NCBI RefSeq assembly: GCF_003918875.1
Contig: NW_025766092.1
Coordinates: forward strand, 806,001 to 870,000
From: Haliotis rubra
Taxonomy: Eukaryota
Direction of reading: 5' to 3'
Length of the DNA stretch: 64,000 nucleotides
Both the position numbers and the translations under genes were made by a program. How positions within the stretch are numbered: the first letter of the stretch is position 1; the number at the start of each line of letters is the position of its first letter. Under the pieces are notes generated by a model that made no database searches, had not been told where the DNA came from, and worked only from the letters and a program-made list of their open reading frames with translations. This document shows positions 1 to 64,000 of the stretch, piece by piece.

Positions 1-105
1 CCCTTTGAATTTGTCATAAACCATAATTAACTGTGTTCAAACAAGCAGCATATTTACATAATTATGGTGTATGTAACTATGTACTTTTGTTATGTTACCA
101 TGGAG

Positions 106-209
106 TGAGTAAGTTTTGTTTTATGCTGCACTCAGCAATATTCCAGCTATATGGCGGTGGTCTGTAAATAATCGAGTCTGGACCAGACAATCCAGTGATC
201 AACAGCACG
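106..209 (-). mobile_element. 5'-truncated SINE, family B
   Basis: Matches the 3' half of the full copies; 14-bp direct repeat atgttaccatggag at 92-105 and 210-223. Confidence 0.85.
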
Positions 210-2621
210 ATGTTACCATGGAGACTGTACAGGTGAGAATCAATACGCTACCTGCATCCAGACTTAAAATATCGTCCATGATGCAGAAGATAGAAAGTGC
301 TGATATAAAGAATGTGTGACAAAGTAATATACCCATAATTCCTAGCAACATGCCCTTTACAACAATGCACAAACTGGACTCTTCTGTCACTGGGCAAAAC
401 GTAGAAAATTATTAATAAGAAATTGATGTGAAACAGATGCATTAGTAACATAATTTCCCCAAAATTTCCAAATCCAAACTTAAATATATTGATGATGAAA
501 TATGAATCAGAATGATATTCTCTCGAAATGCAACAGATCCTCAAGCCATCAATATGTATGAATTCAAAGGGAAGCTGTATAATTCATACTTCTATAATTT
601 TGAGAAATTATGTTACATACAATTCCAACATATCTCCCAGCACCGAACTATGTCTTCAGTTTATATACAGGACAAACAGTGAATACAACATTTATGGTGA
701 GTATAAAAAATAATTGCATTACAATTTGGTGAGCAAAATAAAATCACAGATAAAGATAAATATAGAGAAAAAAGTGAGATTTGCATAGTAAAGTTACAGT
801 TTTTTACACTGATATGCTTGAAAAGTGAAAAGATATTATGTACATAAAAAGTGCCTGTTCAAATATTATTGAATACAAAAGGCCATATGACTGTACATGA
901 TTGTAATGAGATCAGGTTTGACACCATGGAAAAAAATGCAAGTGATAAATAAGAGATATTTACAGGAATAAGGCTGCAACGAAACAATTCTTCATTCTCA
1001 GACAATGGCAAACAAGCAAAACATTTCTCATGAAAGCATTTTATTTTGGATTTTGGAAAATATGAAAATTCTGATTCCTAGGATCAAACTCATTGTCTGT
1101 GAACCAACACTGTTTCTGCTTGCCCTAAAATGTAAATGTTTATATGGAGTTTAACATGGTAGACCAATAGTTGGTCTGTGATGGATTAAAATGTGTAAGA
1201 CCAACTGTCAGTGATAGCATCTTGTGTTAATTCTGACTATGAAACAATTTTCATAAATTGTCCCATGGAGTAAAGGAAAACACACTGAAAGATGTGTCAT
1301 ACCACTCAGCACCAACAAAGCCAGTCAGTTTGTGATGAAGTGAGTCAGCTTATCACTCACTTACATTACCATAAACACATAGTCTGTGGTACCAACTTCT
1401 TGAAAGACATAAAAACTATACTGACCTCTTCTGAAGAATTTTTCAACTTGAAAAACATATTCTACTTTCACTGGACATTATCACTTGTGCGTGCAACAAT
1501 TTCTGTCATCAACCATTGATCGTCTCCTCACAAATGAAAAACATGAAGTCAACTCCAATATGAATTCTTTGAAATATTTACCATGCTCCTCAGGACATCT
1601 GTCCAAAAATGTTGATATATACACATGGAAAAAAGTATTGCAACATCTATGATTATAGCCAACCCCTGCCATAACGGCTATTTATATTCATGTCAAATTT
1701 ATGTTTGTTTGTTTGTATGATTTAAATTTTCACCCTTCAGGTGCATCACATAATGATTTTAGATATGCACTCGCTATTATCAAAGATGAGACATCAAGTG
1801 CAATATGTGTACCCATCATTAATCAAATATCAAGTTTCAGTAAACTGTTCTTACAGCTCAGTATCATGGAAAATCAATTAAATAATGGGCCTCCTTAATT
1901 GACAACTGCTCAAAGAGGGCATGTTATTGGTATGTCATTGAGGACTATTGCAAGACAAGTTGGTTGTCATCCATCTATTATCAGCTCATTGTCCAGAAAG
2001 CCCCAGCAAACCAATGATGTTAAGGACCATCAGTGTTCAGGTCAACCACGAGTGGCAAGGTCAATGGTGGATACATCCCTTCTCAGAATCAACTGACTTC
2101 ATCCATTCTGTTAGCATGTTAAGAACATGACTGGCCTCGACTTCGATGTTTGCCCATCGCTTAAAGTCAGCTGGATATAGAGCTAGTATGACCTATCAGA
2201 CATTATCTCTGAGCAGAAAACAGCATGACCAGCCTGGTGTCAAGCTCACAAACGCTGGAATTTGACGTAACTGGAACTGGTCCACTGGTCAGACAAAATT
2301 CAATTTCTTTTGTTCTTGTCTGATGGTCATACTCGTGTTTGGCACTACAGAAACACTGTACACTTGTACACAAGGGAATATGCTGGAGTATTGGTGGGAG
2401 TTCATTGATGGTGACTGTGGGCCTCTCACGTGATTGTACACTTGACCTTGTGACAATCAGACAAAATTTGAATGGACAACAGTACATCAGTGTCATCCTA
2501 AACTGGGTTGTTTTACCACGATGACATCCTCTGAACACAAGGCCAGTCTCCATTGACAACATTGCTGGTCCATATCGTGCATGAGCCACTGGTGATTTCT
2601 TAGATTAAGAGGATAGGAGTC

Positions 2622-2899
2622 CTGGCCCCAATTTCTCGAAACAAACTTAAGTTTTTACTCAAATTTCAAACTGAGTTTGACAATTTGAAACAACTGAATA
2701 TTTAGCCCAACTGCATTTTTCAAATGAAAAAAAACCCAAACAACTTAAGTCATCTATCCACCAAACTCAAATTGTCTACTATGTTTGAGTTAAATATCGA
2801 TTTTAGGTCATTCTGGGAAATGCATTTTCTCAAATTGGAGTAAAAGCTCTACCTTAAGTCGAACTCAGATTTAAGTTTGTTTCGAGAAATCAGGGCCAG
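2622..2899. mobile_element. MITE inserted in the Tc1 SPDLNPIE motif
   Basis: ~29-bp terminal inverted repeats ctggccccaatttctcgaaacaaacttaa / ttaagtttgtttcgagaaatcagggccag. Confidence 0.85.
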
Positions 2900-3171
2900 A
2901 TCTCAATCCCATAGAGCAATTGTTTGAGACATTGGGCAGTAGGATATGCCAGACGTATAACAAATCTTGATGTACTGGAATAAGCCCTCCATCGAGAATG
3001 GAATGCAAGACCTAATCACAAATTCAGCGTCTGATACAGTCCATGGATGTTAGTGCATTTGACAGAGGTTACACCAGATACTGAGATTGTGCTTTGTTAT
3101 TGATACTTTTGAGATTTCTTGAGGATTGTATGACAGAATCTTGAAAATGACAACACTTTTTACTGTCATAT

Positions 3172-3277
3172 GCGATTCCCCACTTGGGTACAATGTGTGA
3201 AGCCCATTTCTGGTGACCCCCGCCTGATATTGCTGGAATATTGCTAAAAGCAGCGTAAAACCATACTCACTCACTCA
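3172..3277 (+). mobile_element. 5'-truncated tRNA-derived SINE, family A
   Basis: Same body and (actc)n tail as 9060-9220; flanked by actgtcatat direct repeats. Confidence 0.85.
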
Positions 3278-4735
3278 CTGTCATATATACCTCTCTGAAT
3301 AAACTGCAGTTATTCATTCTTTTTGTGAGTAGATTTTTTCATTTAATTATCCCCTGATGGTCAACCCATCAAGATAGTTAATTGAGGTTTGGATAAGTTG
3401 CCCTGCTATGTTTAATGGTAGCACATTGATACTGTGATAAATATGGGGTGTTCTGATACTTTTTTCCATGTGTATATTTCATTTGCCAAGTATGGAACAA
3501 ACTGGTAATACTTAATTTCTTGTAAGGAAATATCTTATAAGAGCACAAGGTGTTTATTTATGAGTAAACAAGAAATTTATTGAAAAAAACCCCAACCAAA
3601 ATGTGAAAAAAAAAATCAAAGATTTAAAAAACAAACTTAAAAGAAACAGAAATAACCCTGTTCATTCTTATTGACAGGGACACCAAGGCAACATGTCTTT
3701 TCATATCCTTGCATTTATTTCACCCTGCAGACCATAAATTTACAGATATCTTTAAAAAATGATATCTTTGTATTATATTTATAGTTTCAGTTCAGTCACC
3801 TTCCAATGGTTTGGAAAATAAATATCGGTAAACCAAACACTAAATAAGAAAAGTTGAAAAACATCAAAAGTATTGCATCACCAGGAGTCTGGTGTTTCAC
3901 CTAAATATCCACGTAAATCCTTGATCAAGTTTATTCATCTATTATGAATGACTCAGTATTCATCAATATTAGAACAAGTTAGGGCAGTTATTCACCTATT
4001 GCCCACAACTTTCCCAAACTGACCATTAAATGTCACAAACAGGAAGTTAAGTCTCCACAAAACATCATAACAGATTCCACATTTTCCAATCATATATTCT
4101 TAGAATGTATTTATGTTTTCACACCCTCCATGCATGGCACTAGTTCAGTGTTGTTTTATAAGGCAGAGGGTTCGTAAAGGATTTACAGTACTTCATAATG
4201 AAAACATTCAAGACAAATGAAATAATTACTCTTAATTCAAGTATAATCAGATGGAAAATAGTGGTGTGGAATGTAGTGTTTCATATAAATATGCCAACAA
4301 TAAAACAAACTATTTAACAAACCAACAGAATAAAAAACAATATCAAAATAACATCTCTGATTCAAGCAGCATTTGCTCATGTCAGTTTGTTCTTGGATGC
4401 ACGCATCTGCTTGCACCCGAACCAAAACAAATTGAGAATAATATCTCACAAATATTCGTAAACTGCTTACAGTTTAATAAGGCCAGGCATGTGCAACTTT
4501 TGTAGGGAGCAGTTCAATGGCTTAATGACAAGATTAAAATATTAAATATCGGCAAATTATTTCTTCTCATGGTCACACACATATCCAACTCGTGCAACAA
4601 CCTAAAACTCCTCATCATGATCAGTCACAATACATTGATGACTTGTTCATAGAAGTCACTGCTGACTTATAAAATTACCTCTTGAGGGAGAAAAGCATCC
4701 CTAGCAAGCTTTTCGAAAAAGCATAAATGACCCTG

Positions 4736-4953
4736 AACATAGAGATTTTTTTCTGGGTTACATCTTCTTTTTATTCTCGAGTACAACGTTTCAGGGCTTG
4801 TTCTGGCCCCATCATCAGGAAAAACTGTAGTATACCTGATGATGGGGCCAGAACAAGCCCTGAAACGTTGTACTCGAGAATAAAAAGAAGATGTAACCCA
4901 GAAAAAATCTCTATGTTCATCAAATATCATCTTCTAAAATGCCAATCAAGCAT
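4736..4953. mobile_element. Palindromic Penelope-like element fragment with a hammerhead core in each arm
   Basis: ~84-bp near-perfect inverted arms, 15-nt spacer; CTGATGA..GAAAC GTT followed by AATAAA; 13-bp direct repeat ataaatgaccctg at 4723-4735 and 4954-4966. Confidence 0.75.
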
Positions 4954-6119
4954 ATAAATGACCCTGTCGTTGATCTCTAAATATCTATACATAGGCCATT
5001 CATCCTTGCATAAAACACTCCTCTTTCAGATCAGCTAGTAAATCTGGATCCAGCAAATATACACATATTCATCATGTTTTTTTATTATCTGTAGAACATG
5101 AGCTGCAGAGTATTGACAAACATCAATTTGAAGTGACCTTGATTTAAGCCATGGATGATTTTCAGCCATGTGAGAAGGTAGAACACACTTGTGACTGCAG
5201 ATGTTGGCCTTCCATTGTTCCAATACAAAAAAGAAAAATCTGTTCTGATACAGTCACCAGTGTTAGAAAACAGAAAAATCATGTATTCCAATACATTTCA
5301 ATATTAAAGAGCGAATTGTGAAAAATAGTGTATTGATATAATATAGAAGTGAAGATTAATCTGAATTGTTGTATCACAATGATACAACTTGTACACGTGT
5401 GCGTCTATAATTATAGTTAGACTGATATCAAAGATGTAATCCTTAAAACCACATTGCCAAACAATGTACATATTGGTGGCTAAACATACAATATTGCACT
5501 TTGACATTATTGAATCTGAATAATGGTAAAATAAATGTGTATTTTGCCAAAACATTGCTTGCATTGTCCAATGGCATTATTGTGATGTCTTGGTAAATAG
5601 GAGTGAAAATGGAAAGTATTAAATCTCCTAATACACCTTGATTTTACTGGTGATGTCATACAATTCATGAAATGTCTACTGCCATGCTAGGAACTAGCTA
5701 TAACTAGCTGTCTCTTCCAATGCCCTTCTTTAAACTCCAGAGTGCGGTGTCCTTCTTGGAGTGAGTAATGTGACACATTTTCAGGATTCTCAACCTTTTC
5801 TCTTCATGCAATTTCTAACCATAAATTTCCTTTCAAGGAAAAAGTGCTATGAAAGCAGCCAGGAAGCCTCTCCATCTTGAAAAGCTTGATAAATCTTTCA
5901 AAATTATCATGGTCTTCTGTGAACAGTTTCTTTTCTCTGCCACCATGTTCCATGTTGTAGACCATCCATTCCTAAAGCTCCCAGCCTAGCTAATCCTGCT
6001 GCTACTCCTTGGTCTACAAGCTTCTCTTGTGGGCAGCCATGATACACATAGTATCAGTAGCTGATGGCCACCAGAACAGGATTTCCTGTTGACAGAACCC
6101 AGAACAAGCCAGTTATTCC

Positions 6120-6674
6120 TCAGCCATAGTTTGATGCTGTGGGATCTATAGGTGGTGTCAAGTGGTTGAGAACTCGAACAGGACTAAACTTATCACGAAG
6201 CCTTTTCTCAGGAGTAAAATTATTGTTCCTTTCAAATGTGAAATGACTCTCATTGGTGAGCACAGAATCTGGTGTTGCTAACGCTGTCCTGTTGCTTTCA
6301 CTAGCGGTCTCAAAACCACACAAACTGTCCGTGGAAGAATAGCTCCACCGGTCTGCCAAAAAGAGCTTGGGAGACTTGTGGGGGGTTAGCTGGGAGATAC
6401 AGGCACTTAGTTTGGCTTGAGCGTTAACTGTTGCTGGAACATAGCAGTCCATGGGATCATCTAAAGCGGTATCAAAACTCCCTGATCTACTGCTACGCTG
6501 TGATGGTTCACCATCATCGTCATCATCATCACTAGATTCACCTTCTGTACAGTGATTGTCCTCAAAGGCATAGTTTGTGGCTTGACCTTCAGATCCAGTT
6601 ATCACTATCTGGGGTTTAGCGCCACTGGAAGCAGCTAACTCAGCCATGAACTGGTAAATATAACGATACTCATC
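6120..6674 (-). CDS. RPTP terminal coding exon: DEYRYIYQFMAEL followed by a ~170-aa Ser/acidic low-complexity tail and TGA
   Basis: ttttcag acceptor; EYRYIY closes D2; continues through the 175-aa ORF 6120..6647. Confidence 0.9.
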   Translation of the reverse strand, partial: DEYRYIYQFMAELAASSGAKPQIVITGSEGQATNYAFEDNHCTEGESSDDDDDDGEPSQRSSRSGSFDTALDDPMDCYVPATVNAQAKLSACISQLTPHKSPKLFLADRWSYSSTDSLCGFETASESNRTALATPDSVLTNESHFTFERNNNFTPEKRLRDKFSPVRVLNHLTPPIDPTASNYG

Positions 6675-7293
6675 CTGAAAAAATGAACATGTAGAAAATC
6701 AGAATAAATCTCTGTGGTATGATTCCTGTTATCTATAATGCATGTGCTTTTTTAGCGAGTGACACAGAGGATGGGAGCATGGGTGTTTGAGTTGAATGAG
6801 TGAGTGGGTGAGTAAGTGAGTGAGTGGGTTGGTGGATGAGTGAGTAAGGTGAGTGTGTGGGAGAGTGAGTGCATGCGTAGTTGTGTAAGTGAGTTGTCGC
6901 AAACCAATTCCAAGATTCTCACAATATGTTAAAAACATATCTGATTAATCGTATCAAATGTTGAATGGTATATTGGTACTACTTAAAGAAGAATTTGAAA
7001 CAAAAATGTAAATTCTAGTTTTCAAATTAAAAAATCTACCATGGTATCATTAGTTTCTAATTTCTATAAGCAACATGTCTCGACACAAACCTTAGTTTAA
7101 GACTAGCAAAATTTTCATTCCATTATTTCTTATTCTTTCAGAGTAAAAAGCGTTATAAATGACAATAAAATGTGAAATAAGTTCAACCGAAAATGTTGCT
7201 CGAAGAGTTCCTAAAAACAAATGAGCCAGTTTCTGTAACCATTGTGGTACAACATGTATGTAGCAAGTATATGTTTTTATTTATTAGACTTAC

Positions 7294-7429
7294 AACATTT
7301 GGCACAAGTTGGGGTCTGTTTCGTTTGATGAGCCTTACAGCGTTGAAGATGTCCACCTCACCATCCGTCCGCAGCTGTTCCGAGCAGATGTTGATGCCGC
7401 AGTAGATGCCAATCCTACAGGAACCATCT
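7294..7429 (-). CDS. RPTP D2 exon: (K)DGSCRIGIYCGINICSEQLRTDGEVDIFNAVRLIKRNRPQLVPNV
   Basis: 136 nt; VDIF.AVR..RP motif; acag/gtaag. Confidence 0.95.
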
Positions 7430-7516
7430 CTGTGGGAACAAGAATACACACATATAAGATAATCACCTATGCAGTCTTTGTGTAATGATGCTAGCTGCTG
7501 ATACAAAACACAGGCA

Positions 7517-8620
7517 TTAACAGGGGTTGTATCATGTTATTAACAGGGGTTTTTTTCTGGTTACTAACAGGGATTGTATCATGTTATTAACAGGGATTGT
7601 TTCATGTTATTTACAGGGATTATATCATGTTATTAACAGGGATTATATCATGTTATTAACAAGGATTGTATCATGTTATTAACAGGGATTATATCATGTT
7701 ATTGACAGGGATTGTATCATGTTATTAACAGGGATTATATCATGTTATTAACAGGGATTGTATCATGTTATTAACAGGGGTTTATCATGTTATTAACAGG
7801 GATTATATCATGTTATTGACAGGGATTGTATCATGTTATCAACAGGGATTGTATCATGTTATTAACAGGGATTGTATCATGTTATTAACAGGGATTGTAT
7901 CATGTTATTAACAGGGATTGTATCATGTTACTAACAGGGATTGTATCATGTTATTAACAGGGATTGTTTCATGTTATTTACAGGGATTATATCATGTTAT
8001 TAACAGGGATTATATCATGTTATTAACAGGGATTGTATCATGTTATTAACAGGGATTGTATCATGTTATTAACAGGGATTGTATCATGTTATTAACAGGG
8101 ATTATATCATGTTATTAACAGGGATTGTATCATGTTATTAACAGGGGTTTATCATGTTATAAACAGGGATTATATCATGTTATTGATGAGGATTGTATCA
8201 TGTTATCAACAGGATTGTATCATGTTATTAACAGGGATTGTATCATGTTATTAACAGGGATTTATCATGTTATTAACAGGGATTATATCATGTTATTGAC
8301 AGGGATTGTATCATGTTATTAACAGGGATTATATCATGTTATTGACAGGGATTGTATCATGTTATTAACAGGGATTGTATCATGTTATTAACAGGAATTA
8401 TATCATGTTATTAACAGGGATTGTATCATGTTATTAACAGGGATTATGATCAAGTTATTAACAGGGATTATGATCAAGTTATTAACATGGGATTATATCA
8501 TGTTTTTAACAGGGATTGTTTCATGTTATTAACAGGGATTGTATCATGTTATTAACAGGGATTATATCATGTTATTAACAGGGATTATATCATGTTACTG
8601 ACAGGGATTGTATCATGCAT
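7517..8620. repeat. 23-bp minisatellite (aacagggattgtatcatgttatt)n
   Basis: Visible tandem array, ~48 units. Confidence 0.97.
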
Positions 8621-8790
8621 TTCACAGGGGATTTATGTGGGATTCATGTGGGATTTATTATGTGATTGTCATGGTTACCTGTGTATAACCTTGAAAAGTT
8701 AGCATCCAGTGTGTCACTACAGTGTCATAATATCATGGTCATCTTCAGTGTATATCATTGTCAGTCCCCTTATTTTTTCACACAGTAAAG

Positions 8791-9028
8791 GTTTGTTTGT
8801 TGTTTAACCCCGTACTCAGCAATATTCCAGCTATATGGCGGAGGCCTGTAAATAATCAAGTCTGGACCAGATGATCCAGTGATCAGCATTATGAGCATCA
8901 ATCAACACAATTGGGATACGATGACATGTCAACCAAGTCGGCGAGCCTGACCACCCGATCCTGTTAGTCGCCTCTTACGACAAGCATGGGTTACTGAAGA
9001 TCAATTGTAACCTGGATCTTCATGGGTA
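8791..9028 (-). mobile_element. Full-length SINE, family B (non-tRNA structured head)
   Basis: Reverse complement of the 26220 and 41079 copies. Confidence 0.9.
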
Positions 9029-9059
9029 CTCGGTATAGGTATTGTTGATTCAGGACACA

Positions 9060-9220
9060 GGGCGGTAGGGTAGCCTAGTGGGTAAAGCGTTCGCTCGTCA
9101 CGCCGAAGGCCCGGGTTCGATTCCCAACATGGGTAAAATGTGTGAAGCCCATTTCTGGTGTCCCCCGCCGTGATATTGCTGGAATATTGCTAAAAGCGGC
9201 TTAAACTCACTCACTCACCA
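9060..9220 (+). mobile_element. Full-length tRNA-derived SINE, family A
   Basis: A box tagcctagtgg, B box ggttcgattcc, (actc)n tail; 14-bp TSD tgattcaggacaca. Confidence 0.93.
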
Positions 9221-9332
9221 TGATTCAGGACACATCAATCTACTCAATCTTGAACTAATCACCTACACCACTTTTCATCCATCAACCAAACCAACAAAGT
9301 AAATAATGCACAAAGCAACTTGCTTTTTCAAA

Positions 9333-9775
9333 AGCAAGAGTGCTGATCTAGAGATGACCTACTTGGGCATGACACTGATCGGGTTCATGGGTTCTTCAAG
9401 GCAAGAGTGCTGATCTAGAGATGACCTACTTGGGCATGACACTGATCGGGTTCATGGGTTCTTCAAGGCAAGAGTGCTGATCTAGAGATGACCTGCTTGG
9501 GCATGACACTGATCGGGTTCATGGGTTCTTAAAAGCAAGAGTGCTGATCTAGAGATGACCTACTTGGACATGACACAGATTGGGTTCATGGGTTCTTCAA
9601 GGCAAGAGTGCTGATCTAGAGATGACCTACATGGACATGACACAGATTGGGTTCATGGGTACTTAAAGGAAAGGATGCTGATGACCTACATGGACATGAC
9701 ACAGATTGGGTTCATGGGTTCTTAAAGGAAAGGATGATGATGACCTACTTGGACATGACACAGATTGGGTTCATA
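9333..9775. repeat. ~67-bp tandem repeat copying the 3' end and donor site of exon 9749-9924
   Basis: About 6 extra copies of gacctac(t/a)tgg(g/a)catgacac..gggttcat. Confidence 0.92.
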
Positions 9776-9924
9776 GGGTTGGTCTTCTTCTGCCATTGGT
9801 CAGCACTGTTCATGACGTAGGTCAGTGACTTGGCCGACACATGGATGCGGGATCGGCTACTGCTGCCTGTGATCTGGAACATCTTCACCACCAGGTCATC
9901 ACTAGAGGGCGCTTTACTTGTAGT
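9749..9924 (-). CDS. RPTP D2 exon: TTSKAPSSDDLVVKMFQITGSSSRSRIHVSAKSLTYVMNSADQWQKKTNPMNPICVMS(K)
   Basis: 176 nt; ends in phase 2 at the P-loop, like the D1 counterpart; gcag/gtagg. Confidence 0.88.
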
Positions 9925-10525
9925 CTGCCAATCACAAGATAACATTTACAGACAATGATATAAGCAACTTGAAGAATTTTGGCTATATCCTTTAAATTGT
10001 TTGGGATTCAATTTTCTGAAAGACAAGGAATTTTTGTGCCTATATCCCATTAAATTTTCTATGGTAGTCTTCCATCCAAAGGCCATTGTAGACTCTCAGT
10101 CTCCAGTTTGGTCACCATTCAAGCACAGATAAGCTTTTTCCAGACTGTAAATTAGTCTGGGACAAACAATCCAGTGATTGATGTTGTGGGCAAGAATGCA
10201 CACCATTGGGATACCCTGACATGCAATCCCCAAGCCTGACCACCCAATTCATTTCACAACTCTATGACAGGCTAAGTTGCAGGGATGAATTCTAACCCAG
10301 AAAGCCAATGGGGAATACTGCTTTTTGGAAAAGGAAAGGTGCATTTTGTAATTTGTTGTATTTGTAACAAGTTTACTTTTGGTATGCTTTAGTACGCTTC
10401 AAGCAAAAGTTGGAGTACAAGCCACTGCACCACTCTCTGGATCTGCTTCAGAACACATCCGCTCATGGAATTACCACAATTGAAAACCTTTTTGTGACTT
10501 ATCACTGTGATAAAAGCTTACTTAC

Positions 10526-10648
10526 CTTGCGAATAGAAAATGCTCGGATGACAATCTGTGTGTACCGACCACATCCCAGGTACTTGACTGAGATTGGACC
10601 ATATTTGCTCTCATCTTCTAGTTGTTTTGGCCAGAAACGTGGATATGA
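10526..10648 (-). CDS. RPTP D2 exon: SYPRFWPKQLEDESKYGPISVKYLGCGRYTQIVIRAFSIRK
   Basis: 123 nt; FWP..YGPISV motif; gcag/gtaag. Confidence 0.93.
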
Positions 10649-11390
10649 CTGCAAGCACACAATAAACCACTACTTGACTCAGATGAATAAAACATTTACT
10701 TCACAGAATATTTAACATGCTTATACAAGCTGTGTCACAACTGTTTGAAAAATTGAGTGATGACCATGTAGCTGATAGCATGAGTGAAAATCCATGTCAG
10801 TGAAATGATGAAACCGTCGAAATCAGTTCTTATGGCAAGCATAGGAAGCTGGGGATAGATTCTTACAGGGAGTCCCTCAGGGACCAAGATGCAGAAGACA
10901 TGTAAACAAAATTACAAATGTTGCCGATGATAAGCATGGAGTGCACAAAGATTTCTTTCAGTGTATACCAAACAGTATTGTGGTTACCATGGTTACCATA
11001 TCCTTTCATCCCTTCACCTTAACTAACATATTTCTTCATGCTATTACTTGGTACCCCAGGTTGTCCAGTATTGGACTCCATCTTCAAAACAGAAACTGAA
11101 ATGAATTCGGGAGATGGATATCCCTATGAAAACGCTTTCATTTTCAATAGTGAATCCTCATTCAAATCCTCGTCCGATGAAATATGGCATATCTTGAGGA
11201 TAGTGATTGAAAAGGTACCAGTATGTAGTTTGAATTTCTTTTATGTGTAGCCAGTTTAGGATGTGCATAATGACCGACTTTCTTCTTGGAAAGTCCATCA
11301 CCCTCAGTAGAGACATAGAGCTGATAACTGAAAACTGGATGTAGGGAGACCTGCAGCCGAGACAGCAGACGTCGAAGTATGGACACTCAC

Positions 11391-11522
11391 CCTGGAGAAC
11401 TTGACGTCATTGAGGACAACAAGTGTGTTGATCTTGTAGTCATACAACAACCTCCAGATGTCGTTCACTGTGTTCTTCTTTGGCCACTGTGTACAGAGGT
11501 AGGTGTTTTCCTGACTGTACCC
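11391..11522 (-). CDS. RPTP D2 exon: GYSQENTYLCTQWPKKNTVNDIWRLLYDYKINTLVVLNDVKFSR
   Basis: 132 nt; TQxP..NTV.DxWRL motif; gcag/gtgag. Confidence 0.95.
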
Positions 11523-11696
11523 CTGCATTACAACAAATAAACTTATTTAGTTCATTCTTAAAATCATCAAACCACTAGGAGATCCTGGTTACTTTTGGTC
11601 CCGAGCAAGCAATACTGACCAAATGGATCAGTAATTGGGGTCAGTGACTTGCTTCATTGAATGTCTTCATTATCTCATTCAGTGCATTTTCCAGAC

Positions 11697-12256
11697 CCCA
11701 GCCAACATACAATGTTTTTGCAACATTGTGGGAAGGTGGGAATGGTAACATCATGACACAACGTTAGTATTACGTCATTTTATAATGTTATGTCACAACG
11801 TAATAACAATGTTGCATTTACGTTGAGGAAACGTTTCTCTTTGGGCGCCTTAACCTCATAATGTTTCTTAAAACTTGTCACGATACATTTTTCTGTACAA
11901 CTTTTCGCTTTGAGATTCTTTCTTCAGTACTCATCTACAGCTTCAGAAAACACACGACCAAAACATCATGCAAATTGATGAATAAACATTGAAGTGAATT
12001 TCTGCTTTGTTTCTCATGTACTGTTCACTAATGGGAAGACTAGTCAACTATTAACATTAAATAGAATGTTAAGACAACGTAAAATACATTAGCATGAATA
12101 ACTTTACTTTTTGGCGATGTAAAAATGACGTATCACCTCAGGCCACAACATAGTGACAACGTAAAGGGCAGTCCAGAGAATAATGTTGTACAAACGAAAC
12201 CATAATGTTGTGACAACATTATGACAACGTTGTAACAATGTGGAATTGTTAGCGGG
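11697..12256. mobile_element. Non-autonomous DNA transposon (CCCAG-type ends) nested in a decayed family-B SINE
   Basis: Ends cccagccaaca / tgttagcggg; many subterminal aacgtt/aacatt repeats. Confidence 0.6.
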
Positions 12257-13245
12257 GAACCTGACTGGAATATTTACAGGCAGGTGTCTGGAATATTGCT
12301 GAGTACAGAGTTTAACAATGAAAAAACAATAAAAACATTTCCATGCATTCTTGTATTTTTAACTAAAGATACAGCACAAAATGGACATGGGTTAGACATA
12401 CAGAGTCAGGGCATCTTGTTGAAATATATCTGAGTATGTCATAGGAATCCTGTTGATACAGATGTCTGTAATCTTCAACAAAGCATCACCGAGAACTTAC
12501 CTTGTCAGTAATTGAAAACAGTATGACGCACGATGAAGGTTATTTCTGGTAAGACATTACTCTTAACTTAATTATCCTCAGTGACATGCCTCATTTGTAT
12601 ACAGTGGTATGTTTTGTGTGCCTCAGACTGAAAGCTACACTGAATCAGAAGAATACAACAGTGTGCAGAGTGTCAATCTATGAATTTAATGCAATCAATT
12701 TTCAATTTCTTTTTTTCAAACAGAAAGAAATTCATGTCAAGTAATCCTACATCCCCAAAGACTGTATTTGTATCAGAACCTAAATATTCCCTCTTGGAGG
12801 CATACCACAAACCTATTCATCTCATTGTCTGAGTCTCACAAAGACTCTTGTATTGGACATAGCCGTGTACAATGCATACATTACCTACCAACACCGGCGA
12901 GACATTATACACACACGTTGGCAAGATGGAGTGTGTGCATTCAAATTGCTGTTGTGTGTATGAGGGGCAGGCATGTTGAAGTCATACAATGGAAAGTCGA
13001 TCAGGAATTCAGCTCTAATTACTAATTCAGTTGATAAATTGCAGACATTACTCCTGTGAAAGTGAATAAATTTCAGACAAGGTTTCTTTGAAAAATATTG
13101 ATTATGACGAGGATTAATTGTGGAGTACAAGATGTGTTTACAGATGATGCATTAGTAACGTCCTATTTGTCTTTATACAGAAACTGAAACATGTTATAGG
13201 GAAGCTGCAACACCTCGGGGAGAATATATTGTTGAGAAGTTTATA

Positions 13246-16200
13246 AGCCAATGTTTCAGAAGGGATATGTTATTGGGAAGTATTACAGCCAATGTTTCAG
13301 AAGGTATATGTTATTGGGAAGTATTACAGCCAATGTTTCAGAAGAAATATGTTATTGGGAAGTATTACAGCCAATGTTTCAGAAGGTATATGTTATTGGG
13401 AAGTATTACAGCCAATGTTTCAGAAGGGATATGTTATTGGGAAGTGTTACAGCCAATGTTTCAGAAGGAATATGTTATTGGGAAGTGTTACAGCCAATGT
13501 TTCAGAAGGGATATGTTATTGTGAAGTATTACAGCCTATGTTTCAGAAGGTATATGTTATTGGGAAGTATTACAGCCTATGTTTCAGAAGGGATATGTTA
13601 TTGGGAAGTGTAACAGCCAATGTTTCAGAAGGGATATGTTATTGGGAAGTGTTACAGCCAATGTTTCAGAAGGGATATGTTATTGGGAAGTGTTACAGCC
13701 AATATTTCAGAAGGAATATGTTATTGGGAAGTATTACAGCCTATGTTTCAGAAGAAATATGTTATTGGGAAGTATTACAGCCAATGTTTCAGAAGGAATA
13801 TGTTATTAGTAAGTATTACAGCCTATGTTTCAGAAGAAATATGTTATTGGGAAGTATTACAGCCAATGTTTCAGAAGATATATGTTATTGGGAAGTATTA
13901 CAGCCAATGTTTCAGAAGGTATATGTTATTAGGAAGTATTACAGCCAATGTTTCAGAAGAAATATGTTATTGGGAAGTATTACAGCCAATGTTTCAGAAG
14001 GTATATGTTATTGGGAAGTATTAAAGCCAATGTTTCAGAAGGTATATGTTATTGGGAAGTGCTACAGCCAATGTTTCAGAAGGTATATGTTATTGGGAAG
14101 TGTTACAGCCAATGTTTCAGAAGAAATATGTTATTGGGAAGTATTACAGCCAATGTTTCAGAAGGTATATGTTATTGGGAAGTATTACAGCCAATATTTC
14201 AGAAGGTATATGTTATTGGGAAGTATTACAGCCAATGTTTCAGAAGGTATATGTTATTGGGAAGTATTACAGCCAATGTTTCAGAAGGAATATGTTATTG
14301 GGAAGTGCTACAGCCAATGTTTCAGAAGGGATATGTTATTGGGAAGTATTACAGCCAATGTTTCAGAAGGGATATGTTATTGGGAAGTGTTACAGCCAAT
14401 GTTTCAGAAGGTATATGTTATTAGGAAGTATTACAGCTAATGTTTTAGAAGGTATATGCTATTAGGAAGTATTAGGTTTCAGAAGGGATAATTGGGAAGT
14501 GTTATGTTTCAGAAGGGATATGTTATTACACAGCCAATGTTTCAGAAGGTATATGTTATTGGGAAGAGGTATACAGCCAATGTTTCAGAAGAAGGTATAT
14601 GTTATTAGGAAGTATTACAGCCAATGTTTCAGAAGGTATATGTTATTGGGAAGTATACAGCCAATGTTTCAGAAGGTATATGTTATTGGGAAGTATTACA
14701 GCCAATGTTTCAGAAGGTATATGTTATTGGGAAGTGTTACAGAAGGTATATATGTTATTACAGAAGTGTTTCCATATGTTATTGGGAAGTATTACAGCCA
14801 ATGTTTCAGAAGGTATATGTTATTGGGAAGTATTACAGCCAATGTTGTTTCAGAAGGGATATGTTATTGGGAAGTGTTACAGCCAATGTTTCAGAAGGTA
14901 TATGTTATTGGGAAGTGTTACAGCCAATGTTTCAGAAGGGATATGTTATTGGGAAGTGTTACAGCCAATGTTTCAGAAGGTATATGTTATTGGGAAGTAT
15001 TACAGCCAATGTTTCAGAAGGGATATGTTATTGGGAAGTGTTACAGCCAATGTTTCAGAAGGTATATGTTATTGGGAAGTGTTACAGCCAATGTTTCAGA
15101 AGGGATATGTTATTGGGAAGTATTACAGCCAATGTTTTAGAAGGTATATGTTATTGGGAAGTGTTACAGCCAATGTTTCAGAAGGGATATGTTATTGGGA
15201 AGTATTACAGCCAATGTTTCAGAAGGGTGATATGTTATTGGGAAGTATTACAGCCAATGTTTCAGAAGGTATATGTTATTAGGAAGTATTACAGCCTATG
15301 TTTCAGAAGGAATATGTTATTAGGAAGTATTACAGCCAATGTTTCAGAAGATATATGTTATTGGGAAGTGTTACAGCCAATGTTTCAGAAGGTATATGTT
15401 ATTGGGAAGTATTACAGCCAATGTTTCAGAAGGTATATGTTATTGGGAAGTATTACAGCCAATGTTTCAGAAGGTATATGTTATTGGGAAGTATTACAGC
15501 CAATGTTTCAGAAGGTATATGTTATTGGGAAGTGTTACAGCCAATGTTTCAGAAGGGATATGTTATTAGGAAGTGTTACAATGTTTCAGAAGGTATATGT
15601 CATTGGGAAGTGCTACAGCCAATGTTTCAGAAGGTATATGTTATTGGGAAGTACTACAGCCAATGTTTCAGAAGGTATATGTTATTGGGAAGTGTTACAG
15701 CCAATGTTTCAGAAGGTATATGTTATTGGGAAGTGCTACAGCCAATATTCAGAAGGTATATGTTATTGGGAAGTATTACAGCCTATGTTTCAGAAGGAAT
15801 ATGTTATTGGGAAGTGCTACAGCCAATGTTTCAGAAGGGATATGTTATTGGGAAGTATTACAGCCAATGTTTCAGAAGGGATATGTTATTGGGAAGTGTT
15901 ACAGCCAATGTTTCAGAAGGTATATGTTATTAGGAAGTATTACAGCTAATGTTTTAGAAGGTATATGCTATTAGGAAGTATTACAGCAAATGTTTCAGAA
16001 GGGATATGTTATTGGGAAGTGTTACAGCCAATGTTTCAGAAGGGATATGTTATTGGGAAGTGTTACAGCCAATGTTTCAGAAGGTATATGTTATTGGGAA
16101 GTATTACAGCCTATGTTTCAGAAGAAATATGTTATTGGGAAGTATTACAGCCAATGTTTCAGAAGGTATATGTTATTGGGAAGTATTACAGCCAATGTTT

Positions 16201-17365
16201 CAGAAGGGATATGTTATTGGGAAGTGTAACAGCCAATATTTCAGAAGGTATATGTTATTGGGAAGTGTTACAGCCAATGTTTCAGAAGGTATATGTTATT
16301 GGGAAGTATTACAGCCAATGTTTCAGAAGGTATATGTTATTAGGAGGTATTACAGCCTATGTTTCAGAAGAAATATGTTATTGGGAAGTGTTACAGCCAA
16401 TGTTTCAGAAGGTATATGTTATTGGGAAGTATTACAGCCAATGTTTCAGAAGGTATATGTTATTAGGAAGTATTACAGCCTATGTTTCAGAAGAAATATG
16501 TTATTGGGAAGTGCTACAGCCAATGTTTCAGAAGGTATATGTTATTGGGAAGTGTTACAGCCAATGTTTCAGAAGAAATATGTTATTGGGAAGTGCTACA
16601 GCCAATGTTTCAGAAGGTATATGTTATTGGGAAGTGTTACAGCCAATGTTTCAGAAGGAATATGTTATTGGGAAGTGCTACAGCCAATGTTTCAGAAGGT
16701 ATATGTTATTGGGAAGTGTTACAGCCAATGTTTCAGAAGGGATATGTTATTGGGAAGTATTACAGCCAATGTTTCAGAAGGGATATGTTATTGGGAAGTA
16801 TTACAGCCAATGTTTCAGAAGGATATGTTATTGGGAAGTGTTACAGCCAATGTTTCAGAAGGTATATGTTATTGGGAAGTGTTACAGCCAATGTTTCAGA
16901 AGGTATATGTTATTGGGAAGTATTACAGCCAATGTTTCAGAAGGTATATGCTATTAGGAAGTATTACAGCAAATGTTTCAGAAGGGATATGTTATTGGGA
17001 AGTGTTACAGCCAATGTTTCAGAAGGTATATGTTATTGGGAAGTGTTGGGGTAGCCAATGGTTAAAGTATGATATAGGATGTTATTCCCCACATGGGAAG
17101 TGTTACATTTCTGCCCCATGCCGTGAATGTTTCTAGAAGGTATATGTTATTCAGTTATTGGAAGTGTTACAGCCAATGTTTCAGAAGGGATATGTTATTG
17201 GGAAGTATTACAGCCAATGTTTCAGAAGGTATATGTTATTGGGAAGTGTTACAGCCAATGTTTCAGAAGGTATATGTTATTGGGAAGTGTTACAGCCAAT
17301 GTTTCAGAAGGTATATGTTATTGGGAAGTGTTACAGCCAATGTTTCAGAAGGTATATGCTATTGG
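13246..17365. repeat. 41-bp satellite (gccaatgtttcagaaggtatatgttattgggaagtattaca)n, ~100 units
   Basis: Visible array; source of the many spurious periodic ORFs. Confidence 0.98.
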
Positions 17366-17613
17366 CAAGTTTATCAGCTAATGTTCTTAGAGGGCTATTT
17401 TATACAGACTTATATTCAAATTTTTGTTTACTTTTATTCAAACGTTTGTGAATGTGTTCAAAGAAAACCAACATGGTGGAGGTCTCAGAAAGTACAAGTT
17501 GGGGGAAACACACAGGCATGGGTAACATCATCATACAGATGTACTTAGACTTAAAGTAAAGTGAAATTAAAAGAAGAACAGTGTATTGATTGTTGTGTTT
17601 ATGTAGTACTTAC

Positions 17614-17693
17614 ATCAACATACACAGCATTGATGAAGTCTGTGCCACTGTCTCCCGAGTCATTTGTCATCAAGTAGGGCCGGGCTCGCTCAG
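17614..17693 (-). CDS. RPTP D2 exon: (P)ERARPYLMTNDSGDSGTDFINAVYVD
   Basis: 80 nt; RPYL and DFINAVYVD motifs; tcag/gtaag. Confidence 0.94.
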
Positions 17694-19959
17694 CTGAAGA
17701 GAGGAAGGGAACATTTTAATAACCCAGCAACATAATCAAGATGCTCTGGAACTATGAATCATTCGAAGGTGTGTCTTGAACGTGAAGATGATCATGACAT
17801 CGTACCAAGAGGTTGGAGGACAACGGAATTCCCTGCATCATTAGTCCAATATTATGATTAAACATACCTCAAAACACAAACAATATTTGGCAAATGTTGT
17901 CCCCAGTGCTTGTGTCCTACAAGTCTGAATTCAATGGTTGGTATGGTTTCACATTGACTTAAAGGATGTTCTCTGGTAATATTAACTTGATTAAGATAAC
18001 TTGATCATATTTTAATTTAACATTTAACTGCTTTTAGGAAAAGTAAATAATAGGAAGGCAGCTGTTGTGTAATCAATCTTTTACTACTGTAACAGGGTGG
18101 TGTGGTAGCCTTGTGGTAGCCTTGTGGTAACTTGTCAATTGTTACCCTGAAGACCAGGGTTAGTTTTCCCACATGGGTACAATGAATGAAGTGGTGATGT
18201 GCATAGCACACATGTAAAATATCAAGTGAAGTTAAAGAACATCAGTGGTAGAGACAAGGTGGATGGATGACCGAATTCATCATCTTGACTCCAGGGGGTT
18301 TCTGGAACTATGCCACTTAAACAAGTTGTCAGTGGTAGAACTGGATGACTGCATTCATCATCTTGACTCCAGGGGGTTTCTGAAACTATGGTAGCAGAAG
18401 AAACATATAGAATATGGTGTCTCCTTTGGCATGTGTTCATGTGTTCACATATGCCTATGTTCACCAAGCAGTAAAACTGGGCACTTGGTAAAGACTTGGT
18501 ACTATGACTGGTAACCTTCTATCACCTGGCAAGGCAGCTTTAGTTGTATGATCCCCAGGGAGTTCAGAATGAAAATGAAAGTGCAGGCTGATGTACTAAG
18601 TTAAAAATGTTAGTACTTTGAGCATGCACCTTGTATATGCCATCTGGAATAATATACACACACACACACAGATTATTTTTATTATTATTTATTACTCCCA
18701 AAACAGACAAGATGAATTCTCAGCATACACCTGATTCAGAAACAATGAATAATAACTTACAAAATCCATGTCCCTTTTTGTAATGCAGACAAAATGATTA
18801 ATGAGAAAAGTCCATTTTAGCAAGACATCCAAATGTCAAGCAGTAATAAATTTGTAATCAGTCCCGGACAATTATCTATAACCCATTACCTTTATGTCTA
18901 AGGTCAAATAATGCATCTCTCTCCCAATGCACTAGGCTAACTTACAGCTTCCTCATTGATTAGAGTCCGAATAACTATAAGGAAATCACAACATTCACTC
19001 TGGTCACAAACATAGGTTTGTTCAGTAGAGAATCAATTTGGTTTGAGAAATCAATAAATTCATGTGCACTATCTCACAGAATTAATAGAAAATGAACTGA
19101 CAAACAATACCATATCTCGTCATAAATGCCTTGAAGCTGATCCCCAAGGGACCTGCCATATACAATCTATGAGGGCTTGTGCGTGATGCTTCGAGCCTCA
19201 TCAGTATTACAATCCCTGATAGGGCCTCAGACAGAACAAAGTACACTGGCTGCACAAGGAACAAACTTGCCGGAATCATACAGCTTCTCAGGCTGATAAA
19301 CCAATTAAATCTATGGACATGACGTTTGTTGATTAAACTGTAGCTTTGGATTACATTCTTGGATTGAAACATGGAATTGGTAAAAGTCTTATAATTCCAA
19401 CTTATAATTGGAATTCAGTATTTTTCCTTTGATCACACAGCAATTAGTTTTGAGCACCTAATTCGGAAATCCACAAAAAATCCTTATTTTGACAGTTTTA
19501 TCAATATTTTGGTTCACCTGTATTAAAACCGTAATTTCACTTGAAATGATTAAATATAGAAGTTTAACTGCAGAATCGAAGCACAATTCTAAGTAAACAG
19601 TCACAACAGCCTGTATAATAATAAACACCTGACCTTCTTATTACAAGGATGATGTAACTTTACTCAAGTTGGCAAACTGTGGTTACCATGACATCAGCAG
19701 GTGTCCAACATATAACTGAATACAAATACCGGTACAGCAATATATTGTCGTATAAGCATATCTTCCAGTTCTCATTCAGCCTTAGTTCTAGAGGTTGAGG
19801 CAAGCAACCTCTGCTTCTTAAGATTGAGCGAAGTCAGTCCTATTTCTAAAGATAGAGGAAAGCTGTTTTACATAGGTTGTGCTAAATTAACTCTTTATGA
19901 ATTTTTGGGGAAAATCACCTCTATTTCTGAAAGGTTGAAGAAAGCAAACCTATATTCAA

Positions 19960-20250
19960 AAGTTGAAAATTAGCTCTTTTTCTAAAAGTTGAGGAAATTT
20001 GACCCTAATTCTAAATGTTGAGGAACTTTGACCCTAATTCTAAATGTTTGAGGAACTTTACTTTTCTAAATGTTGAGGAATGACCCTAATTCTAAATGTT
20101 GAGGAACCTAATTCTAAAATTTGACCCTTTAAATGAGGAACTTTGGTCCTATTTCTAAAAATTCTAAATGTTGAGGAACTTTGGTCTTATTTGAGGAAAA
20201 AAAAGGTTGAGGAACTTTGGCTCTATTCCTAAAGGTTGAGGAATGTTAGC
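19960..20250. repeat. Degenerate ~30-bp repeat (tctaaatgttgaggaactttgaccctaat)
   Basis: Irregular tandem copies. Confidence 0.75.
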
Positions 20251-21625
20251 CCCATTTCCAATGGGATCATGTACCCAGTTGCTACATACACCATAATATA
20301 CCCAGGTCATCTCTGCTTACCGTGGAATGTCATGGAAATTAGTTTGTCATGATATCAGCAGACAAAGTTCTTGTGCCTCACCTAAAGGTTACATGGCATT
20401 GTACCAATGGAAATATTGACCTAACACTGATGATTACAGATCATGTGTGTCGTGTTTTTTCTGAGGTTAAAAATATCTATCATCAGACACACTTCCTCGT
20501 CACCAGGATGGTCCATGATTCACTGATCTGTATATGTCTGGGCTGTCGGATACACTGCAGTCACGATACATTATATGTACAACTATATTTAGTTCATACT
20601 GTTTCTGAATAAAAGTGGCAATATTTTTAAGTTTGTCAAATCTGAGGAAATAAAGAATGTCTCTTGCACCTAAATCACTTTTTTATGTCTGTTCATGTCA
20701 TATTAATGCACTATCAATATTCAGACTAAATGACTAAAACAAGGTCCAGTCAGGGTCAATTATTGTATTATTGTAACTAATATTGCAGCACTGTGGAGCA
20801 ATGGTGAAACCTTTATTTGGAGGATAGTGGCAAAGTTCATCTTGTTGAAGGTTCATTTCTACATGGAGGCCACTTTCTGCGGTCCCTTCTATGATTTTGT
20901 TGGAAGATTGCTAAAAATGGCATAAAACCCAATTCACTCACTCGCTCTCTCTGCCTCAGCCTCAAAGTCTCTTTTGTATCAATAAGAATTAATTTTTCTT
21001 GTTCACATTAAAGATCAAATTTAGATTTTCATTAGAATCAAGTCCCCATGCATTAGTGGACTATAAACTTTTGCCATACTGTTGTCCATTTAATCTCAAT
21101 TTTAGATTTCACTTAATAAAAAGGATTGAGAGCTCAGGTTTCTCAAAACTGAAATACTGTCTTGGTTTTGCCTATGTAAGCTAGGGGGAGGTGTTTCACT
21201 TTGCTATCAGCAATATTCAATCTTTGTCATGACAGACTTAAATATTGAGTTTAGACCAGACAACCCAGTGATTGAAAGCATGAATAGCAATCAGCATCAA
21301 ACTCAAACCTGACAAGTGACACAGCTGGACAAACTGACCTCCACCTTACTCAGCTCTCATGACAAGCATGAGGTACAGATGGACCTTTCAAATGATTACA
21401 AGATGACATCCATGCCAAGGTGGAATTAATCTTTTCTTGATCTAATAGTAATTACTTGCGAAACTAAGTGATGCATGTTCATCAGGCACACTGCTCCAAT
21501 TACACTGTAAACCATACCGAGTTTATACGACATATTAAATACCAGCATTGGAAGATCAAAGTGATGTTATAATAACACCTGTAATTACAGGTAAAGAAGA
21601 TGTTGTATGAGATGAAGGTACTCAC

Positions 21626-21725
21626 GAGGCAGCATCATGATGTCGCGGCTCTTGCTGCGGTTCTCAACACGATGTCCACTGGCACAGTCTCCAATACTCA
21701 GCCGAGGAACAACCGTATGTAATGT
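21626..21725 (-). CDS. RPTP D2 exon: TLHTVVPRLSIGDCASGHRVENRSKSRDIMMLP
   Basis: 100 nt; NxxK(N/S)R...LP motif; tcag/gtgag. Confidence 0.92.
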
Positions 21726-22044
21726 CTGAGAAATATCAATATAAGTACACATACATTACTATATATGATTTGTATATTGGGGGTTTTCATATGGAGTAAT
21801 TACTGGACATTAATACACACTGAATGTCATTTTTATAGTGCTAGCCCACTGAGAAATCAGTTCAACCCACATTACTGTCCCTACCAGTTACTATCTCTGT
21901 GATACCTAATGCCCAAATCATTGCATACTGGACATTGATAAAATCATTTCTGTTTCTCATATTTTGGCAGTGATAAATCTTGAGAGAGAAGTCAGTAAGT
22001 TTAGTTTAGCTTAATGTGGACAGTATTCCACTTATTACATGGTG

Positions 22045-22208
22045 GGGGCGGTAGGGTAGCCTAGAGGTTAAAGCGTTGGCTCATCCACCCGAAGACTCGG
22101 GTTCGATTTCCCACATGGGTACAATGTGTGATGCCCATTTCTGGTGTCCCCTGCTGTGATGTTGCTGGAATATTACTAAAAGCAGCGTAAAACTAAACTC
22201 ACTCACTC
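22045..22208 (+). mobile_element. tRNA-derived SINE, family A
   Basis: A/B boxes and tail; acatggtgg direct repeats. Confidence 0.92.
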
Positions 22209-22641
22209 AGTATAACATGGTGGGTTAGCGATATGTGGGAGGAAAGCCTGAAGGGAAGTTTAAAATATTTACCGAGAAATCCACAAATCCATGGATATGG
22301 CTTAATCAGTAAGAAACAGGATTCGACCAAAGATCATATGTTTCTGCCCAAAGCACACAACTCAGTAACCTGAGCCTCAAAGTGCTCAACAATCATAAGA
22401 ATGAGCTGGATACTGTCATTTGTTCACATGATTTCCCATGCTGAACTCTTTATTGTGGACAGAAAACTGCCCTTACAAGATATGCCAACCACATGAGGAA
22501 GGTTGTAACCTACAGGAAACAACGCTGTCATGATATAGAACCCCTTGCTACTGGTCATAGAATATTCAGTTTGAAGCAAAGAAAGATTCCAGATTGAACA
22601 TCTTTATACATGTTACAGTGATGAAGGCAACGGTGCTGCAC

Positions 22642-22791
22642 CTGGAACTCTCTGTCCAGCTTCTGTTGTTTTGGTTCAGCGTTCTTGCTGTACGACCTGA
22701 GATATGTAGCGGGAAGTAGTGTCCCCGGACACACTGTCCAGCCGGTCTGTATGTACATGGCCACAGTGTCGTAGATGAGGCGATACTGGCC
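22642..22791 (-). CDS. RPTP D1 end / linker exon: GQYRLIYDTVAMYIQTGWTVCPGTLLPATYLRSYSKNAEPKQQKLDREFQ
   Basis: 150 nt; QYxxIY and LDREF motifs; acag/gtgca. Confidence 0.92.
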
Positions 22792-23205
22792 CTGTAAAGA
22801 ACATAACAAGATCATGTCAGTCTCTGAGACAGGTAGTTGGAAGAAGTGTCTTTGGCCACAGTGTCATAGATGAGGCGATACTGGCCCTGTAAAGAACATA
22901 ACAAGATCATGTCAGTCTCTGAGACAGGTAGTTGGAAGAAGTGTCTTTGGCCACAGTGTCGTAGATGAGGCGATACTGGCCCTGTAAAGAACATAACAAG
23001 ATCATGTCAGTCTCTGAGACAGGTAGTTGGAAGAAGTGTCTTTGGCCACAGTGTCGTAGATGAGGCGATACTGGCCCTGTAAAGAACATAACAAGATCAT
23101 GTCAGTCTCTGAGACAGGTAGGAAGAAGTTGGAAGAAGTGTCTTTGGCCACAGTAAAGAACATAGATGATGTCCTCTGAGACAGGTAGTTGGAAGAAGTG
23201 TCTAC
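22757..23205. repeat. 95-bp tandem repeat copying the acceptor and first ~11 codons of exon 22642-22791
   Basis: 4 near-identical units plus a broken fifth; ORF track repeats CSLQGQYRLIYDTVA. Confidence 0.95.
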
Positions 23206-23909
23206 TGGTCTTGTAAAAGATTATCTCCTATGTGACATATATGCACTAGCACAAATGAGAATTCTCTGGTAAAAAGGATAGGGTTGATAGAAATAAATAA
23301 CAGATATTGCTGTGTCTTGGTAAAAACAACTGGTCCTTATAGAATACATGTATATACTCAGTTCCAAAAGAAACTCAAATCACGCAACACTGTGATACAG
23401 TGGTGAATACAGAGACTGATGTTTACTGATGAAAACATGCAAAGAAAACAATCTGAGTCCTTAAAGTGAACACACAAATGATCTTTACATCATAACCAGA
23501 TGCCAATAGGATGTCATTAGATGTCCTTTTGGTAGAACACTGACATAAATGACATATCAGTTTCAAATATCCTCCATTAGCAACCACTTTGATATCATTA
23601 GGATGCCATGAGATGATGACATTTGCTTTTAGCAATATTCACAATGAAAAGTCATGATAAATAACATGTGGGGATCAACCCGGTTTCAAATATGGCCTTC
23701 ATTAACCAACTACCCTACAACTTTGGTATCATTAGAACACACAACTGACAAGAATGACTATATGAGAATCAAACACACACCACCATTTATGTTAGCCCAC
23801 TATATAGTCTTCTTTCAAGTAATTTGAAACATTTGTAATGTTTGCGTTTCTTTTGGAATTTAGTATATATAAGGCTATCTCAGATTGTGCTCATAATCCC
23901 CAAACTTAC

Positions 23910-24061
23910 CAGTGTCCTGACCATATTTTTGCGGAAGCGCCGTAGGTGCAGCACACAGCTGTAGATGTCTACCCTCTCCTCAGCCTCAATCTGCTTCAGA
24001 CAATAGTCCACAGCGATGAACACTGCTGTCCTGCCACACTGCTGTCCTGCCACCTCCGCAC
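23910..24061 (-). CDS. RPTP D1 P-loop exon: (R)CGGGRTAVFIAVDYCLKQIEAEERVDIYSCVLHLRRFRKNMVRTL; frameshifted as assembled by a 16-nt tandem duplication
   Basis: gtag/gtaag boundaries; 152 nt = 136 in-frame nt + a second copy of cactgctgtcctgcca (24021-24036, 24037-24052). Confidence 0.9.
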
Positions 24062-26219
24062 CTACAACACCAACATCAACATCAACATCGGTGTTTCAGA
24101 CAAATGTCAACACTGCTGTATTGACACCTCTCATTCTGTAAGATCAACATCAACTTTTTTTCAGTCAATAGTCAATGGCACAGGTATTTACAATTTGACA
24201 GCAAAAGTTTTGATCAAAATTAGTAAGATGATAAAACAATCATTATCATTGAAGTCCTTTCTGTTGAAGTCACATTATCATCCCTTTGATTATTTTTAAT
24301 GTCAATGTGACCTTTACCTGTGGGTTTATGAAAACAACCCTTGCTAAATTTTGAATGGTGTTTGGTGAGTCTGTAAACCAAGCAAAAAATGTAAGTCCTC
24401 ATTTATTTTTCTTTGGCAGGCATAAATTTTACCATTATCATTTACCACATTCACAGAGCACTGAGTTTGAACAATGATTATCGCATGTGTTTTTTAGATT
24501 GTTGAACAGTATTTACGATCAATCTGTTATGAAACCAAATATTCTTTGGTTGAAACACATAATTTTACCTTGAAAATGCATTGTGCAACAGAAGTAACAT
24601 CTGATATTCTAAATTTTTTTTCGTTTAAGATTGTCTCTGGATTTGATTTCAAGAAAGAAACCCAGAGCCATTGAATCAACACAAACGAAAAATTCAATCC
24701 CAAATAATTTAATTTTCCCTCCCCAAAAACACAAACGTACAAGAAAATGACGGATAATTATCCAGAGCAATGATCAGGGATATATTGATTGGTGATTAGA
24801 TTTCCCTGAGTTTGTGAGAAGGAAAAATATTGATTTGTGAAAAAGCTGATTCAGGAAAGATTTCAGGAGACTGCTACAAGTGACACGTCCGCAACGAGAC
24901 CTTTCTCTCTCCCAAGTCCCGTTCTGTGAAAACACCAATCAATAACAAAATGAGTTATGTTAGCTCATGCTACAAATAGCTTCTCCAATATTTCACCATC
25001 CCTTTGAAACTAATGGATTTTTGTAAGATAACAGTTTATCCTTTTGAAGCGTATTAAGTTGATTCACATGCTAAAATAAACAGCATACACTGTACCTCCT
25101 CCCAGACTTAACCACAGCCCTCATGTGAAATGTAGGTTAATTATATACAATTTCTTTGGTCATCTTATTCGAAGTTTTAGAATAATTATCACCATGGATC
25201 AGAATTTACTATGAAAACATGAAACTGCTTCAGGCTTTCATTCAATGCCAAACAGAAGTTGCAAAAATCTCTTCAAGATTGTCGTGTTTTTATTCTAAAG
25301 TTTTATATTTTTTGACAAAGTAAACATCAAGAGGAGGACGAAATTGTCATTGATTTTGAAAGTAATTTTGGAGACATGAACATACTGTACTGGGAGAGAG
25401 TTTCAACAATCACTCGTCTTCAGCCTCCACAACAGGTTGCATGGATGAAAAATGTTGAAATAACATGTCAATAAATTGTTGCCTCCGGCTCAAAAGTGAC
25501 AGGATAACAAAATATTTTTTGAGAAAAGTTTATCTATAGAAGTTCTACTCACCATTCAAAATGCCAACAAGCTCTAAGTCTTATGAAGACAGAATTATGA
25601 GTTTTGGAAGTTTTAATGTTCCTACCAGACGTATGTGTGGGATTATAGAGTTTTGCTGAATCAGGAGTCTGCTGACAGACATCATTGAGAGATGGGAAAG
25701 GGGCATCCATTGGGATTCAAACTAACCACTGGCTAACACACTGCATGCTGACCTAACAAATCAGTCTGTAAATTGTGTAGTTCCACAATGTGTAGTTTCT
25801 GTAATTTGTTGTACAGATTAAATAATTTACTGTACTTGTGTCCTGGATGTGGGAAACATCTCCCAAACTTTCCTCCCAGGGATAACTGCCCTGCCCTGAT
25901 AGAGTGGAAATACTGTTAGCGTCTTCCACCATTGATAACATATTTGTCCCGGTCATCTTACTCACCACAAATTACTTGCAGAGTTGCTTCCCTTGGGAAT
26001 GCAAGAAACATATGATTCTAAGTTCAAATTCTGGACCACTCTCTGTTCTCATCACTGCACTCTTGCACAAGGGGTTTCATGAGAGACAAGGTCAGAGATG
26101 TGCATCACTTTGGGTTTCCTTCTACACTTATTACCCAACATGCTGTGATGTACCTGGAATACTATTATAAGCATCATTAAACTAAACTCTTTTGCTAGCT
26201 CCCTCTTATAAAACAACTG

Positions 26220-26469
26220 ACTCGTGAAGGTCTAGGTTAGAATATTGATCTTCAGTAACCAATGCTTGTCGTAAGAGGCGACTAACGGGATCGGGTGGTC
26301 AGGTTCACTGACTTGGTTGACACGTCATCGGTTCCCAACTGCGCAGATCGATGCTCATGTTGTTGATCACTGGATTGTCTGGTCCAGACTCGATTATTTA
26401 CAGACCGCAGCCATATAGCTGGAATATTGCTGAGTGCGGCGTTAATCTAAACTCACTCACTCACTCACT
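26220..26469 (+). mobile_element. Full-length SINE, family B
   Basis: tgcttgtcgtaagaggcgactaa head, shared tail and (actc)n. Confidence 0.92.
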
Positions 26470-26926
26470 AAAAAACAGCTTAATAACGAAGTGAAACTGT
26501 TATCAAAAGTAATGACACAGACTGTTTCATAATTCAAGAATTTGCAAAACTTATAGTCTCAATAAAGTATAGCCAATGTTTTAGTCATGCCTCTCATCAT
26601 CATGTGTGATTATACAGAAACAAAACAGTGATTTGCTCACAGAGACAGCCCATTAGAAATTGATGTTATTCTTCAGCTCCCTATTAATTAGTAATTTATG
26701 GTAACTGACGACAAATATATCAATGTTTTTTGTTCATAATGTCTTTTCATTACGTTGTTTCATATTCAACAAATCAAACGAAAGCTTCGATAGACATACA
26801 ATCGTTTTGGTTTACAACATGTCATGACAAGGTATCTAAATGACATTTACATCATTAATGAGAGCCATGAAGATTAGCATGGTTCTTACAGACCAAGAAT
26901 CATAATACAGAGTACATGTAGGTCTC

Positions 26927-27088
26927 ACTGACTTAGAATGGTTTTACGCCCCTCATAGCAATATTCCAGCAACATCACGGCGGGGGACACCAGAAATGGG
27001 CTTCACATGTTGTACCCATGTGGGGATTCGAACCAGGGCCTTCGGCGTGACGAGCGAACGCTTTAACCACTAGGCTACCCCAACGCCC
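26927..27088 (-). mobile_element. tRNA-derived SINE, family A
   Basis: Reverse-complement match; catgtaggtct direct repeats. Confidence 0.9.
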
Positions 27089-27360
27089 CATGTAGGTCTG
27101 AAGGTCTGAAGGCAGGGAGGAGAAGTGCGCACACACCTGTTCTGGAGTGAGTGTATCAGTTTAATGCTGCTTCGACCAATATTGACAGCTTGTTTGCTTA
27201 ATGTGGGATGGAAGCCCAAAATGATGCTGGTCTCAGACATTTACCAATTTGGCGGAACCATTTACATGGATATGGTGCAGACAAACCTGGACACAAACGA
27301 ATTAAGATGAACCGGGATTCAAACTCAAGATCATAGGTATCCACATGCTTGAGATAAAAT

Positions 27361-27500
27361 GAGTGAGTGAGCTTTTAGCAATATCACGGCGGGGGACACC
27401 AGAAATGGGCTTCACACATTGTACCCATGTAGGGAATCGAACCCAGGTCTTTGGCATGAAGAGCGAATGCTCTAACCACTAGGCTACCCACCCGCCACCC
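27361..27500 (-). mobile_element. tRNA-derived SINE, family A (internal deletion)
   Basis: Reverse-complement match. Confidence 0.85.
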
Positions 27501-27964
27501 TAGACAGAAGAACACCTGCATCATATTGCAGAGGCTGAGTAAACTGAATCACCCAGGTGACCTAGCCTCTTCCCTTTTTGGAACTGAACCATGTCTGCAG
27601 ATGACAGTAAGACTGTACACATTATAGTGTCAAAGTTTTTGTCACCAAAAAAGTTGCTTATGATGTTGAATATATGTAACTTACTTGGTGATACAATTTT
27701 TTGATGATGAACTGCTTTGCAAAATTGCTCATTCATGAAGTTCGGATGTTAGTTTTGATCCAACCTTCCTTTCTGAAAAGCTACATCCACACTTGTTCAG
27801 GAATTGAAACTTACAGAGCCATATACCATGCATGTTACATTTGAAAAACGATATAGCCAATTTTCCTCCTCATAACTCACAAGTACATGTGATTGTGATG
27901 ATAGTGATGGGGAGCTTCTACAAAAACTGGGCTCATTGAGATGCTCAGAGTCTTAATGTATTCG

Positions 27965-30900
27965 TCAATAGCTCACTACTAGGAACAAGACTTGAATAAT
28001 TGTAGAGGACATGAACACAAGCTAGTGATGCTAGTATTGGTCAATAGCGCACTACTAGGAACAAGACTTGAATAATTGTAGAGGACATGAACACAAGCTA
28101 GTGATGCTAGTATTGGTCAATAGCACACTACTAGGAACAAGACTTGAATAATTGTAGAGGACATGAACACAAGCTAGTGATGCTAGTATTGGTCAATAGC
28201 ACTACTAGTGCAAGACTACTAGGAACAAGAATTGAATAATTGTAGAGGACATGAACACAAGCTAGTGATGCTAGTATTGGTCAATAGCACTACTAGGAAC
28301 AAGACTTGAATAATTGTAGAGGACATGAACACAAGCTAGTGATGCTAGTATTGGTCAATAGTGCACTACTAGGAACAAGACTTGAATAATTGTAGAGGAC
28401 ATGAACACAAGCTAGTGATGCTAGTATTGGTCAATAGTGCATTACTAGGAACAAGACTTGAATAATTGTAGAGGACATGAACACAAGCTAGTGATGCTAG
28501 TATTGGTCAATAGCACACTACTAGGAACAAGACTTGAATAATTGTAGAGGACATGAACACAAGCTAGTGATGCTAGTATTGGTCAATAGCGCACTACTAG
28601 GAACAAGACTTGAATAATTGTAGAGGACATGAACACAAGCTAGTGATGCTAGTATTGGTCAATAGCGCACTACTAGGAACAAGACTTGAATAATTGTAGA
28701 GGACATGAACACAAGCTAGTGATGCTAGTATTGGTCAATAAGCGCACTACTAGGAACAAGACTTGAAATAATTGTAGAGGACATGAACACAAGCTAGTGA
28801 TGCTAGTATTGGTCAATAAGCACTACTAGGAACAAGACTTGAATAATTGTAGAGGACATGAACACAAGCTAGTGATGCTTGTATTTGTCAATAGCACACT
28901 ACTAGGAACAAGACTGGAATAATTGTAGAGGACATGAACACAAGCTAGTGATGCTAGTATTGGTCAATAGCTAGCACTACTAGGAACAAGACTTGAATAA
29001 TTGTAGAGGACATGAACACAAGCTAGTGATGCTAGTATTGGTCAATAGCACAAGCTAGTAGGAACAAGACTTGAATAATTGTAGAGGACATGAACACAAG
29101 CTAGTGATGCTAGTATTGGTCAATAGCATGCACTACTAGGAACAAGACTTGAATAATTGTAGAGGACATGAACACAAGCTAGTGATGCTAGTATTGGTCA
29201 ATAGCGCACTACTAGGAACAAGACTTGAATAATTGTAGAGGACATGAACACAAGCTAGTGATGCTAGTATTGGTCAATAAGCGTGCTACTAAGAACAAGA
29301 CTTGACTACTAGGAACAAGACTTGAATAATTGTAGAGGACATGAACACAAGCTAGTGATGCTAGTATTGGTCAATAGCGCACTACTAGGAACAAGACTTG
29401 AATAATTGTAGAGGACATGAACACAAGCTAGTGATGCTAGTATTGGTCAATAGCGTACTACTAGGAACAAGACTTGAATAATTGTAGAGGACATGAACAC
29501 AAGCTAGTGATGCTAGTATTGGTCAATAGTGCACTACTAGGAACAAGACTTGAATAATTGTAGAGGACATGAACACAAGCTAGTGATGCTAGTATTGGTC
29601 AATAGCGCACTACTAGGAACAAGACTTGAATAATTGTAGAGGACATGAACACAAGCTAGTGATGCTAGTATTGGTCAATAGCGCACTACTAGGAACAAGA
29701 CTTGAATAATTGTAGAGGACATGAACACAAGCTAGTGATGCTAGTATTGGTCAATAGCGCACTACTAGGAACAAGACTTGAATAATTGTAGAGGACATGA
29801 ACACAAGCTAGTGATGCTAGTATTGGTCAATAGCACACTACTAGGAACAAGACTTGAATAATTGTAGAGGACATGAACACAAGCTAGTGATGCTAGTATT
29901 GGTCAATAGCACTACTAGGAACAAGACTTGAATAATTGTAGAGGACATGAACACAAGCTAGTGATGCTAGTATTGGTCAATAGCGCACTACTAGGAACAA
30001 GACTTGAATAATTGTAGAGGACATGAACACAAGCTAGTGATGCTTGTATTTGTCAATAGCGCACTACTAGGAACAAGACTTGAATAATTGTAGAGGACAT
30101 GAACACAAGCTAGTGATGCTAGTATTGGTCAATAGCGCACTACTAGGAACAAGACTTGAATAATTGTAGAGGACATGAACACAAGCTAGTGATGCTAGTA
30201 TTGGTCAATAGTGCACTACTAGGAACAAGACTTGAATAATTGTAGAAGACATGAACACAAGCTAGTGATGCTAGTATTGGTCAATAGCGCACTACTAGGA
30301 ACAAGACTTGAATAATTGTAGAGGACATGAACACAAGCTAGTGATGCTAGTATTGGTCAATAGCGCACTACTAGGAACAAGACTTGAATAATTGTAGAGG
30401 ACATGAACACAAGCTAGTGATGCTAGTATTGGTCAATAGCGCACTACTAGGAACAAGACTTGAATAATTGTAGAGGACATGAACACAAGCTAAATAGCGC
30501 ACTACTATGCTAGTATTGGTCAATACAAGCTAGTGATACTAGGAACAAGACAAGACTGAATAATTGTAGAGGACATGAACACAAGCTAGTGATGCTAGTA
30601 TTGGTCAATACAAGCTAGTGATACTAGGAACAAGACTTGAATAATTGTAGAGGACATGAACACAAGCTAGTGATGCTAGTATTGGTCAATAGCGCACTTA
30701 CTAGGAACAAGACTTGAATAATTGTAGAGGACATGAACACAAGCTAGTGATGCTAGTATTGGTCAATAGCACTAATAGGAACAAGACTTGAATAATTGTA
30801 GAGGACATGAACACAAGCTAGTGATGCTAGTATTGGTCAATAACGCACTACTAGGAACAAGACTTGAATAATTGTAGAGGACATGAACACAAGCTAGTGA

Positions 30901-31055
30901 TGCTAGAATATTGGTCAATAGCGCACTACTAGGAACAAGACTTGAATAATTGTAGAGGACATGAACACAAGCTGGTGATGCTAGTATTGGTCAATAACGC
31001 ACTACTAGGAACAAGACTTGAATAATTGTAGAGGACATGAACACAAGCTAGGGAT
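27965..31055. repeat. 76-bp satellite, ~40 units
   Basis: Unit cactactaggaacaagacttgaataattgtagaggacatgaacacaagctagtgatgctagtattggtcaatagcg. Confidence 0.98.
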
Positions 31056-31264
31056 GCTGTCCTGGTTCTTCCAGTACGCAGCTGAACACAACACTGATGA
31101 AGGATATGTAAGTCTCCAGTGCTGGACCAGGAACCTGACTAAAATATTCCACTTTTGTGTGATCTGTTAGTATTCCTATCATAACTATTAACGTATGTCA
31201 TTAACAGTGCAATACACCTACACAATGCAAAGAGTGCAATATAATACACCTAAACAATCAGTAT

Positions 31265-31670
31265 TATACACCTGAACAATGCAGTGTAATACACCTGTCC
31301 AGTGCAAAATAATACACCTGAACAATGCAGTGTAATACACCTGTCCAGTGCAAAATAATACACCTGAACAATGCAGTGTAATACACCTGTCCAGTGCAAA
31401 ATAATACACCTGAACAATGCAGTGTAATACACCTGTCCAGTGCAAAATAATACACCTGAACAATGCAGTGCAATACACCTGTCCAGTGCAAAATAATACA
31501 ACAATGCAGTGTAATACACCTGTCCAGTGCAAAATAATACACCTGAACAATGCAGTGTAATACACCTGTCCAGTGCAAAATAATACACCTGAACAATGCA
31601 GTGTAATACACCTGTCCAGTGCAAAATAATACACCTGAACAATGCAACATACATGTATTACACCTGAACA
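31265..31670. repeat. 46-bp (2 x 23) minisatellite
   Basis: Unit acacctgaacaatgcagtgtaat-acacctgtccagtgcaaaataat. Confidence 0.95.
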
Positions 31671-33109
31671 CTGCAGTATAATACAGCTACACTGTGAATA
31701 CACTCAAACAGTGTAAATAATACAGGTATGACAAACAGGTATGACGAAAGAGACATAATTGAAAACAATGTTATGTATTGTGTGCGTGTTTTCATGTGTC
31801 AACAGGATCAGTTTGCATGCACTAAGAAAGTATGCCTTAGTTATTAACAAAGCGAACTTAGAACTGCCCATAAATATTACCAGCTTGATGAGTAGGTGCT
31901 GTTTTGTTTTCTATTCAAATTTGAAGAATAATTAGTACAGCAAAATGTCTAATACATTTTCAGCATTTAATTGTGTATTTCTCTGGGACATCACCATATG
32001 AATAATTATTGTTTTGTCATATGTTGTTCAAAATAGTAGTAATAATTAATCATCAGACCATAGTTTTCAGACACAATATATTTTTGGACAACAGACATCG
32101 GATTATAATGAGGGTGTTTTGTCACACAGACATTGTAAATTCTTGAATAATGGCTTAGTACAAAGATGTGTTTAGTACAAAGTTATCATTTATCATCAGT
32201 GAGATGTTTTATAGTTGTTTATGTGAAAATAAAGCTTGCAACGAATGTTTCAATGTTTTTGAAGTGTCAAAAAAAACAATAATACGTCAGGATACTTATA
32301 ATAAACAATGCTATTGAAATCCATGATGTGAAAGGTTTCAGAAGAGTAACAAGAAGAAGATGAAGGATGAATTTTATATTAACAATGACGTAGGTACCAT
32401 GGATACAAAGAAGACCAACTGATACATCTGTGTATCATGCTTGTCATCACATGACAAATGCATTACATGCCTAAACAATATTCTCGCAGCATATATAATT
32501 AGTACTTGTATAAGGTAGAGAATTTTTATGGCTGTCAACTTCTTTATTATGAGGAACACAACATTTCGGAGTAGGAAGGCGTTTCCTATTCGGTACTACG
32601 GATCCTGAAAAATAACACAAACAATTCTTATCGATGAATGCTGTTGTCATTTAATGAATGGCCTTCTCCTCTAACATCTGCATCTATCAGCTGCCAGATC
32701 CATCATGAATTACCACTGTAAGAGCCGGTGATAAACAATGCCATCCGTTGAAAAAGAGGCTTCTCCTATTCTCGCATTACCAGGAATTAACGCTATTGGA
32801 GTGTATGTAAGAGTCATCCTGCCGAAAGGGCTGAAAAAGTATGATATGTCCAAGTTGGTATAAACTCCCCAATATTCGTGACACTGCAAGATTTTGATCA
32901 TTCACCGACTTGGTCCACTTCCTAGTTACCAGTCGGTGATGTAAACAACCGCTAAGTGTCAATGATCGGCGATTTCGAAGAAAACGTTTACCGAGAATAG
33001 GAAACCCGCGAGAATAGGAGACAATCAATTGAATGTATATGACAGATAGCATATATATGTACATGTAAGAACAACAAAAGTAATAAGACAACAAATATAC
33101 AGGCAAAAC

Positions 33110-33560
33110 AATGGAACAAATAGAAGCCAGCACTTAACAGTTAATTAGCGCTGAATTGACGCCAATACTAGTTAATTAGTGCTGATAGAAGCCAACATTT
33201 AACAGTTAAGTAGTGTTGATAGAAGCCAACTTTTAACAGTTAAGTAGTGCTGATAGAAGCCAACTTTTAACAGTTAAGTGGTGTTGATAGGTGATGAACA
33301 GTGGACATGAGAACTGGTATGTTCTGACTAAAATCGTTAAGTCATGTGAGAGCTATCCTCCAACTTTTCCTTAACAGTTAGAAGCTGGTGCTGATGAAGT
33401 GGAACACATTTTATGGATAGACAACTTCATCAACTTGATAAGTAGTGTTGATCTACACCAACTCGCAAACTACTACTGCAACAAAGAAGTTGTCTATCCA
33501 TAAACAGTGTTCCACTCCAACTTTTAACAGTTAAGTAGTGTTGATAGATGCCAAGAAGAT
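33110..33560. repeat. 34-bp tandem repeat, interrupted by an inverted-repeat insert (~33399-33517)
   Basis: tgatagaagccaacttttaacagttaagtagtg units; inverted pair ttatggatagacaacttc / gaagttgtctatccataa. Confidence 0.7.
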
Positions 33561-33894
33561 GTTAATAGATATAGCTTTGTTTAAATAAATAATGATGTCT
33601 AACAACGGTTTTCATTGTGATAATAGCATCTCAAACATCTATTCTGTTCTTTGTTATACTTAGAAGTATTGGAAGAAAGTGAATAATTCATTTGATGACT
33701 TAGTATCTGTTGCTTATGATGGAATACTGGCAGTGAGTAATTGATTGGGAGGCAGATAATCTGGTGAAGCTGGTAACTACTTTGATCGCACAGAGTTCAA
33801 CAGAGCAGTTTTATGAATGTTATATTCATTTGTGTTGCAAAAATGTTCAATAATGAACTCAGTTTTCAGAGAGATTTGTGATGATTATTGAAAG

Positions 33895-34040
33895 GGAAGA
33901 TGATGAAGATGATGATGATGATGAAGTGATGATGATGATGATGATGAAGAAGATGATGATGATGATGTGATTGTGATTGTGATTGTGATGTTGATAATGA
34001 TGTTGAAGGTGATGATTGTGATGATGATAGTGATTGTGAC
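33895..34040. repeat. (GAT)n-rich microsatellite
   Basis: Visible. Confidence 0.9.
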
Positions 34041-34332
34041 TATATAAAAAATGAAAGTCAGTTGACTAATGGAAGTAACAGTCTGACATTAACTTTAAAT
34101 AACTGAGTGTTTTTATCAAGATTAATGTCTATCTTCTGAGCGTAAAGTTTTGGTAAAAGAATCTATAAACCTAGAAATAAAATAGAAGACCTTAATCTGT
34201 CTGATGCTTCTCACCAAGGATGCAGATCAGCTTCAGATTCACTAGGACACAAATGATGATAGACAGGTTCAGCTTATCTGCGAGGAGTGGCACCACTGTT
34301 TAGTGTTTGTCCATTAACCAAGAACAGCTTAC

Positions 34333-34484
34333 CTACAATGCACAAGTACAGGTCCTGATGATGTACTCATGAAACTGCTGACTCGGCGTCTCACATCCAA
34401 AATAAACCCTGGGTCTGCACATTCGTTGTCATGGAAACCAAGCATTTCAAAATGCCTCACCACCCTCTCTTCTGAGCTACCTTC
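34333..34484 (-). CDS. RPTP D1 exon: EGSSEERVVRHFEMLGFHDNECADPGFILDVRRRVSSFMSTSSGPVLVHC(R)
   Basis: 152 nt; RxVRHF and GPVLVHC motifs; ends in phase 2 just after the catalytic Cys; gcag/gtaag. Confidence 0.94.
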
Positions 34485-34724
34485 CTGCGAGACAAGAATT
34501 GATTGTGTTAGAAATACTTCAAAGTGAAGGCTCTGCTATGCAATACATGGCCAATGTGGTTCATGTATTTTCTGATAAAGAAATATTTTGTTGACATATT
34601 TATTTGTTACTGTCAGCACAGATTATGTTTCATTCAACGTTCAACATTGACTGCTGTGAAAATCACATATTTGGAATTTACATTGATTTTAACAAAGCTC
34701 TGTACCACATTATATCTTGTTTGC

Positions 34725-34900
34725 CCACTGTGCAGTAAACATGTTACACCACAGTGTAATAAACATGTTACACCACTGTGTGATAAACAAGTTACATCCC
34801 TGTGTAATAATCAAGTTACATCCCTGTGTAATAATCAAGTTACACCACTGTGTCATAAACAATTTACACCACTGCATATTAAAACAAGTTACATCCCTGT
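34725..34900. repeat. 24-bp minisatellite (gttacaccactgtgtaataaacat-like)
   Basis: ~7 units. Confidence 0.85.
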
Positions 34901-35189
34901 GAAATAATCCATCATCATGGAGACTGGTTCCAGTCTTTACTTCCATGGCATCATCTTTATATGGAAGGACTGGTTCCAATTAATCTATTTCTAGTTGCAG
35001 TGGGATATCTGTTCATTTTTACATCAATGTAATGCCAGGCATTAAAAAAATATTTGTTGAGTTTGATTTCTTTCACCATTCAATCTTCATTCATGAAAAG
35101 ACAGATACAGTCATCCCTCACAATGATGCCCTTATTCATTCATCAGGGCATGAAATATACACAATTCTTTATATTCCTTACACTTCTCG

Positions 35190-35558
35190 ACCGCCTCCAT
35201 GGTGTAGTGGTTAGTTAGAGCGTCCACCGAAGAGTGGAAGGTCGCTGGGTTTGATCCCGACTTACCAAAAGAGCGTTAAAATATGGTACTTGTTGGTCCC
35301 TGCCTGGCGCTCGGCATTAATGGGTACAACAAGGACTGGTCGGCTTGGAGTCAGTATACTGTGTCTGAGTGGGGTATTCATGCTTCACTGCGGCATGGTA
35401 TCACAGTGAGCTAGCACTATAAAACCAACTTAAATCTGGGTTAGTACAAGCAGCCGCACATACACATACACACGCATGCACGTCGTCATATGAGCGAAAT
35501 ATTCTCAAGCACGACGTTAAACCCAATTTCACCTCACCTCACCTCACCTCACCTCACC
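35190..35558 (+). mobile_element. tRNA-headed SINE, family C; central domain resembles molluscan RUDI/V-type SINEs (from recall)
   Basis: A box tggtgtagtgg, B box ggtttgatccc, cagtgagctagcactataaaa domain, gacgttaaac tail, (cacct)n. Confidence 0.8.
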
Positions 35559-36119
35559 TTACATTTCTTGTGTAATTACTTTTCTTTACTACACAGAAAT
35601 TTATATGCATTATAGCTGAGGTAAAAATAGTTGTTAATATATTTTATTCTTAAATCATTGCATACATGGACTAATATTCATTTTCAATTCAATTCATTTT
35701 CAAAAAGTTCCCATGAAATACATACATACCTTCAGATTCAATGGGAACATTATGAGTGCTTCAACAAAAACAAGAAGGTGCTGCCCTAAACCTCTACATC
35801 TTAGAGATAACACTGGGCCAATCAAATCAAAATCTGATTTGACATCTTCAATACAACTGATTCAAAGGGTCAAACTGTAGTATGCTCAAACCATATAACA
35901 AAGCAATTTCTTCTCATAAAATCACCAATGTTTGGTAATCAGACATTGCAGAACAGCGCCATTAGAAAATGTGTGAATACAGTGTGTGTTCTTTGAGCTG
36001 TGAGCAATCAGACCAAGGAAGTATGTCCAGTGTGTGTATTTTATTTATATCACACTGTGTCAGCTAGATGTGGAAGGAAAGCCAACACTGACGCAGGTCA
36101 AACTGACCATGATGGTCAA

Positions 36120-37698
36120 ACCTCATCATCAGTGGGATTCTAACCTCATCCCTGGTGGGATTCTAACCGCATCACTAGTGGCATTCTGACCTCATCACTA
36201 GTGGGATTCTAACTTCATCACTAGTGGGATTCTAACCTCATCACTAGTGGGATTCTAACCTCATCACTAGTGGGATTCTAACCTCATCACTAGTGGGATT
36301 CTGACCTCATCACCAGTGGGATTCTTCACTAGTGGGATTCTAACCTCATCACTAGTGGGATTCTAACCTCATCACTGGTGGGATTCTAACCTCATCACCA
36401 GTGGGATTCTAACCTCATCACTGGTGGGATTCTAACTTCATCACTGGTGGGATTCTAACCTCATCACTGGTGGGATTCTAACCTCATCACTGGTGGGATT
36501 CTAACCTCATCACTGGTGGGATTCTAACCTCATCACTAGTGGGATTCTAACCTCATCACTAGTGGGATTCTAACCTCATCACTAGTGGGATTCCTCATCA
36601 CTGGTGGGATTCTAACCTTATCACTAGTGGTATTCTAACCTCATCACTAGTGGGATTCTCATCACTAGTGGGAACCTCATCACTAGTGGTCCTCATCACT
36701 AGTGGGATTCTAACCTCATCACTAGTGGGATTCTAACCTCATCACTGGTGGGATTCTAACCTCATCACTGGTGGGATTCTAACCTGGGATCACTGGTGGT
36801 GGGATTCTAACCTCATCACTGGTGGGACCTCATCACTATTCAGACCTCATCACTGGTGGGATTCTAACCTCATCACTGGTGGGATTCTAACCTCATCACT
36901 GGTGGGATTCTAACCTCATCACTAGTGGGATTCTAACCTCATCACTAGTGGATTCTAACCTCATCACCAGTGGATTCTAACCTCATCACTAGTGGGATTC
37001 TAACCTCATCACTAGTGGGATTCTAACCTCATCACTGGTGGGATTCTTACCTCATCACTGGTGGGATTCTAACCTCATCACTGGTGGGATTCTAACCTCA
37101 TCACTGGTGGGATTCTAACCTCATCACCAGTGGGATTCTAACCTCATCACTGGTGGGATTCTAACCTCATCACCATGGGGATTCTAACCTCATCACCAGT
37201 GGGATTCAGACCTCATCACTAGTGAGATTCAGACCTCATCACCAGTGGGATTCAAACCTCATCACTAGTGGGATTCAGACCTCATCACCAGTGGGATTCT
37301 AACCTCATCACTAGTGGGATTCAAACCTCATCACTAGTGAGATTCAGTGTGGGATTCTTACCTCATCACTGGTGGGATTCTAACCTCATCACTAGTGGGA
37401 TTCTAACCTCATCACTAGTGGGATTCAAACCTCATCACTAGTGGGATTCAGACCTCATCACTGGTGGGATTCTAACCTCATCACCAGTGGGATTCTAACC
37501 TCATCACTGGTGGGATTCTAACCTCATAACCAGTGGGATTCTGACCTCATCATCACAGAGATTCAGACCTCATCACCAGTGGGGTTCTGACCTCATCACT
37601 AGTGGGATTCAGACATCATCATCAGTGGGATTCAGACCTCATCACCAGTGGTGTTCAAACCTCATCACTAGTGGGATTCAGACCTCATCACCAGTGGA
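36120..37698. repeat. 23-bp minisatellite (ctagtgggattctaacctcatca)n
   Basis: Visible array, ~68 units. Confidence 0.97.
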
Positions 37699-37720
37699 CT
37701 TTGACAGTAGGAAGTATAAA

Positions 37721-38312
37721 TACAAGAAGACAAAGTCATCAGTATCCCCAGCAATGGTAAAATACTCATCATGAATATGTCAACTAGTTATGACTATGTC
37801 AAATGTACGGTTTGATGTACCATTGGTACTATTGATTTTTGTCATTAGGTTCTTGGATACCCACAAAGTGGAAAGAGAGTATTGTAGCATTTTCTTTGGA
37901 AAAGAACACCACCACCAATTTCTGTCAAAGTCAACCTTGGTGCCATGAAAACACAAAAAAATATTTGATTTAGAAATCCAAAACTACCACAAGGCACCAG
38001 TTGACCACTGGACCTATGTAAAAGTTTGGTGAAGAAACATTGAACAGTTTTAAAAGTTCTGCTCGGAAAAGAGAGCACCTCCACCAATTTCTGTCCAAGT
38101 CCAACTTGTTGCCATGGAAATGTAAAAAATATTTTATTCAAAAATCCAAAACTACCAAAGGCACCAGTTGACCACTAGACCTATGTATGTGCCAAGTTTG
38201 GTGAAGACATACTGAACGGTTTTTATGTTCTGGTCCAGAAAAAACAAATTTGCATGAACAGACAGATGGACAGAGTCTATTTTAATACCCCCCTGCAAAA
38301 TGGGGGATAATA
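37721..38312 (+). mobile_element. Helentron-associated (HINE/DTC84-like) non-autonomous element
   Basis: Two ~175-bp internal direct repeats, a gaca microsatellite, then a 3' ccccc..ggggg hairpin before an A-rich tract. Confidence 0.6.
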
Positions 38313-38926
38313 ATATAAAGGTGATCAAAACCCTTTTGACATACATAAGAAATCTCTGCTAAAAACAGAGTCAATTGTACAAATCTGACTTCATCATGAG
38401 CATCTGTTCATAAATCACTGTCAAAATAGGGATGACACCAGGTGTTTGCCAGAAGGTGAGTGTATCAAAACACAACCAAGGCAATAATCATATACATTTA
38501 TGCAAAGGCTTGTCAAAACACCAATGCCAACACAGCCTGATTATCCTCCAAAAAATTTCATTAAGTGTTAAAAGCAAAAAGGCTGTGTAGATTTAATCAA
38601 AGACGTATATACATACACAGGCTTACCATTTCCATGAACACCTGGTGTTATATCTTATTTTCAGTGACACATCCATTAAATCAAAGACATATGTTCACAG
38701 TGAGTGGTGTTATGTGCTGCTTTCAGCAACATTACAGAAATATGAAGCACAGGACACCAGTAGACTGATCCTTAGTGTGACCATGGTACAACTGACACCC
38801 AGACCTTCAGCGGCTAACACAGGTGGACACATAATGTGTCTAAAGAAGGGGATGTGCATCTCCTGCATCTCTGGATCCTAACACTGGATCCCACAGTGGT
38901 GTTGATATCAAAATGATGTAACTTAC

Positions 38927-39058
38927 TTTCTGTATACGAAATGTCCGGATGTTGAGCTGTGCCATGAAAACAGCATCTTGGCTCCATATATGGATGTCCC
39001 CGTGGCGGACGTACTTCTTCACACCGAGGAAGACATCCCAGTACTTCTCACATTGTTG
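38927..39058 (-). CDS. RPTP D1 exon: QQCEKYWDVFLGVKKYVRHGDIHIWSQDAVFMAQLNIRTFRIQK
   Basis: 132 nt; CxxYW motif; tcag/gtaag. Confidence 0.93.
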
Positions 39059-39712
39059 CTGAGGGAGAGATACACATATATAACAGCTTTATATGTGACC
39101 AGAATCAGGGATCTACCATATTTACTCAACTAATAACTTCAACGAAAGGCAAGTATAGTGACAAAATTTATTGCAACTATGAGGCCAGATCAATTCTATG
39201 TATTGTTTTATGGATTTTTGTCCTCAGAAAACATAAAGACAGGAGGGAAAAGTAATATTCCTTCTAAATACTAAAAGTATTTTACTTTTGGCAATTTATG
39301 AAGTGTATATGGGGCAAAAAACAATCTAAAAACATTTTCTTGAAAGTCTACATTTTTAGCCATTACAAACATTACGATTTTACTTTTTGAGTGGGAGAAA
39401 TTAATTATTATTTTTTTTCTTATTCTTGAAAAAGTACGACCGGCGGATCCGTAAAACAAGAAATAAAACTGGTCTGGCCTGACTTAAATTTTCCAAAATA
39501 TCAAAAGTCAATTTCTGAAAAGGGGAAATTCATTAAACATATCAAACCTATTTCAGTGGTGTGGCCTAAAGAACCTGTGCAGTCTTGCAAATGTGTGTGA
39601 CAAATGTTTTCATTGCCTGACGTTTATACATGGTTGCTTTGTCTATGTACCAGAAATCTTAAAACAGTGGTTAAACAGCTCTACAGATATATCAGGCAGA
39701 GGTCAGTTGCAT

Positions 39713-40082
39713 NNNNNNNNNNNNNNNNNNNNNNNNNNNNNNNNNNNNNNNNNNNNNNNNNNNNNNNNNNNNNNNNNNNNNNNNNNNNNNNNNNNNNNNN
39801 NNNNNNNNNNNNNNNNNNNNNNNNNNNNNNNNNNNNNNNNNNNNNNNNNNNNNNNNNNNNNNNNNNNNNNNNNNNNNNNNNNNNNNNNNNNNNNNNNNNN
39901 NNNNNNNNNNNNNNNNNNNNNNNNNNNNNNNNNNNNNNNNNNNNNNNNNNNNNNNNNNNNNNNNNNNNNNNNNNNNNNNNNNNNNNNNNNNNNNNNNNNN
40001 NNNNNNNNNNNNNNNNNNNNNNNNNNNNNNNNNNNNNNNNNNNNNNNNNNNNNNNNNNNNNNNNNNNNNNNNNNNNNNNNNN
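39713..40082. other. Assembly gap (370 N) inside an RPTP intron
   Basis: Run of N; the flanking exons join in frame, so no exon is needed in the gap. Confidence 0.99.
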
Positions 40083-40208
40083 AGACAAAATATTTCAGCA
40101 TTGTTCAAGAATGGGTTATATTTTGTCAACATAATACACAGGCACACAGCCATAATATCAACTGGTTGTCCCACAGCCAAACACATTGTAATGATAGGAC
40201 TAAAACTG

Positions 40209-40412
40209 TGAGTGAGTGAGTTTAGTTTTATGCCGCACTCAGCAATATTCAAGCTATATGGTGGCGGTCTGTAAATAATCGAGTCTGGACCAGACAATCC
40301 AGTGATCAACAGCATGTGCATCGATCTGCACAACTGAAAATCGATGACATGTGTCAACCAAGTCGGCGAGCCTGACTTCCCAATCCTTTTAGTGGCTTCT
40401 TTCGACAGGCAT
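40209..40412 (-). mobile_element. SINE family B, 5'-truncated
   Basis: Reverse-complement match. Confidence 0.88.
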
Positions 40413-40847
40413 AACTAAAGAAGTTGCTTTTTCTGTTATTCCACCCAAAATTACAGCATTGTGTACATTGTTGATGTGTGAATCAACCTTTGTCCTGACA
40501 TTGTGAATAATTAAAACAACAGTTAGTGTCTGTGACTACCTTTTTATGACCAACATCCTGTTGGGGTCCAATTAACCAGAACAGAATGTGAATATAACCA
40601 GGCTATTTGGAATAAAAACATAAACATAGATTTTATAAACATTTAGGATAAAATCTGAAGTTGAGTTAATAAGGAGGGGGGGGGGGGAGTGGATATATTT
40701 GGAAGGAGATGAGAGAATTGATCAGGATGGGTGGCCTAGGTGGAAGGGTAATAAACTCATTCATCAACATTAAATCTGTAATTTGTTCTTGGATCCAATA
40801 TTACATGCATAATGTGCTATTTCTATTTTAACCTTTAAAATACTTAC

Positions 40848-40945
40848 TGCAGCATTTTCGAAAAGTCCAGTTGCCATGACAACACAATGTACCCCTTCCT
40901 GCCAGATCATGTGCCAGAACGCTGCCAAAGTTCTGCTTGTGGGCC
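40848..40945 (-). CDS. RPTP D1 exon: (G)PTSRTLAAFWHMIWQEGVHCVVMATGLFENAA
   Basis: 98 nt; FWxMIWQE and VVM motifs; tcag/gtaag. Confidence 0.95.
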
Positions 40946-41078
40946 CTGAAACAAAGTCAAGTAATATCATAACACAGAGCATGGACACTGAGCATTGCAT
41001 CGTCAGCCTAAAAGTTACACAGTGTGGTTACAACTGCCATATTTTCTTGAGTATATAGCACACTCATGTGTAATGTGA

Positions 41079-41329
41079 CCCGTGAAGGTCCGGGTTAGAA
41101 TGAACCTTCAGTAACCCATGCTTGTCGTAAGAGGCGACTAACGGATCGGGTGGTCAGGCTCGGTTGACACACATCATCGATTTTCACATGTCATCGGTTC
41201 CCAATTGCGCAGATCGATGCTCATGCTGTTGATTACTGGATTGTCTGGTCCAGACTCGATTATTTACAGACCGCCGCCATATAGCTCGAATATTGCTGAG
41301 TGTGGCGTAAAAGTAAACTCACTCACTCA
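41079..41329 (+). mobile_element. Full-length SINE, family B
   Basis: 13-bp TSD atgt(g/a)taatgtga places the 5' end at cccgtg. Confidence 0.93.
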
Positions 41330-41619
41330 CATGTATAATGTGAACCAACCACCCTACGCTTCTCAGTATGTTTTGATTTGAAACTATAATCTGTTATCCG
41401 TAGTGTTTAGTCGTCACAGTGAGTACTTCTTAAATAATTCCTTCTTAATTATTCCTAATTAAATAACAAACAAGTGACACCTTCAACTCAATTAGCCCTA
41501 ATTAGTTTACACAACCGTATCCCTTTGATTCATGCCGTACCGTGTGTAAACGTGTGGCGAAAAACCTCAGTTCAGAGGGATACTTACCCATGAAAGGTGG
41601 GTGAATATCAAGTTTCTTT

Positions 41620-41822
41620 GAAAATATCGAGTTAAAAAGGTAATTTTGCTTGTTGGGACCATGAAATTATATCAAGATATCCGAAATATCGAGACATCCG
41701 TATCGAGTTAAAAGAACTTGAATAATGATAAATTATGTAGGATTTTGCCGGGACCGAGATGTTATATCGAGACAACCGAGATATCGAGTTATCAGAGTTC
41801 GACACAACGGTGCTCGACTGTA
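41620..41822. mobile_element. Tc/mariner (Tigger/pogo-type) MITE end
   Basis: Repeated atatcgag motifs ending in ctcgactg-ta. Confidence 0.55.
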
Positions 41823-41928
41823 CTCTGGATCCATTCCCTGCAACAGCTTCCTCTCTGGAGTACTGTTTTACATCTCAAACTCTCCTATTACTAACACAGC
41901 ACAGAATGTCCCTCATACCTTAAAAGTC

Positions 41929-41960
<32 letters not shown>

Positions 41961-42740
41961 TGCATTTGTTAAAGCGCCTAATGTCCAACCAGTGCTGCTC
42001 AGTGGCGCTGTGCAGAGAAAGTGGAGAAACTAGTAGGTAGCTAGAAAAAAGATGAGTTTTTAGTTGGCTCCTAAATGCTTCCAGGGAAGATACTGATCTC
42101 AGTTCAACTGGCAGAGAGTTCCACAAAGCTGGTGCAGCAGCACTGAAAGCTCTGTCTGCCATGGATGTTTTTGTAGCTGTCATTTTCAGGCTGCCTCTTT
42201 TCTCAGACCTCAAGACACGATTTGGACGATAGATTTCAATGATGTCTTTGAGGTAAGCTGGTGAATGGATGTCATAGAGTGTTGAGTAGGTGATGCAAAT
42301 TATTTTGCACTGTATTCTCCTCTTTACTGGGAGCCAGTGCAACGACCTCAGCACAGGGGTGATGTGTTCCTGACATTTTGTCCTGTATATGATCCTGGCA
42401 GCTCTGTTTTGTACAAGCTGGAGATGTTGGATTGCTGCTGCTCCTGACACGAGAGAGTTACAGTAGTCTAGGCGTGAGATGATGTATGACTGAAGTAAAA
42501 GTTTGGTTGTGTCAATGCCCAAATAGCGGCGGATTTTTCCTATTCGGCGGAGATGAAAGGTTGCTGATCTTGCTGCTGTTAGGGCTTGTGATTCTGGTGA
42601 CATTGAAGAACGGAAAAACAACACCAAGATTCTTCACCTGGGGCACAGGGCAGATAGACTGATCTCCAACTGTGAGACTACACTTGCCTATTTTGCGAAG
42701 CTTCATGTGAAAGCAAGTTTGGCTGAATATCTGCATTCAA
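41929..42740 (-). mobile_element. 5'-truncated L2/CR1-group LINE: C-terminal part of ORF2, 3' UTR and (TAT)n tail
   Basis: VKNLGV, SRLDYCNSL, LHWLPVKRRI, RAFSAAAPALWNSLP motifs; microsatellite tail. Confidence 0.9.
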
Positions 42741-43918
42741 ACATCTGTGCCAGGCCTCGATATATTCAATAAAATCATACATGACCCTGGAAACATTTAA
42801 TACTGGTAGGCCAATGGTTATCTCTTTTATTGTGACCACCTGGTGTTATCACTGTTTTTCAGTGAATCGTTCATTTAACTTTCATGCTTTTTCATCTTTA
42901 ACATCATTATGGAATCTGTTTTGGAGATATTTTCTGAAGCCCTCTTTCTCAAGTGTAGATACTCTTATCATAACAAGACAGATATCTATCAAGAAATGTA
43001 TTCAGTGTAGTGGAAAGTCTGAAGGACGTTTATCAGGAAATGTATTCAGTGCAGTGGAACGTCCAAGTGATTTCCTTTTTCAAATCCTTCTGAACCAATG
43101 TATTACAACCAGTAGAATGAGTTATTTTATTCAAGTGAAGTATTGCATTTTGGATGAAAATAGTCGTTTATCACCAAGCACATAAAGATTTGTTATATTA
43201 GGAATGATATTTTGAGTACACTCAGACAAGGGACCATTTGTCTTAATGATAATCATCCCATTTTCCATTTTCAACACATGACATTCAAATGCTCATTCAC
43301 AAGTCCAGACTGCAAATAAATGCTAGCATCAGTTTCAAAAGACATTAGCCTTAATCTATTGGTTATTGTAACCTATTAGAAGGAACTATGGATTCCTGAA
43401 CTTCAGAATTGGTCTTTTGTAGCTAAGTCACCGACTGCCAGCCTGTTAATTCTGATTGCCAATTATAAAGATTGCCATGGTTACCAGACATCATTTCAGA
43501 ATATTCATCAAGTTCCAAAACAATTGGTGATGTATGTTATCATGTAAAAGGTCCTGAAGATGCTTTTTAAAATTCAAATTATTGAAATTATGTGACAAAA
43601 GATTGTTTTTATGGCTATTAGTATTTCTTGTTCCTTCCATGATGGAGCCAAGAGGTTTCATGCACTGTTGACATTGTGGTAGCACCAAGATTCATTTTAT
43701 TGTATTACAGAATGAAGCTGGAAGACTGTTGGTTGGTGTTTTATGCCGCACTCAGCAATATTCCAGCTATGTGGCGGCAGTCTGTAACCAGACAATCCAG
43801 TGGTCAACAGCATGACCATCGATCTACACAACTGGAAAACGATGACATGTGTCAACCAAGTCAGCGTGTCTGACCGCCCTATCCCATTAGTCGCCTCTTA
43901 CGACAAGCATTGGCTACT

Positions 43919-44580
43919 ATAAGGGTAATGCTATTTTTTAGGGCATTATCATTTGCAGAAGCCTGAGGTCATCCATTAACTGCCCGACGAAGGAGGGCAG
44001 TTGAAAAAGACCGAGGGCTTCTGCAAATGATAATGCCCTCAAATATAGCATTACCGTTATTATTGCTAAAATACATGGACTTTGTGTTGAAAAGAAAAAG
44101 GAAACAATGAAGGAATTTGACTGTAAATTTACTCAAAACCAACTTCTGACGGGGTTGACTACCCGAATGCAATTACGTCATCGAACAATTCAAGTGACGT
44201 CACAACAGAAGGTGATGATATTCGACCTTGGCTTTTGACAAGACCATAGCCTGCAACATGTCAAACTATGTCAGTATTCGGTTTTGGTCCAACAACAATG
44301 TTAATATTGCAATTGTTAAGGTCAGCACCAACAAGAAAGCCAATATTACAGCTATTTAAAGCAGGAATTCGGGTTGCTTTGACATGTTTGACCCACAATA
44401 TCTGCCTGTCCAAAGGCAATGTCGAATAAGCCGACGCACCCATTAAGACGTCAACTTGACAACAGAACTGATAGTGGCCCGTCGTTAAGGTTGAGCGGTC
44501 CAATATCATTTGCAGAAGCCCGCAAATTTCTGATAATGGGAGGGCTGTTTCATGATAATTCCAAGTATTTTAGCTATAAT
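43919..44580. mobile_element. Non-autonomous element with a long terminal hairpin (Crypton/Helentron-like; class uncertain)
   Basis: ~140-nt fold-back at 43921-44060; gctaaaatac / gtattttagc inverted pair. Confidence 0.65.
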
Positions 44581-44599
44581 GAAGACTAATTCTAACCTG

Positions 44600-44717
44600 G
44601 GCCCTTATTCTCGAAACATTCGTAGCCCTAAGGATTCTTAACTTTGATAGTAGCCAATGTGTTAAGGATGGGCTTAAGAAGTTTGTAGGGCTACAAACGT
44701 TTCGAGAAAAGCTAGCC
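44600..44717. mobile_element. Short palindromic MITE
   Basis: ttctcgaaacattcgtagccct / agggctacaaacgtttcgagaa arms. Confidence 0.8.
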
Positions 44718-45179
44718 TGGATCTTCACTGGTCGAAGCTGGAAGATAACTATTTATATAGGAAAGGTTTCAAATAAATCTCGTATTTTCTGTTTCAGACA
44801 AAGGTGGTGTCATGTGATAATTGATTCTCTTTTGTTCACACATTTTTTGGTGGTTGATGGGGATGGAGGGTGGATATTTTTGTAAGTATGCTATGACAAG
44901 GGTACATGGGTGTCGTGCCAGAAAGGCTAAAATTTATTTTTCAGATGTCCTGGGAAGGCTAAAATGTATATTTCGGATTTCCCGGGAGAGCTAATTCCAA
45001 GGGAGTAGGGGAGGACTGCCAAAGCTAAAGATACGGTGCCGGGAAGCATAATCCATGTCGGGAGTAGATAGATTTCTTTTCAAAACATTGTTATAGTAGA
45101 GTGTTTATCTTCTTCGCTTGTTTAGAACTTTAAGATGAAAGTAATTTCAGGGGAATCACCATAAACAGCTGCTTTTCAA

Positions 45180-46190
45180 AACTCTTTACTTCGGTATTAA
45201 CTGCGAGACTTGTTTCATGGTGTGAAAAATACAACATCATCTCTGATGCTCACTTTGCTTTCAAATCTGGTGGGCATCAGAGGTAGACTATGGAAAATTA
45301 TCGTGTCTGTGTATGACACTGTGAAATCATGTGTTAAACACAATTTGGCTTCTTTCTATGTATCTCTTCTTCTTTCTTATTAAACAAGGGGGAGTAATGT
45401 CACCGATTCTTTTCTCCCTATACATGAAGATATTGAAGTAGCACTACAGGAAAATATCGACGCGGGATTGCTGCTTGACTATATTAACCTTTTTATACTA
45501 CTATTAGCTGACGATATGGTGCTCATATCCGAATCACCTGGAGGTTTACAGCTATCACTTAATACGCTCACCAATTATTGCACAGACCGGAGCCTTAACG
45601 TTAATGTAGACAAAAGTAAAATTATGCTTTTTCGTAAAGGAGGGAAGATTCGACCGGAGGAAATATAGTGCTTTGACCAGAGGAAATATAGTGCTTTCCT
45701 ACACAGGCTCCTTTACACAAGCTAATAGAACTCTAGCAGGCAAAGGTCTTAAAGCTATGAATGCTTTACTTAAAAAATGTCAGTTGTTACAACTTTTCAT
45801 TGAAAACCTTGTGTCTACTTTTCAACACTTTTGTTACCTCTACTATGATGTATGGTGAAGTGGGGTATTGTGAAATGTTCTGAATTTGGAAGAATTCAAA
45901 TTTTGCAGACGTATTTGCACATTAATGCCAAATCATCTACAGATATTTATCTATGAGGCAAACTTGGGAGGTACCCTTTATATATAAATAGGAATGTCAG
46001 TGTCTTACATTATTGGTTTAAGTTATTCCACAGTGAAAACTGTATACAGTAGGCCGTTTATGTTTAAATGGTCTAAATAATTGTTATAAATGATGGTTAC
46101 ATAGTGTTAAAATGTTTTTGTATGAACATGTTTGGGCATGTTTGGGAATTTCCAATTGTATGTTTGATAATCCTGTTTTCTTTGTAATTC
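45180..46190 (+). pseudogene. Degraded LINE reverse transcriptase fragment (RTEX-like)
   Basis: KQG..SPILFSLY, LADDMVL, NVDKSKIMLFRKGG and LGRYPL motifs across frameshifts. Confidence 0.8.
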
Positions 46191-46359
46191 GTCAGAGCCT
46201 CCGAGTGAAGCGCACCGTGTTTATTCAGCCATAACATTGCATTGCAAGTACCGGGAAGGCTATGCTCATTGAATCGATCAAAGCGTCGATTTTAGCAGCC
46301 CATGAATCGGTAATCAGTGTACATGAAGTTTATTGACATTGCGTGCTGTATATTGTTAA

Positions 46360-46644
46360 GGGACCATTCATAATTTATGGCTAGGGGGATGAAGACGATT
46401 TTAAGGGTGTGGTGGTACATGTATCACCCATTTTGTTCTGGAGTGGTAGGGGTCAGCATACATAAAATATTAAAACATTATGTATGGGTGGGGGTTTCAT
46501 TCCTTCTTTTATATTGATTTTGTACATGACATGCAGGGGTTGCGTGTATTATTAGGGGGTAAATTTTAGGGGGTCATTCACATTGTATGGGCTTCTCCAT
46601 AAAAATCATCATCTACTCCCTAGCCATTAATTATGAACGATCCC
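46360..46644. mobile_element. MITE flanked by TTAA
   Basis: Terminal inverted repeats gggaccattcataatt / aattatgaacgatccc; ttaa on both sides. Confidence 0.85.
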
Positions 46645-46973
46645 TTAAATGAACGAACGAAATATGCCACAGTTTCTCAGTTAGATGGCAAACCATGTGG
46701 GTGTTTATGTTTCTGTCATTGGATGATTGATTTTCTTTCGTCTTATTTTTTTGTGTGGATGTTTTTTTGTCATCATAACACAATAACAGTCAAAGTTTTA
46801 TCCATATGTCACATACTGCCATTTGTTGCTTGGTTTAACAAAATATGTCACTGTCTTCAGTTAGATAGCAAACTTTGTGAGTGTTTACGCTGCCCTTTAG
46901 GAGTCTCTCAAGCCCCAACCATCAAGGAAGAATTCCAACTGCACAATATGTTCATCAATACTAGACCACCTAC

Positions 46974-47010
46974 CTTGAGCAGCGATGTACTCCTTTGTCA
47001 GGTAATAGCC
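46974..47010 (-). CDS. RPTP D1 exon: GYYLTKEYIAAQ(G)
   Basis: 37-nt exon with the YIAxQG motif; ccag/gtagg; phase fits neighbouring exons. Confidence 0.92.
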
Positions 47011-47576
47011 CTGGGAACATGAAAGGACAGAGTTAGTTGTGCTTCAAGAACGTCATCTCACATTTCAAGCTCTTCCAGTAAATAACAATTTTTTTGTCTT
47101 TTGCAACAATGCGGCAGGTTCTGACACAGTCCAGAACAATGCTTGTCAATCAAGTGTACTGTCAAATATTGTGAAAGAACACAACCTCATTATTGTAGTT
47201 CATTTCGGTTACGTATGCTCTGTCAAATACAAAAATATGCCAAAGGCATCGATAAGTTAAATTTGTTGACAATGTTGACAACATTTATCAGGCCAATGTC
47301 ATGCTGACTTGATTTTTTTTTTTACACTGTCACATGGATGAGGACAATTATAAACAATGAAAAGTGCAAGAATGAAGTTGATGGAACAAGCTCTGCGAAA
47401 CATGCCTGACCACAACCCAAGTATATACAATACATGACAAGTAACAGCCAATGTGGCAATGTTGGGGTAAAATGATTCATTTTAGCTGCAAGTGAAATGC
47501 AGTCTTGGAAGTAGAATATGCAATGTGTTTTTCCAACCTTCATCTGTTATTATCTGCATGATCACTTAGAGCATGA

Positions 47577-47731
47577 ATGAGTGAGTGAGTTTGGTTTTAC
47601 GCCACTTTTAGCAATATTGCAGCAATATCATGTCCGGGGACACCAGAATGGACTATACACGTTGTACCCATGGGGGAATCAAACCTGGGTCTTCAGTGTG
47701 ATGAGCAAATGCTTTAACCACTTGACCACCC
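47577..47731 (-). mobile_element. tRNA-derived SINE, family A (diverged)
   Basis: Reverse-complement match. Confidence 0.85.
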
Positions 47732-49624
47732 AAACACACTTGAAGCATGAAGCTGAGTATATGTTGGTAATATTTCAACAGCAACATTGCCTTATGTGTT
47801 TGGACCTCAAACAGGCACACATGTTCAACAGCATATTAACTATGACCTGAGCAATGAAACAAAAATATACGCCACAAATATAAAATATTGTTCAACTGAT
47901 GAAAAAACCTTACAGCTTGTATTCATTCTTTGTTATTTGATCACCTGGGTCTCATTTCACATAATGTTCTCAGAGCCATGACAGCCGTAAGGGAATATGG
48001 TAGTTACAATCATCACAGCACTGATGGGTTCATGTGTGTGATACCACAACAGACAATACTACCCAGGAGACCATTTTGAGATGCCATGATTGGTTAGGTT
48101 CCTAGTATCCCACACTTATTGTCAGTGGCCACTAATGAGAATTGGGTGATTCAGAATGTGACATGGCTGATGGCGCAGTATTGTGTCTGGATGACACAGA
48201 TCTTTGGCCATGTCAACAAACATGAGGCTGAAGCAAACATATAACGTTGGAGAATAATCAGACTGGATTATCTCCTCTGGTTCCAGTGGACATAAAAGGC
48301 ACAATGGTGGTGAAAAGTATATGAATGGACCTCTAACATTGTATTGTTTAACACCCTTGATGCCAGAGGGATATATATGTCCCTTCTTTTACACCTTAGC
48401 TTTGAAGTCAAATATAATTCAACACACATCACAAATACATTTAAAAGTTTATATTCTGCAAGAAATTTTCTGAATCTTGATATCATCCAGTGTCATTTTA
48501 GTCAAAGCAAAATTGCTGAAAATGACCTCTGAAAAGTAGGTAGCTCGTAAAGGTCGCCACTTTTTACACATTATGAAATCGCCATTCACAGAGTTATTTG
48601 TGGGTTGTTTTGAAATGTAAATATCAGTTATGTACAAACACTATTACTAAGTTCAATGATAATTTTAGAATGTTGCTGATGGAAAACACACAAACACAGT
48701 CACCAAAGTCAGAATTCCACCATAGTGGATAGTGTCTTCTCGTAGGCTGGTTCTTATTACATCACATATATTCCACCCTCATCTGGGACAGTTACGTCAT
48801 TGAACCCCTCATACAGTTTAGGATCACATAATGGTGCTTGTAACAAATAGCAAGAAGAAGAAATCAAGAAAATAATGTAGGTGTGAAAACAACTGCTGTG
48901 CTTGTTTAAAATGTAAGCAAACAAATATTGAATGAAGCATTGTGAGAGAGATTCATTCATCTATTAGTTGCATACACTGGATCAATACTGTTAGAATATG
49001 TATAGAAAGAGAACTGTAGCGAGCATCAGGAAGTTAAAAATATATACTGTCACAAAATCATGTACAGTGACAACAGCAATTATCAGCATTTCTCACTATT
49101 TCTCTTACCCGGTAGTTACAATGAAATAATGAACACAAATAACAATTATTTACATAAAAACTTTATGTACAAAACAATCCCGAATCAAGGAGAGGTCCCT
49201 CACAAAATCATGAGTACCAATTCCAGTGTACTAATCATTTTGGAAAAGATCAGTCCCCATTTAGTGATGTCATCAACATTGTTGTATAGGTAATTTCTTT
49301 GCGGTGAAGTTCTTTTGATTAGGAGTTAACACCACAATCCTGTCCTCCTGCTTATGGTTTAAAAATTTTGATGGATTATTTTGAATAGCTTATACATTTC
49401 AATTGCCTACATTTGCCGAGTTCAATATCATATCATACATGGATGATGGCTATGAGTTATTTTTATCTTTTAAAAGTTTTCGTTTGTTTGAACCATATTT
49501 ACATAAGAAATTGACTCATTTATCATAGTACATCATATTTCAACCTTTTTATAAGTGCAAAAAGAAGAAGAAAGTAGGCATAACTGCAACATGTGTGTAG
49601 TTGATGTGTCATATTCAATATTGC

Positions 49625-50310
49625 TACTTTATTACCCACATGGTCAACGTATGGGTAGTTGCATACTAATTCTAACGGTTTGATTGGATAACCGATGACC
49701 TCTCAATTAGGCCATGTTGTGACGGAACTACTTGTTCATTCATAACAAACACGTGAATTCATTCATTCTACAACTTAGATGCATTGTGGGAATGTAAACA
49801 TTGCGAACGTTGCCATATCGCTGTTTAATTGAGAGTCGAACTGAGACATTATAGTCGAAAAACATAAACGCAATGTTTCCACCAGTGATGTCAGCCGAGT
49901 TAAGCAACTGCAAACCAAGAAAAGGGGTGCTATACGAGGCGATGACAACTGACATGCATCTTGACGTCGGTTACCAATGGAGTTGACGAGAATGACGTAA
50001 TGACGTCAATACAGTGTGACGTCATGCAAAAGTGAACTACAGAACAACATTCTTCCGCAACCTCTTTATGAAATCGGTTTCGGTTTGAAACCATAACAAT
50101 AACAAAAATACGCTATTTTGTCAATTTAATGCATGTAAGACGTGGGTAATAAATAAAATACCACACTCAGTCTCATAACATTCGAATTATACGAAACTCA
50201 TGACCTTCCTATGGTTTCTGACCTCGCTTTTCGCTCGGTCAGATAACATAGGAAGAACACTCATTTCATATAATTCGTATGCAATGAGACCTCGTGTAGT
50301 TGTCTCTATT
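49625..50310. mobile_element. Second long-hairpin non-autonomous element
   Basis: ttattacccac / gtgggtaataa inverted pair; ~140-nt fold-back at 50160-50300. Confidence 0.6.
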
Positions 50311-52044
50311 TAGTTAAACAGGTGACTTAACAGCAATTACAATTAATCTTGTAAGTAAAACAGAAGAAAGTGAATCATGTTTTTATTTGTTCACATATAG
50401 GGGATATTTCATGTGTCTAGTGAAATATGATGTACCTGTTATTGAGTGACATGAAAACATAAATATTCGTGAAAATATCATGCTTTTCACAACTCTTGAT
50501 GACAGATACATGAACTATTCTCTTCATTATATGCTTCCCATTTGGTTTAATCAAAGTTAAACATTATTTATAAGAGAAAATTTCATTAACAAGATCTGAA
50601 CACACTGACTCAGTGTGGGTGCATAGACTGACTCACAAAAACGTTATACATGTATTGTGATGATAGAATATAAAATGTTAACTATATTTCTACAAGAATT
50701 GAATACAAAAATATAAACCATGGCAAATTGTAGAGCATTATTGTGATAGGAGCAATATTTCATTATATGATCATGAAGAGAACTGTCCAAAACAAGGTAA
50801 AGTCATATTCTGATATATGCTTTGAAATAATCATTTTGATATATATATTACTCATGTTGAATATGTGCATGTTTTGTCCATATTAACTATCTAACTGTTT
50901 ATCTTTTCAGGACATTATTCAGTTGGTAAAACCAGTCATTTTATGTTCTGTCAAAAGAGTGTCAAAATTTGACTGGCAAACCAAGATTGTTCATATTTTG
51001 CATGGAAAAATATACTTAATCAACATGCCAATATCGTCTTTCTCTGACGTTGCAAAATGCATAAAAAAAGCAATGACGTCAATTAAAATGGTGTGATATT
51101 TTCTGTAAATTCATTAAATTTGAAGATAAGATAGGTACTCTGCTAATAATGCTGCAGCATTATTCATAATGCATCTACTAAAACAGGAGAATATCAGAAT
51201 CGAAGAGCTAAATTATATATTAGATAGGGCCATCCATTTTGCTATTACCAGTGCCTCTTTTGTGATTTTGTATCATTTCATCACTTGTGATACTACAAAA
51301 ATGTATCTGGTTACAATGTGGACCACTATACAAGAATAGTTTGGTTTACCAAAAACAAAACATTGCAAAAAATAGTGTCCTCATCCACAGCCAATTGAAA
51401 TGACCTTGTGTTAAGCATACTGGAGTTATGCGCCCTTATCTTTATGCATGTTCATTTGACGCCATTGAGGAGTTTTCATCATTTATGGCAAACCCTTTTT
51501 ATACTGGATGTGTAATGTCACACATAAGCATACAAGTCTATTTGATTTATTGTTGTGTCGTTCAGATATCAGGCAGTATTTTGTTTGCTCCCACTTTCCC
51601 TAAAGATGCCAAAAAATAAACTTCACAAACAGTGCCTTTTATGGTGTACAATAAAAAGTGGAGAAATTTACTGTTTTTAACAAAAAATCGGAAAACATTT
51701 AATAGTGTTTACTTTTCAAGTAAGTATATTTACTTGAATTTACACAATCAGATTTCATATTCTATAAAGCTGTGCAATTTTATATACGAAGGTAGATCAA
51801 ACACAATTCTTGCACAATTTTCACTTTTCAAATGTTATGAAAATGTGAGTCAGTAAAAAGCTTGGCAACCAGGGGGTCATAAATGACATAAAAATATTTC
51901 TTATATCTTATTCCTTGTCATGGAGAGCTTGAGATTTATTCTTCACTGATTGAGACTCCATATCTTCTACTTTACAAAGTGCATCATGAAGTCATAATAC
52001 AGGTGTGTGTTAGTATTAATACCTCACTGTTTCACTCATTCCAG

Positions 52045-52892
52045 TTCACTGTAAATATCATGACACTGTGATTCACTGATGTCATGACACTATGATTGAA
52101 GGACATCATGACACTGTCATTCACTGACATCATGACATTGTCATTCACTGACATCATGACACTGTGATTCACTGACATCATGACACTGTGATTCACTGAC
52201 ATCATGACACTGTCATTCACTGACATGACACCGTGATTGACTGACATCATGACACCGTGACATTCACTGACATCATGACACTGTCATTCACTGACATCAT
52301 GACACTGTCATTCACTGACATCATGACACTGTGATTCACTGACATCATGACACTGTCATTCACTGACATCATGACACTGTCATTCACTGACATCATGACA
52401 CTGTCATTCACTGACATCATTCACACATGACACTGTGATTCACTGACATCATGACACCATGATTCACTGACATCATGACACTGACACTGTCATTCACTGA
52501 CATCATGACACTGATATCCTGTGACACATCATTGACTGACATCATGACACTGTCATTCACTGACATCATGACACTGTCATTCACTGACATCATGACACCG
52601 ATGATTCACTGACATCATGACACTGTGATTCACTGACATCATGACACCGTCATTCACTGACATCATGACACCGTGATTCACTGACATCATGACACCGTCA
52701 TTCACTGACACTGACATCATGACACATGATACCGTCATTCACTGACATCATGACACCGTGTCATTCACGACATCATGACACTGTCATTCACTGAGATTCA
52801 CTGACATCATGACACCGTGATTCACTGACATCATGACACCGTGATTCACTGATATCATCACACCGTGATTCACTGATGTCATGACACTGTGA
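52045..52892. repeat. 24-bp minisatellite (gacatcatgacactgtcattcact)n
   Basis: Visible array. Confidence 0.97.
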
Positions 52893-54485
52893 ACTGAAGC
52901 ACATATAAAGGCTTATGGGGTTGTAACATTAATATCCCATGAGAAATATTATTTTCAGGGTAAGATAGTTTCAGACAATACAAATCAATACACATTGATT
53001 GGAATGTGAAGAGAATCTATATCTATCAATACGATACAAGATAAGATCAAATGCATTGAGACATTAATTGATTATCAAGGGATTGATTTTCCTTCATGCT
53101 TGTTTACAGAGATGAAAAATTAATGTGTCAACATTTGTATGAAATGACTTGGAAACATGTTATGCGACTTATTTTGTTATTTCATCCAGTAGGTGAGTGT
53201 CATTATCGACTTGGAATATGCCTCAATATGTGTGACAGTATGTCGTCTCAATGTAAAAACATGGCCACCACTGGCATCAGCACAGCACAAACAGTATAGT
53301 CCTATTTAGCTGCAGGATTAATTGGCTGTTGCATCACATGTTCCTGACCTTGATAATCTAGACAATATAATTATATCTTTGCATAAACAAGTTCTAAAGA
53401 GAAGAGCATTTTGATTGGTTATATATATATATAGGTCATATATATAGTTATACCGATAACAAAATTGGGAATATCATTATCTATATCAGGTATTTCCAAA
53501 ATACGAAAAAATCAATAATGGTGAAGCTGGGTCATATATAATATATTCCATAGATTTTCAGTTTCAAGTACTTTCAGCTATGGCTGGATGATCAGTAAGA
53601 AGAAAGAATAATTAATAAGAGTTGCTATATCCTTAGAAGATCGTTATTCACAGATTTATTAAAACTGTTATATTACAGACTGTAATTCAACATTTTATGA
53701 ACATTCATTGATCTTTTCATCAAAACAATCTGTCCATGTAGAATCAGCCAGTTGTATTGGAAAGGTCCGTACTTATAAAGGATTACTTTAGAATTTATTT
53801 AGCAGCCAGAATCACTATCCAAGTCGCTAATGCTTCATAAAAACTGTGCACCCTGCACGGACCTGAAAGATGCAGCAGGTAACTTAAGATGTTGCCCATT
53901 AGCAAAATGTACGAAACTCTCCTACGAGTGATATGGTTGACTAGTTGAGTTGTGTGGCAATAGACGTATAGGTAATATATCATAGACTTCCTGTTCACTT
54001 CATGCAACAGTCTTGTAAACAGGATATTGGATAGCAGCATGATTGCAGTACAACATCGGCCATCAGGGATTAGTCCCAGTCTGCTATGAAATATCACCAC
54101 TCACACACCGCTAACATGCTTTATGAAATCCGAGATGAATTTGTCCAAAAACATACAAGATTGATTTTCTGCTCTGTCGATAATGAGAATTTGATTCCTG
54201 CTCTATTTTTACAAATATTTAGGAAAATAAACAATCATTTGATCCTGTAAGTGATACGTCTGTGCGTTCACGTGCCTTTTATTTCAACGAGTTACCTAGT
54301 TTCTCAAAGGAATTCCAACACACGCTACGGAAACGTGAATAAAAGGGCTATTAAAAAGCAGGGTGCAGTTTCAAACAACATTAGGTTTTACATGCAAAGT
54401 GTTCCAGCAACAAAGTATCTCAAATGACAATTGCAAATTGTGGAATCTGTATTTTTAATAAATCAGAAAAGGCTGTTATACTCAC

Positions 54486-54562
54486 GTCAATGAAACTTGA
54501 GTTGATGTAGTCATTTTTAATATGAGGCGGTAAATCCCACAGTATCACTCGGCTGTGGTCGT
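54486..54562 (-). CDS. RPTP gene, first exon found (D1): xDHSRVILWDLPPHIKNDYINSSFID
   Basis: Manual translation gives PTP motifs DHSRV and DYIN(A/S)SFID; ccag acceptor, gtgag donor; 77 nt, starts in phase 1. Confidence 0.93.
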
Positions 54563-54787
54563 CTGGCAACAAAAGAAAGATAACACTACATTATACTCCA
54601 GGATGCAAAATGCAACACTTTTATGTCTGCCAGTGAGAGTAGGAATATCACTTTTTGGGAGTAATCATTTTTAGGAAGGGTTGTAATTTTTTTCAATGCC
54701 AGAATATCCATTTTATAATACGAAATAAACAGACACTTTATTTAGTAAAAATTATTCTTGCACATTTTTTAAATATCTACTTATCTT

Positions 54788-54899
54788 CAGGGCCTAGATT
54801 TTCAAAGCTCTCTTAGTGCTAAGATAGTCATAAGTTAATGTTAATGTATGCACTTACGACTATCTTAGCGCTAATAGAGCTTCGTAAATCTAGGCCCTG
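54788..54899. mobile_element. Short palindromic MITE
   Basis: cagggcctagattt ... aaatctaggccctg; internally palindromic; related copy at ~61035-61147. Confidence 0.85.
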
Positions 54900-56084
54900 G
54901 CCTGTATTTTTTGTTTTCAAAACTTTCCCTCACAGACAGTTACAGAAACATGCGCTGAGGCAGGAGTGTTATGTAACATACATTTTATTGATTAGCTACT
55001 TTGCTGTTAATCAAAGATATGATTGCTAATTCAGAAATTGTCACAAAAAGATGTTTCAGTAGCGGCTTACAGTGTTAATTAGTTTTGCATAAACATCTTG
55101 CTTTAGGAAAATAGTATTTTAGATTGAGATAGTCACATGAAGTAAGAAGAAAATGGCAGCATTTTCTAAATAAATGATGAGTGACAATGGCGTGAGCTGT
55201 CGTATTTATGGAACACTACATCCCCCGAAGCTGCTAAAACTAAAGGGAAGAGGTTCACATAACAGGAGATCAAATATAAAAAATAAAAGTATTTGAATGT
55301 CCTTTTGCATTTGGATTTACATCAAGTTATTAGTTGGAATATACAGCAATGAAACACCTTCTCAACTTCAGGGTAAGCATAAGTGTAAAACTGGAAGAAA
55401 AATAACAACGGTTTTGAGAATAAACAATAATTGTATATAAATTACTAGGTTTCTTGTTTTGTGTGCAAATCATCAACTTCAGATAAGCTGATCCACAGTC
55501 CAAGACACAATTGCAGAGGGACTTGGGGTTGAATACAGTCTTCATTTTACATTTAGTTACTACCTGCTGTACGAATATTCAAACAGTAATTCCTGCATGT
55601 GAACACCTAGTTTGATAGGCAGTGAGAAGTGCTGTACAATGAAATATGAAGCAAATGGATGACAATTGTTAGCTGTGAATAAGCTCGAAAGCTCATCAAA
55701 AAGACACACAAAAACTTGCATCCCACACTCAGTCTCTCTGTATTGTGATACAGTAAAATCAATAATACCGGTAATATTAGGACAACAGTTCAAATTTACA
55801 AGATCATTAGATTAGTTGAAGGAAATATGTATCATATTTCATTCATCAACAATATTATTTTCCATGCATGATTGTTGATAACATTTCATCACAACAACAG
55901 GACATTTTCTGACTGATTAGTCTGTATGAATAAAAGATGGAAGATAATCATTTGTGCGCTTCTTGGGGAATTCCCGTGTCAGTAACTCAATCTAAGGACT
56001 CTCTTTACAGCAGGTCTCACCTCAGTGTCATGTGTGGCTACAACACTATTGGGTCTGCTGCCCTGATTCACTGTCAATACAAAC

Positions 56085-57425
56085 CATGAGATATTGTCCA
56101 CACACTCCCTGACAGATTGTCCACAAACTTCCTGACAGATTGTCCATACACTCCCTGATGGATTGTCCATACACTCCCTGACAGATTGTCCATATACTCC
56201 CTGGCATATTGTCCACACACTCCCTGACATATTGTCCACACACTCTGAAATTATATAATTGTCAACACACGCTTACATATTGTTCATACACTCCCTGACA
56301 TATTGTCCACACATTCCCTGACATATTGTCCACACACTCTGAAATTATATAATTGTCAACACACACTGATATATTGTTCATACACTCCCTGACATATTGT
56401 CCATACACTCTGACATATTGTCCACACACTCCCTGACATATTGTCCATACACTCTGACATATTGTCCACACACTCCCTGACATATTGTCCACAAACTCCC
56501 TGACATATTGTATATACACTCCCTGACAGATTGTTCACACACAATCTGAAAATATATAATTGTCCATGCACACCCTGACATATTGTCCACAATCTCCCTG
56601 ACAGATTGTCCACACACACTCTGAAATTATATAATTGTCAACACTCTCTGACATATTGTCCATACACTCTCTGACATATTGTCCACACACTCCCTGACAG
56701 ATTGTCCACACACACTCTGAAATTATATAATTGTCAACACTCTCTGACATATTGTCGACCCTCCGTGACATCTTGTCCATACACTCTCTGACATATTGTC
56801 CTTACACACCCTGAAATATTGTCCACATGCTCCTTGACATATTGTCCATACACTCTCTGACATATTGTCCATGCACACCCTGACATATTGTCCATATGCT
56901 CCCTGACATTTTGTCCATACGCTCCCTGACATTTTGTCCATGAGCTCCCTGACATATTGTCCATACACTCCCTGACATTTTGTCCATACGCTCCCTGACA
57001 TTTTGTCCATACACTCCCTGACATTTTGTCCATACACTCCCTGACATATTGTCCATGCGCTCCCTGACATATTGTCCATACTCCCTGACATTTTGTCCAT
57101 ACGCTCCCTGACATTTTGTCCATACACTCCCTGACATTTTGTCCATACACTCCCTGACATATTGTCCATACGCTCCCTGACATATTGTCCATACGCTCCC
57201 TGACATTTTGTCCATACGCTCCCTGACATTTTGTCCATACACTCCCTGACATATTGTCCAGACACTTTCTGACATATTGTCCATGCACACCCTGACATAT
57301 TGTCCATACACTCCCTGACATTTTGTCCATACGCTCACTGACATTTGTCCATAAGCTCCCTGACAATATCATCCTTACACATTGTGACATATTGTCCAAA
57401 TACTCCCTGACATGTTGTCCATATA
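56085..57425. repeat. 23-bp minisatellite (ctccctgacatattgtccataca)n
   Basis: Visible array. Confidence 0.97.
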
Positions 57426-57612
57426 CAACCTGTCATATTGTTGCTGCACACCCAATTGTGGAGACCGATGATCATTCTGTTGATCTCTGGATTGTCTGAT
57501 CCAGACCCAATTATTTACAGACTGCCGCCATAACAGCCTGACATAAAGCTTGTATAGGACTACGTCCTGTCCAAGTACACGTACACAGTAACAGTATTGC
57601 TGAGTGTTATGT

Positions 57613-58590
57613 TCAACAACAAACAAACAAGCCTGAAGGTTGTACTTTACCAGAGTGTTTAATATTTATATTCTAAGTGCAGTCTGTTCAGTATCAACAA
57701 CAAACAAACAAAGCTGAAGGTTGTACTTTACCAGAGTGTTTAATATTTATATTCTAAGTGCAGTCTGTTCAGTATCAACAACAAACAAACAAAGCTGAAG
57801 GTTGTACTTTACCAGAGTGTTTAATATTTATATTCTAAGTGCAGTCTGTTCAGTATCAACAACAAACAAACAAAGCTGAAGGTTGTACTTTTACCAGAGT
57901 GTTTAATATTTATATTCTAAGTGCAGTCTGTTCAGTATCAACAACAAACAAACAAAGCTGAAGGTTGTACTTTACCAGAGTGTTTAATATTTATATTCTA
58001 AGTGCAGTCTGTTCAGTATCAACAACAAACAAACAAAGCTGAAGGTTGTACTTTACCAGAGTGTTTAATATTTATATTCTAAGTGCAGTCTGTTCAGTAT
58101 CAACAACAAACAAACAAAGCTGAAGGTTGTACTTTACCAGAGTGTTTAATATTTATATTCTAAGTGCAGTCTGTTCAGTATCAACAACAAACAAACAAAG
58201 CTGAAGGTTGTACTTTACCAGAGTGTTTAATATTTATATTCTAAGTGCAGTCTGTTCAGTATCAACAACAAACAAACAAAGCTGAAGGTTGTACTTTACC
58301 AGAGTGTTTAATATTTATATTCTAAGTGCAGTCTGTTCAGTATCAACAACAAACAAACAAAGCTGAAGGTTGTACTTTTACCAGAGTGTTTAATATTTAT
58401 ATTCTAAGTGCAGTCTGTTCAGTATCAACAACAAACAAACAAAGCTGAAGGTTGTACTTTACCAGAGTGTTTAATATTTATATTCTAAGTGCAGTCTGTT
58501 CAGTATCAACAACAAACAAACTAAGCTGAAGGTTGTACTTTACCAGAGTGTTTAATATTTATATTCTAAGTGCAATCTGTTCAGTATCAA
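57613..58590. repeat. 81-bp tandem repeat, ~12 units, starting in the tail of a decayed family-B SINE (57430-57630)
   Basis: Near-identical units that include caacaacaaacaaacaa. Confidence 0.97.
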
Positions 58591-61500
58591 CCCATCTCTT
58601 TCACTATCACTTTCTTCAGTCAGTTTACTTATGAGGTTCCACTAAATCACTAGAGTCAATAGAGCTGCACTGATGCTAATATGAAAAGTGTTACAAATGG
58701 ACTCCAAGTCAAATAATACCACAGGTGTCTGGAATATACAATCTTATTACAAGAAGTATCAATAGCACTGGTGTCCGAAATGCACAATCTTATTACAAGA
58801 TATATTAATATGACAGGTGTCTGAAATGCACAACCTTTTTTTCTTGATCTGTTAATACCACAGGTGTCAGAAATGCATTGTTGACAATATATTCACTAAA
58901 ATGACAAAACTCAAAGGAGTACGGAGAGTCTTATCATAAGCATATGTTACAAAATCTTTAGTCACAGAATTCTGTAATTTAAAAGGCTGATTCCATATTT
59001 CCTCAATGCAAACTGAAGTCTTGTTAAATAAAATGCAACTCAGACGTACTCCTACAGATCTGTTGGTGAATATATTATAGCTGAAATTTTCTTAAGGCAG
59101 TGATTAGCAGAAATAGTATCTGAAACTATTTTTGCACCAGAAATAATATATTTCAATATATGTTTCTGGAATTAATATAAGTATAAGCCTTGAACGTTTT
59201 TTCACCCACACAACAATTTAATGAACCAGTCTGTTTCAGGATGTCTGCCATTTTGATTATGAAAATAATATGTTGACACACAACTGGCAAACTACATCAA
59301 ACATGACCTTTTGTGAGTTACAGTATGTCACATAATGTTTTATATGTATCTATTCCCCTACCTACAAGTATGTTTAAAGCTAATCTCTTCTTGGTAACTT
59401 TAAATTTCAGTAAGTTGGTACGATCTGCTAAATTAATTTGACCAATATTGAAATGAAATTTTGAATGAAATTAATAAAACATAATGAAAATGAAATGAAA
59501 TGAAATCACAAACATAAGGTCAGATTACTGTGGATGCTTTTTATAACCAGATAGTGTATCTGTTTCTTCCTGTTTGTTTATGAATATTCCACCTACAAGA
59601 TGGCGGTCTATAAAATATCCTGTCTGGACCAGACATTCACCAGGCAGTATCGTAACAGGAGTACCTTGCTAATTTCAGTACAGATTCATTGACATTCTGG
59701 TGCTATGTGCTTGCGGTAATGTCATTAAGCTACGGGAAACAGTTAAATTTTATCACCTACATGTATTATGCAAAAACACCTCGACACAAGGTGTATACAA
59801 AACAAAACTCAAAACTCCCCAACTTCCATCTGCAATGATCATACGACGAAGAGAAATAAATCAATTATCTTACATGTGTAATATGATCCCCTGAGCAAAT
59901 AATAACTCGTCATCCATTAACCAAACTATCTTGAAACAGTTATTGATGGCTTAATCTTTTAAATAATACATTCGTGAAACCAAAGTGTGTGCGTTAGTTC
60001 TACAGAAGGATTACCAATACAAACTTAAAAATTCATTATAATTCACAGAAAAGGAGTCTTATTCTTCAACCAACAGCAAGTGTCCATGGATCAAGTATTA
60101 GTTAATAAAACGTAATAATTCCACTGGATCAACTACAATATTTAAAGAATACAGGGTATTTTGGCAGTAATCCAAGAATAAGCCCAATTGACCAAATTTT
60201 GGAAGCAATATTTTTATTAAAATATCTCCTTGTTTATATTCTTAACTTTTCCTAACATTTTCCATATCTAAAAAGAGAGAGTTGATGTGACTAAATGCTG
60301 TTTAAATGACAATTATCAAAAGATCAGCAATACTGAAGCAATACAATATTTGGCCACTTATATAACACTGAACTCCATGCTGCAGGGACCTGCTCTAAGC
60401 GCATACAACATGGTGGACATTATTACCCTGGAAAATCCAATATGTAAATGTTTGGTCTAAACTAAACAAACCAGTGATTGATAACATGAGCATGTGCGGC
60501 TGCATTACTAGTCCAGACTAATCCCAGTTTTATAGTACCAGCCCACTGAGACACCATGCTGTTGGGCAAAATGGATTCGGCTCTCAGACCCAGTGTACCG
60601 CCTCTGACTAGTCCTTGTTTTAAGAGTTCATGTAGATCACCAGCCAGATAAACAACTTCTATTTTATCTGTTATGTTATCTGGCCACTGGCTGTCATAAT
60701 TCTTAGTTACTTTGTCATCCAGTGTTTGAAGACAATACAATGTGTCTTAATGATGCCCCTCAAAGCCAATACAGTGTATAATGATAGCAGTATTCATGTC
60801 CATAATTGTTATGAAATTCTTGTGTTCGTAATTTGACATACATTGTACACAGATAGATTAGAGTGTAAATGACGCTCGTGAGACAGACTGCCAAGTCTAG
60901 CTAATAGCATGCCATCAGTAATTTCCTCTACCCAGGAGGTAATAAATTCAAGCAAATTACACCCTCGAGATTTGGACCTATGTGGAACTCAGTGATGGAG
61001 ACCATGTGTATCAAACAATGTCAGATACAACTTACTGGGTGCCATTGTACAAAACAACCTTAGCGCTAATACTATCGTAAGTCTGTATTAAGGTAATTTG
61101 GGGTTACAATCACCTTAGCATTAAGATCTCTTAGTATAATGGCATCCTAATAAACAGCTTCACATTCCAACCTGGACACACTTTGGACATCAACAGAAAC
61201 GGTTCCGCACAGCTATATGATGACGTGAGCTGACGTAGGTGAATGGTTAAGCTTGAGTAAAGCTGATTGGAGTATTGTTTCAGCTAATTAATATCTCTGT
61301 GGCATGAAAGTTGCAGTGGATATGCTGGGGTTAGTACATTTACTCAAGGTGTCCTGTATCACTTGTATACATTCACTGGAACAGTAATCTTTATGTATCA
61401 CAACACATTTGGAAACATGCATATTGGATTTTTTTAAATTATGAATATTTTCACCTTTCACTGATTCCTGTGATTGAGAAAATTAAGCTATTAAAGACCA

Positions 61501-62104
61501 GCTTACAGTATATAATGTGTCACTCATGCCTTGTGTTGAGACCATATGGAAGATAAAGACGACAAACCTTTATGGATGATCAACTTCTTTATTTTCACAA
61601 TAGCTATTGTGAAAATAAAGTTGAACTTCCATAAAGGCTTGTAATCTCTATACCACCAACTTCTAGAATGCCACTCAAACAAATCATAAGGAAAATGTGA
61701 GGTCCGATCTATTTCCAACAAAGTCATTTGGGTTATATTTATTCAGTTTATCCAATTTAGAAGTTAAATAACACATGCCATGGCGCAAGGTATGTATAAC
61801 AAACGAATTTTTTTTTGCAATAAATAGCAAAAAGTCAGGCCAATACCTGTCTCTACTCTTGACGTTTCTTTAGACAAAATGACATGGATTCATTATTCAC
61901 AGGTACCAATCATTAAGCCACAATTGACAAACTAAGTTCTTAAATATAAACATAGTCAGACTCTCCTGTCATTTTCATTTATCAATCCCATTATCTAAAA
62001 CAAAACACTAAAATATGTCAGTGTCTCTTTGAAGGTCAGTAATGTGTTCAGAAACGAACATTATTTTTTGCAGAATGGTGTTTGTACCAAATATTTGGTT
62101 GCTC

Positions 62105-62318
62105 GTTTGTTGTTGAACGTGAACTGAATTCCAGCTATATGACAGCACTGTACAAATAACCAAGTCTGGTCCAGACGATCCAGTGACTGACATCATGAGC
62201 AGTGGTCTATGCAGTTGGGATACGGAGACATGCATCAAGCAAGGGACAGATAGCCTGACCACCCGATCTGATATGTCAGAGGTTGCTGAAGGCCAGTTCT
62301 GTCACGGATCTTCACATG
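62105..62318 (-). mobile_element. Diverged family-B SINE
   Basis: ttccagctatat..gtctggtccagac..cctgaccacccgatc..ggatcttcac. Confidence 0.75.
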
Positions 62319-63155
62319 TCTATACCCAATGTCCCAAGGTTGATATACAGGAAATTCGAAAGGTCGAACATCATTCTCTATATATTGGTTAAAGTTTTGG
62401 ATACCAGATATAATTAACATAAAAACAAAATAGTCTTTCTGTATACATTTCATTCAAGAGAAATGGATTCCGAAACAACACCTTTTATCCAAAGCTGAAA
62501 CTTTTCATGACGTGTCAACCCATTTCCCTGAGGATGAAAACAGAATTACCGGCCCGAGAGGGCAGCTGCAGACACCACACTGTACAGATAGTGATGGATT
62601 AAAACCATCGCTTAATGTCTTTCTATTACCCCATTATCACCTTGATACATGCTGTTTGTTTCCCGTCAACCCAATCAGTTGGTTGCGGAAACATTTACCG
62701 CATTACAGTCAGACAAAACCTGTTTCCGTGGTGTGTATCCAAGTAGTATATCCATATCACAGATAAGCAATGTAATTATATGGAAGGTAGCCTGAAAATT
62801 CAGGGTCCAGTGTTTCAGTGCCTTTTTATATATTTAAAGTTGATTAGAACAGTATTTCAGTTATTTCAAGTTGTGCCAGTATGAGGGGTGAGGAATGCCC
62901 AAAGTAACATATTTAACACATTTTTGTAAATATTTTGAAACCTACAAGCCTTTTTATGCTGCTGATAAACCAGGAATCAAAATTAGGAGGGACCTGGATT
63001 CAAACTCACAAGCAAAGGATCCAGGATGATAAAGGGAAGCAACTCTGTACATGAACATCGACTTAGAAGTTATCAGAACCCAAGATAATGCTGAGAAGGC
63101 CAATGAAGTGAGCAGTTTGTAAAATAACATCCTTTTTTGTTATAAATGTCACAAG

Positions 63156-63310
63156 AGTGAGTGAGTTTAGTTTTTAGCAATATTCCAGCAATATCATGGC
63201 GGGGGACACCAGAAATGAGCTTTACACATTGTACCCGTGTGGAGAATTAAAACCTGGTCTTCGGCGTGACGAGTGAACGCTTTATCCACTTAGCTACCAC
63301 ATTACTCCAC
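63156..63310 (-). mobile_element. tRNA-derived SINE, family A
   Basis: 13-bp TSD aaatgtcacaaga. Confidence 0.9.
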
Positions 63311-64000
63311 AAATGTCACAAGAATCATTTGACATTCATAGACACAGTTGGTGAGGAAGGGTATTATTATTGGACAAGTTTGTATAGTGCCCTTAAAAAA
63401 AGTAAACTCATTCAATTTAATTTGAACAAATAATTATCAAGGATATATCATTTTACAAATGGTTGTTCAGCATGAGCAGCCATGTTGTTTTTCTTGCCAA
63501 GGCTTGAAATGAAATACTACAGGAAATTTGGGTTGGGGAAGTGCACAATTCCGAACACAGTATACAGTATCTAAAGGTTACTTATAACACTCGTTCATGC
63601 ATGCAGCATCACTATATCAAGTATCTGTATACACTACGTTACTCCATCATCCATTTCATATGGTGTAGTTGCAATCACAGGGGCGTGTCATGCTTAGAAA
63701 CAGCGTTAGAAAGACATATAGGTATATAGACCCTACCCTATGAACCCCCTGACGATCACATGAAGGTCACAAAAAGTGCTAAAAACAACTACCTGTATGT
63801 AAATATTGAACTGTTCTTCAGTGTTGTGAATTTGATTTTTTTCTTCTAAGAATGAAATTTGTTTAACAGGATTCGTCAATAGAATTTACAATATACATTT
63901 ACATTGATTGGCAAGATAAACATTATATCAATTTACTTAGAGAAAGTGTTCCTGTTGATTTAAGGAAGACAGTCCTGAAACCAGTCCAAATGCAGATATT

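What the first reader, a model, noticed from the sequence alone, without database searches (positions are those of the whole stretch)
6120..6614. C-terminal tail has a calcineurin PxIxIT motif (PQIVIT) and three CDK-type sites
Seen: directly after D2 is KPQIVITGSE (PQIVIT at 6597-6614), then an acidic tract (ESSDDDDDD) and TPHK, TPEK, SPVR in a low-complexity ~170-aa tail. Established: PxIxIT is the calcineurin docking motif (the optimised peptide is PVIVIT), S/T-P-x-K/R is the CDK consensus, and most RPTPs end shortly after D2. Inference: a catalytically weakened tyrosine phosphatase that recruits the Ca2+-dependent Ser/Thr phosphatase, an unusual signalling module. Short motifs can also arise by chance.
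Basis: partly seen in the sequence, partly recalled or inferred. Interest (0 to 1): 0.75.

Follow-up and report, generated by a model that had tools for sequence, protein, structure and literature searches.

The report
Conserved calcineurin-docking motif in phosphatase tail
The tail of an abalone two-domain tyrosine phosphatase carries a near-perfect docking motif for the calcium-activated phosphatase calcineurin that is kept across molluscs, so it is very probably functional, but binding has not been tested.

Summary
The last coding exon (minus strand, 6674..6123) encodes the end of domain D2, then K-PQIVIT-GSEG, an acidic run and a ~160-residue tail. Spliced RNA-derived contigs cover it, and it is under strong purifying selection between two abalones (dN/dS 0.09).

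The PxIxIT reading is much better supported than a single match would allow. At the aligned site, 32 of 35 lophotrochozoan orthologues fit the published calcineurin consensus.
- Three gastropod orders have PQIVIT.
- Pteriomorph bivalves have PKIVITGP, identical over eight residues to an engineered super-binder.
- Cephalopods have PKIVVT or PTIVVT.
- The position before the motif is never acidic.

It is the most conserved island of a tail that AlphaFold2 models as disordered in both abalone and oyster.

The three CDK-type sites are not conserved. TPHK is TPHM in a sister abalone, and TPEK and SPVR occur only in Haliotis. Other conserved islands are S[FY]xTAx[DE], which looks like a phospho-FFAT motif, and QL[S/T]PH. 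Bivalves have QLQIP at the second, which fits LxVP.

Caveats:
- No binding data exist.
- The motif starts three residues after the last helix.
- This assembly has a frame-breaking 16-nt duplication in an upstream D1 exon, which I could not check with reads.

Other readers of this scan left notes on this gene, but none on calcineurin.

The parts
6120..6674 (-). Last coding exon. It holds the end of the D2 helix (DEYRYIYQFMAEL), the tail of about 160 residues, and the stop at 6122-6120.
   Evidence: Translation. Acceptor AG at 6676-6675. RNA-derived contigs cover it and join it to 7294. tblastn with the H. rufescens orthologue gives 92% identity. dN/dS is 0.094.
6597..6614 (-). PQIVIT, the core of the PxIxIT calcineurin-docking consensus.
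   Evidence: At the aligned site, 32 of 35 orthologues fit the consensus and 16 of 35 are strict PxIxIT.
6585..6617 (-). Extended motif K-PQIVIT-GSEG, positions -1 to 10.
   Evidence: Position profile: position -1 is never acidic, G7 occurs in 16/33, P8 in 19/33 and E9 in 11/33. Flank preferences come from PMC6728138.
6513..6539 (-). Acidic/serine tract ESSDDDDDD. Its length varies between abalones, and other gastropods have LSTD[DE]S here.
6459..6479 (-). SFDTALD, a conserved island S[FY]xTAx[DE] behind the acidic tract, resembling a phospho-FFAT (VAP-binding) core.
   Evidence: Present at the aligned site in 20 of 36 tails. Motif definition from PMC7705450.
6369..6392 (-). Pteriomorph bivalves have QLQIP here.
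   Evidence: The K is M in H. rufescens.
6321..6338 (-). SSTDSL, a fourth conserved serine-rich island.
6174..6215 (-). TPEK and SPVR, S/T-P-x-K/R sites found only in Haliotis.
7294..7429 (-). Penultimate exon: the rest of the D2 P-loop (..DGSCRIG..) up to ..RPQLVPNV. The donor GT is at 7293-7292.
   Evidence: A contig from X1 covers exactly this exon and runs on into both neighbouring exons. Pfam Y_phosphatase match.
9748..9927 (-). D2 exon ending ..PMNPICVMSK. Ser stands where the catalytic Cys would be.
   Evidence: The loose end of the X1 contig reads PMNPICVMSK joined to 7429.
24020..24051 (-). 16-nt unit GGCAGGACAGCAGTGT present twice in the D1 P-loop exon. It breaks the frame after HCRCGGGRTAV.
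   Evidence: The orthologue reads HCRCGGGRTAVFIAVDY with one copy.

Best explanation
The gene encodes a lophotrochozoan two-domain tyrosine phosphatase of the RPTP alpha/epsilon build, with an atypical D1 and a D2 that lacks the catalytic cysteine. Its C-terminal tail is an intrinsically disordered regulatory region made of short conserved islands separated by variable linkers.

The first island, P-[QK]-I-V-I-T-G, is an ancient PxIxIT-type docking site. It would bind as a beta strand in the substrate-docking groove of the calcineurin A subunit. Because the sequence is close to the strongest known ligands, the tail would hold calcineurin fairly stably, as an anchor, rather than touch it briefly.

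Docked calcineurin would then remove phosphates from the serine/threonine clusters further along the same tail. Candidates are the acidic Ser tract, the Thr of S[FY]xTAx[DE] and the S/T-P of QL[S/T]PH. Alternatively it could act on proteins brought near by the phosphatase domains.

Shown here: the sequence, expression and splicing, selection, conservation, predicted disorder, and the fit to published specificity data. Inferred: calcineurin binding, and which sites it acts on.
For: 1. The motif is real and lies in mRNA.

2. Conservation at the aligned site is strong:
- PQIVIT in caeno-, veti- and patellogastropods
- PKIVITGP in pteriomorph bivalves
- PKIVVT or PTIVVT in Solemya and cephalopods
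- PQIIVS in a chiton
- PRILVT in the annelid Owenia
- Across 33 sequences: P1 33/33, I3 27/33, I/V/L5 32/33 and T/S6 30/33, while position 2 varies and V predominates at position 4 (21/33). This is the pattern expected for PxIxIT.

3. It is the best-conserved stretch of the tail.

4. The flanks fit measured calcineurin preferences. Position -1 is never acidic, G7-P8 is common and E9 is frequent. In PMC6728138, acidic -1 kills binding, PKIVIT outperforms PVIVIT, and HPKIVITGPD is among the strongest variants.

5. The closest natural ligands are strong binders: PQIVID in mouse TRESK and PKIIITG in A238L.

6. AlphaFold2 places the motif just after the last D2 helix, in a segment with pLDDT below 50 and no strand packed on the domains. 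This holds for both abalone and oyster.

7. The tail exon has dN/dS 0.094 at dS 0.38 between two abalones.

8. Bivalves and one cephalopod carry Lx[VLI]P, the second calcineurin motif, about 60-70 residues downstream (consensus from 10.1101/632547).

9. Calcineurin A and B are expressed in all abalone tissues examined (PMC7151749).
Against: - There is no binding or dephosphorylation data for any member of this family.
- The motif begins only 3 residues after the last predicted helix, so access to the calcineurin groove could be hindered. Published motif screens require clear disorder.
- Any beta-strand docking site would show the same alternate-position conservation.
- The abalone tail has no LxVP under the stricter consensus. 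It has only LTPP near the C-terminus, and that is Haliotis-specific.
- Heterobranch gastropods and heterodont bivalves have degenerate versions (PDIVVS, PKITLT), and tardigrade and nematode orthologues lack the tail.
- I did not verify the docking groove of molluscan calcineurin A. I assumed it from the general conservation of calcineurin.
- In this assembly a 16-nt duplication upstream would stop translation before the tail.
Confidence: 0.55

Rival explanations
1. The conserved strand P-x-I-V-I-T is a docking or structural element for something other than calcineurin. It could be a beta-strand addition to another domain, a SUMO-type hydrophobic-core interaction, a dimer contact, or a contact with the protein's own phosphatase domains. 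On this view its match to PxIxIT is a by-product of what a short amphipathic strand looks like.
For: - The motif sits 3 residues after the last D2 helix, which is unusual for a free linear motif.
- Any strand docking gives conservation at positions 1, 3 and 5.
- No experiment links this family to calcineurin.
Against: - AlphaFold2 does not pack the strand on D1 or D2 in two orthologues, although the domains reach pLDDT above 90.
- The invariant Pro at position 1, T/S at 6, G7-P8 and the absence of an acidic residue at -1 match calcineurin specificity in detail. By my recollection of SUMO-interaction motifs (not checked here), these features are not required for them.
- Bivalves and one cephalopod add an LxVP-type site downstream.
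Confidence: 0.28
2. The tail is mainly a target of cyclin-dependent kinases through the three S/T-P-x-K/R sites, as the first reader suggested alongside the calcineurin idea.
For: The three sites exist in the window. The S/T-P of QL[S/T]PH is conserved in gastropods.
Against: - TPHK is TPHM in H. rufescens and SPHL, SPHM or SPYM in other gastropods, so the basic residue that defines the CDK consensus is not kept.
- TPEK and SPVR align with nothing outside Haliotis.
Confidence: 0.07
3. In this particular genome the gene is broken. The 16-nt duplication in the D1 P-loop exon shifts the frame, so the tail is transcribed but not translated, and the motif is a relic here.
For: The duplication is in the assembly. 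With one copy the frame reads HCRCGGGRTAVFIA, as in the orthologue.
Against: - The tail has dN/dS 0.09 between abalones.
- 7 of 9 listed coding differences among sequencing runs are synonymous.
- The gene is transcribed and correctly spliced at its 3' end.
- A short tandem duplication is a common assembly or single-haplotype feature. It was not checked with reads.
Confidence: 0.15
4. PQIVIT is a chance match with no function.
For: Short motifs occur by chance. The ELM-like pattern occurs 0.7 times per 1000 residues in outgroup phosphatases.
Against: It is conserved at one aligned site across gastropods, bivalves, cephalopods, a chiton and an annelid, while the surrounding tail is only 10-40% conserved. 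There are 0 strict matches in 77,199 outgroup residues.
Confidence: 0.02

Closest known systems
PxIxIT calcineurin-docking motifs of high affinity: engineered PVIVIT/PKIVIT peptides, ASFV A238L (PKIIITG), mouse TRESK/K2P18.1 (PQIVID)
   Same: The core is the same. Abalone PQIVIT equals TRESK's PQIVI plus the canonical T. Oyster and mussel PKIVITGP equals the engineered PKIVITGP over eight residues. Position -1 is non-acidic and position 9 is often acidic, as preferred.
   Different: The host protein is a tyrosine phosphatase, not a channel, transcription factor or viral inhibitor. The motif abuts a folded domain. Binding is untested.
NFAT-type calcineurin substrates (PxIxIT, then phosphoserine/SP clusters, then LxVP)
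   Same: The order of elements matches in the bivalve orthologues and one cephalopod: PKIVITGP (PKIVVT in the cephalopod), then a Ser/acidic stretch, then Lx[VLI]P about 60-70 residues downstream. All lie in a disordered region.
   Different: The abalone and other gastropods have QL[S/T]PH instead of LxVP. NFAT motifs are weak binders (PRIEIT), whereas this one is near-optimal, which points to anchoring rather than transient substrate contact.
Receptor tyrosine phosphatases alpha/epsilon (R4 type) and other tandem-domain RPTPs
   Same: The D1-D2 fold matches, with TM-score 0.85 to PTP sigma, LAR, alpha and epsilon. Some orthologues have a short glycosylated ectodomain plus a membrane span, while others start without one, like the receptor and cytosolic forms of PTP epsilon.
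   Different: - FHD in place of WPD
- RTLGQ in place of QTxxQ
- The KNRY tyrosine is lost
- D2 has Cys replaced by Ser
- A tail of 160-500 residues follows D2, whereas vertebrate relatives end soon after D2
- None of 66 outgroup phosphatases has PxIxIT
Kv2.1 potassium channel: phospho-FFAT binding to VAP, released by calcineurin
   Same: Both have a disordered C-terminal tail with an S/T-containing FFAT-like core behind an acidic/Ser tract (PMC7705450). In Kv2.1, calcineurin-dependent dephosphorylation releases the channel from ER VAPs (PMC6380216).
   Different: The resemblance here rests on a 7-residue pattern only. In abalone, position 3 is acidic rather than aromatic. VAP binding and phosphorylation were not tested.

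Membership tests
PxIxIT calcineurin-docking motif | Sequence fits P[^PG][ILVF][^PG][ILVF][^PG] (Wigington et al.), or strict P-x-I-x-I-T | tested here: met
   PQIVIT at 6614..6597. The consensus is quoted. 32 of 35 orthologues fit it and 16 of 35 are strict.
PxIxIT calcineurin-docking motif | Flanks compatible with binding (no acidic residue at -1; G/P at 7-8 and acidic or phospho at 9 are favourable) | tested here: met
   K at -1, and G7, S8, E9 in the window. 0 of 33 orthologues are acidic at -1. Preferences come from PMC6728138.
PxIxIT calcineurin-docking motif | Lies in an accessible, disordered, cytosolic region | tested here: inconclusive
   AlphaFold2 gives pLDDT below 50 from residue 627 (abalone) or 635 (oyster) and no packed strand. 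However, the motif starts only 3 residues after the last helix. A cytosolic location follows from its position after the phosphatase domains.
PxIxIT calcineurin-docking motif | Conserved in orthologues as an island | tested here: met
   It is the most conserved stretch of the tail across molluscs.
PxIxIT calcineurin-docking motif | Binds calcineurin A through the beta11-beta14 groove; binding is lost in the groove (NIR) mutant and competed by PVIVIT | not testable with these tools
   No complex prediction or binding assay is available. The calcineurin sequence of molluscs was not fetched.
LxVP calcineurin motif | Lx[VLI]P in a disordered region | tested here: not met
   There is none in the abalone tail. 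Only LTPP (6161..6150) fits the broader pattern that I recalled from the ELM resource (L.[LIVAPM]P, not checked against it here), and it is Haliotis-specific. Pteriomorph bivalves have QLQIP and a cephalopod has LHLP at a conserved island.
CDK consensus sites | S/T-P-x-K/R kept in orthologues | tested here: not met
   TPHK becomes TPHM in H. rufescens and SPHL or SPHM elsewhere. TPEK and SPVR occur only in Haliotis.
Classical tandem-domain receptor tyrosine phosphatase | Two Y_phosphatase domains in the D1-D2 arrangement | tested here: met
   Pfam PF00102 matches on exon pieces. Foldseek TM-score 0.85 to PTP sigma, LAR, alpha and epsilon tandem structures.
Classical tandem-domain receptor tyrosine phosphatase | Membrane span and ectodomain | tested here: inconclusive
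   The 5' exons (residues 1-99 of the orthologue) are outside the window. The H. rufescens protein has no hydrophobic span. The Patella, Mytilus, Octopus, Lingula and Owenia proteins have one near the N-terminus.
Classical tandem-domain receptor tyrosine phosphatase | Catalytic motifs of D1 (KNRY, WPD, HCX5R, QTxxQ) | tested here: not met
   HCX5R is present and the Asp is kept, but FHD replaces WPD, RTLGQ replaces QTxxQ, and the KNRY Tyr is replaced. In the window the P-loop exon also carries a frame-breaking duplication.
Phospho-FFAT (VAP-binding) motif | Core x-[FY]-x-[S/T]-A-x-[D/E] behind an acidic tract | tested here: met
   SFDTALD follows ESSDDDDDD..SSRSG. 20 of 36 tails fit at the aligned site, including SFFTALD in cephalopods. 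Definition. This is a pattern match only.
Phospho-FFAT (VAP-binding) motif | Phosphorylation at position 4 and binding to the MSP domain of VAP | not testable with these tools
   No data are available.

The most novel reading that the evidence does not exclude
The tail is a calcium-operated switch for where a tyrosine phosphatase sits in the cell. A high-affinity calcineurin anchor (PQIVIT or PKIVITGP) is placed about 40 residues upstream of a phospho-FFAT-type motif (S[FY]xTAx[DE]).

When phosphorylated, that motif would hold the phosphatase on VAP at the endoplasmic reticulum. A calcium rise would activate the pre-docked calcineurin, which would remove that phosphate and release the enzyme. 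This is the same logic as Kv2.1 declustering, but here it would couple Ser/Thr and Tyr phosphatase signalling in one molecule.

The two islands are retained together in most molluscan lineages. Both are degenerate or lost in heterobranchs and heterodonts.
Probability: 0.15. Interest if true: 0.8.

Novelty: new member of a known kind. Interest (0 to 1): 0.58.

Why it matters
Calcineurin finds its partners through short docking motifs, and only a limited set of partners is known, almost all from vertebrates and yeast. This would be a natural near-optimal PxIxIT, kept across the major molluscan classes. The bivalve version is identical to a peptide engineered to out-compete the drug FK506 in cells.

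It also sits on a tyrosine phosphatase, so it would physically couple calcium/Ser-Thr phosphatase signalling to tyrosine phosphatase signalling. It offers a ready test case for how strong natural docking sites are used, as an anchor rather than as a substrate. It also gives a first functional handle on an uncharacterised lophotrochozoan phosphatase family. Calcineurin is implicated in shell formation and immunity in abalone and pearl oyster, so a conserved partner is of practical interest there.

Tried and rejected
- **Exact-sequence look-up of the window's 175-residue tail ORF.** Nothing was on record.
- **Literature search for natural PQIVIT, PKIVIT, PRIIIT or PKIVVT.** It returned only the engineered PKIVIT peptide papers and unrelated hits.
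- **Literature search for PxIxIT together with tyrosine phosphatases.** It gave nothing on this family.
- **Earlier notes of this scan.** None mentions calcineurin or PxIxIT.
- **LxVP in the abalone tail.** There is no match to Lx[VLI]P.
- **CDK reading.** Rejected because the basic residue is not conserved.
- **Structural-strand reading.** Weakened but not excluded, because two AlphaFold2 models leave the motif unpacked.
- **SUMO-interaction reading.** Considered only from memory of that motif's form, and not tested.
- **Molluscan calcineurin A.** I did not fetch it to check its docking groove, because no allowed reference sequence was at hand.
- **Third word-index protein search.** Left unused.

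Full report
**What is there**

The finding lies in the last coding exon of a minus-strand gene. The exon runs from 6674, behind an AG at 6676-6675, to the stop at 6122-6120. It encodes DEYRYIYQFMAELAASSGAK-PQIVIT-GSEG, then ESSDDDDDD, SFDTALD, QLTPHKSPK, SSTDSL, FTPEK, FSPVR, and ends in SNYG.

Exon pieces upstream match Pfam Y_phosphatase twice over. tblastn with the Haliotis rufescens protein P0013 (789 aa) lays residues 100-789 on the window at 82-100% identity per exon. The window therefore comes from an abalone, which agrees with a note of this scan on another piece of the genome. The first 99 residues are encoded outside the window.

**Is the tail expressed as read?**

Yes. Two small runs (X1, X2) give contigs that cover exons only.
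- An X2 contig joins 7294 to 6674. The tool placed the joint at 6671/7293 with two letters between, which is explained by a synonymous GAT>GAC change at 6672.
- An X1 contig covers exactly the exon 7429..7294. It runs on at one end into DEY.. and at the other into ..PMNPICVMSK.
- Contigs 6149-6620 (X1) and 6098-6494 (X2) are unbroken, so there is no hidden intron in the tail.
- Of nine listed coding differences among the runs, seven are synonymous.

Against a genomic contig of a second abalone (L001), the exon has dN 0.036 and dS 0.38, a ratio of 0.094. The distal 121 codons give 0.107. The 3' UTR is only 75% identical. The whole tail is therefore under purifying selection.

**What protein is it?**

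A search of all protein representatives with the exon found six true relatives. A word search with the full-length Babylonia protein then found an orthologous family of about 750-1000 residues. The family occurs in gastropods, bivalves, cephalopods, a chiton, a brachiopod, an annelid, a bryozoan, tardigrades, a flatworm and nematodes. There is a large gap in score to vertebrate receptor phosphatases.

The AlphaFold2 model of the abalone orthologue matches solved tandem D1-D2 structures (PTP sigma, LAR, alpha, epsilon, CD45) with TM-score about 0.85.

Some orthologues have an N-terminal membrane span behind a short ectodomain with N-x-S/T sites (Patella, Mytilus, Octopus, Lingula, Owenia). Others, including the annotated abalone protein, begin MGK..LL with no span. 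This recalls the receptor and cytosolic forms of PTP epsilon.

D1 is atypical:
- It keeps the P-loop Cys and Arg (HCRCGGGRTA) and the loop Asp.
- It reads FHD where WPD is expected and RTLGQ where QTxxQ is expected.
- It has lost the KNRY tyrosine.

D2 has Ser in place of the catalytic Cys (VMSKDGSCRIG). 'Catalytically weakened' is thus plausible but untested.

**The PxIxIT motif**

This is the core of the finding, and it holds up better than expected. In every orthologue the D2 helix (..EYxYxYxF..) is followed about 13 residues later by a proline-led hydrophobic strand.

| Lineage | Sequence at the aligned site |
|---|---|
| Caeno-, veti- and patellogastropods | PQIVIT |
| Pteriomorph bivalves | PKIVITGP |
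| Solemya and cephalopods | PKIVVT / PTIVVT |
| A chiton | PQIIVS |
| Owenia (annelid) | PRILVT |
| A distant relative of unknown species | PRIIIT |
| Heterobranch gastropods (degenerate) | PDIVVS, PEIIIS |
| Heterodont bivalves (degenerate) | PKITLT, PKLLLT |

Tardigrades and nematodes have no such tail. At the aligned site, 32 of 35 sequences fit the published loose consensus P[^PG][ILVF][^PG][ILVF][^PG] (10.1101/632547), and 16 are strict PxIxIT.

The position profile over 33 sequences is as follows:
- P1 33/33, I3 27/33, V4 21/33, I/V/L5 32/33, T/S6 30/33
- G7 16/33, P8 19/33, E9 11/33
- Position 2 is variable (K, Q, D, E..)
- Position -1 is never acidic

This is the pattern of a PxIxIT site, and it is the most conserved island of the tail. 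None of 66 outgroup phosphatases (77,199 residues) has a strict PxIxIT.

**Fit to measured specificity**

Nguyen et al. (PMC6728138) report the following:
- K or R at position 2 strengthens binding.
- PKIVIT beats the patented PVIVIT and even FK506 as an inhibitor in cells.
- Acidic residues at -1 abolish binding.
- Acidic or phosphorylated residues at position 9 help.
- HPKIVITGPD is among the strongest variants.

The oyster, mussel and scallop sequence ..DKPKIVITGPA.. equals that scaffold over eight residues. The abalone KPQIVITGSE differs from mouse TRESK's PQIVID only in carrying the canonical T. TRESK's motif is described as the highest-affinity natural calcineurin motif (PMC8547300). A238L of African swine fever virus, a calcineurin inhibitor, has PKIIITG (PMC2774854).

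Established knowledge is that substrate PxIxIT sites are usually weak. A near-optimal one therefore suggests anchoring or inhibition rather than brief substrate contact, which is an inference. Calcineurin A and B are expressed in all abalone tissues tested (PMC7151749).

**Accessibility**

AlphaFold2 with a 38-sequence family alignment models both domains at pLDDT above 90.
- In abalone the last helix ends at residue 625, the motif is at 629-634, and residues 627-789 are below 50.
- In oyster the helix ends at 628, the motif is at 631-636, and residues 635-842 are below 50.
- No strand is packed on D1 or D2 in either model.

This argues against a purely structural role. It leaves the caveat that the motif abuts the folded domain.

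**The rest of the tail**

The CDK reading fails. TPHK is TPHM in H. rufescens and SPHL, SPHM or SPYM in other gastropods. TPEK and SPVR are found only in Haliotis.

What is conserved is a set of islands:
- an acidic/serine tract (LSTD[DE]S; ESSDDDDDD in the window)
- S[FY]xTAx[DE], found in 20 of 36 tails, with SFFTALD in cephalopods
- QL[S/T]PH in gastropods. At this island pteriomorph bivalves have QLQIP and a cephalopod has LHLP. Both fit the LxVP consensus Lx[VLI]P for calcineurin's second docking site.
- SSTDS

The second island fits the phospho-FFAT definition (E1F2F3[S/T]4A5x6E7 behind an acidic tract; PMC7705450). Kv2.1 is released from VAP by calcineurin-dependent dephosphorylation of such a region (PMC6380216). 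I offer this only as the most novel reading that the data allow.

**Caveat on this genome**

The D1 P-loop exon contains the 16-nt unit GGCAGGACAGCAGTGT twice (24051..24020). With one copy it reads HCRCGGGRTAVFIA, as in the orthologue. With two copies the frame breaks. Another first-stage note flagged this. If the duplication is real and on both haplotypes, the tail would not be translated here. Strong selection on the tail and correct 3' splicing argue that it is recent, heterozygous or an assembly error. I could not check it with reads.

**Verdict**

- The calcineurin-docking interpretation is well supported by sequence evidence but unproven. I put about 0.55 on function as a calcineurin dock. 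A peptide binding in vitro is more likely than that.
- The CDK part is not supported.
- This is a new candidate member of a known motif class, on an uncharacterised protein family.

Noticed in passing
window 24020-24051 (minus strand): The 16-nt unit GGCAGGACAGCAGTGT is present twice in the D1 P-loop exon. One copy restores HCRCGGGRTAVFIA as in H. rufescens, while two copies shift the frame. It may be a real lesion, a single haplotype or an assembly error.
   Followed up: partly
window 22757-23205 and 9330-9780: Two intronic tandem arrays are built from exon ends of this gene. Units of about 95 nt repeat the acceptor and the first codons (GQYRLIYDTVA) of the exon at about 22791. Units of 67 nt repeat the last codons (PMNPICVMSK) and the donor of the exon ending at 9748. 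RNA contigs use the true exon end.
   Followed up: partly
window 6459-6479: SFDTALD behind an acidic/serine tract fits the phospho-FFAT (VAP-binding) core. The island S[FY]xTAx[DE] is kept in 20 of 36 orthologue tails, mostly the same lineages that keep a strict PxIxIT.
   Followed up: partly
orthologue tails (P0018, P0020, P0021, P0022, P0027, P0029, P0043): Pteriomorph bivalves have QLQIP and a cephalopod has LHLP, both fitting the calcineurin LxVP consensus. They sit at the island where gastropods have QL[S/T]PH, about 60-70 residues after the PxIxIT.
   Followed up: partly
orthologues P0014, P0029, P0040, P0049, P0051 versus P0003, P0013, P0020: The family is predicted in two forms. One has an N-terminal membrane span behind a short ectodomain with N-glycosylation sites. 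The other starts MGK..LL with no span. This is reminiscent of the receptor and cytosolic PTP epsilon isoforms.
   Followed up: partly
window 6513-6539: The poly-Asp run (GAT/GAC repeats) differs in length between abalones: DDDDDDGE here and DDDE-PP in two relatives. The reads tool skipped it as a repeat.
   Followed up: no
window 7516-8617, 27982-31140, 56000-57430: Long minisatellite arrays lie in introns of the gene, with a 23-nt period at 7516-8617 and a 76-nt period at about 28000-31100. There is an assembly gap of 370 N at 39713-40082.
   Followed up: no
window 41923-42633 (minus strand): A 237-residue open frame inside an intron ends in a poly-Ile run. It looks like the C-terminal part of a retroelement protein. 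It was not searched.
   Followed up: no

Follow-up and report, generated by a model that had tools for sequence, protein, structure and literature searches.

PTPRU was described in 2020 as the only human receptor-type protein tyrosine phosphatase (RPTP) in which both domains are pseudophosphatases, and as a scaffold that binds substrates (PMC7320164, where the roles of each PTP catalytic motif are also summarised). Its tandem D1-D2 arrangement, with a D1 that keeps the Cys next to a divergent phosphotyrosine (pTyr) recognition loop, a non-canonical WPD loop and an altered P-loop, recurs in the abalone gene described here; in both cases the changes are evolutionarily conserved, and PTPRU has been proposed to serve as a scaffold or to protect substrates. 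The R4 receptors RPTP-alpha and RPTP-epsilon offer a second comparison, since they also combine a short glycosylated ectodomain with tandem PTP domains, and RPTP-epsilon makes both receptor and cytosolic forms. In the lipid phosphatases PTEN and PTPMT1 the residue that follows the catalytic Cys (Cys+1) is Lys, and the receptor PTPRQ dephosphorylates phosphoinositides. Calls of pseudophosphatases made from sequence have earlier been wrong or disputed, for instance for HD-PTP (PMC8269279).

Here we describe a gene from a window of 64,000 nucleotides of the Haliotis rubra genome, whose sequence covers most of the abalone version of an ancient and so far uncharacterised tandem PTP-like gene of invertebrates. 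Our preferred reading, to which we assign a probability of about 0.6, is that this single-copy protostome RPTP family is a conserved double pseudophosphatase that would act as phospho-ligand binder or scaffold, and that a 16-nt duplication in the H. rubra copy is an assembly or haplotype lesion.

Gene model and the duplication in exon F

The gene is represented in the window by 14 minus-strand exons that span 6120-54562, with the stop codon at one end and the start of exon A at the other (Table 1). By tblastn they correspond, with the same borders, to residues 100-789 of the Haliotis rufescens RefSeq protein P0012. Residues 1-99 of the orthologue are encoded beyond the window, from which the transmembrane/ectodomain exons and the exon of the D1 pTyr-recognition loop are absent. 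Direct minus-strand translation, splicing and the exon-for-exon match with the orthologue showed that the 14 exons and motifs quoted in the initial annotation are real, and its two tandem PTP domains were confirmed by the PF00102 matches, which run collinearly through exons A, C, E and F and then again through J and K. The classical PTP domain (Pfam PF00102) occurs twice in tandem, by sequence as well as by fold. The single assembly gap removes no coding sequence: exons C and D join in frame as ..FENAA/QQCEKYW.., which preserves the canonical spacing of six residues between Glu and Cys and accounts for every residue of the orthologue. In a PDB phmmer search D1 (E=1e-84) was closest to the D1 of PTP-sigma/LAR and R2B receptors and D2 (E=7e-57) had RPTP-epsilon D2 as best match; the fold that AF2 predicts for the H. 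rufescens orthologue agrees with crystal structures of tandem PTP-sigma, LAR and RPTP-alpha at a TM of 0.86-0.88 on target.

Table 1. Exons, repeats and assembly gap of the Haliotis rubra locus (positions in the window; PF00102 ranges are profile positions, P0012 ranges are residues)
Feature	Position	Strand	Length	Content and support
Exon A	54486-54562	-	77 nt, starts phase 1	D1, ..DHSRVILWDLPPHIKNDYINSSFID; acceptor cag/AC, donor GAC/gtgagt; PF00102 14-35; P0012 100-124
Exon B	46974-47010	-	37 nt	GYYLTKEYIAAQ; P0012 125-136; splice sites
Exon C	40848-40945	-	98 nt	GPTSRTLAAFWHMIWQEGVHCVVMATGLFENAA; PF00102 50-79, E=1e-7
Assembly gap (N)	39713-40082			within intron C-D (39059-40847)
Exon D	38927-39058	-	132 nt	QQCEKYWD...FRIQK; splice sites and orthologue match
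Exon E	34333-34484	-	152 nt, ends phase 2	GFHDNEC 34419-34439; P-loop start ..VLVHC, His-Cys codons 34335-34340; PF00102 129-176
Exon F	23910-24061	-	152 nt assembled, 136 nt with one repeat copy	(R)CGGGRT then ..NMVRTL; PF00102 182-221; P0012 268-309 at 100% identity
Tandem duplication, 16 nt, exact	24020-24051	-	GGCAGGACAGCAGTGT x2	on coding strand; TRF 2.1 copies, 100% match
Tandem array	22758-23154	-	95 nt x 4.1	copies exon G acceptor and first 33 nt of the exon; upstream copies reach a stop
Exon G	22642-22791	-	150 nt	GQYRLIYDTVA..., D1 end and D1-D2 linker
Exon H	21626-21725	-	100 nt	..LSIGDCASGHRVENRSKSRDIMMLP, D2 family signature; KSRD (21642-21653) for KNRY
Exon I	17614-17693	-	80 nt	PERARPYL...TDFINAVYVD
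Exon J	11391-11522	-	132 nt	GYSQENTYLCTQWP...; PF00102 37-76, E=6e-9
Exon K	10526-10648	-	123 nt	SYPRFWPKQ...FSIRK; PF00102 85-123
Exon L	9749-9924	-	176 nt	D2 region without WPD loop, ending ..PICVMSK (Ser for catalytic Cys)
Tandem array	9330-9780	-	67 nt x 7	copies exon L 3' end and donor into intron
Exon M	7294-7429	-	136 nt	DGSCRIGIY... (D2 P-loop Arg kept) ..NRPQLVPNV
Exon N	6120-6674	-	555 nt with stop	DEYRYIY.. and 170-residue acidic Ser-rich tail with PQIVIT (6597-6614)

All 13 introns have GT-AG ends, polypyrimidine tracts and fitting phases, the phase of exon F only after one copy of the 16-nt repeat is dropped. The initial annotation, which had described splice sites and phases as intact throughout, thus holds with the exception of exon F. 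In the assembly as it stands the duplication causes a frameshift just past the P-loop and a stop 27 codons after the Cys, so that a truncated protein is encoded. The D1 P-loop HCRCGGGRT, as given in the initial annotation, is in frame there only with one copy dropped, but at the protein level H. rufescens, H. cracherodii and H. asinina all show the single-copy state with the P-loop intact.

If the frameshift is real and fixed, the H. rubra copy is broken, and the gene could be a recent pseudogene or null allele in which the protein is cut after the D1 P-loop and the repeat arrays reflect erosion. The duplication is indeed present in the assembly, a strong donor and acceptor yield the frameshift, the contigs of the probable source sample break at 24024 and 24040, which suggests heterozygosity or complexity there, and the 95-nt and 67-nt arrays copy exon borders. 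We nevertheless consider this improbable: the duplication is the sole lesion in 2.1 kb of coding sequence, minisatellites are common in introns throughout the locus, and with six lineage-specific substitutions in 693 residues, compared to ten in H. asinina, H. rubra shows no rate excess. Weak evidence in the same direction is that two sampled 31-mers across the duplication occur in no indexed public run, that of the probable source sample included. Most probably the duplication arose in the assembly or is a lesion at the level of the haplotype, rather than old decay. Abalone genome annotations should retain the gene, with a model that allows for a possible frameshift in the H. rubra assembly, instead of dismissing it as a pseudogene.

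A protostome family with two altered catalytic centres

The orthogroup is single copy and protostome-wide, with insect, crustacean, chelicerate, tardigrade, annelid, brachiopod, C. elegans and mollusc members. Members have 600-900 aa, a short ectodomain, a transmembrane segment and two PTP domains, and carry automatic names such as 'receptor-type tyrosine-protein phosphatase kappa/mu/epsilon-like'. The C. elegans member NP_001379493.1 is probably T13H5.1, the name that an Aphelenchoides record gives to its copy; for T13H5.1 the literature yielded mentions in gene lists, and a functional study was not found. Trees of D1 and of D2 each recover the family as monophyletic (SH-aLRT 94 and 99, respectively), with a branching that follows the species tree and with the Haliotis orthologues, 95-97% identical to the H. 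rubra model, among the other gastropods. The family, being a clade of its own in both trees, is not orthologous to PTPRU; none of its members has the MAM/Ig/FN3 ectodomain of PTPRU and the R2B receptors, only a short one or none. Neither does the tree show a supported sister relation to the RPTP-epsilon sequence, and both domains of the R4 receptors, in contrast to those of this family, have canonical motifs. Between abalone and oyster D1 (66% identity) is as conserved as D2 (57%), and run-assembly contigs of 3-5 kb with uninterrupted 865-codon ORFs point to expression of the family in an oyster.

The D2 P-loop, PICVMSK/DGSCR as spliced from exons L and M, has Ser for the catalytic Cys, Asp replaces the Tyr of KNRY (KSRD) and the WPD loop is gone. 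The Cys to Ser replacement is common to all members sampled, nematodes, arthropods and molluscs included (35 aligned), and so is the block GDCAGGHR..NR.K(S/N)RD (35 of 35), which reads GDCASGHRVENRSKSRD in exon H of H. rubra. The H. rubra sequence MSKDGSCR also fits the family P-loop signature S-x-(D/N)-G-x-x-(R/K). D2 is thus predicted to lack catalytic capacity, as in a double pseudophosphatase of the PTPRU type, although the PTPRU-like D2 with which it was compared has kept its Cys.

The D1 WPD equivalent, read directly on the minus strand as GFHDNEC, has FH for WP and keeps the Asp; in the PDB alignment FHD sits under the WPD of PTP-sigma/LAR D1, with its Asp at the WPD Asp position. The Q-loop, MVRTL/GQY across exons F and G, has MVRT for MVQT, which replaces the Q-loop Gln (Q262 of PTP1B) by Arg. 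In the abalone orthologues the pTyr-recognition loop is NFNIKQEV, with Lys at the position of the KNRY Tyr, and the P-loop has Arg and Cys where active outgroup D1 domains have Ser and Ala. FHD, HCRCGGGR and the Gln to Arg change differ from the substitutions of PTPRU. Still, abalone D1 retains the nucleophilic Cys, the P-loop Arg (in the one-copy reading) and an acidic residue at the WPD Asp position. That it would be an ordinary active phosphotyrosine phosphatase with tolerated motif changes is nonetheless very hard to maintain: the one-copy reading does preserve the CX5R core, but three of the four catalytic motifs have changed (pTyr-recognition Tyr, WP of WPD, Q-loop Gln), in addition to Arg/Cys for Ser/Ala in the P-loop.

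These features are shared by molluscs. HCRCGGG(R/K)(T/S) is found in about 40 mollusc sequences and HCRCGGG(R/K) is kept by all sampled gastropods and bivalves; all mollusc sequences have Arg at Cys+1 and nearly all have the Q-loop Arg, and the acidic residue at the WPD Asp position is kept in the sampled mollusc D1 domains except possibly in Octopus. The P-loop Arg is replaced by Lys in pteriomorph and unionid bivalves, including the oyster cDNA contigs L001-L003, and the nucleophile by Gly in the one chiton sequence. FHD, CRCGGGR and MVRT, whose conservation the initial annotation had listed as a point to check, recur in three other abalones, and several bivalves differ at the P-loop Arg. 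Maintenance of the gene with non-canonical centres in both domains, which it had proposed, is supported by the D1 motifs shared by mollusc orthologues, by a D1 as conserved as D2 and by the lack of a substitution excess in H. rubra; canonical orthologues with decay restricted to H. rubra, the outcome it had named as contrary, were not seen, and the comparison favours maintenance.

Beyond molluscs, orthologues have the same D2 signature with Cys to Ser, a D1 without canonical WPD and a single copy, but differ in their P-loop, HC(S/N/G/C)(D/N/S)G..R(S/T)G, which lacks Arg at Cys+1, and in a Q-loop residue that is Glu, Asp, Asn or Gln instead of Arg. A canonical D1 WPD is absent from every member sampled across the protostomes, and only Lingula and the clam Mya still have the Q-loop Gln. 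By these alignments both the Cys to Ser replacement in D2 and the disappearance of a canonical WPD from D1 are ancient and protostome-wide. The changes on the mollusc stem comprise loss of the pTyr-recognition Tyr, WPD to F-x-D/E, a P-loop turned into HC-R-C-GGG-R/K and Q-loop Gln to Arg, after which D1 remained almost unchanged across gastropods and bivalves.

Probable ligand binding, possible residual catalysis and the C-terminal tail

Since abalone D1 keeps the Cys, the Arg and the acidic residue at the WPD Asp position, residual or altered catalysis is possible. D1 might still work as an enzyme on another substrate, for example a phosphoinositide head group or a peptide with two phosphates, in line with the PTEN-like activity suggested in the initial annotation. 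Without the pTyr-recognition Tyr the pocket would be wider, the two new Arg residues (Cys+1 and Q-loop) suit a multiply charged substrate, and their tight conservation fits a specific ligand. We regard this as a minority view, albeit one to be taken seriously, since many bivalves have Lys for the P-loop Arg and the chiton Gly for the Cys with the rest of D1 conserved, and the general acid is wholly absent from the wider family. The resemblance to PTEN itself comprises one P-loop position, the basic residue that follows the catalytic Cys, and in the acid loop an acidic residue two positions past an aromatic; the second basic P-loop residue is lacking (Gly at Cys+4), as is a C2 domain. Membership of the PTEN-like lipid phosphatases was rejected, given that Cys+1 is the sole basic position and that every significant match, by sequence or by fold, is to a classical receptor PTP, and sequence and fold searches detected no homology to PTEN beyond the shared Cys-phosphatase superfamily.

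Between a scaffold and a changed substrate, the evidence leans toward a non-catalytic protein, because pteriomorph and unionid bivalves have Lys for the P-loop Arg and the one chiton sequence has Gly for the nucleophile. Both pockets keep a positively charged P-loop residue, with Arg-Lys exchanges only, so that under the double pseudophosphatase reading they probably still bind phosphate or another anion without turnover. The protein, tethered to the membrane or cytosolic, would then bind phospho-ligands or act as a scaffold, in functional analogy to vertebrate PTPRU but with an independent origin.

A short ectodomain and a hydrophobic segment are found in the H. asinina isoform P0128 and in Patella, Mytilus, Lingula and Owenia proteins, while the H. 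rufescens and H. cracherodii models start with MTNMGKK.. and have neither. Judging from these models, mollusc members also exist as a cytosolic MGK.. isoform by means of an alternative 5' end (P0128 vs P0012), as in R4 receptors. The cytosolic isoform, the ancient protostome-wide D2 Cys to Ser replacement and WPD loss, the PTPRU precedent and the truncated assembly ORF all go beyond the initial annotation.

The exon N tail is predicted to be disordered and carries the motif P(Q/K)IVIT, which is conserved in molluscs and found only there among the family members examined. A more elaborate, and in our estimate unlikely, scenario is that the family has been non-catalytic since before the protostome radiation, and that molluscs, by means of two additional Arg residues, rebuilt the D1 pocket into a reader of a multiply charged phospho-ligand or a slow enzyme for it and gained a conserved PxIxIT-type tail motif that would recruit calcineurin. 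If true, a dead phosphatase would recruit a live Ser/Thr phosphatase.

The function of inactive receptor tyrosine phosphatase domains is an old open question. The family described here would be an independent case with a PTPRU-like outcome, conserved from nematodes and insects to molluscs, and its single copy in genetically tractable animals may make it possible to examine directly whether binding alone suffices for a tandem PTP to function.

Gene model and the duplication in exon F

Stop-to-stop scanning and splice-site reading place 14 coding exons (A to N in transcript order) on the minus strand, from 54562 to the stop codon at 6120-6122, and each of the 13 introns has GT-AG borders, a pyrimidine tract and phases that match. 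The gene as spliced agrees with the initial annotation, and tblastn with the H. rufescens orthologue (XP_046355427.2, 789 aa) recovered 14 exons with identical borders, covering residues 100-789. Pfam PF00102 gave collinear matches on the exons, as for two successive PTP domains, D1 and D2. The nearest proteins, all from Haliotis species, are 95-97% identical to the model. Residues 1-99 of the orthologue had no tblastn match anywhere in the window, which places the 5' exons beyond coordinate 64000; the H. rufescens gene spans 115 kb. An upstream exon candidate was rejected for its wrong phase and lack of an orthologue match. The assembly gap in intron C-D costs no coding sequence: exon C ends in ..GLFENAA and exon D starts with QQCEKYW.., both in phase 0, across the junction Glu and Cys keep their canonical six-residue spacing, and the orthologue runs on without a break.

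Features of the window (window coordinates)
Feature	Coordinates	Remarks
PQIVIT	6597-6614	tail, exon N
23-nt x 48 array	7516-8617	intron L-M
67-nt x 7 tandem array	9330-9780	last codons of exon L (..PMNPICVMSK) and donor copied into the downstream intron; several potential decoy donors
41-nt minisatellite (123-nt higher-order)	13224-17385	~4 kb, much of intron I-J; accounts for strong GC skew
Conserved D2 block	21626-21725	exon H
95-nt x 4.1 tandem array	22758-23154	copies the exon G acceptor with the initial 33 exon nt; the three copies upstream encode GQYRLIYDTVA then a stop and are potential decoy acceptors, the true one being placed at 22791
Exact 16-nt tandem duplication	24020-24051	exon F, directly after P-loop codons; TRF 2.1 copies, 100% match
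N run (assembly gap)	39713-40082	inside intron C-D (39059-40847)
237-codon open frame (..LDYCNSL..QNRAARI..)	41923-42633	minus strand, intron B-C; by eye resembles the C-terminal portion of a reverse transcriptase from a non-LTR retrotransposon
Long minisatellite, units e.g. CQGVYGQNVRECMDKMSGSVWTI	~55980-57430	minus strand, open in three frames; upstream of exon A, large 5' intron; probably non-coding repeat
Rejected exon candidate NVKSRDRYWPD	~61850	

Exon E ends in ..VLVHC plus AG (donor AG/GTAAGC) and exon F starts with G TGC GGA GGT GGC AGG ACA. As assembled, the duplication breaks the frame and leads to a stop 27 codons after the D1 Cys; the reported integrity of splice sites and phases thus stands for the introns but not for the exon carrying the D1 P-loop, and the reported P-loop HCRCGGGRT is obtained only after one 16-nt copy is dropped. 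The one-copy model then reads HCRCGGGRTAVFIAVDY and is open to its natural stop (694 residues), and the one-copy protein sequence occurs in H. rufescens, H. cracherodii and H. asinina (3/3 other abalones). The duplication is the sole lesion in 2.1 kb of coding sequence. Constraint was gauged by lineage-specific amino-acid counts in place of dN/dS against H. rufescens. Over 693 aligned residues 6 substitutions are private to the one-copy model versus 10 to H. asinina, hence there is no sign of relaxed constraint in H. rubra, and simple decay, the outcome named as contrary to a maintained protein, was not seen.

In the probable source sample contigs stop at 24024 and resume at 24040, which does not fit the breaks at 24037 and 24036 predicted by a simple one-/two-copy heterozygote, and the read comparison of this sample reported no 16-nt deletion. 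A 62-nt query over the duplication found no run with either of the only two 31-mers sampled. About half of the sampled words of the last exon were present in four small runs that may be RNA; two of these four yielded nothing on exon F. A weak alternative donor (ATT/GTAGGT) would restore the frame, but with five extra P-loop residues (HCAEVAGQQCGRT) absent from every relative, and was judged unlikely. The duplication is more likely an assembly error or private allele than a fixed pseudogene.

A protostome family

A word-indexed search sees only proteins of similar length and exon pieces are too short for it, so the last exon was run in an exhaustive search; this brought up an 880-aa protein from Babylonia, a whelk, which in turn led to the whole family. 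Mollusc orthologues come from gastropods, bivalves, Octopus and a chiton, others from Lingula, the annelid Owenia, a bryozoan, a flatworm, tardigrades and nematodes; a second, nematode-seeded search added C. elegans NP_001379493.1, many more nematodes and arthropods from horseshoe crab to ants. Drosophila Ptp36E is a possible fly member. Scores fall sharply at vertebrate RPTPs, from 450-2000 bits within Spiralia to 281 bits for a PTPRU-like shark protein.

In a joint D1+D2 domain tree the D1s of the family form one clade (SH-aLRT 94) and the D2s another (99), both tracking the species tree, a topology expected of a single-copy orthogroup. No vertebrate RPTP subtype was a supported sister in this tree. 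The nearest sequences are the D1 domains of PTP-sigma/LAR and R2B for D1 and RPTP-epsilon D2 for D2; placement in one vertebrate subtype was dropped, as D1 pointed to R2A/R2B and D2 to R4, with support for neither in the tree. RefSeq lists the family proteins by automatically assigned names, for example 'RPTP kappa-like', and an Aphelenchoides record calls its copy T13H5.1, which appears in gene lists only in the literature searched. No account of the family or of its motifs turned up in the literature search; as a kind, receptor PTPs whose two domains are both degenerate are already known from vertebrate PTPRU.

AlphaFold models the H. rufescens protein (mean pLDDT 73, pTM 0.72) with two PTP domains, both placed confidently and arranged like those in tandem RPTP crystal structures (TM 0.86-0.88 on target), and a tail predicted to be disordered after residue 627. 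Members from H. asinina, Patella, Mytilus, Lingula, Owenia and Octopus start with a short ectodomain and a hydrophobic segment, and others start MGK..LL without either, which points to a receptor and a cytosolic form. The tail motif PQIVIT matches PxIxIT, the docking pattern for calcineurin. Vetigastropods, limpets, caenogastropods and pteriomorph bivalves share it as P(Q/K)IVIT(G), Octopus has the close variant PTIVVT and a chiton PQIIVS, and no non-mollusc family member showed the motif. The tail contains another conserved block, SGSF(D/E)TALDD.

Active-site motifs and their history

In the abalone protein FHD aligns under the WPD of PTP-sigma and LAR D1, and the D1 Q-loop is NMVRTL/GQY. D2 has NRSKSRD where the KNRY motif is expected, no WPD loop, and the P-loop PICVMSK/DGSCR with Cys replaced by Ser. 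All these replacements had been listed in the initial annotation and were recovered.

Every sampled member has Ser at the D2 catalytic Cys and K(S/N)RD for KNRY, and the D2 block GDCAGGHR..NR.K is invariant, being the most conserved stretch of the protein. Extended to GDCAGGHR..NR.K.RD (residues 370-394 in H. rufescens), invariant from nematodes to molluscs, it has pLDDT <50 in the AlphaFold model, unlike the rest of D2; it may be a binding element that is flexible or depends on a partner.

A canonical D1 WPD is absent in all members, with W-P/H-S/C-H in arthropods, W-E-L/V in nematodes and W-G-E in Lingula; the D1 Q-loop Gln is substituted in nearly all (Lingula and the clam Mya retain it), and Cys+2 is never Ala in sampled members. 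Mollusc D1 has lost the pTyr-recognition Tyr, changed W to F and the Q-loop Gln to Arg, and has the P-loop HC-R-C-G-G-G-R/K-T/S-A. Since abalone and oyster are 66% identical in D1 versus 57% in D2, the mollusc D1 state has been nearly frozen since its origin, and conservation of these motifs through molluscs bears out the proposal that they are maintained. The C-R-C of the mollusc P-loop, a second Cys two residues past the first, is a possible redox pair.

Lys replaces the P-loop Arg of D1 in pteriomorph and unionid bivalves (oysters, scallops, mussels and ark clam among them) and that of D2 in several heterodonts and unionids (Mya, Ruditapes, Mactra, Mercenaria), and Potamilus has Lys at both; outside bivalves the sampled family has Arg at both positions. 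As the only changes there are between Arg and Lys, positive charge seems important in each pocket. Replacing the P-loop Arg by Lys cuts kcat by orders of magnitude in PTP1B and in Yersinia PTP. The single chiton sequence has Gly at the D1 Cys. Lys-type D1 is also present in oyster run-assembly contigs with an uninterrupted 865-codon ORF, which demonstrates transcription and splicing of the family. Among the oyster cDNA contigs there are 9-11 differing sites, every one synonymous; these contigs were retrieved by identical protein, an ascertainment bias, and the counts do not serve as a dN/dS estimate.

Binder or enzyme

In classical PTPs the Cys acts as nucleophile and the WPD Asp as general acid; the deep pocket for pTyr is made by the KNRY Tyr, and the hydrolytic water is placed by the Q-loop Gln (PMC7320164). 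Strong conservation together with replaced catalytic residues, in several lineages, is most simply read from the alignments as a non-catalytic binder, and thus as a double pseudophosphatase. A slow or re-targeted D1 acting on a phosphoinositide or multiply phosphorylated substrate is a live rival: abalone D1 retains the Cys, the P-loop Arg and an acidic residue beneath the WPD Asp, and has two mollusc-specific arginines at its pocket. The PTEN likeness noted in the initial annotation holds at one P-loop position and nothing beyond. As a double pseudophosphatase, the protein would bind ligands that are phosphorylated or otherwise anionic, in either pocket or in both, and may serve as a scaffold or competitor, the same role as proposed for PTPRU (PMC7320164).
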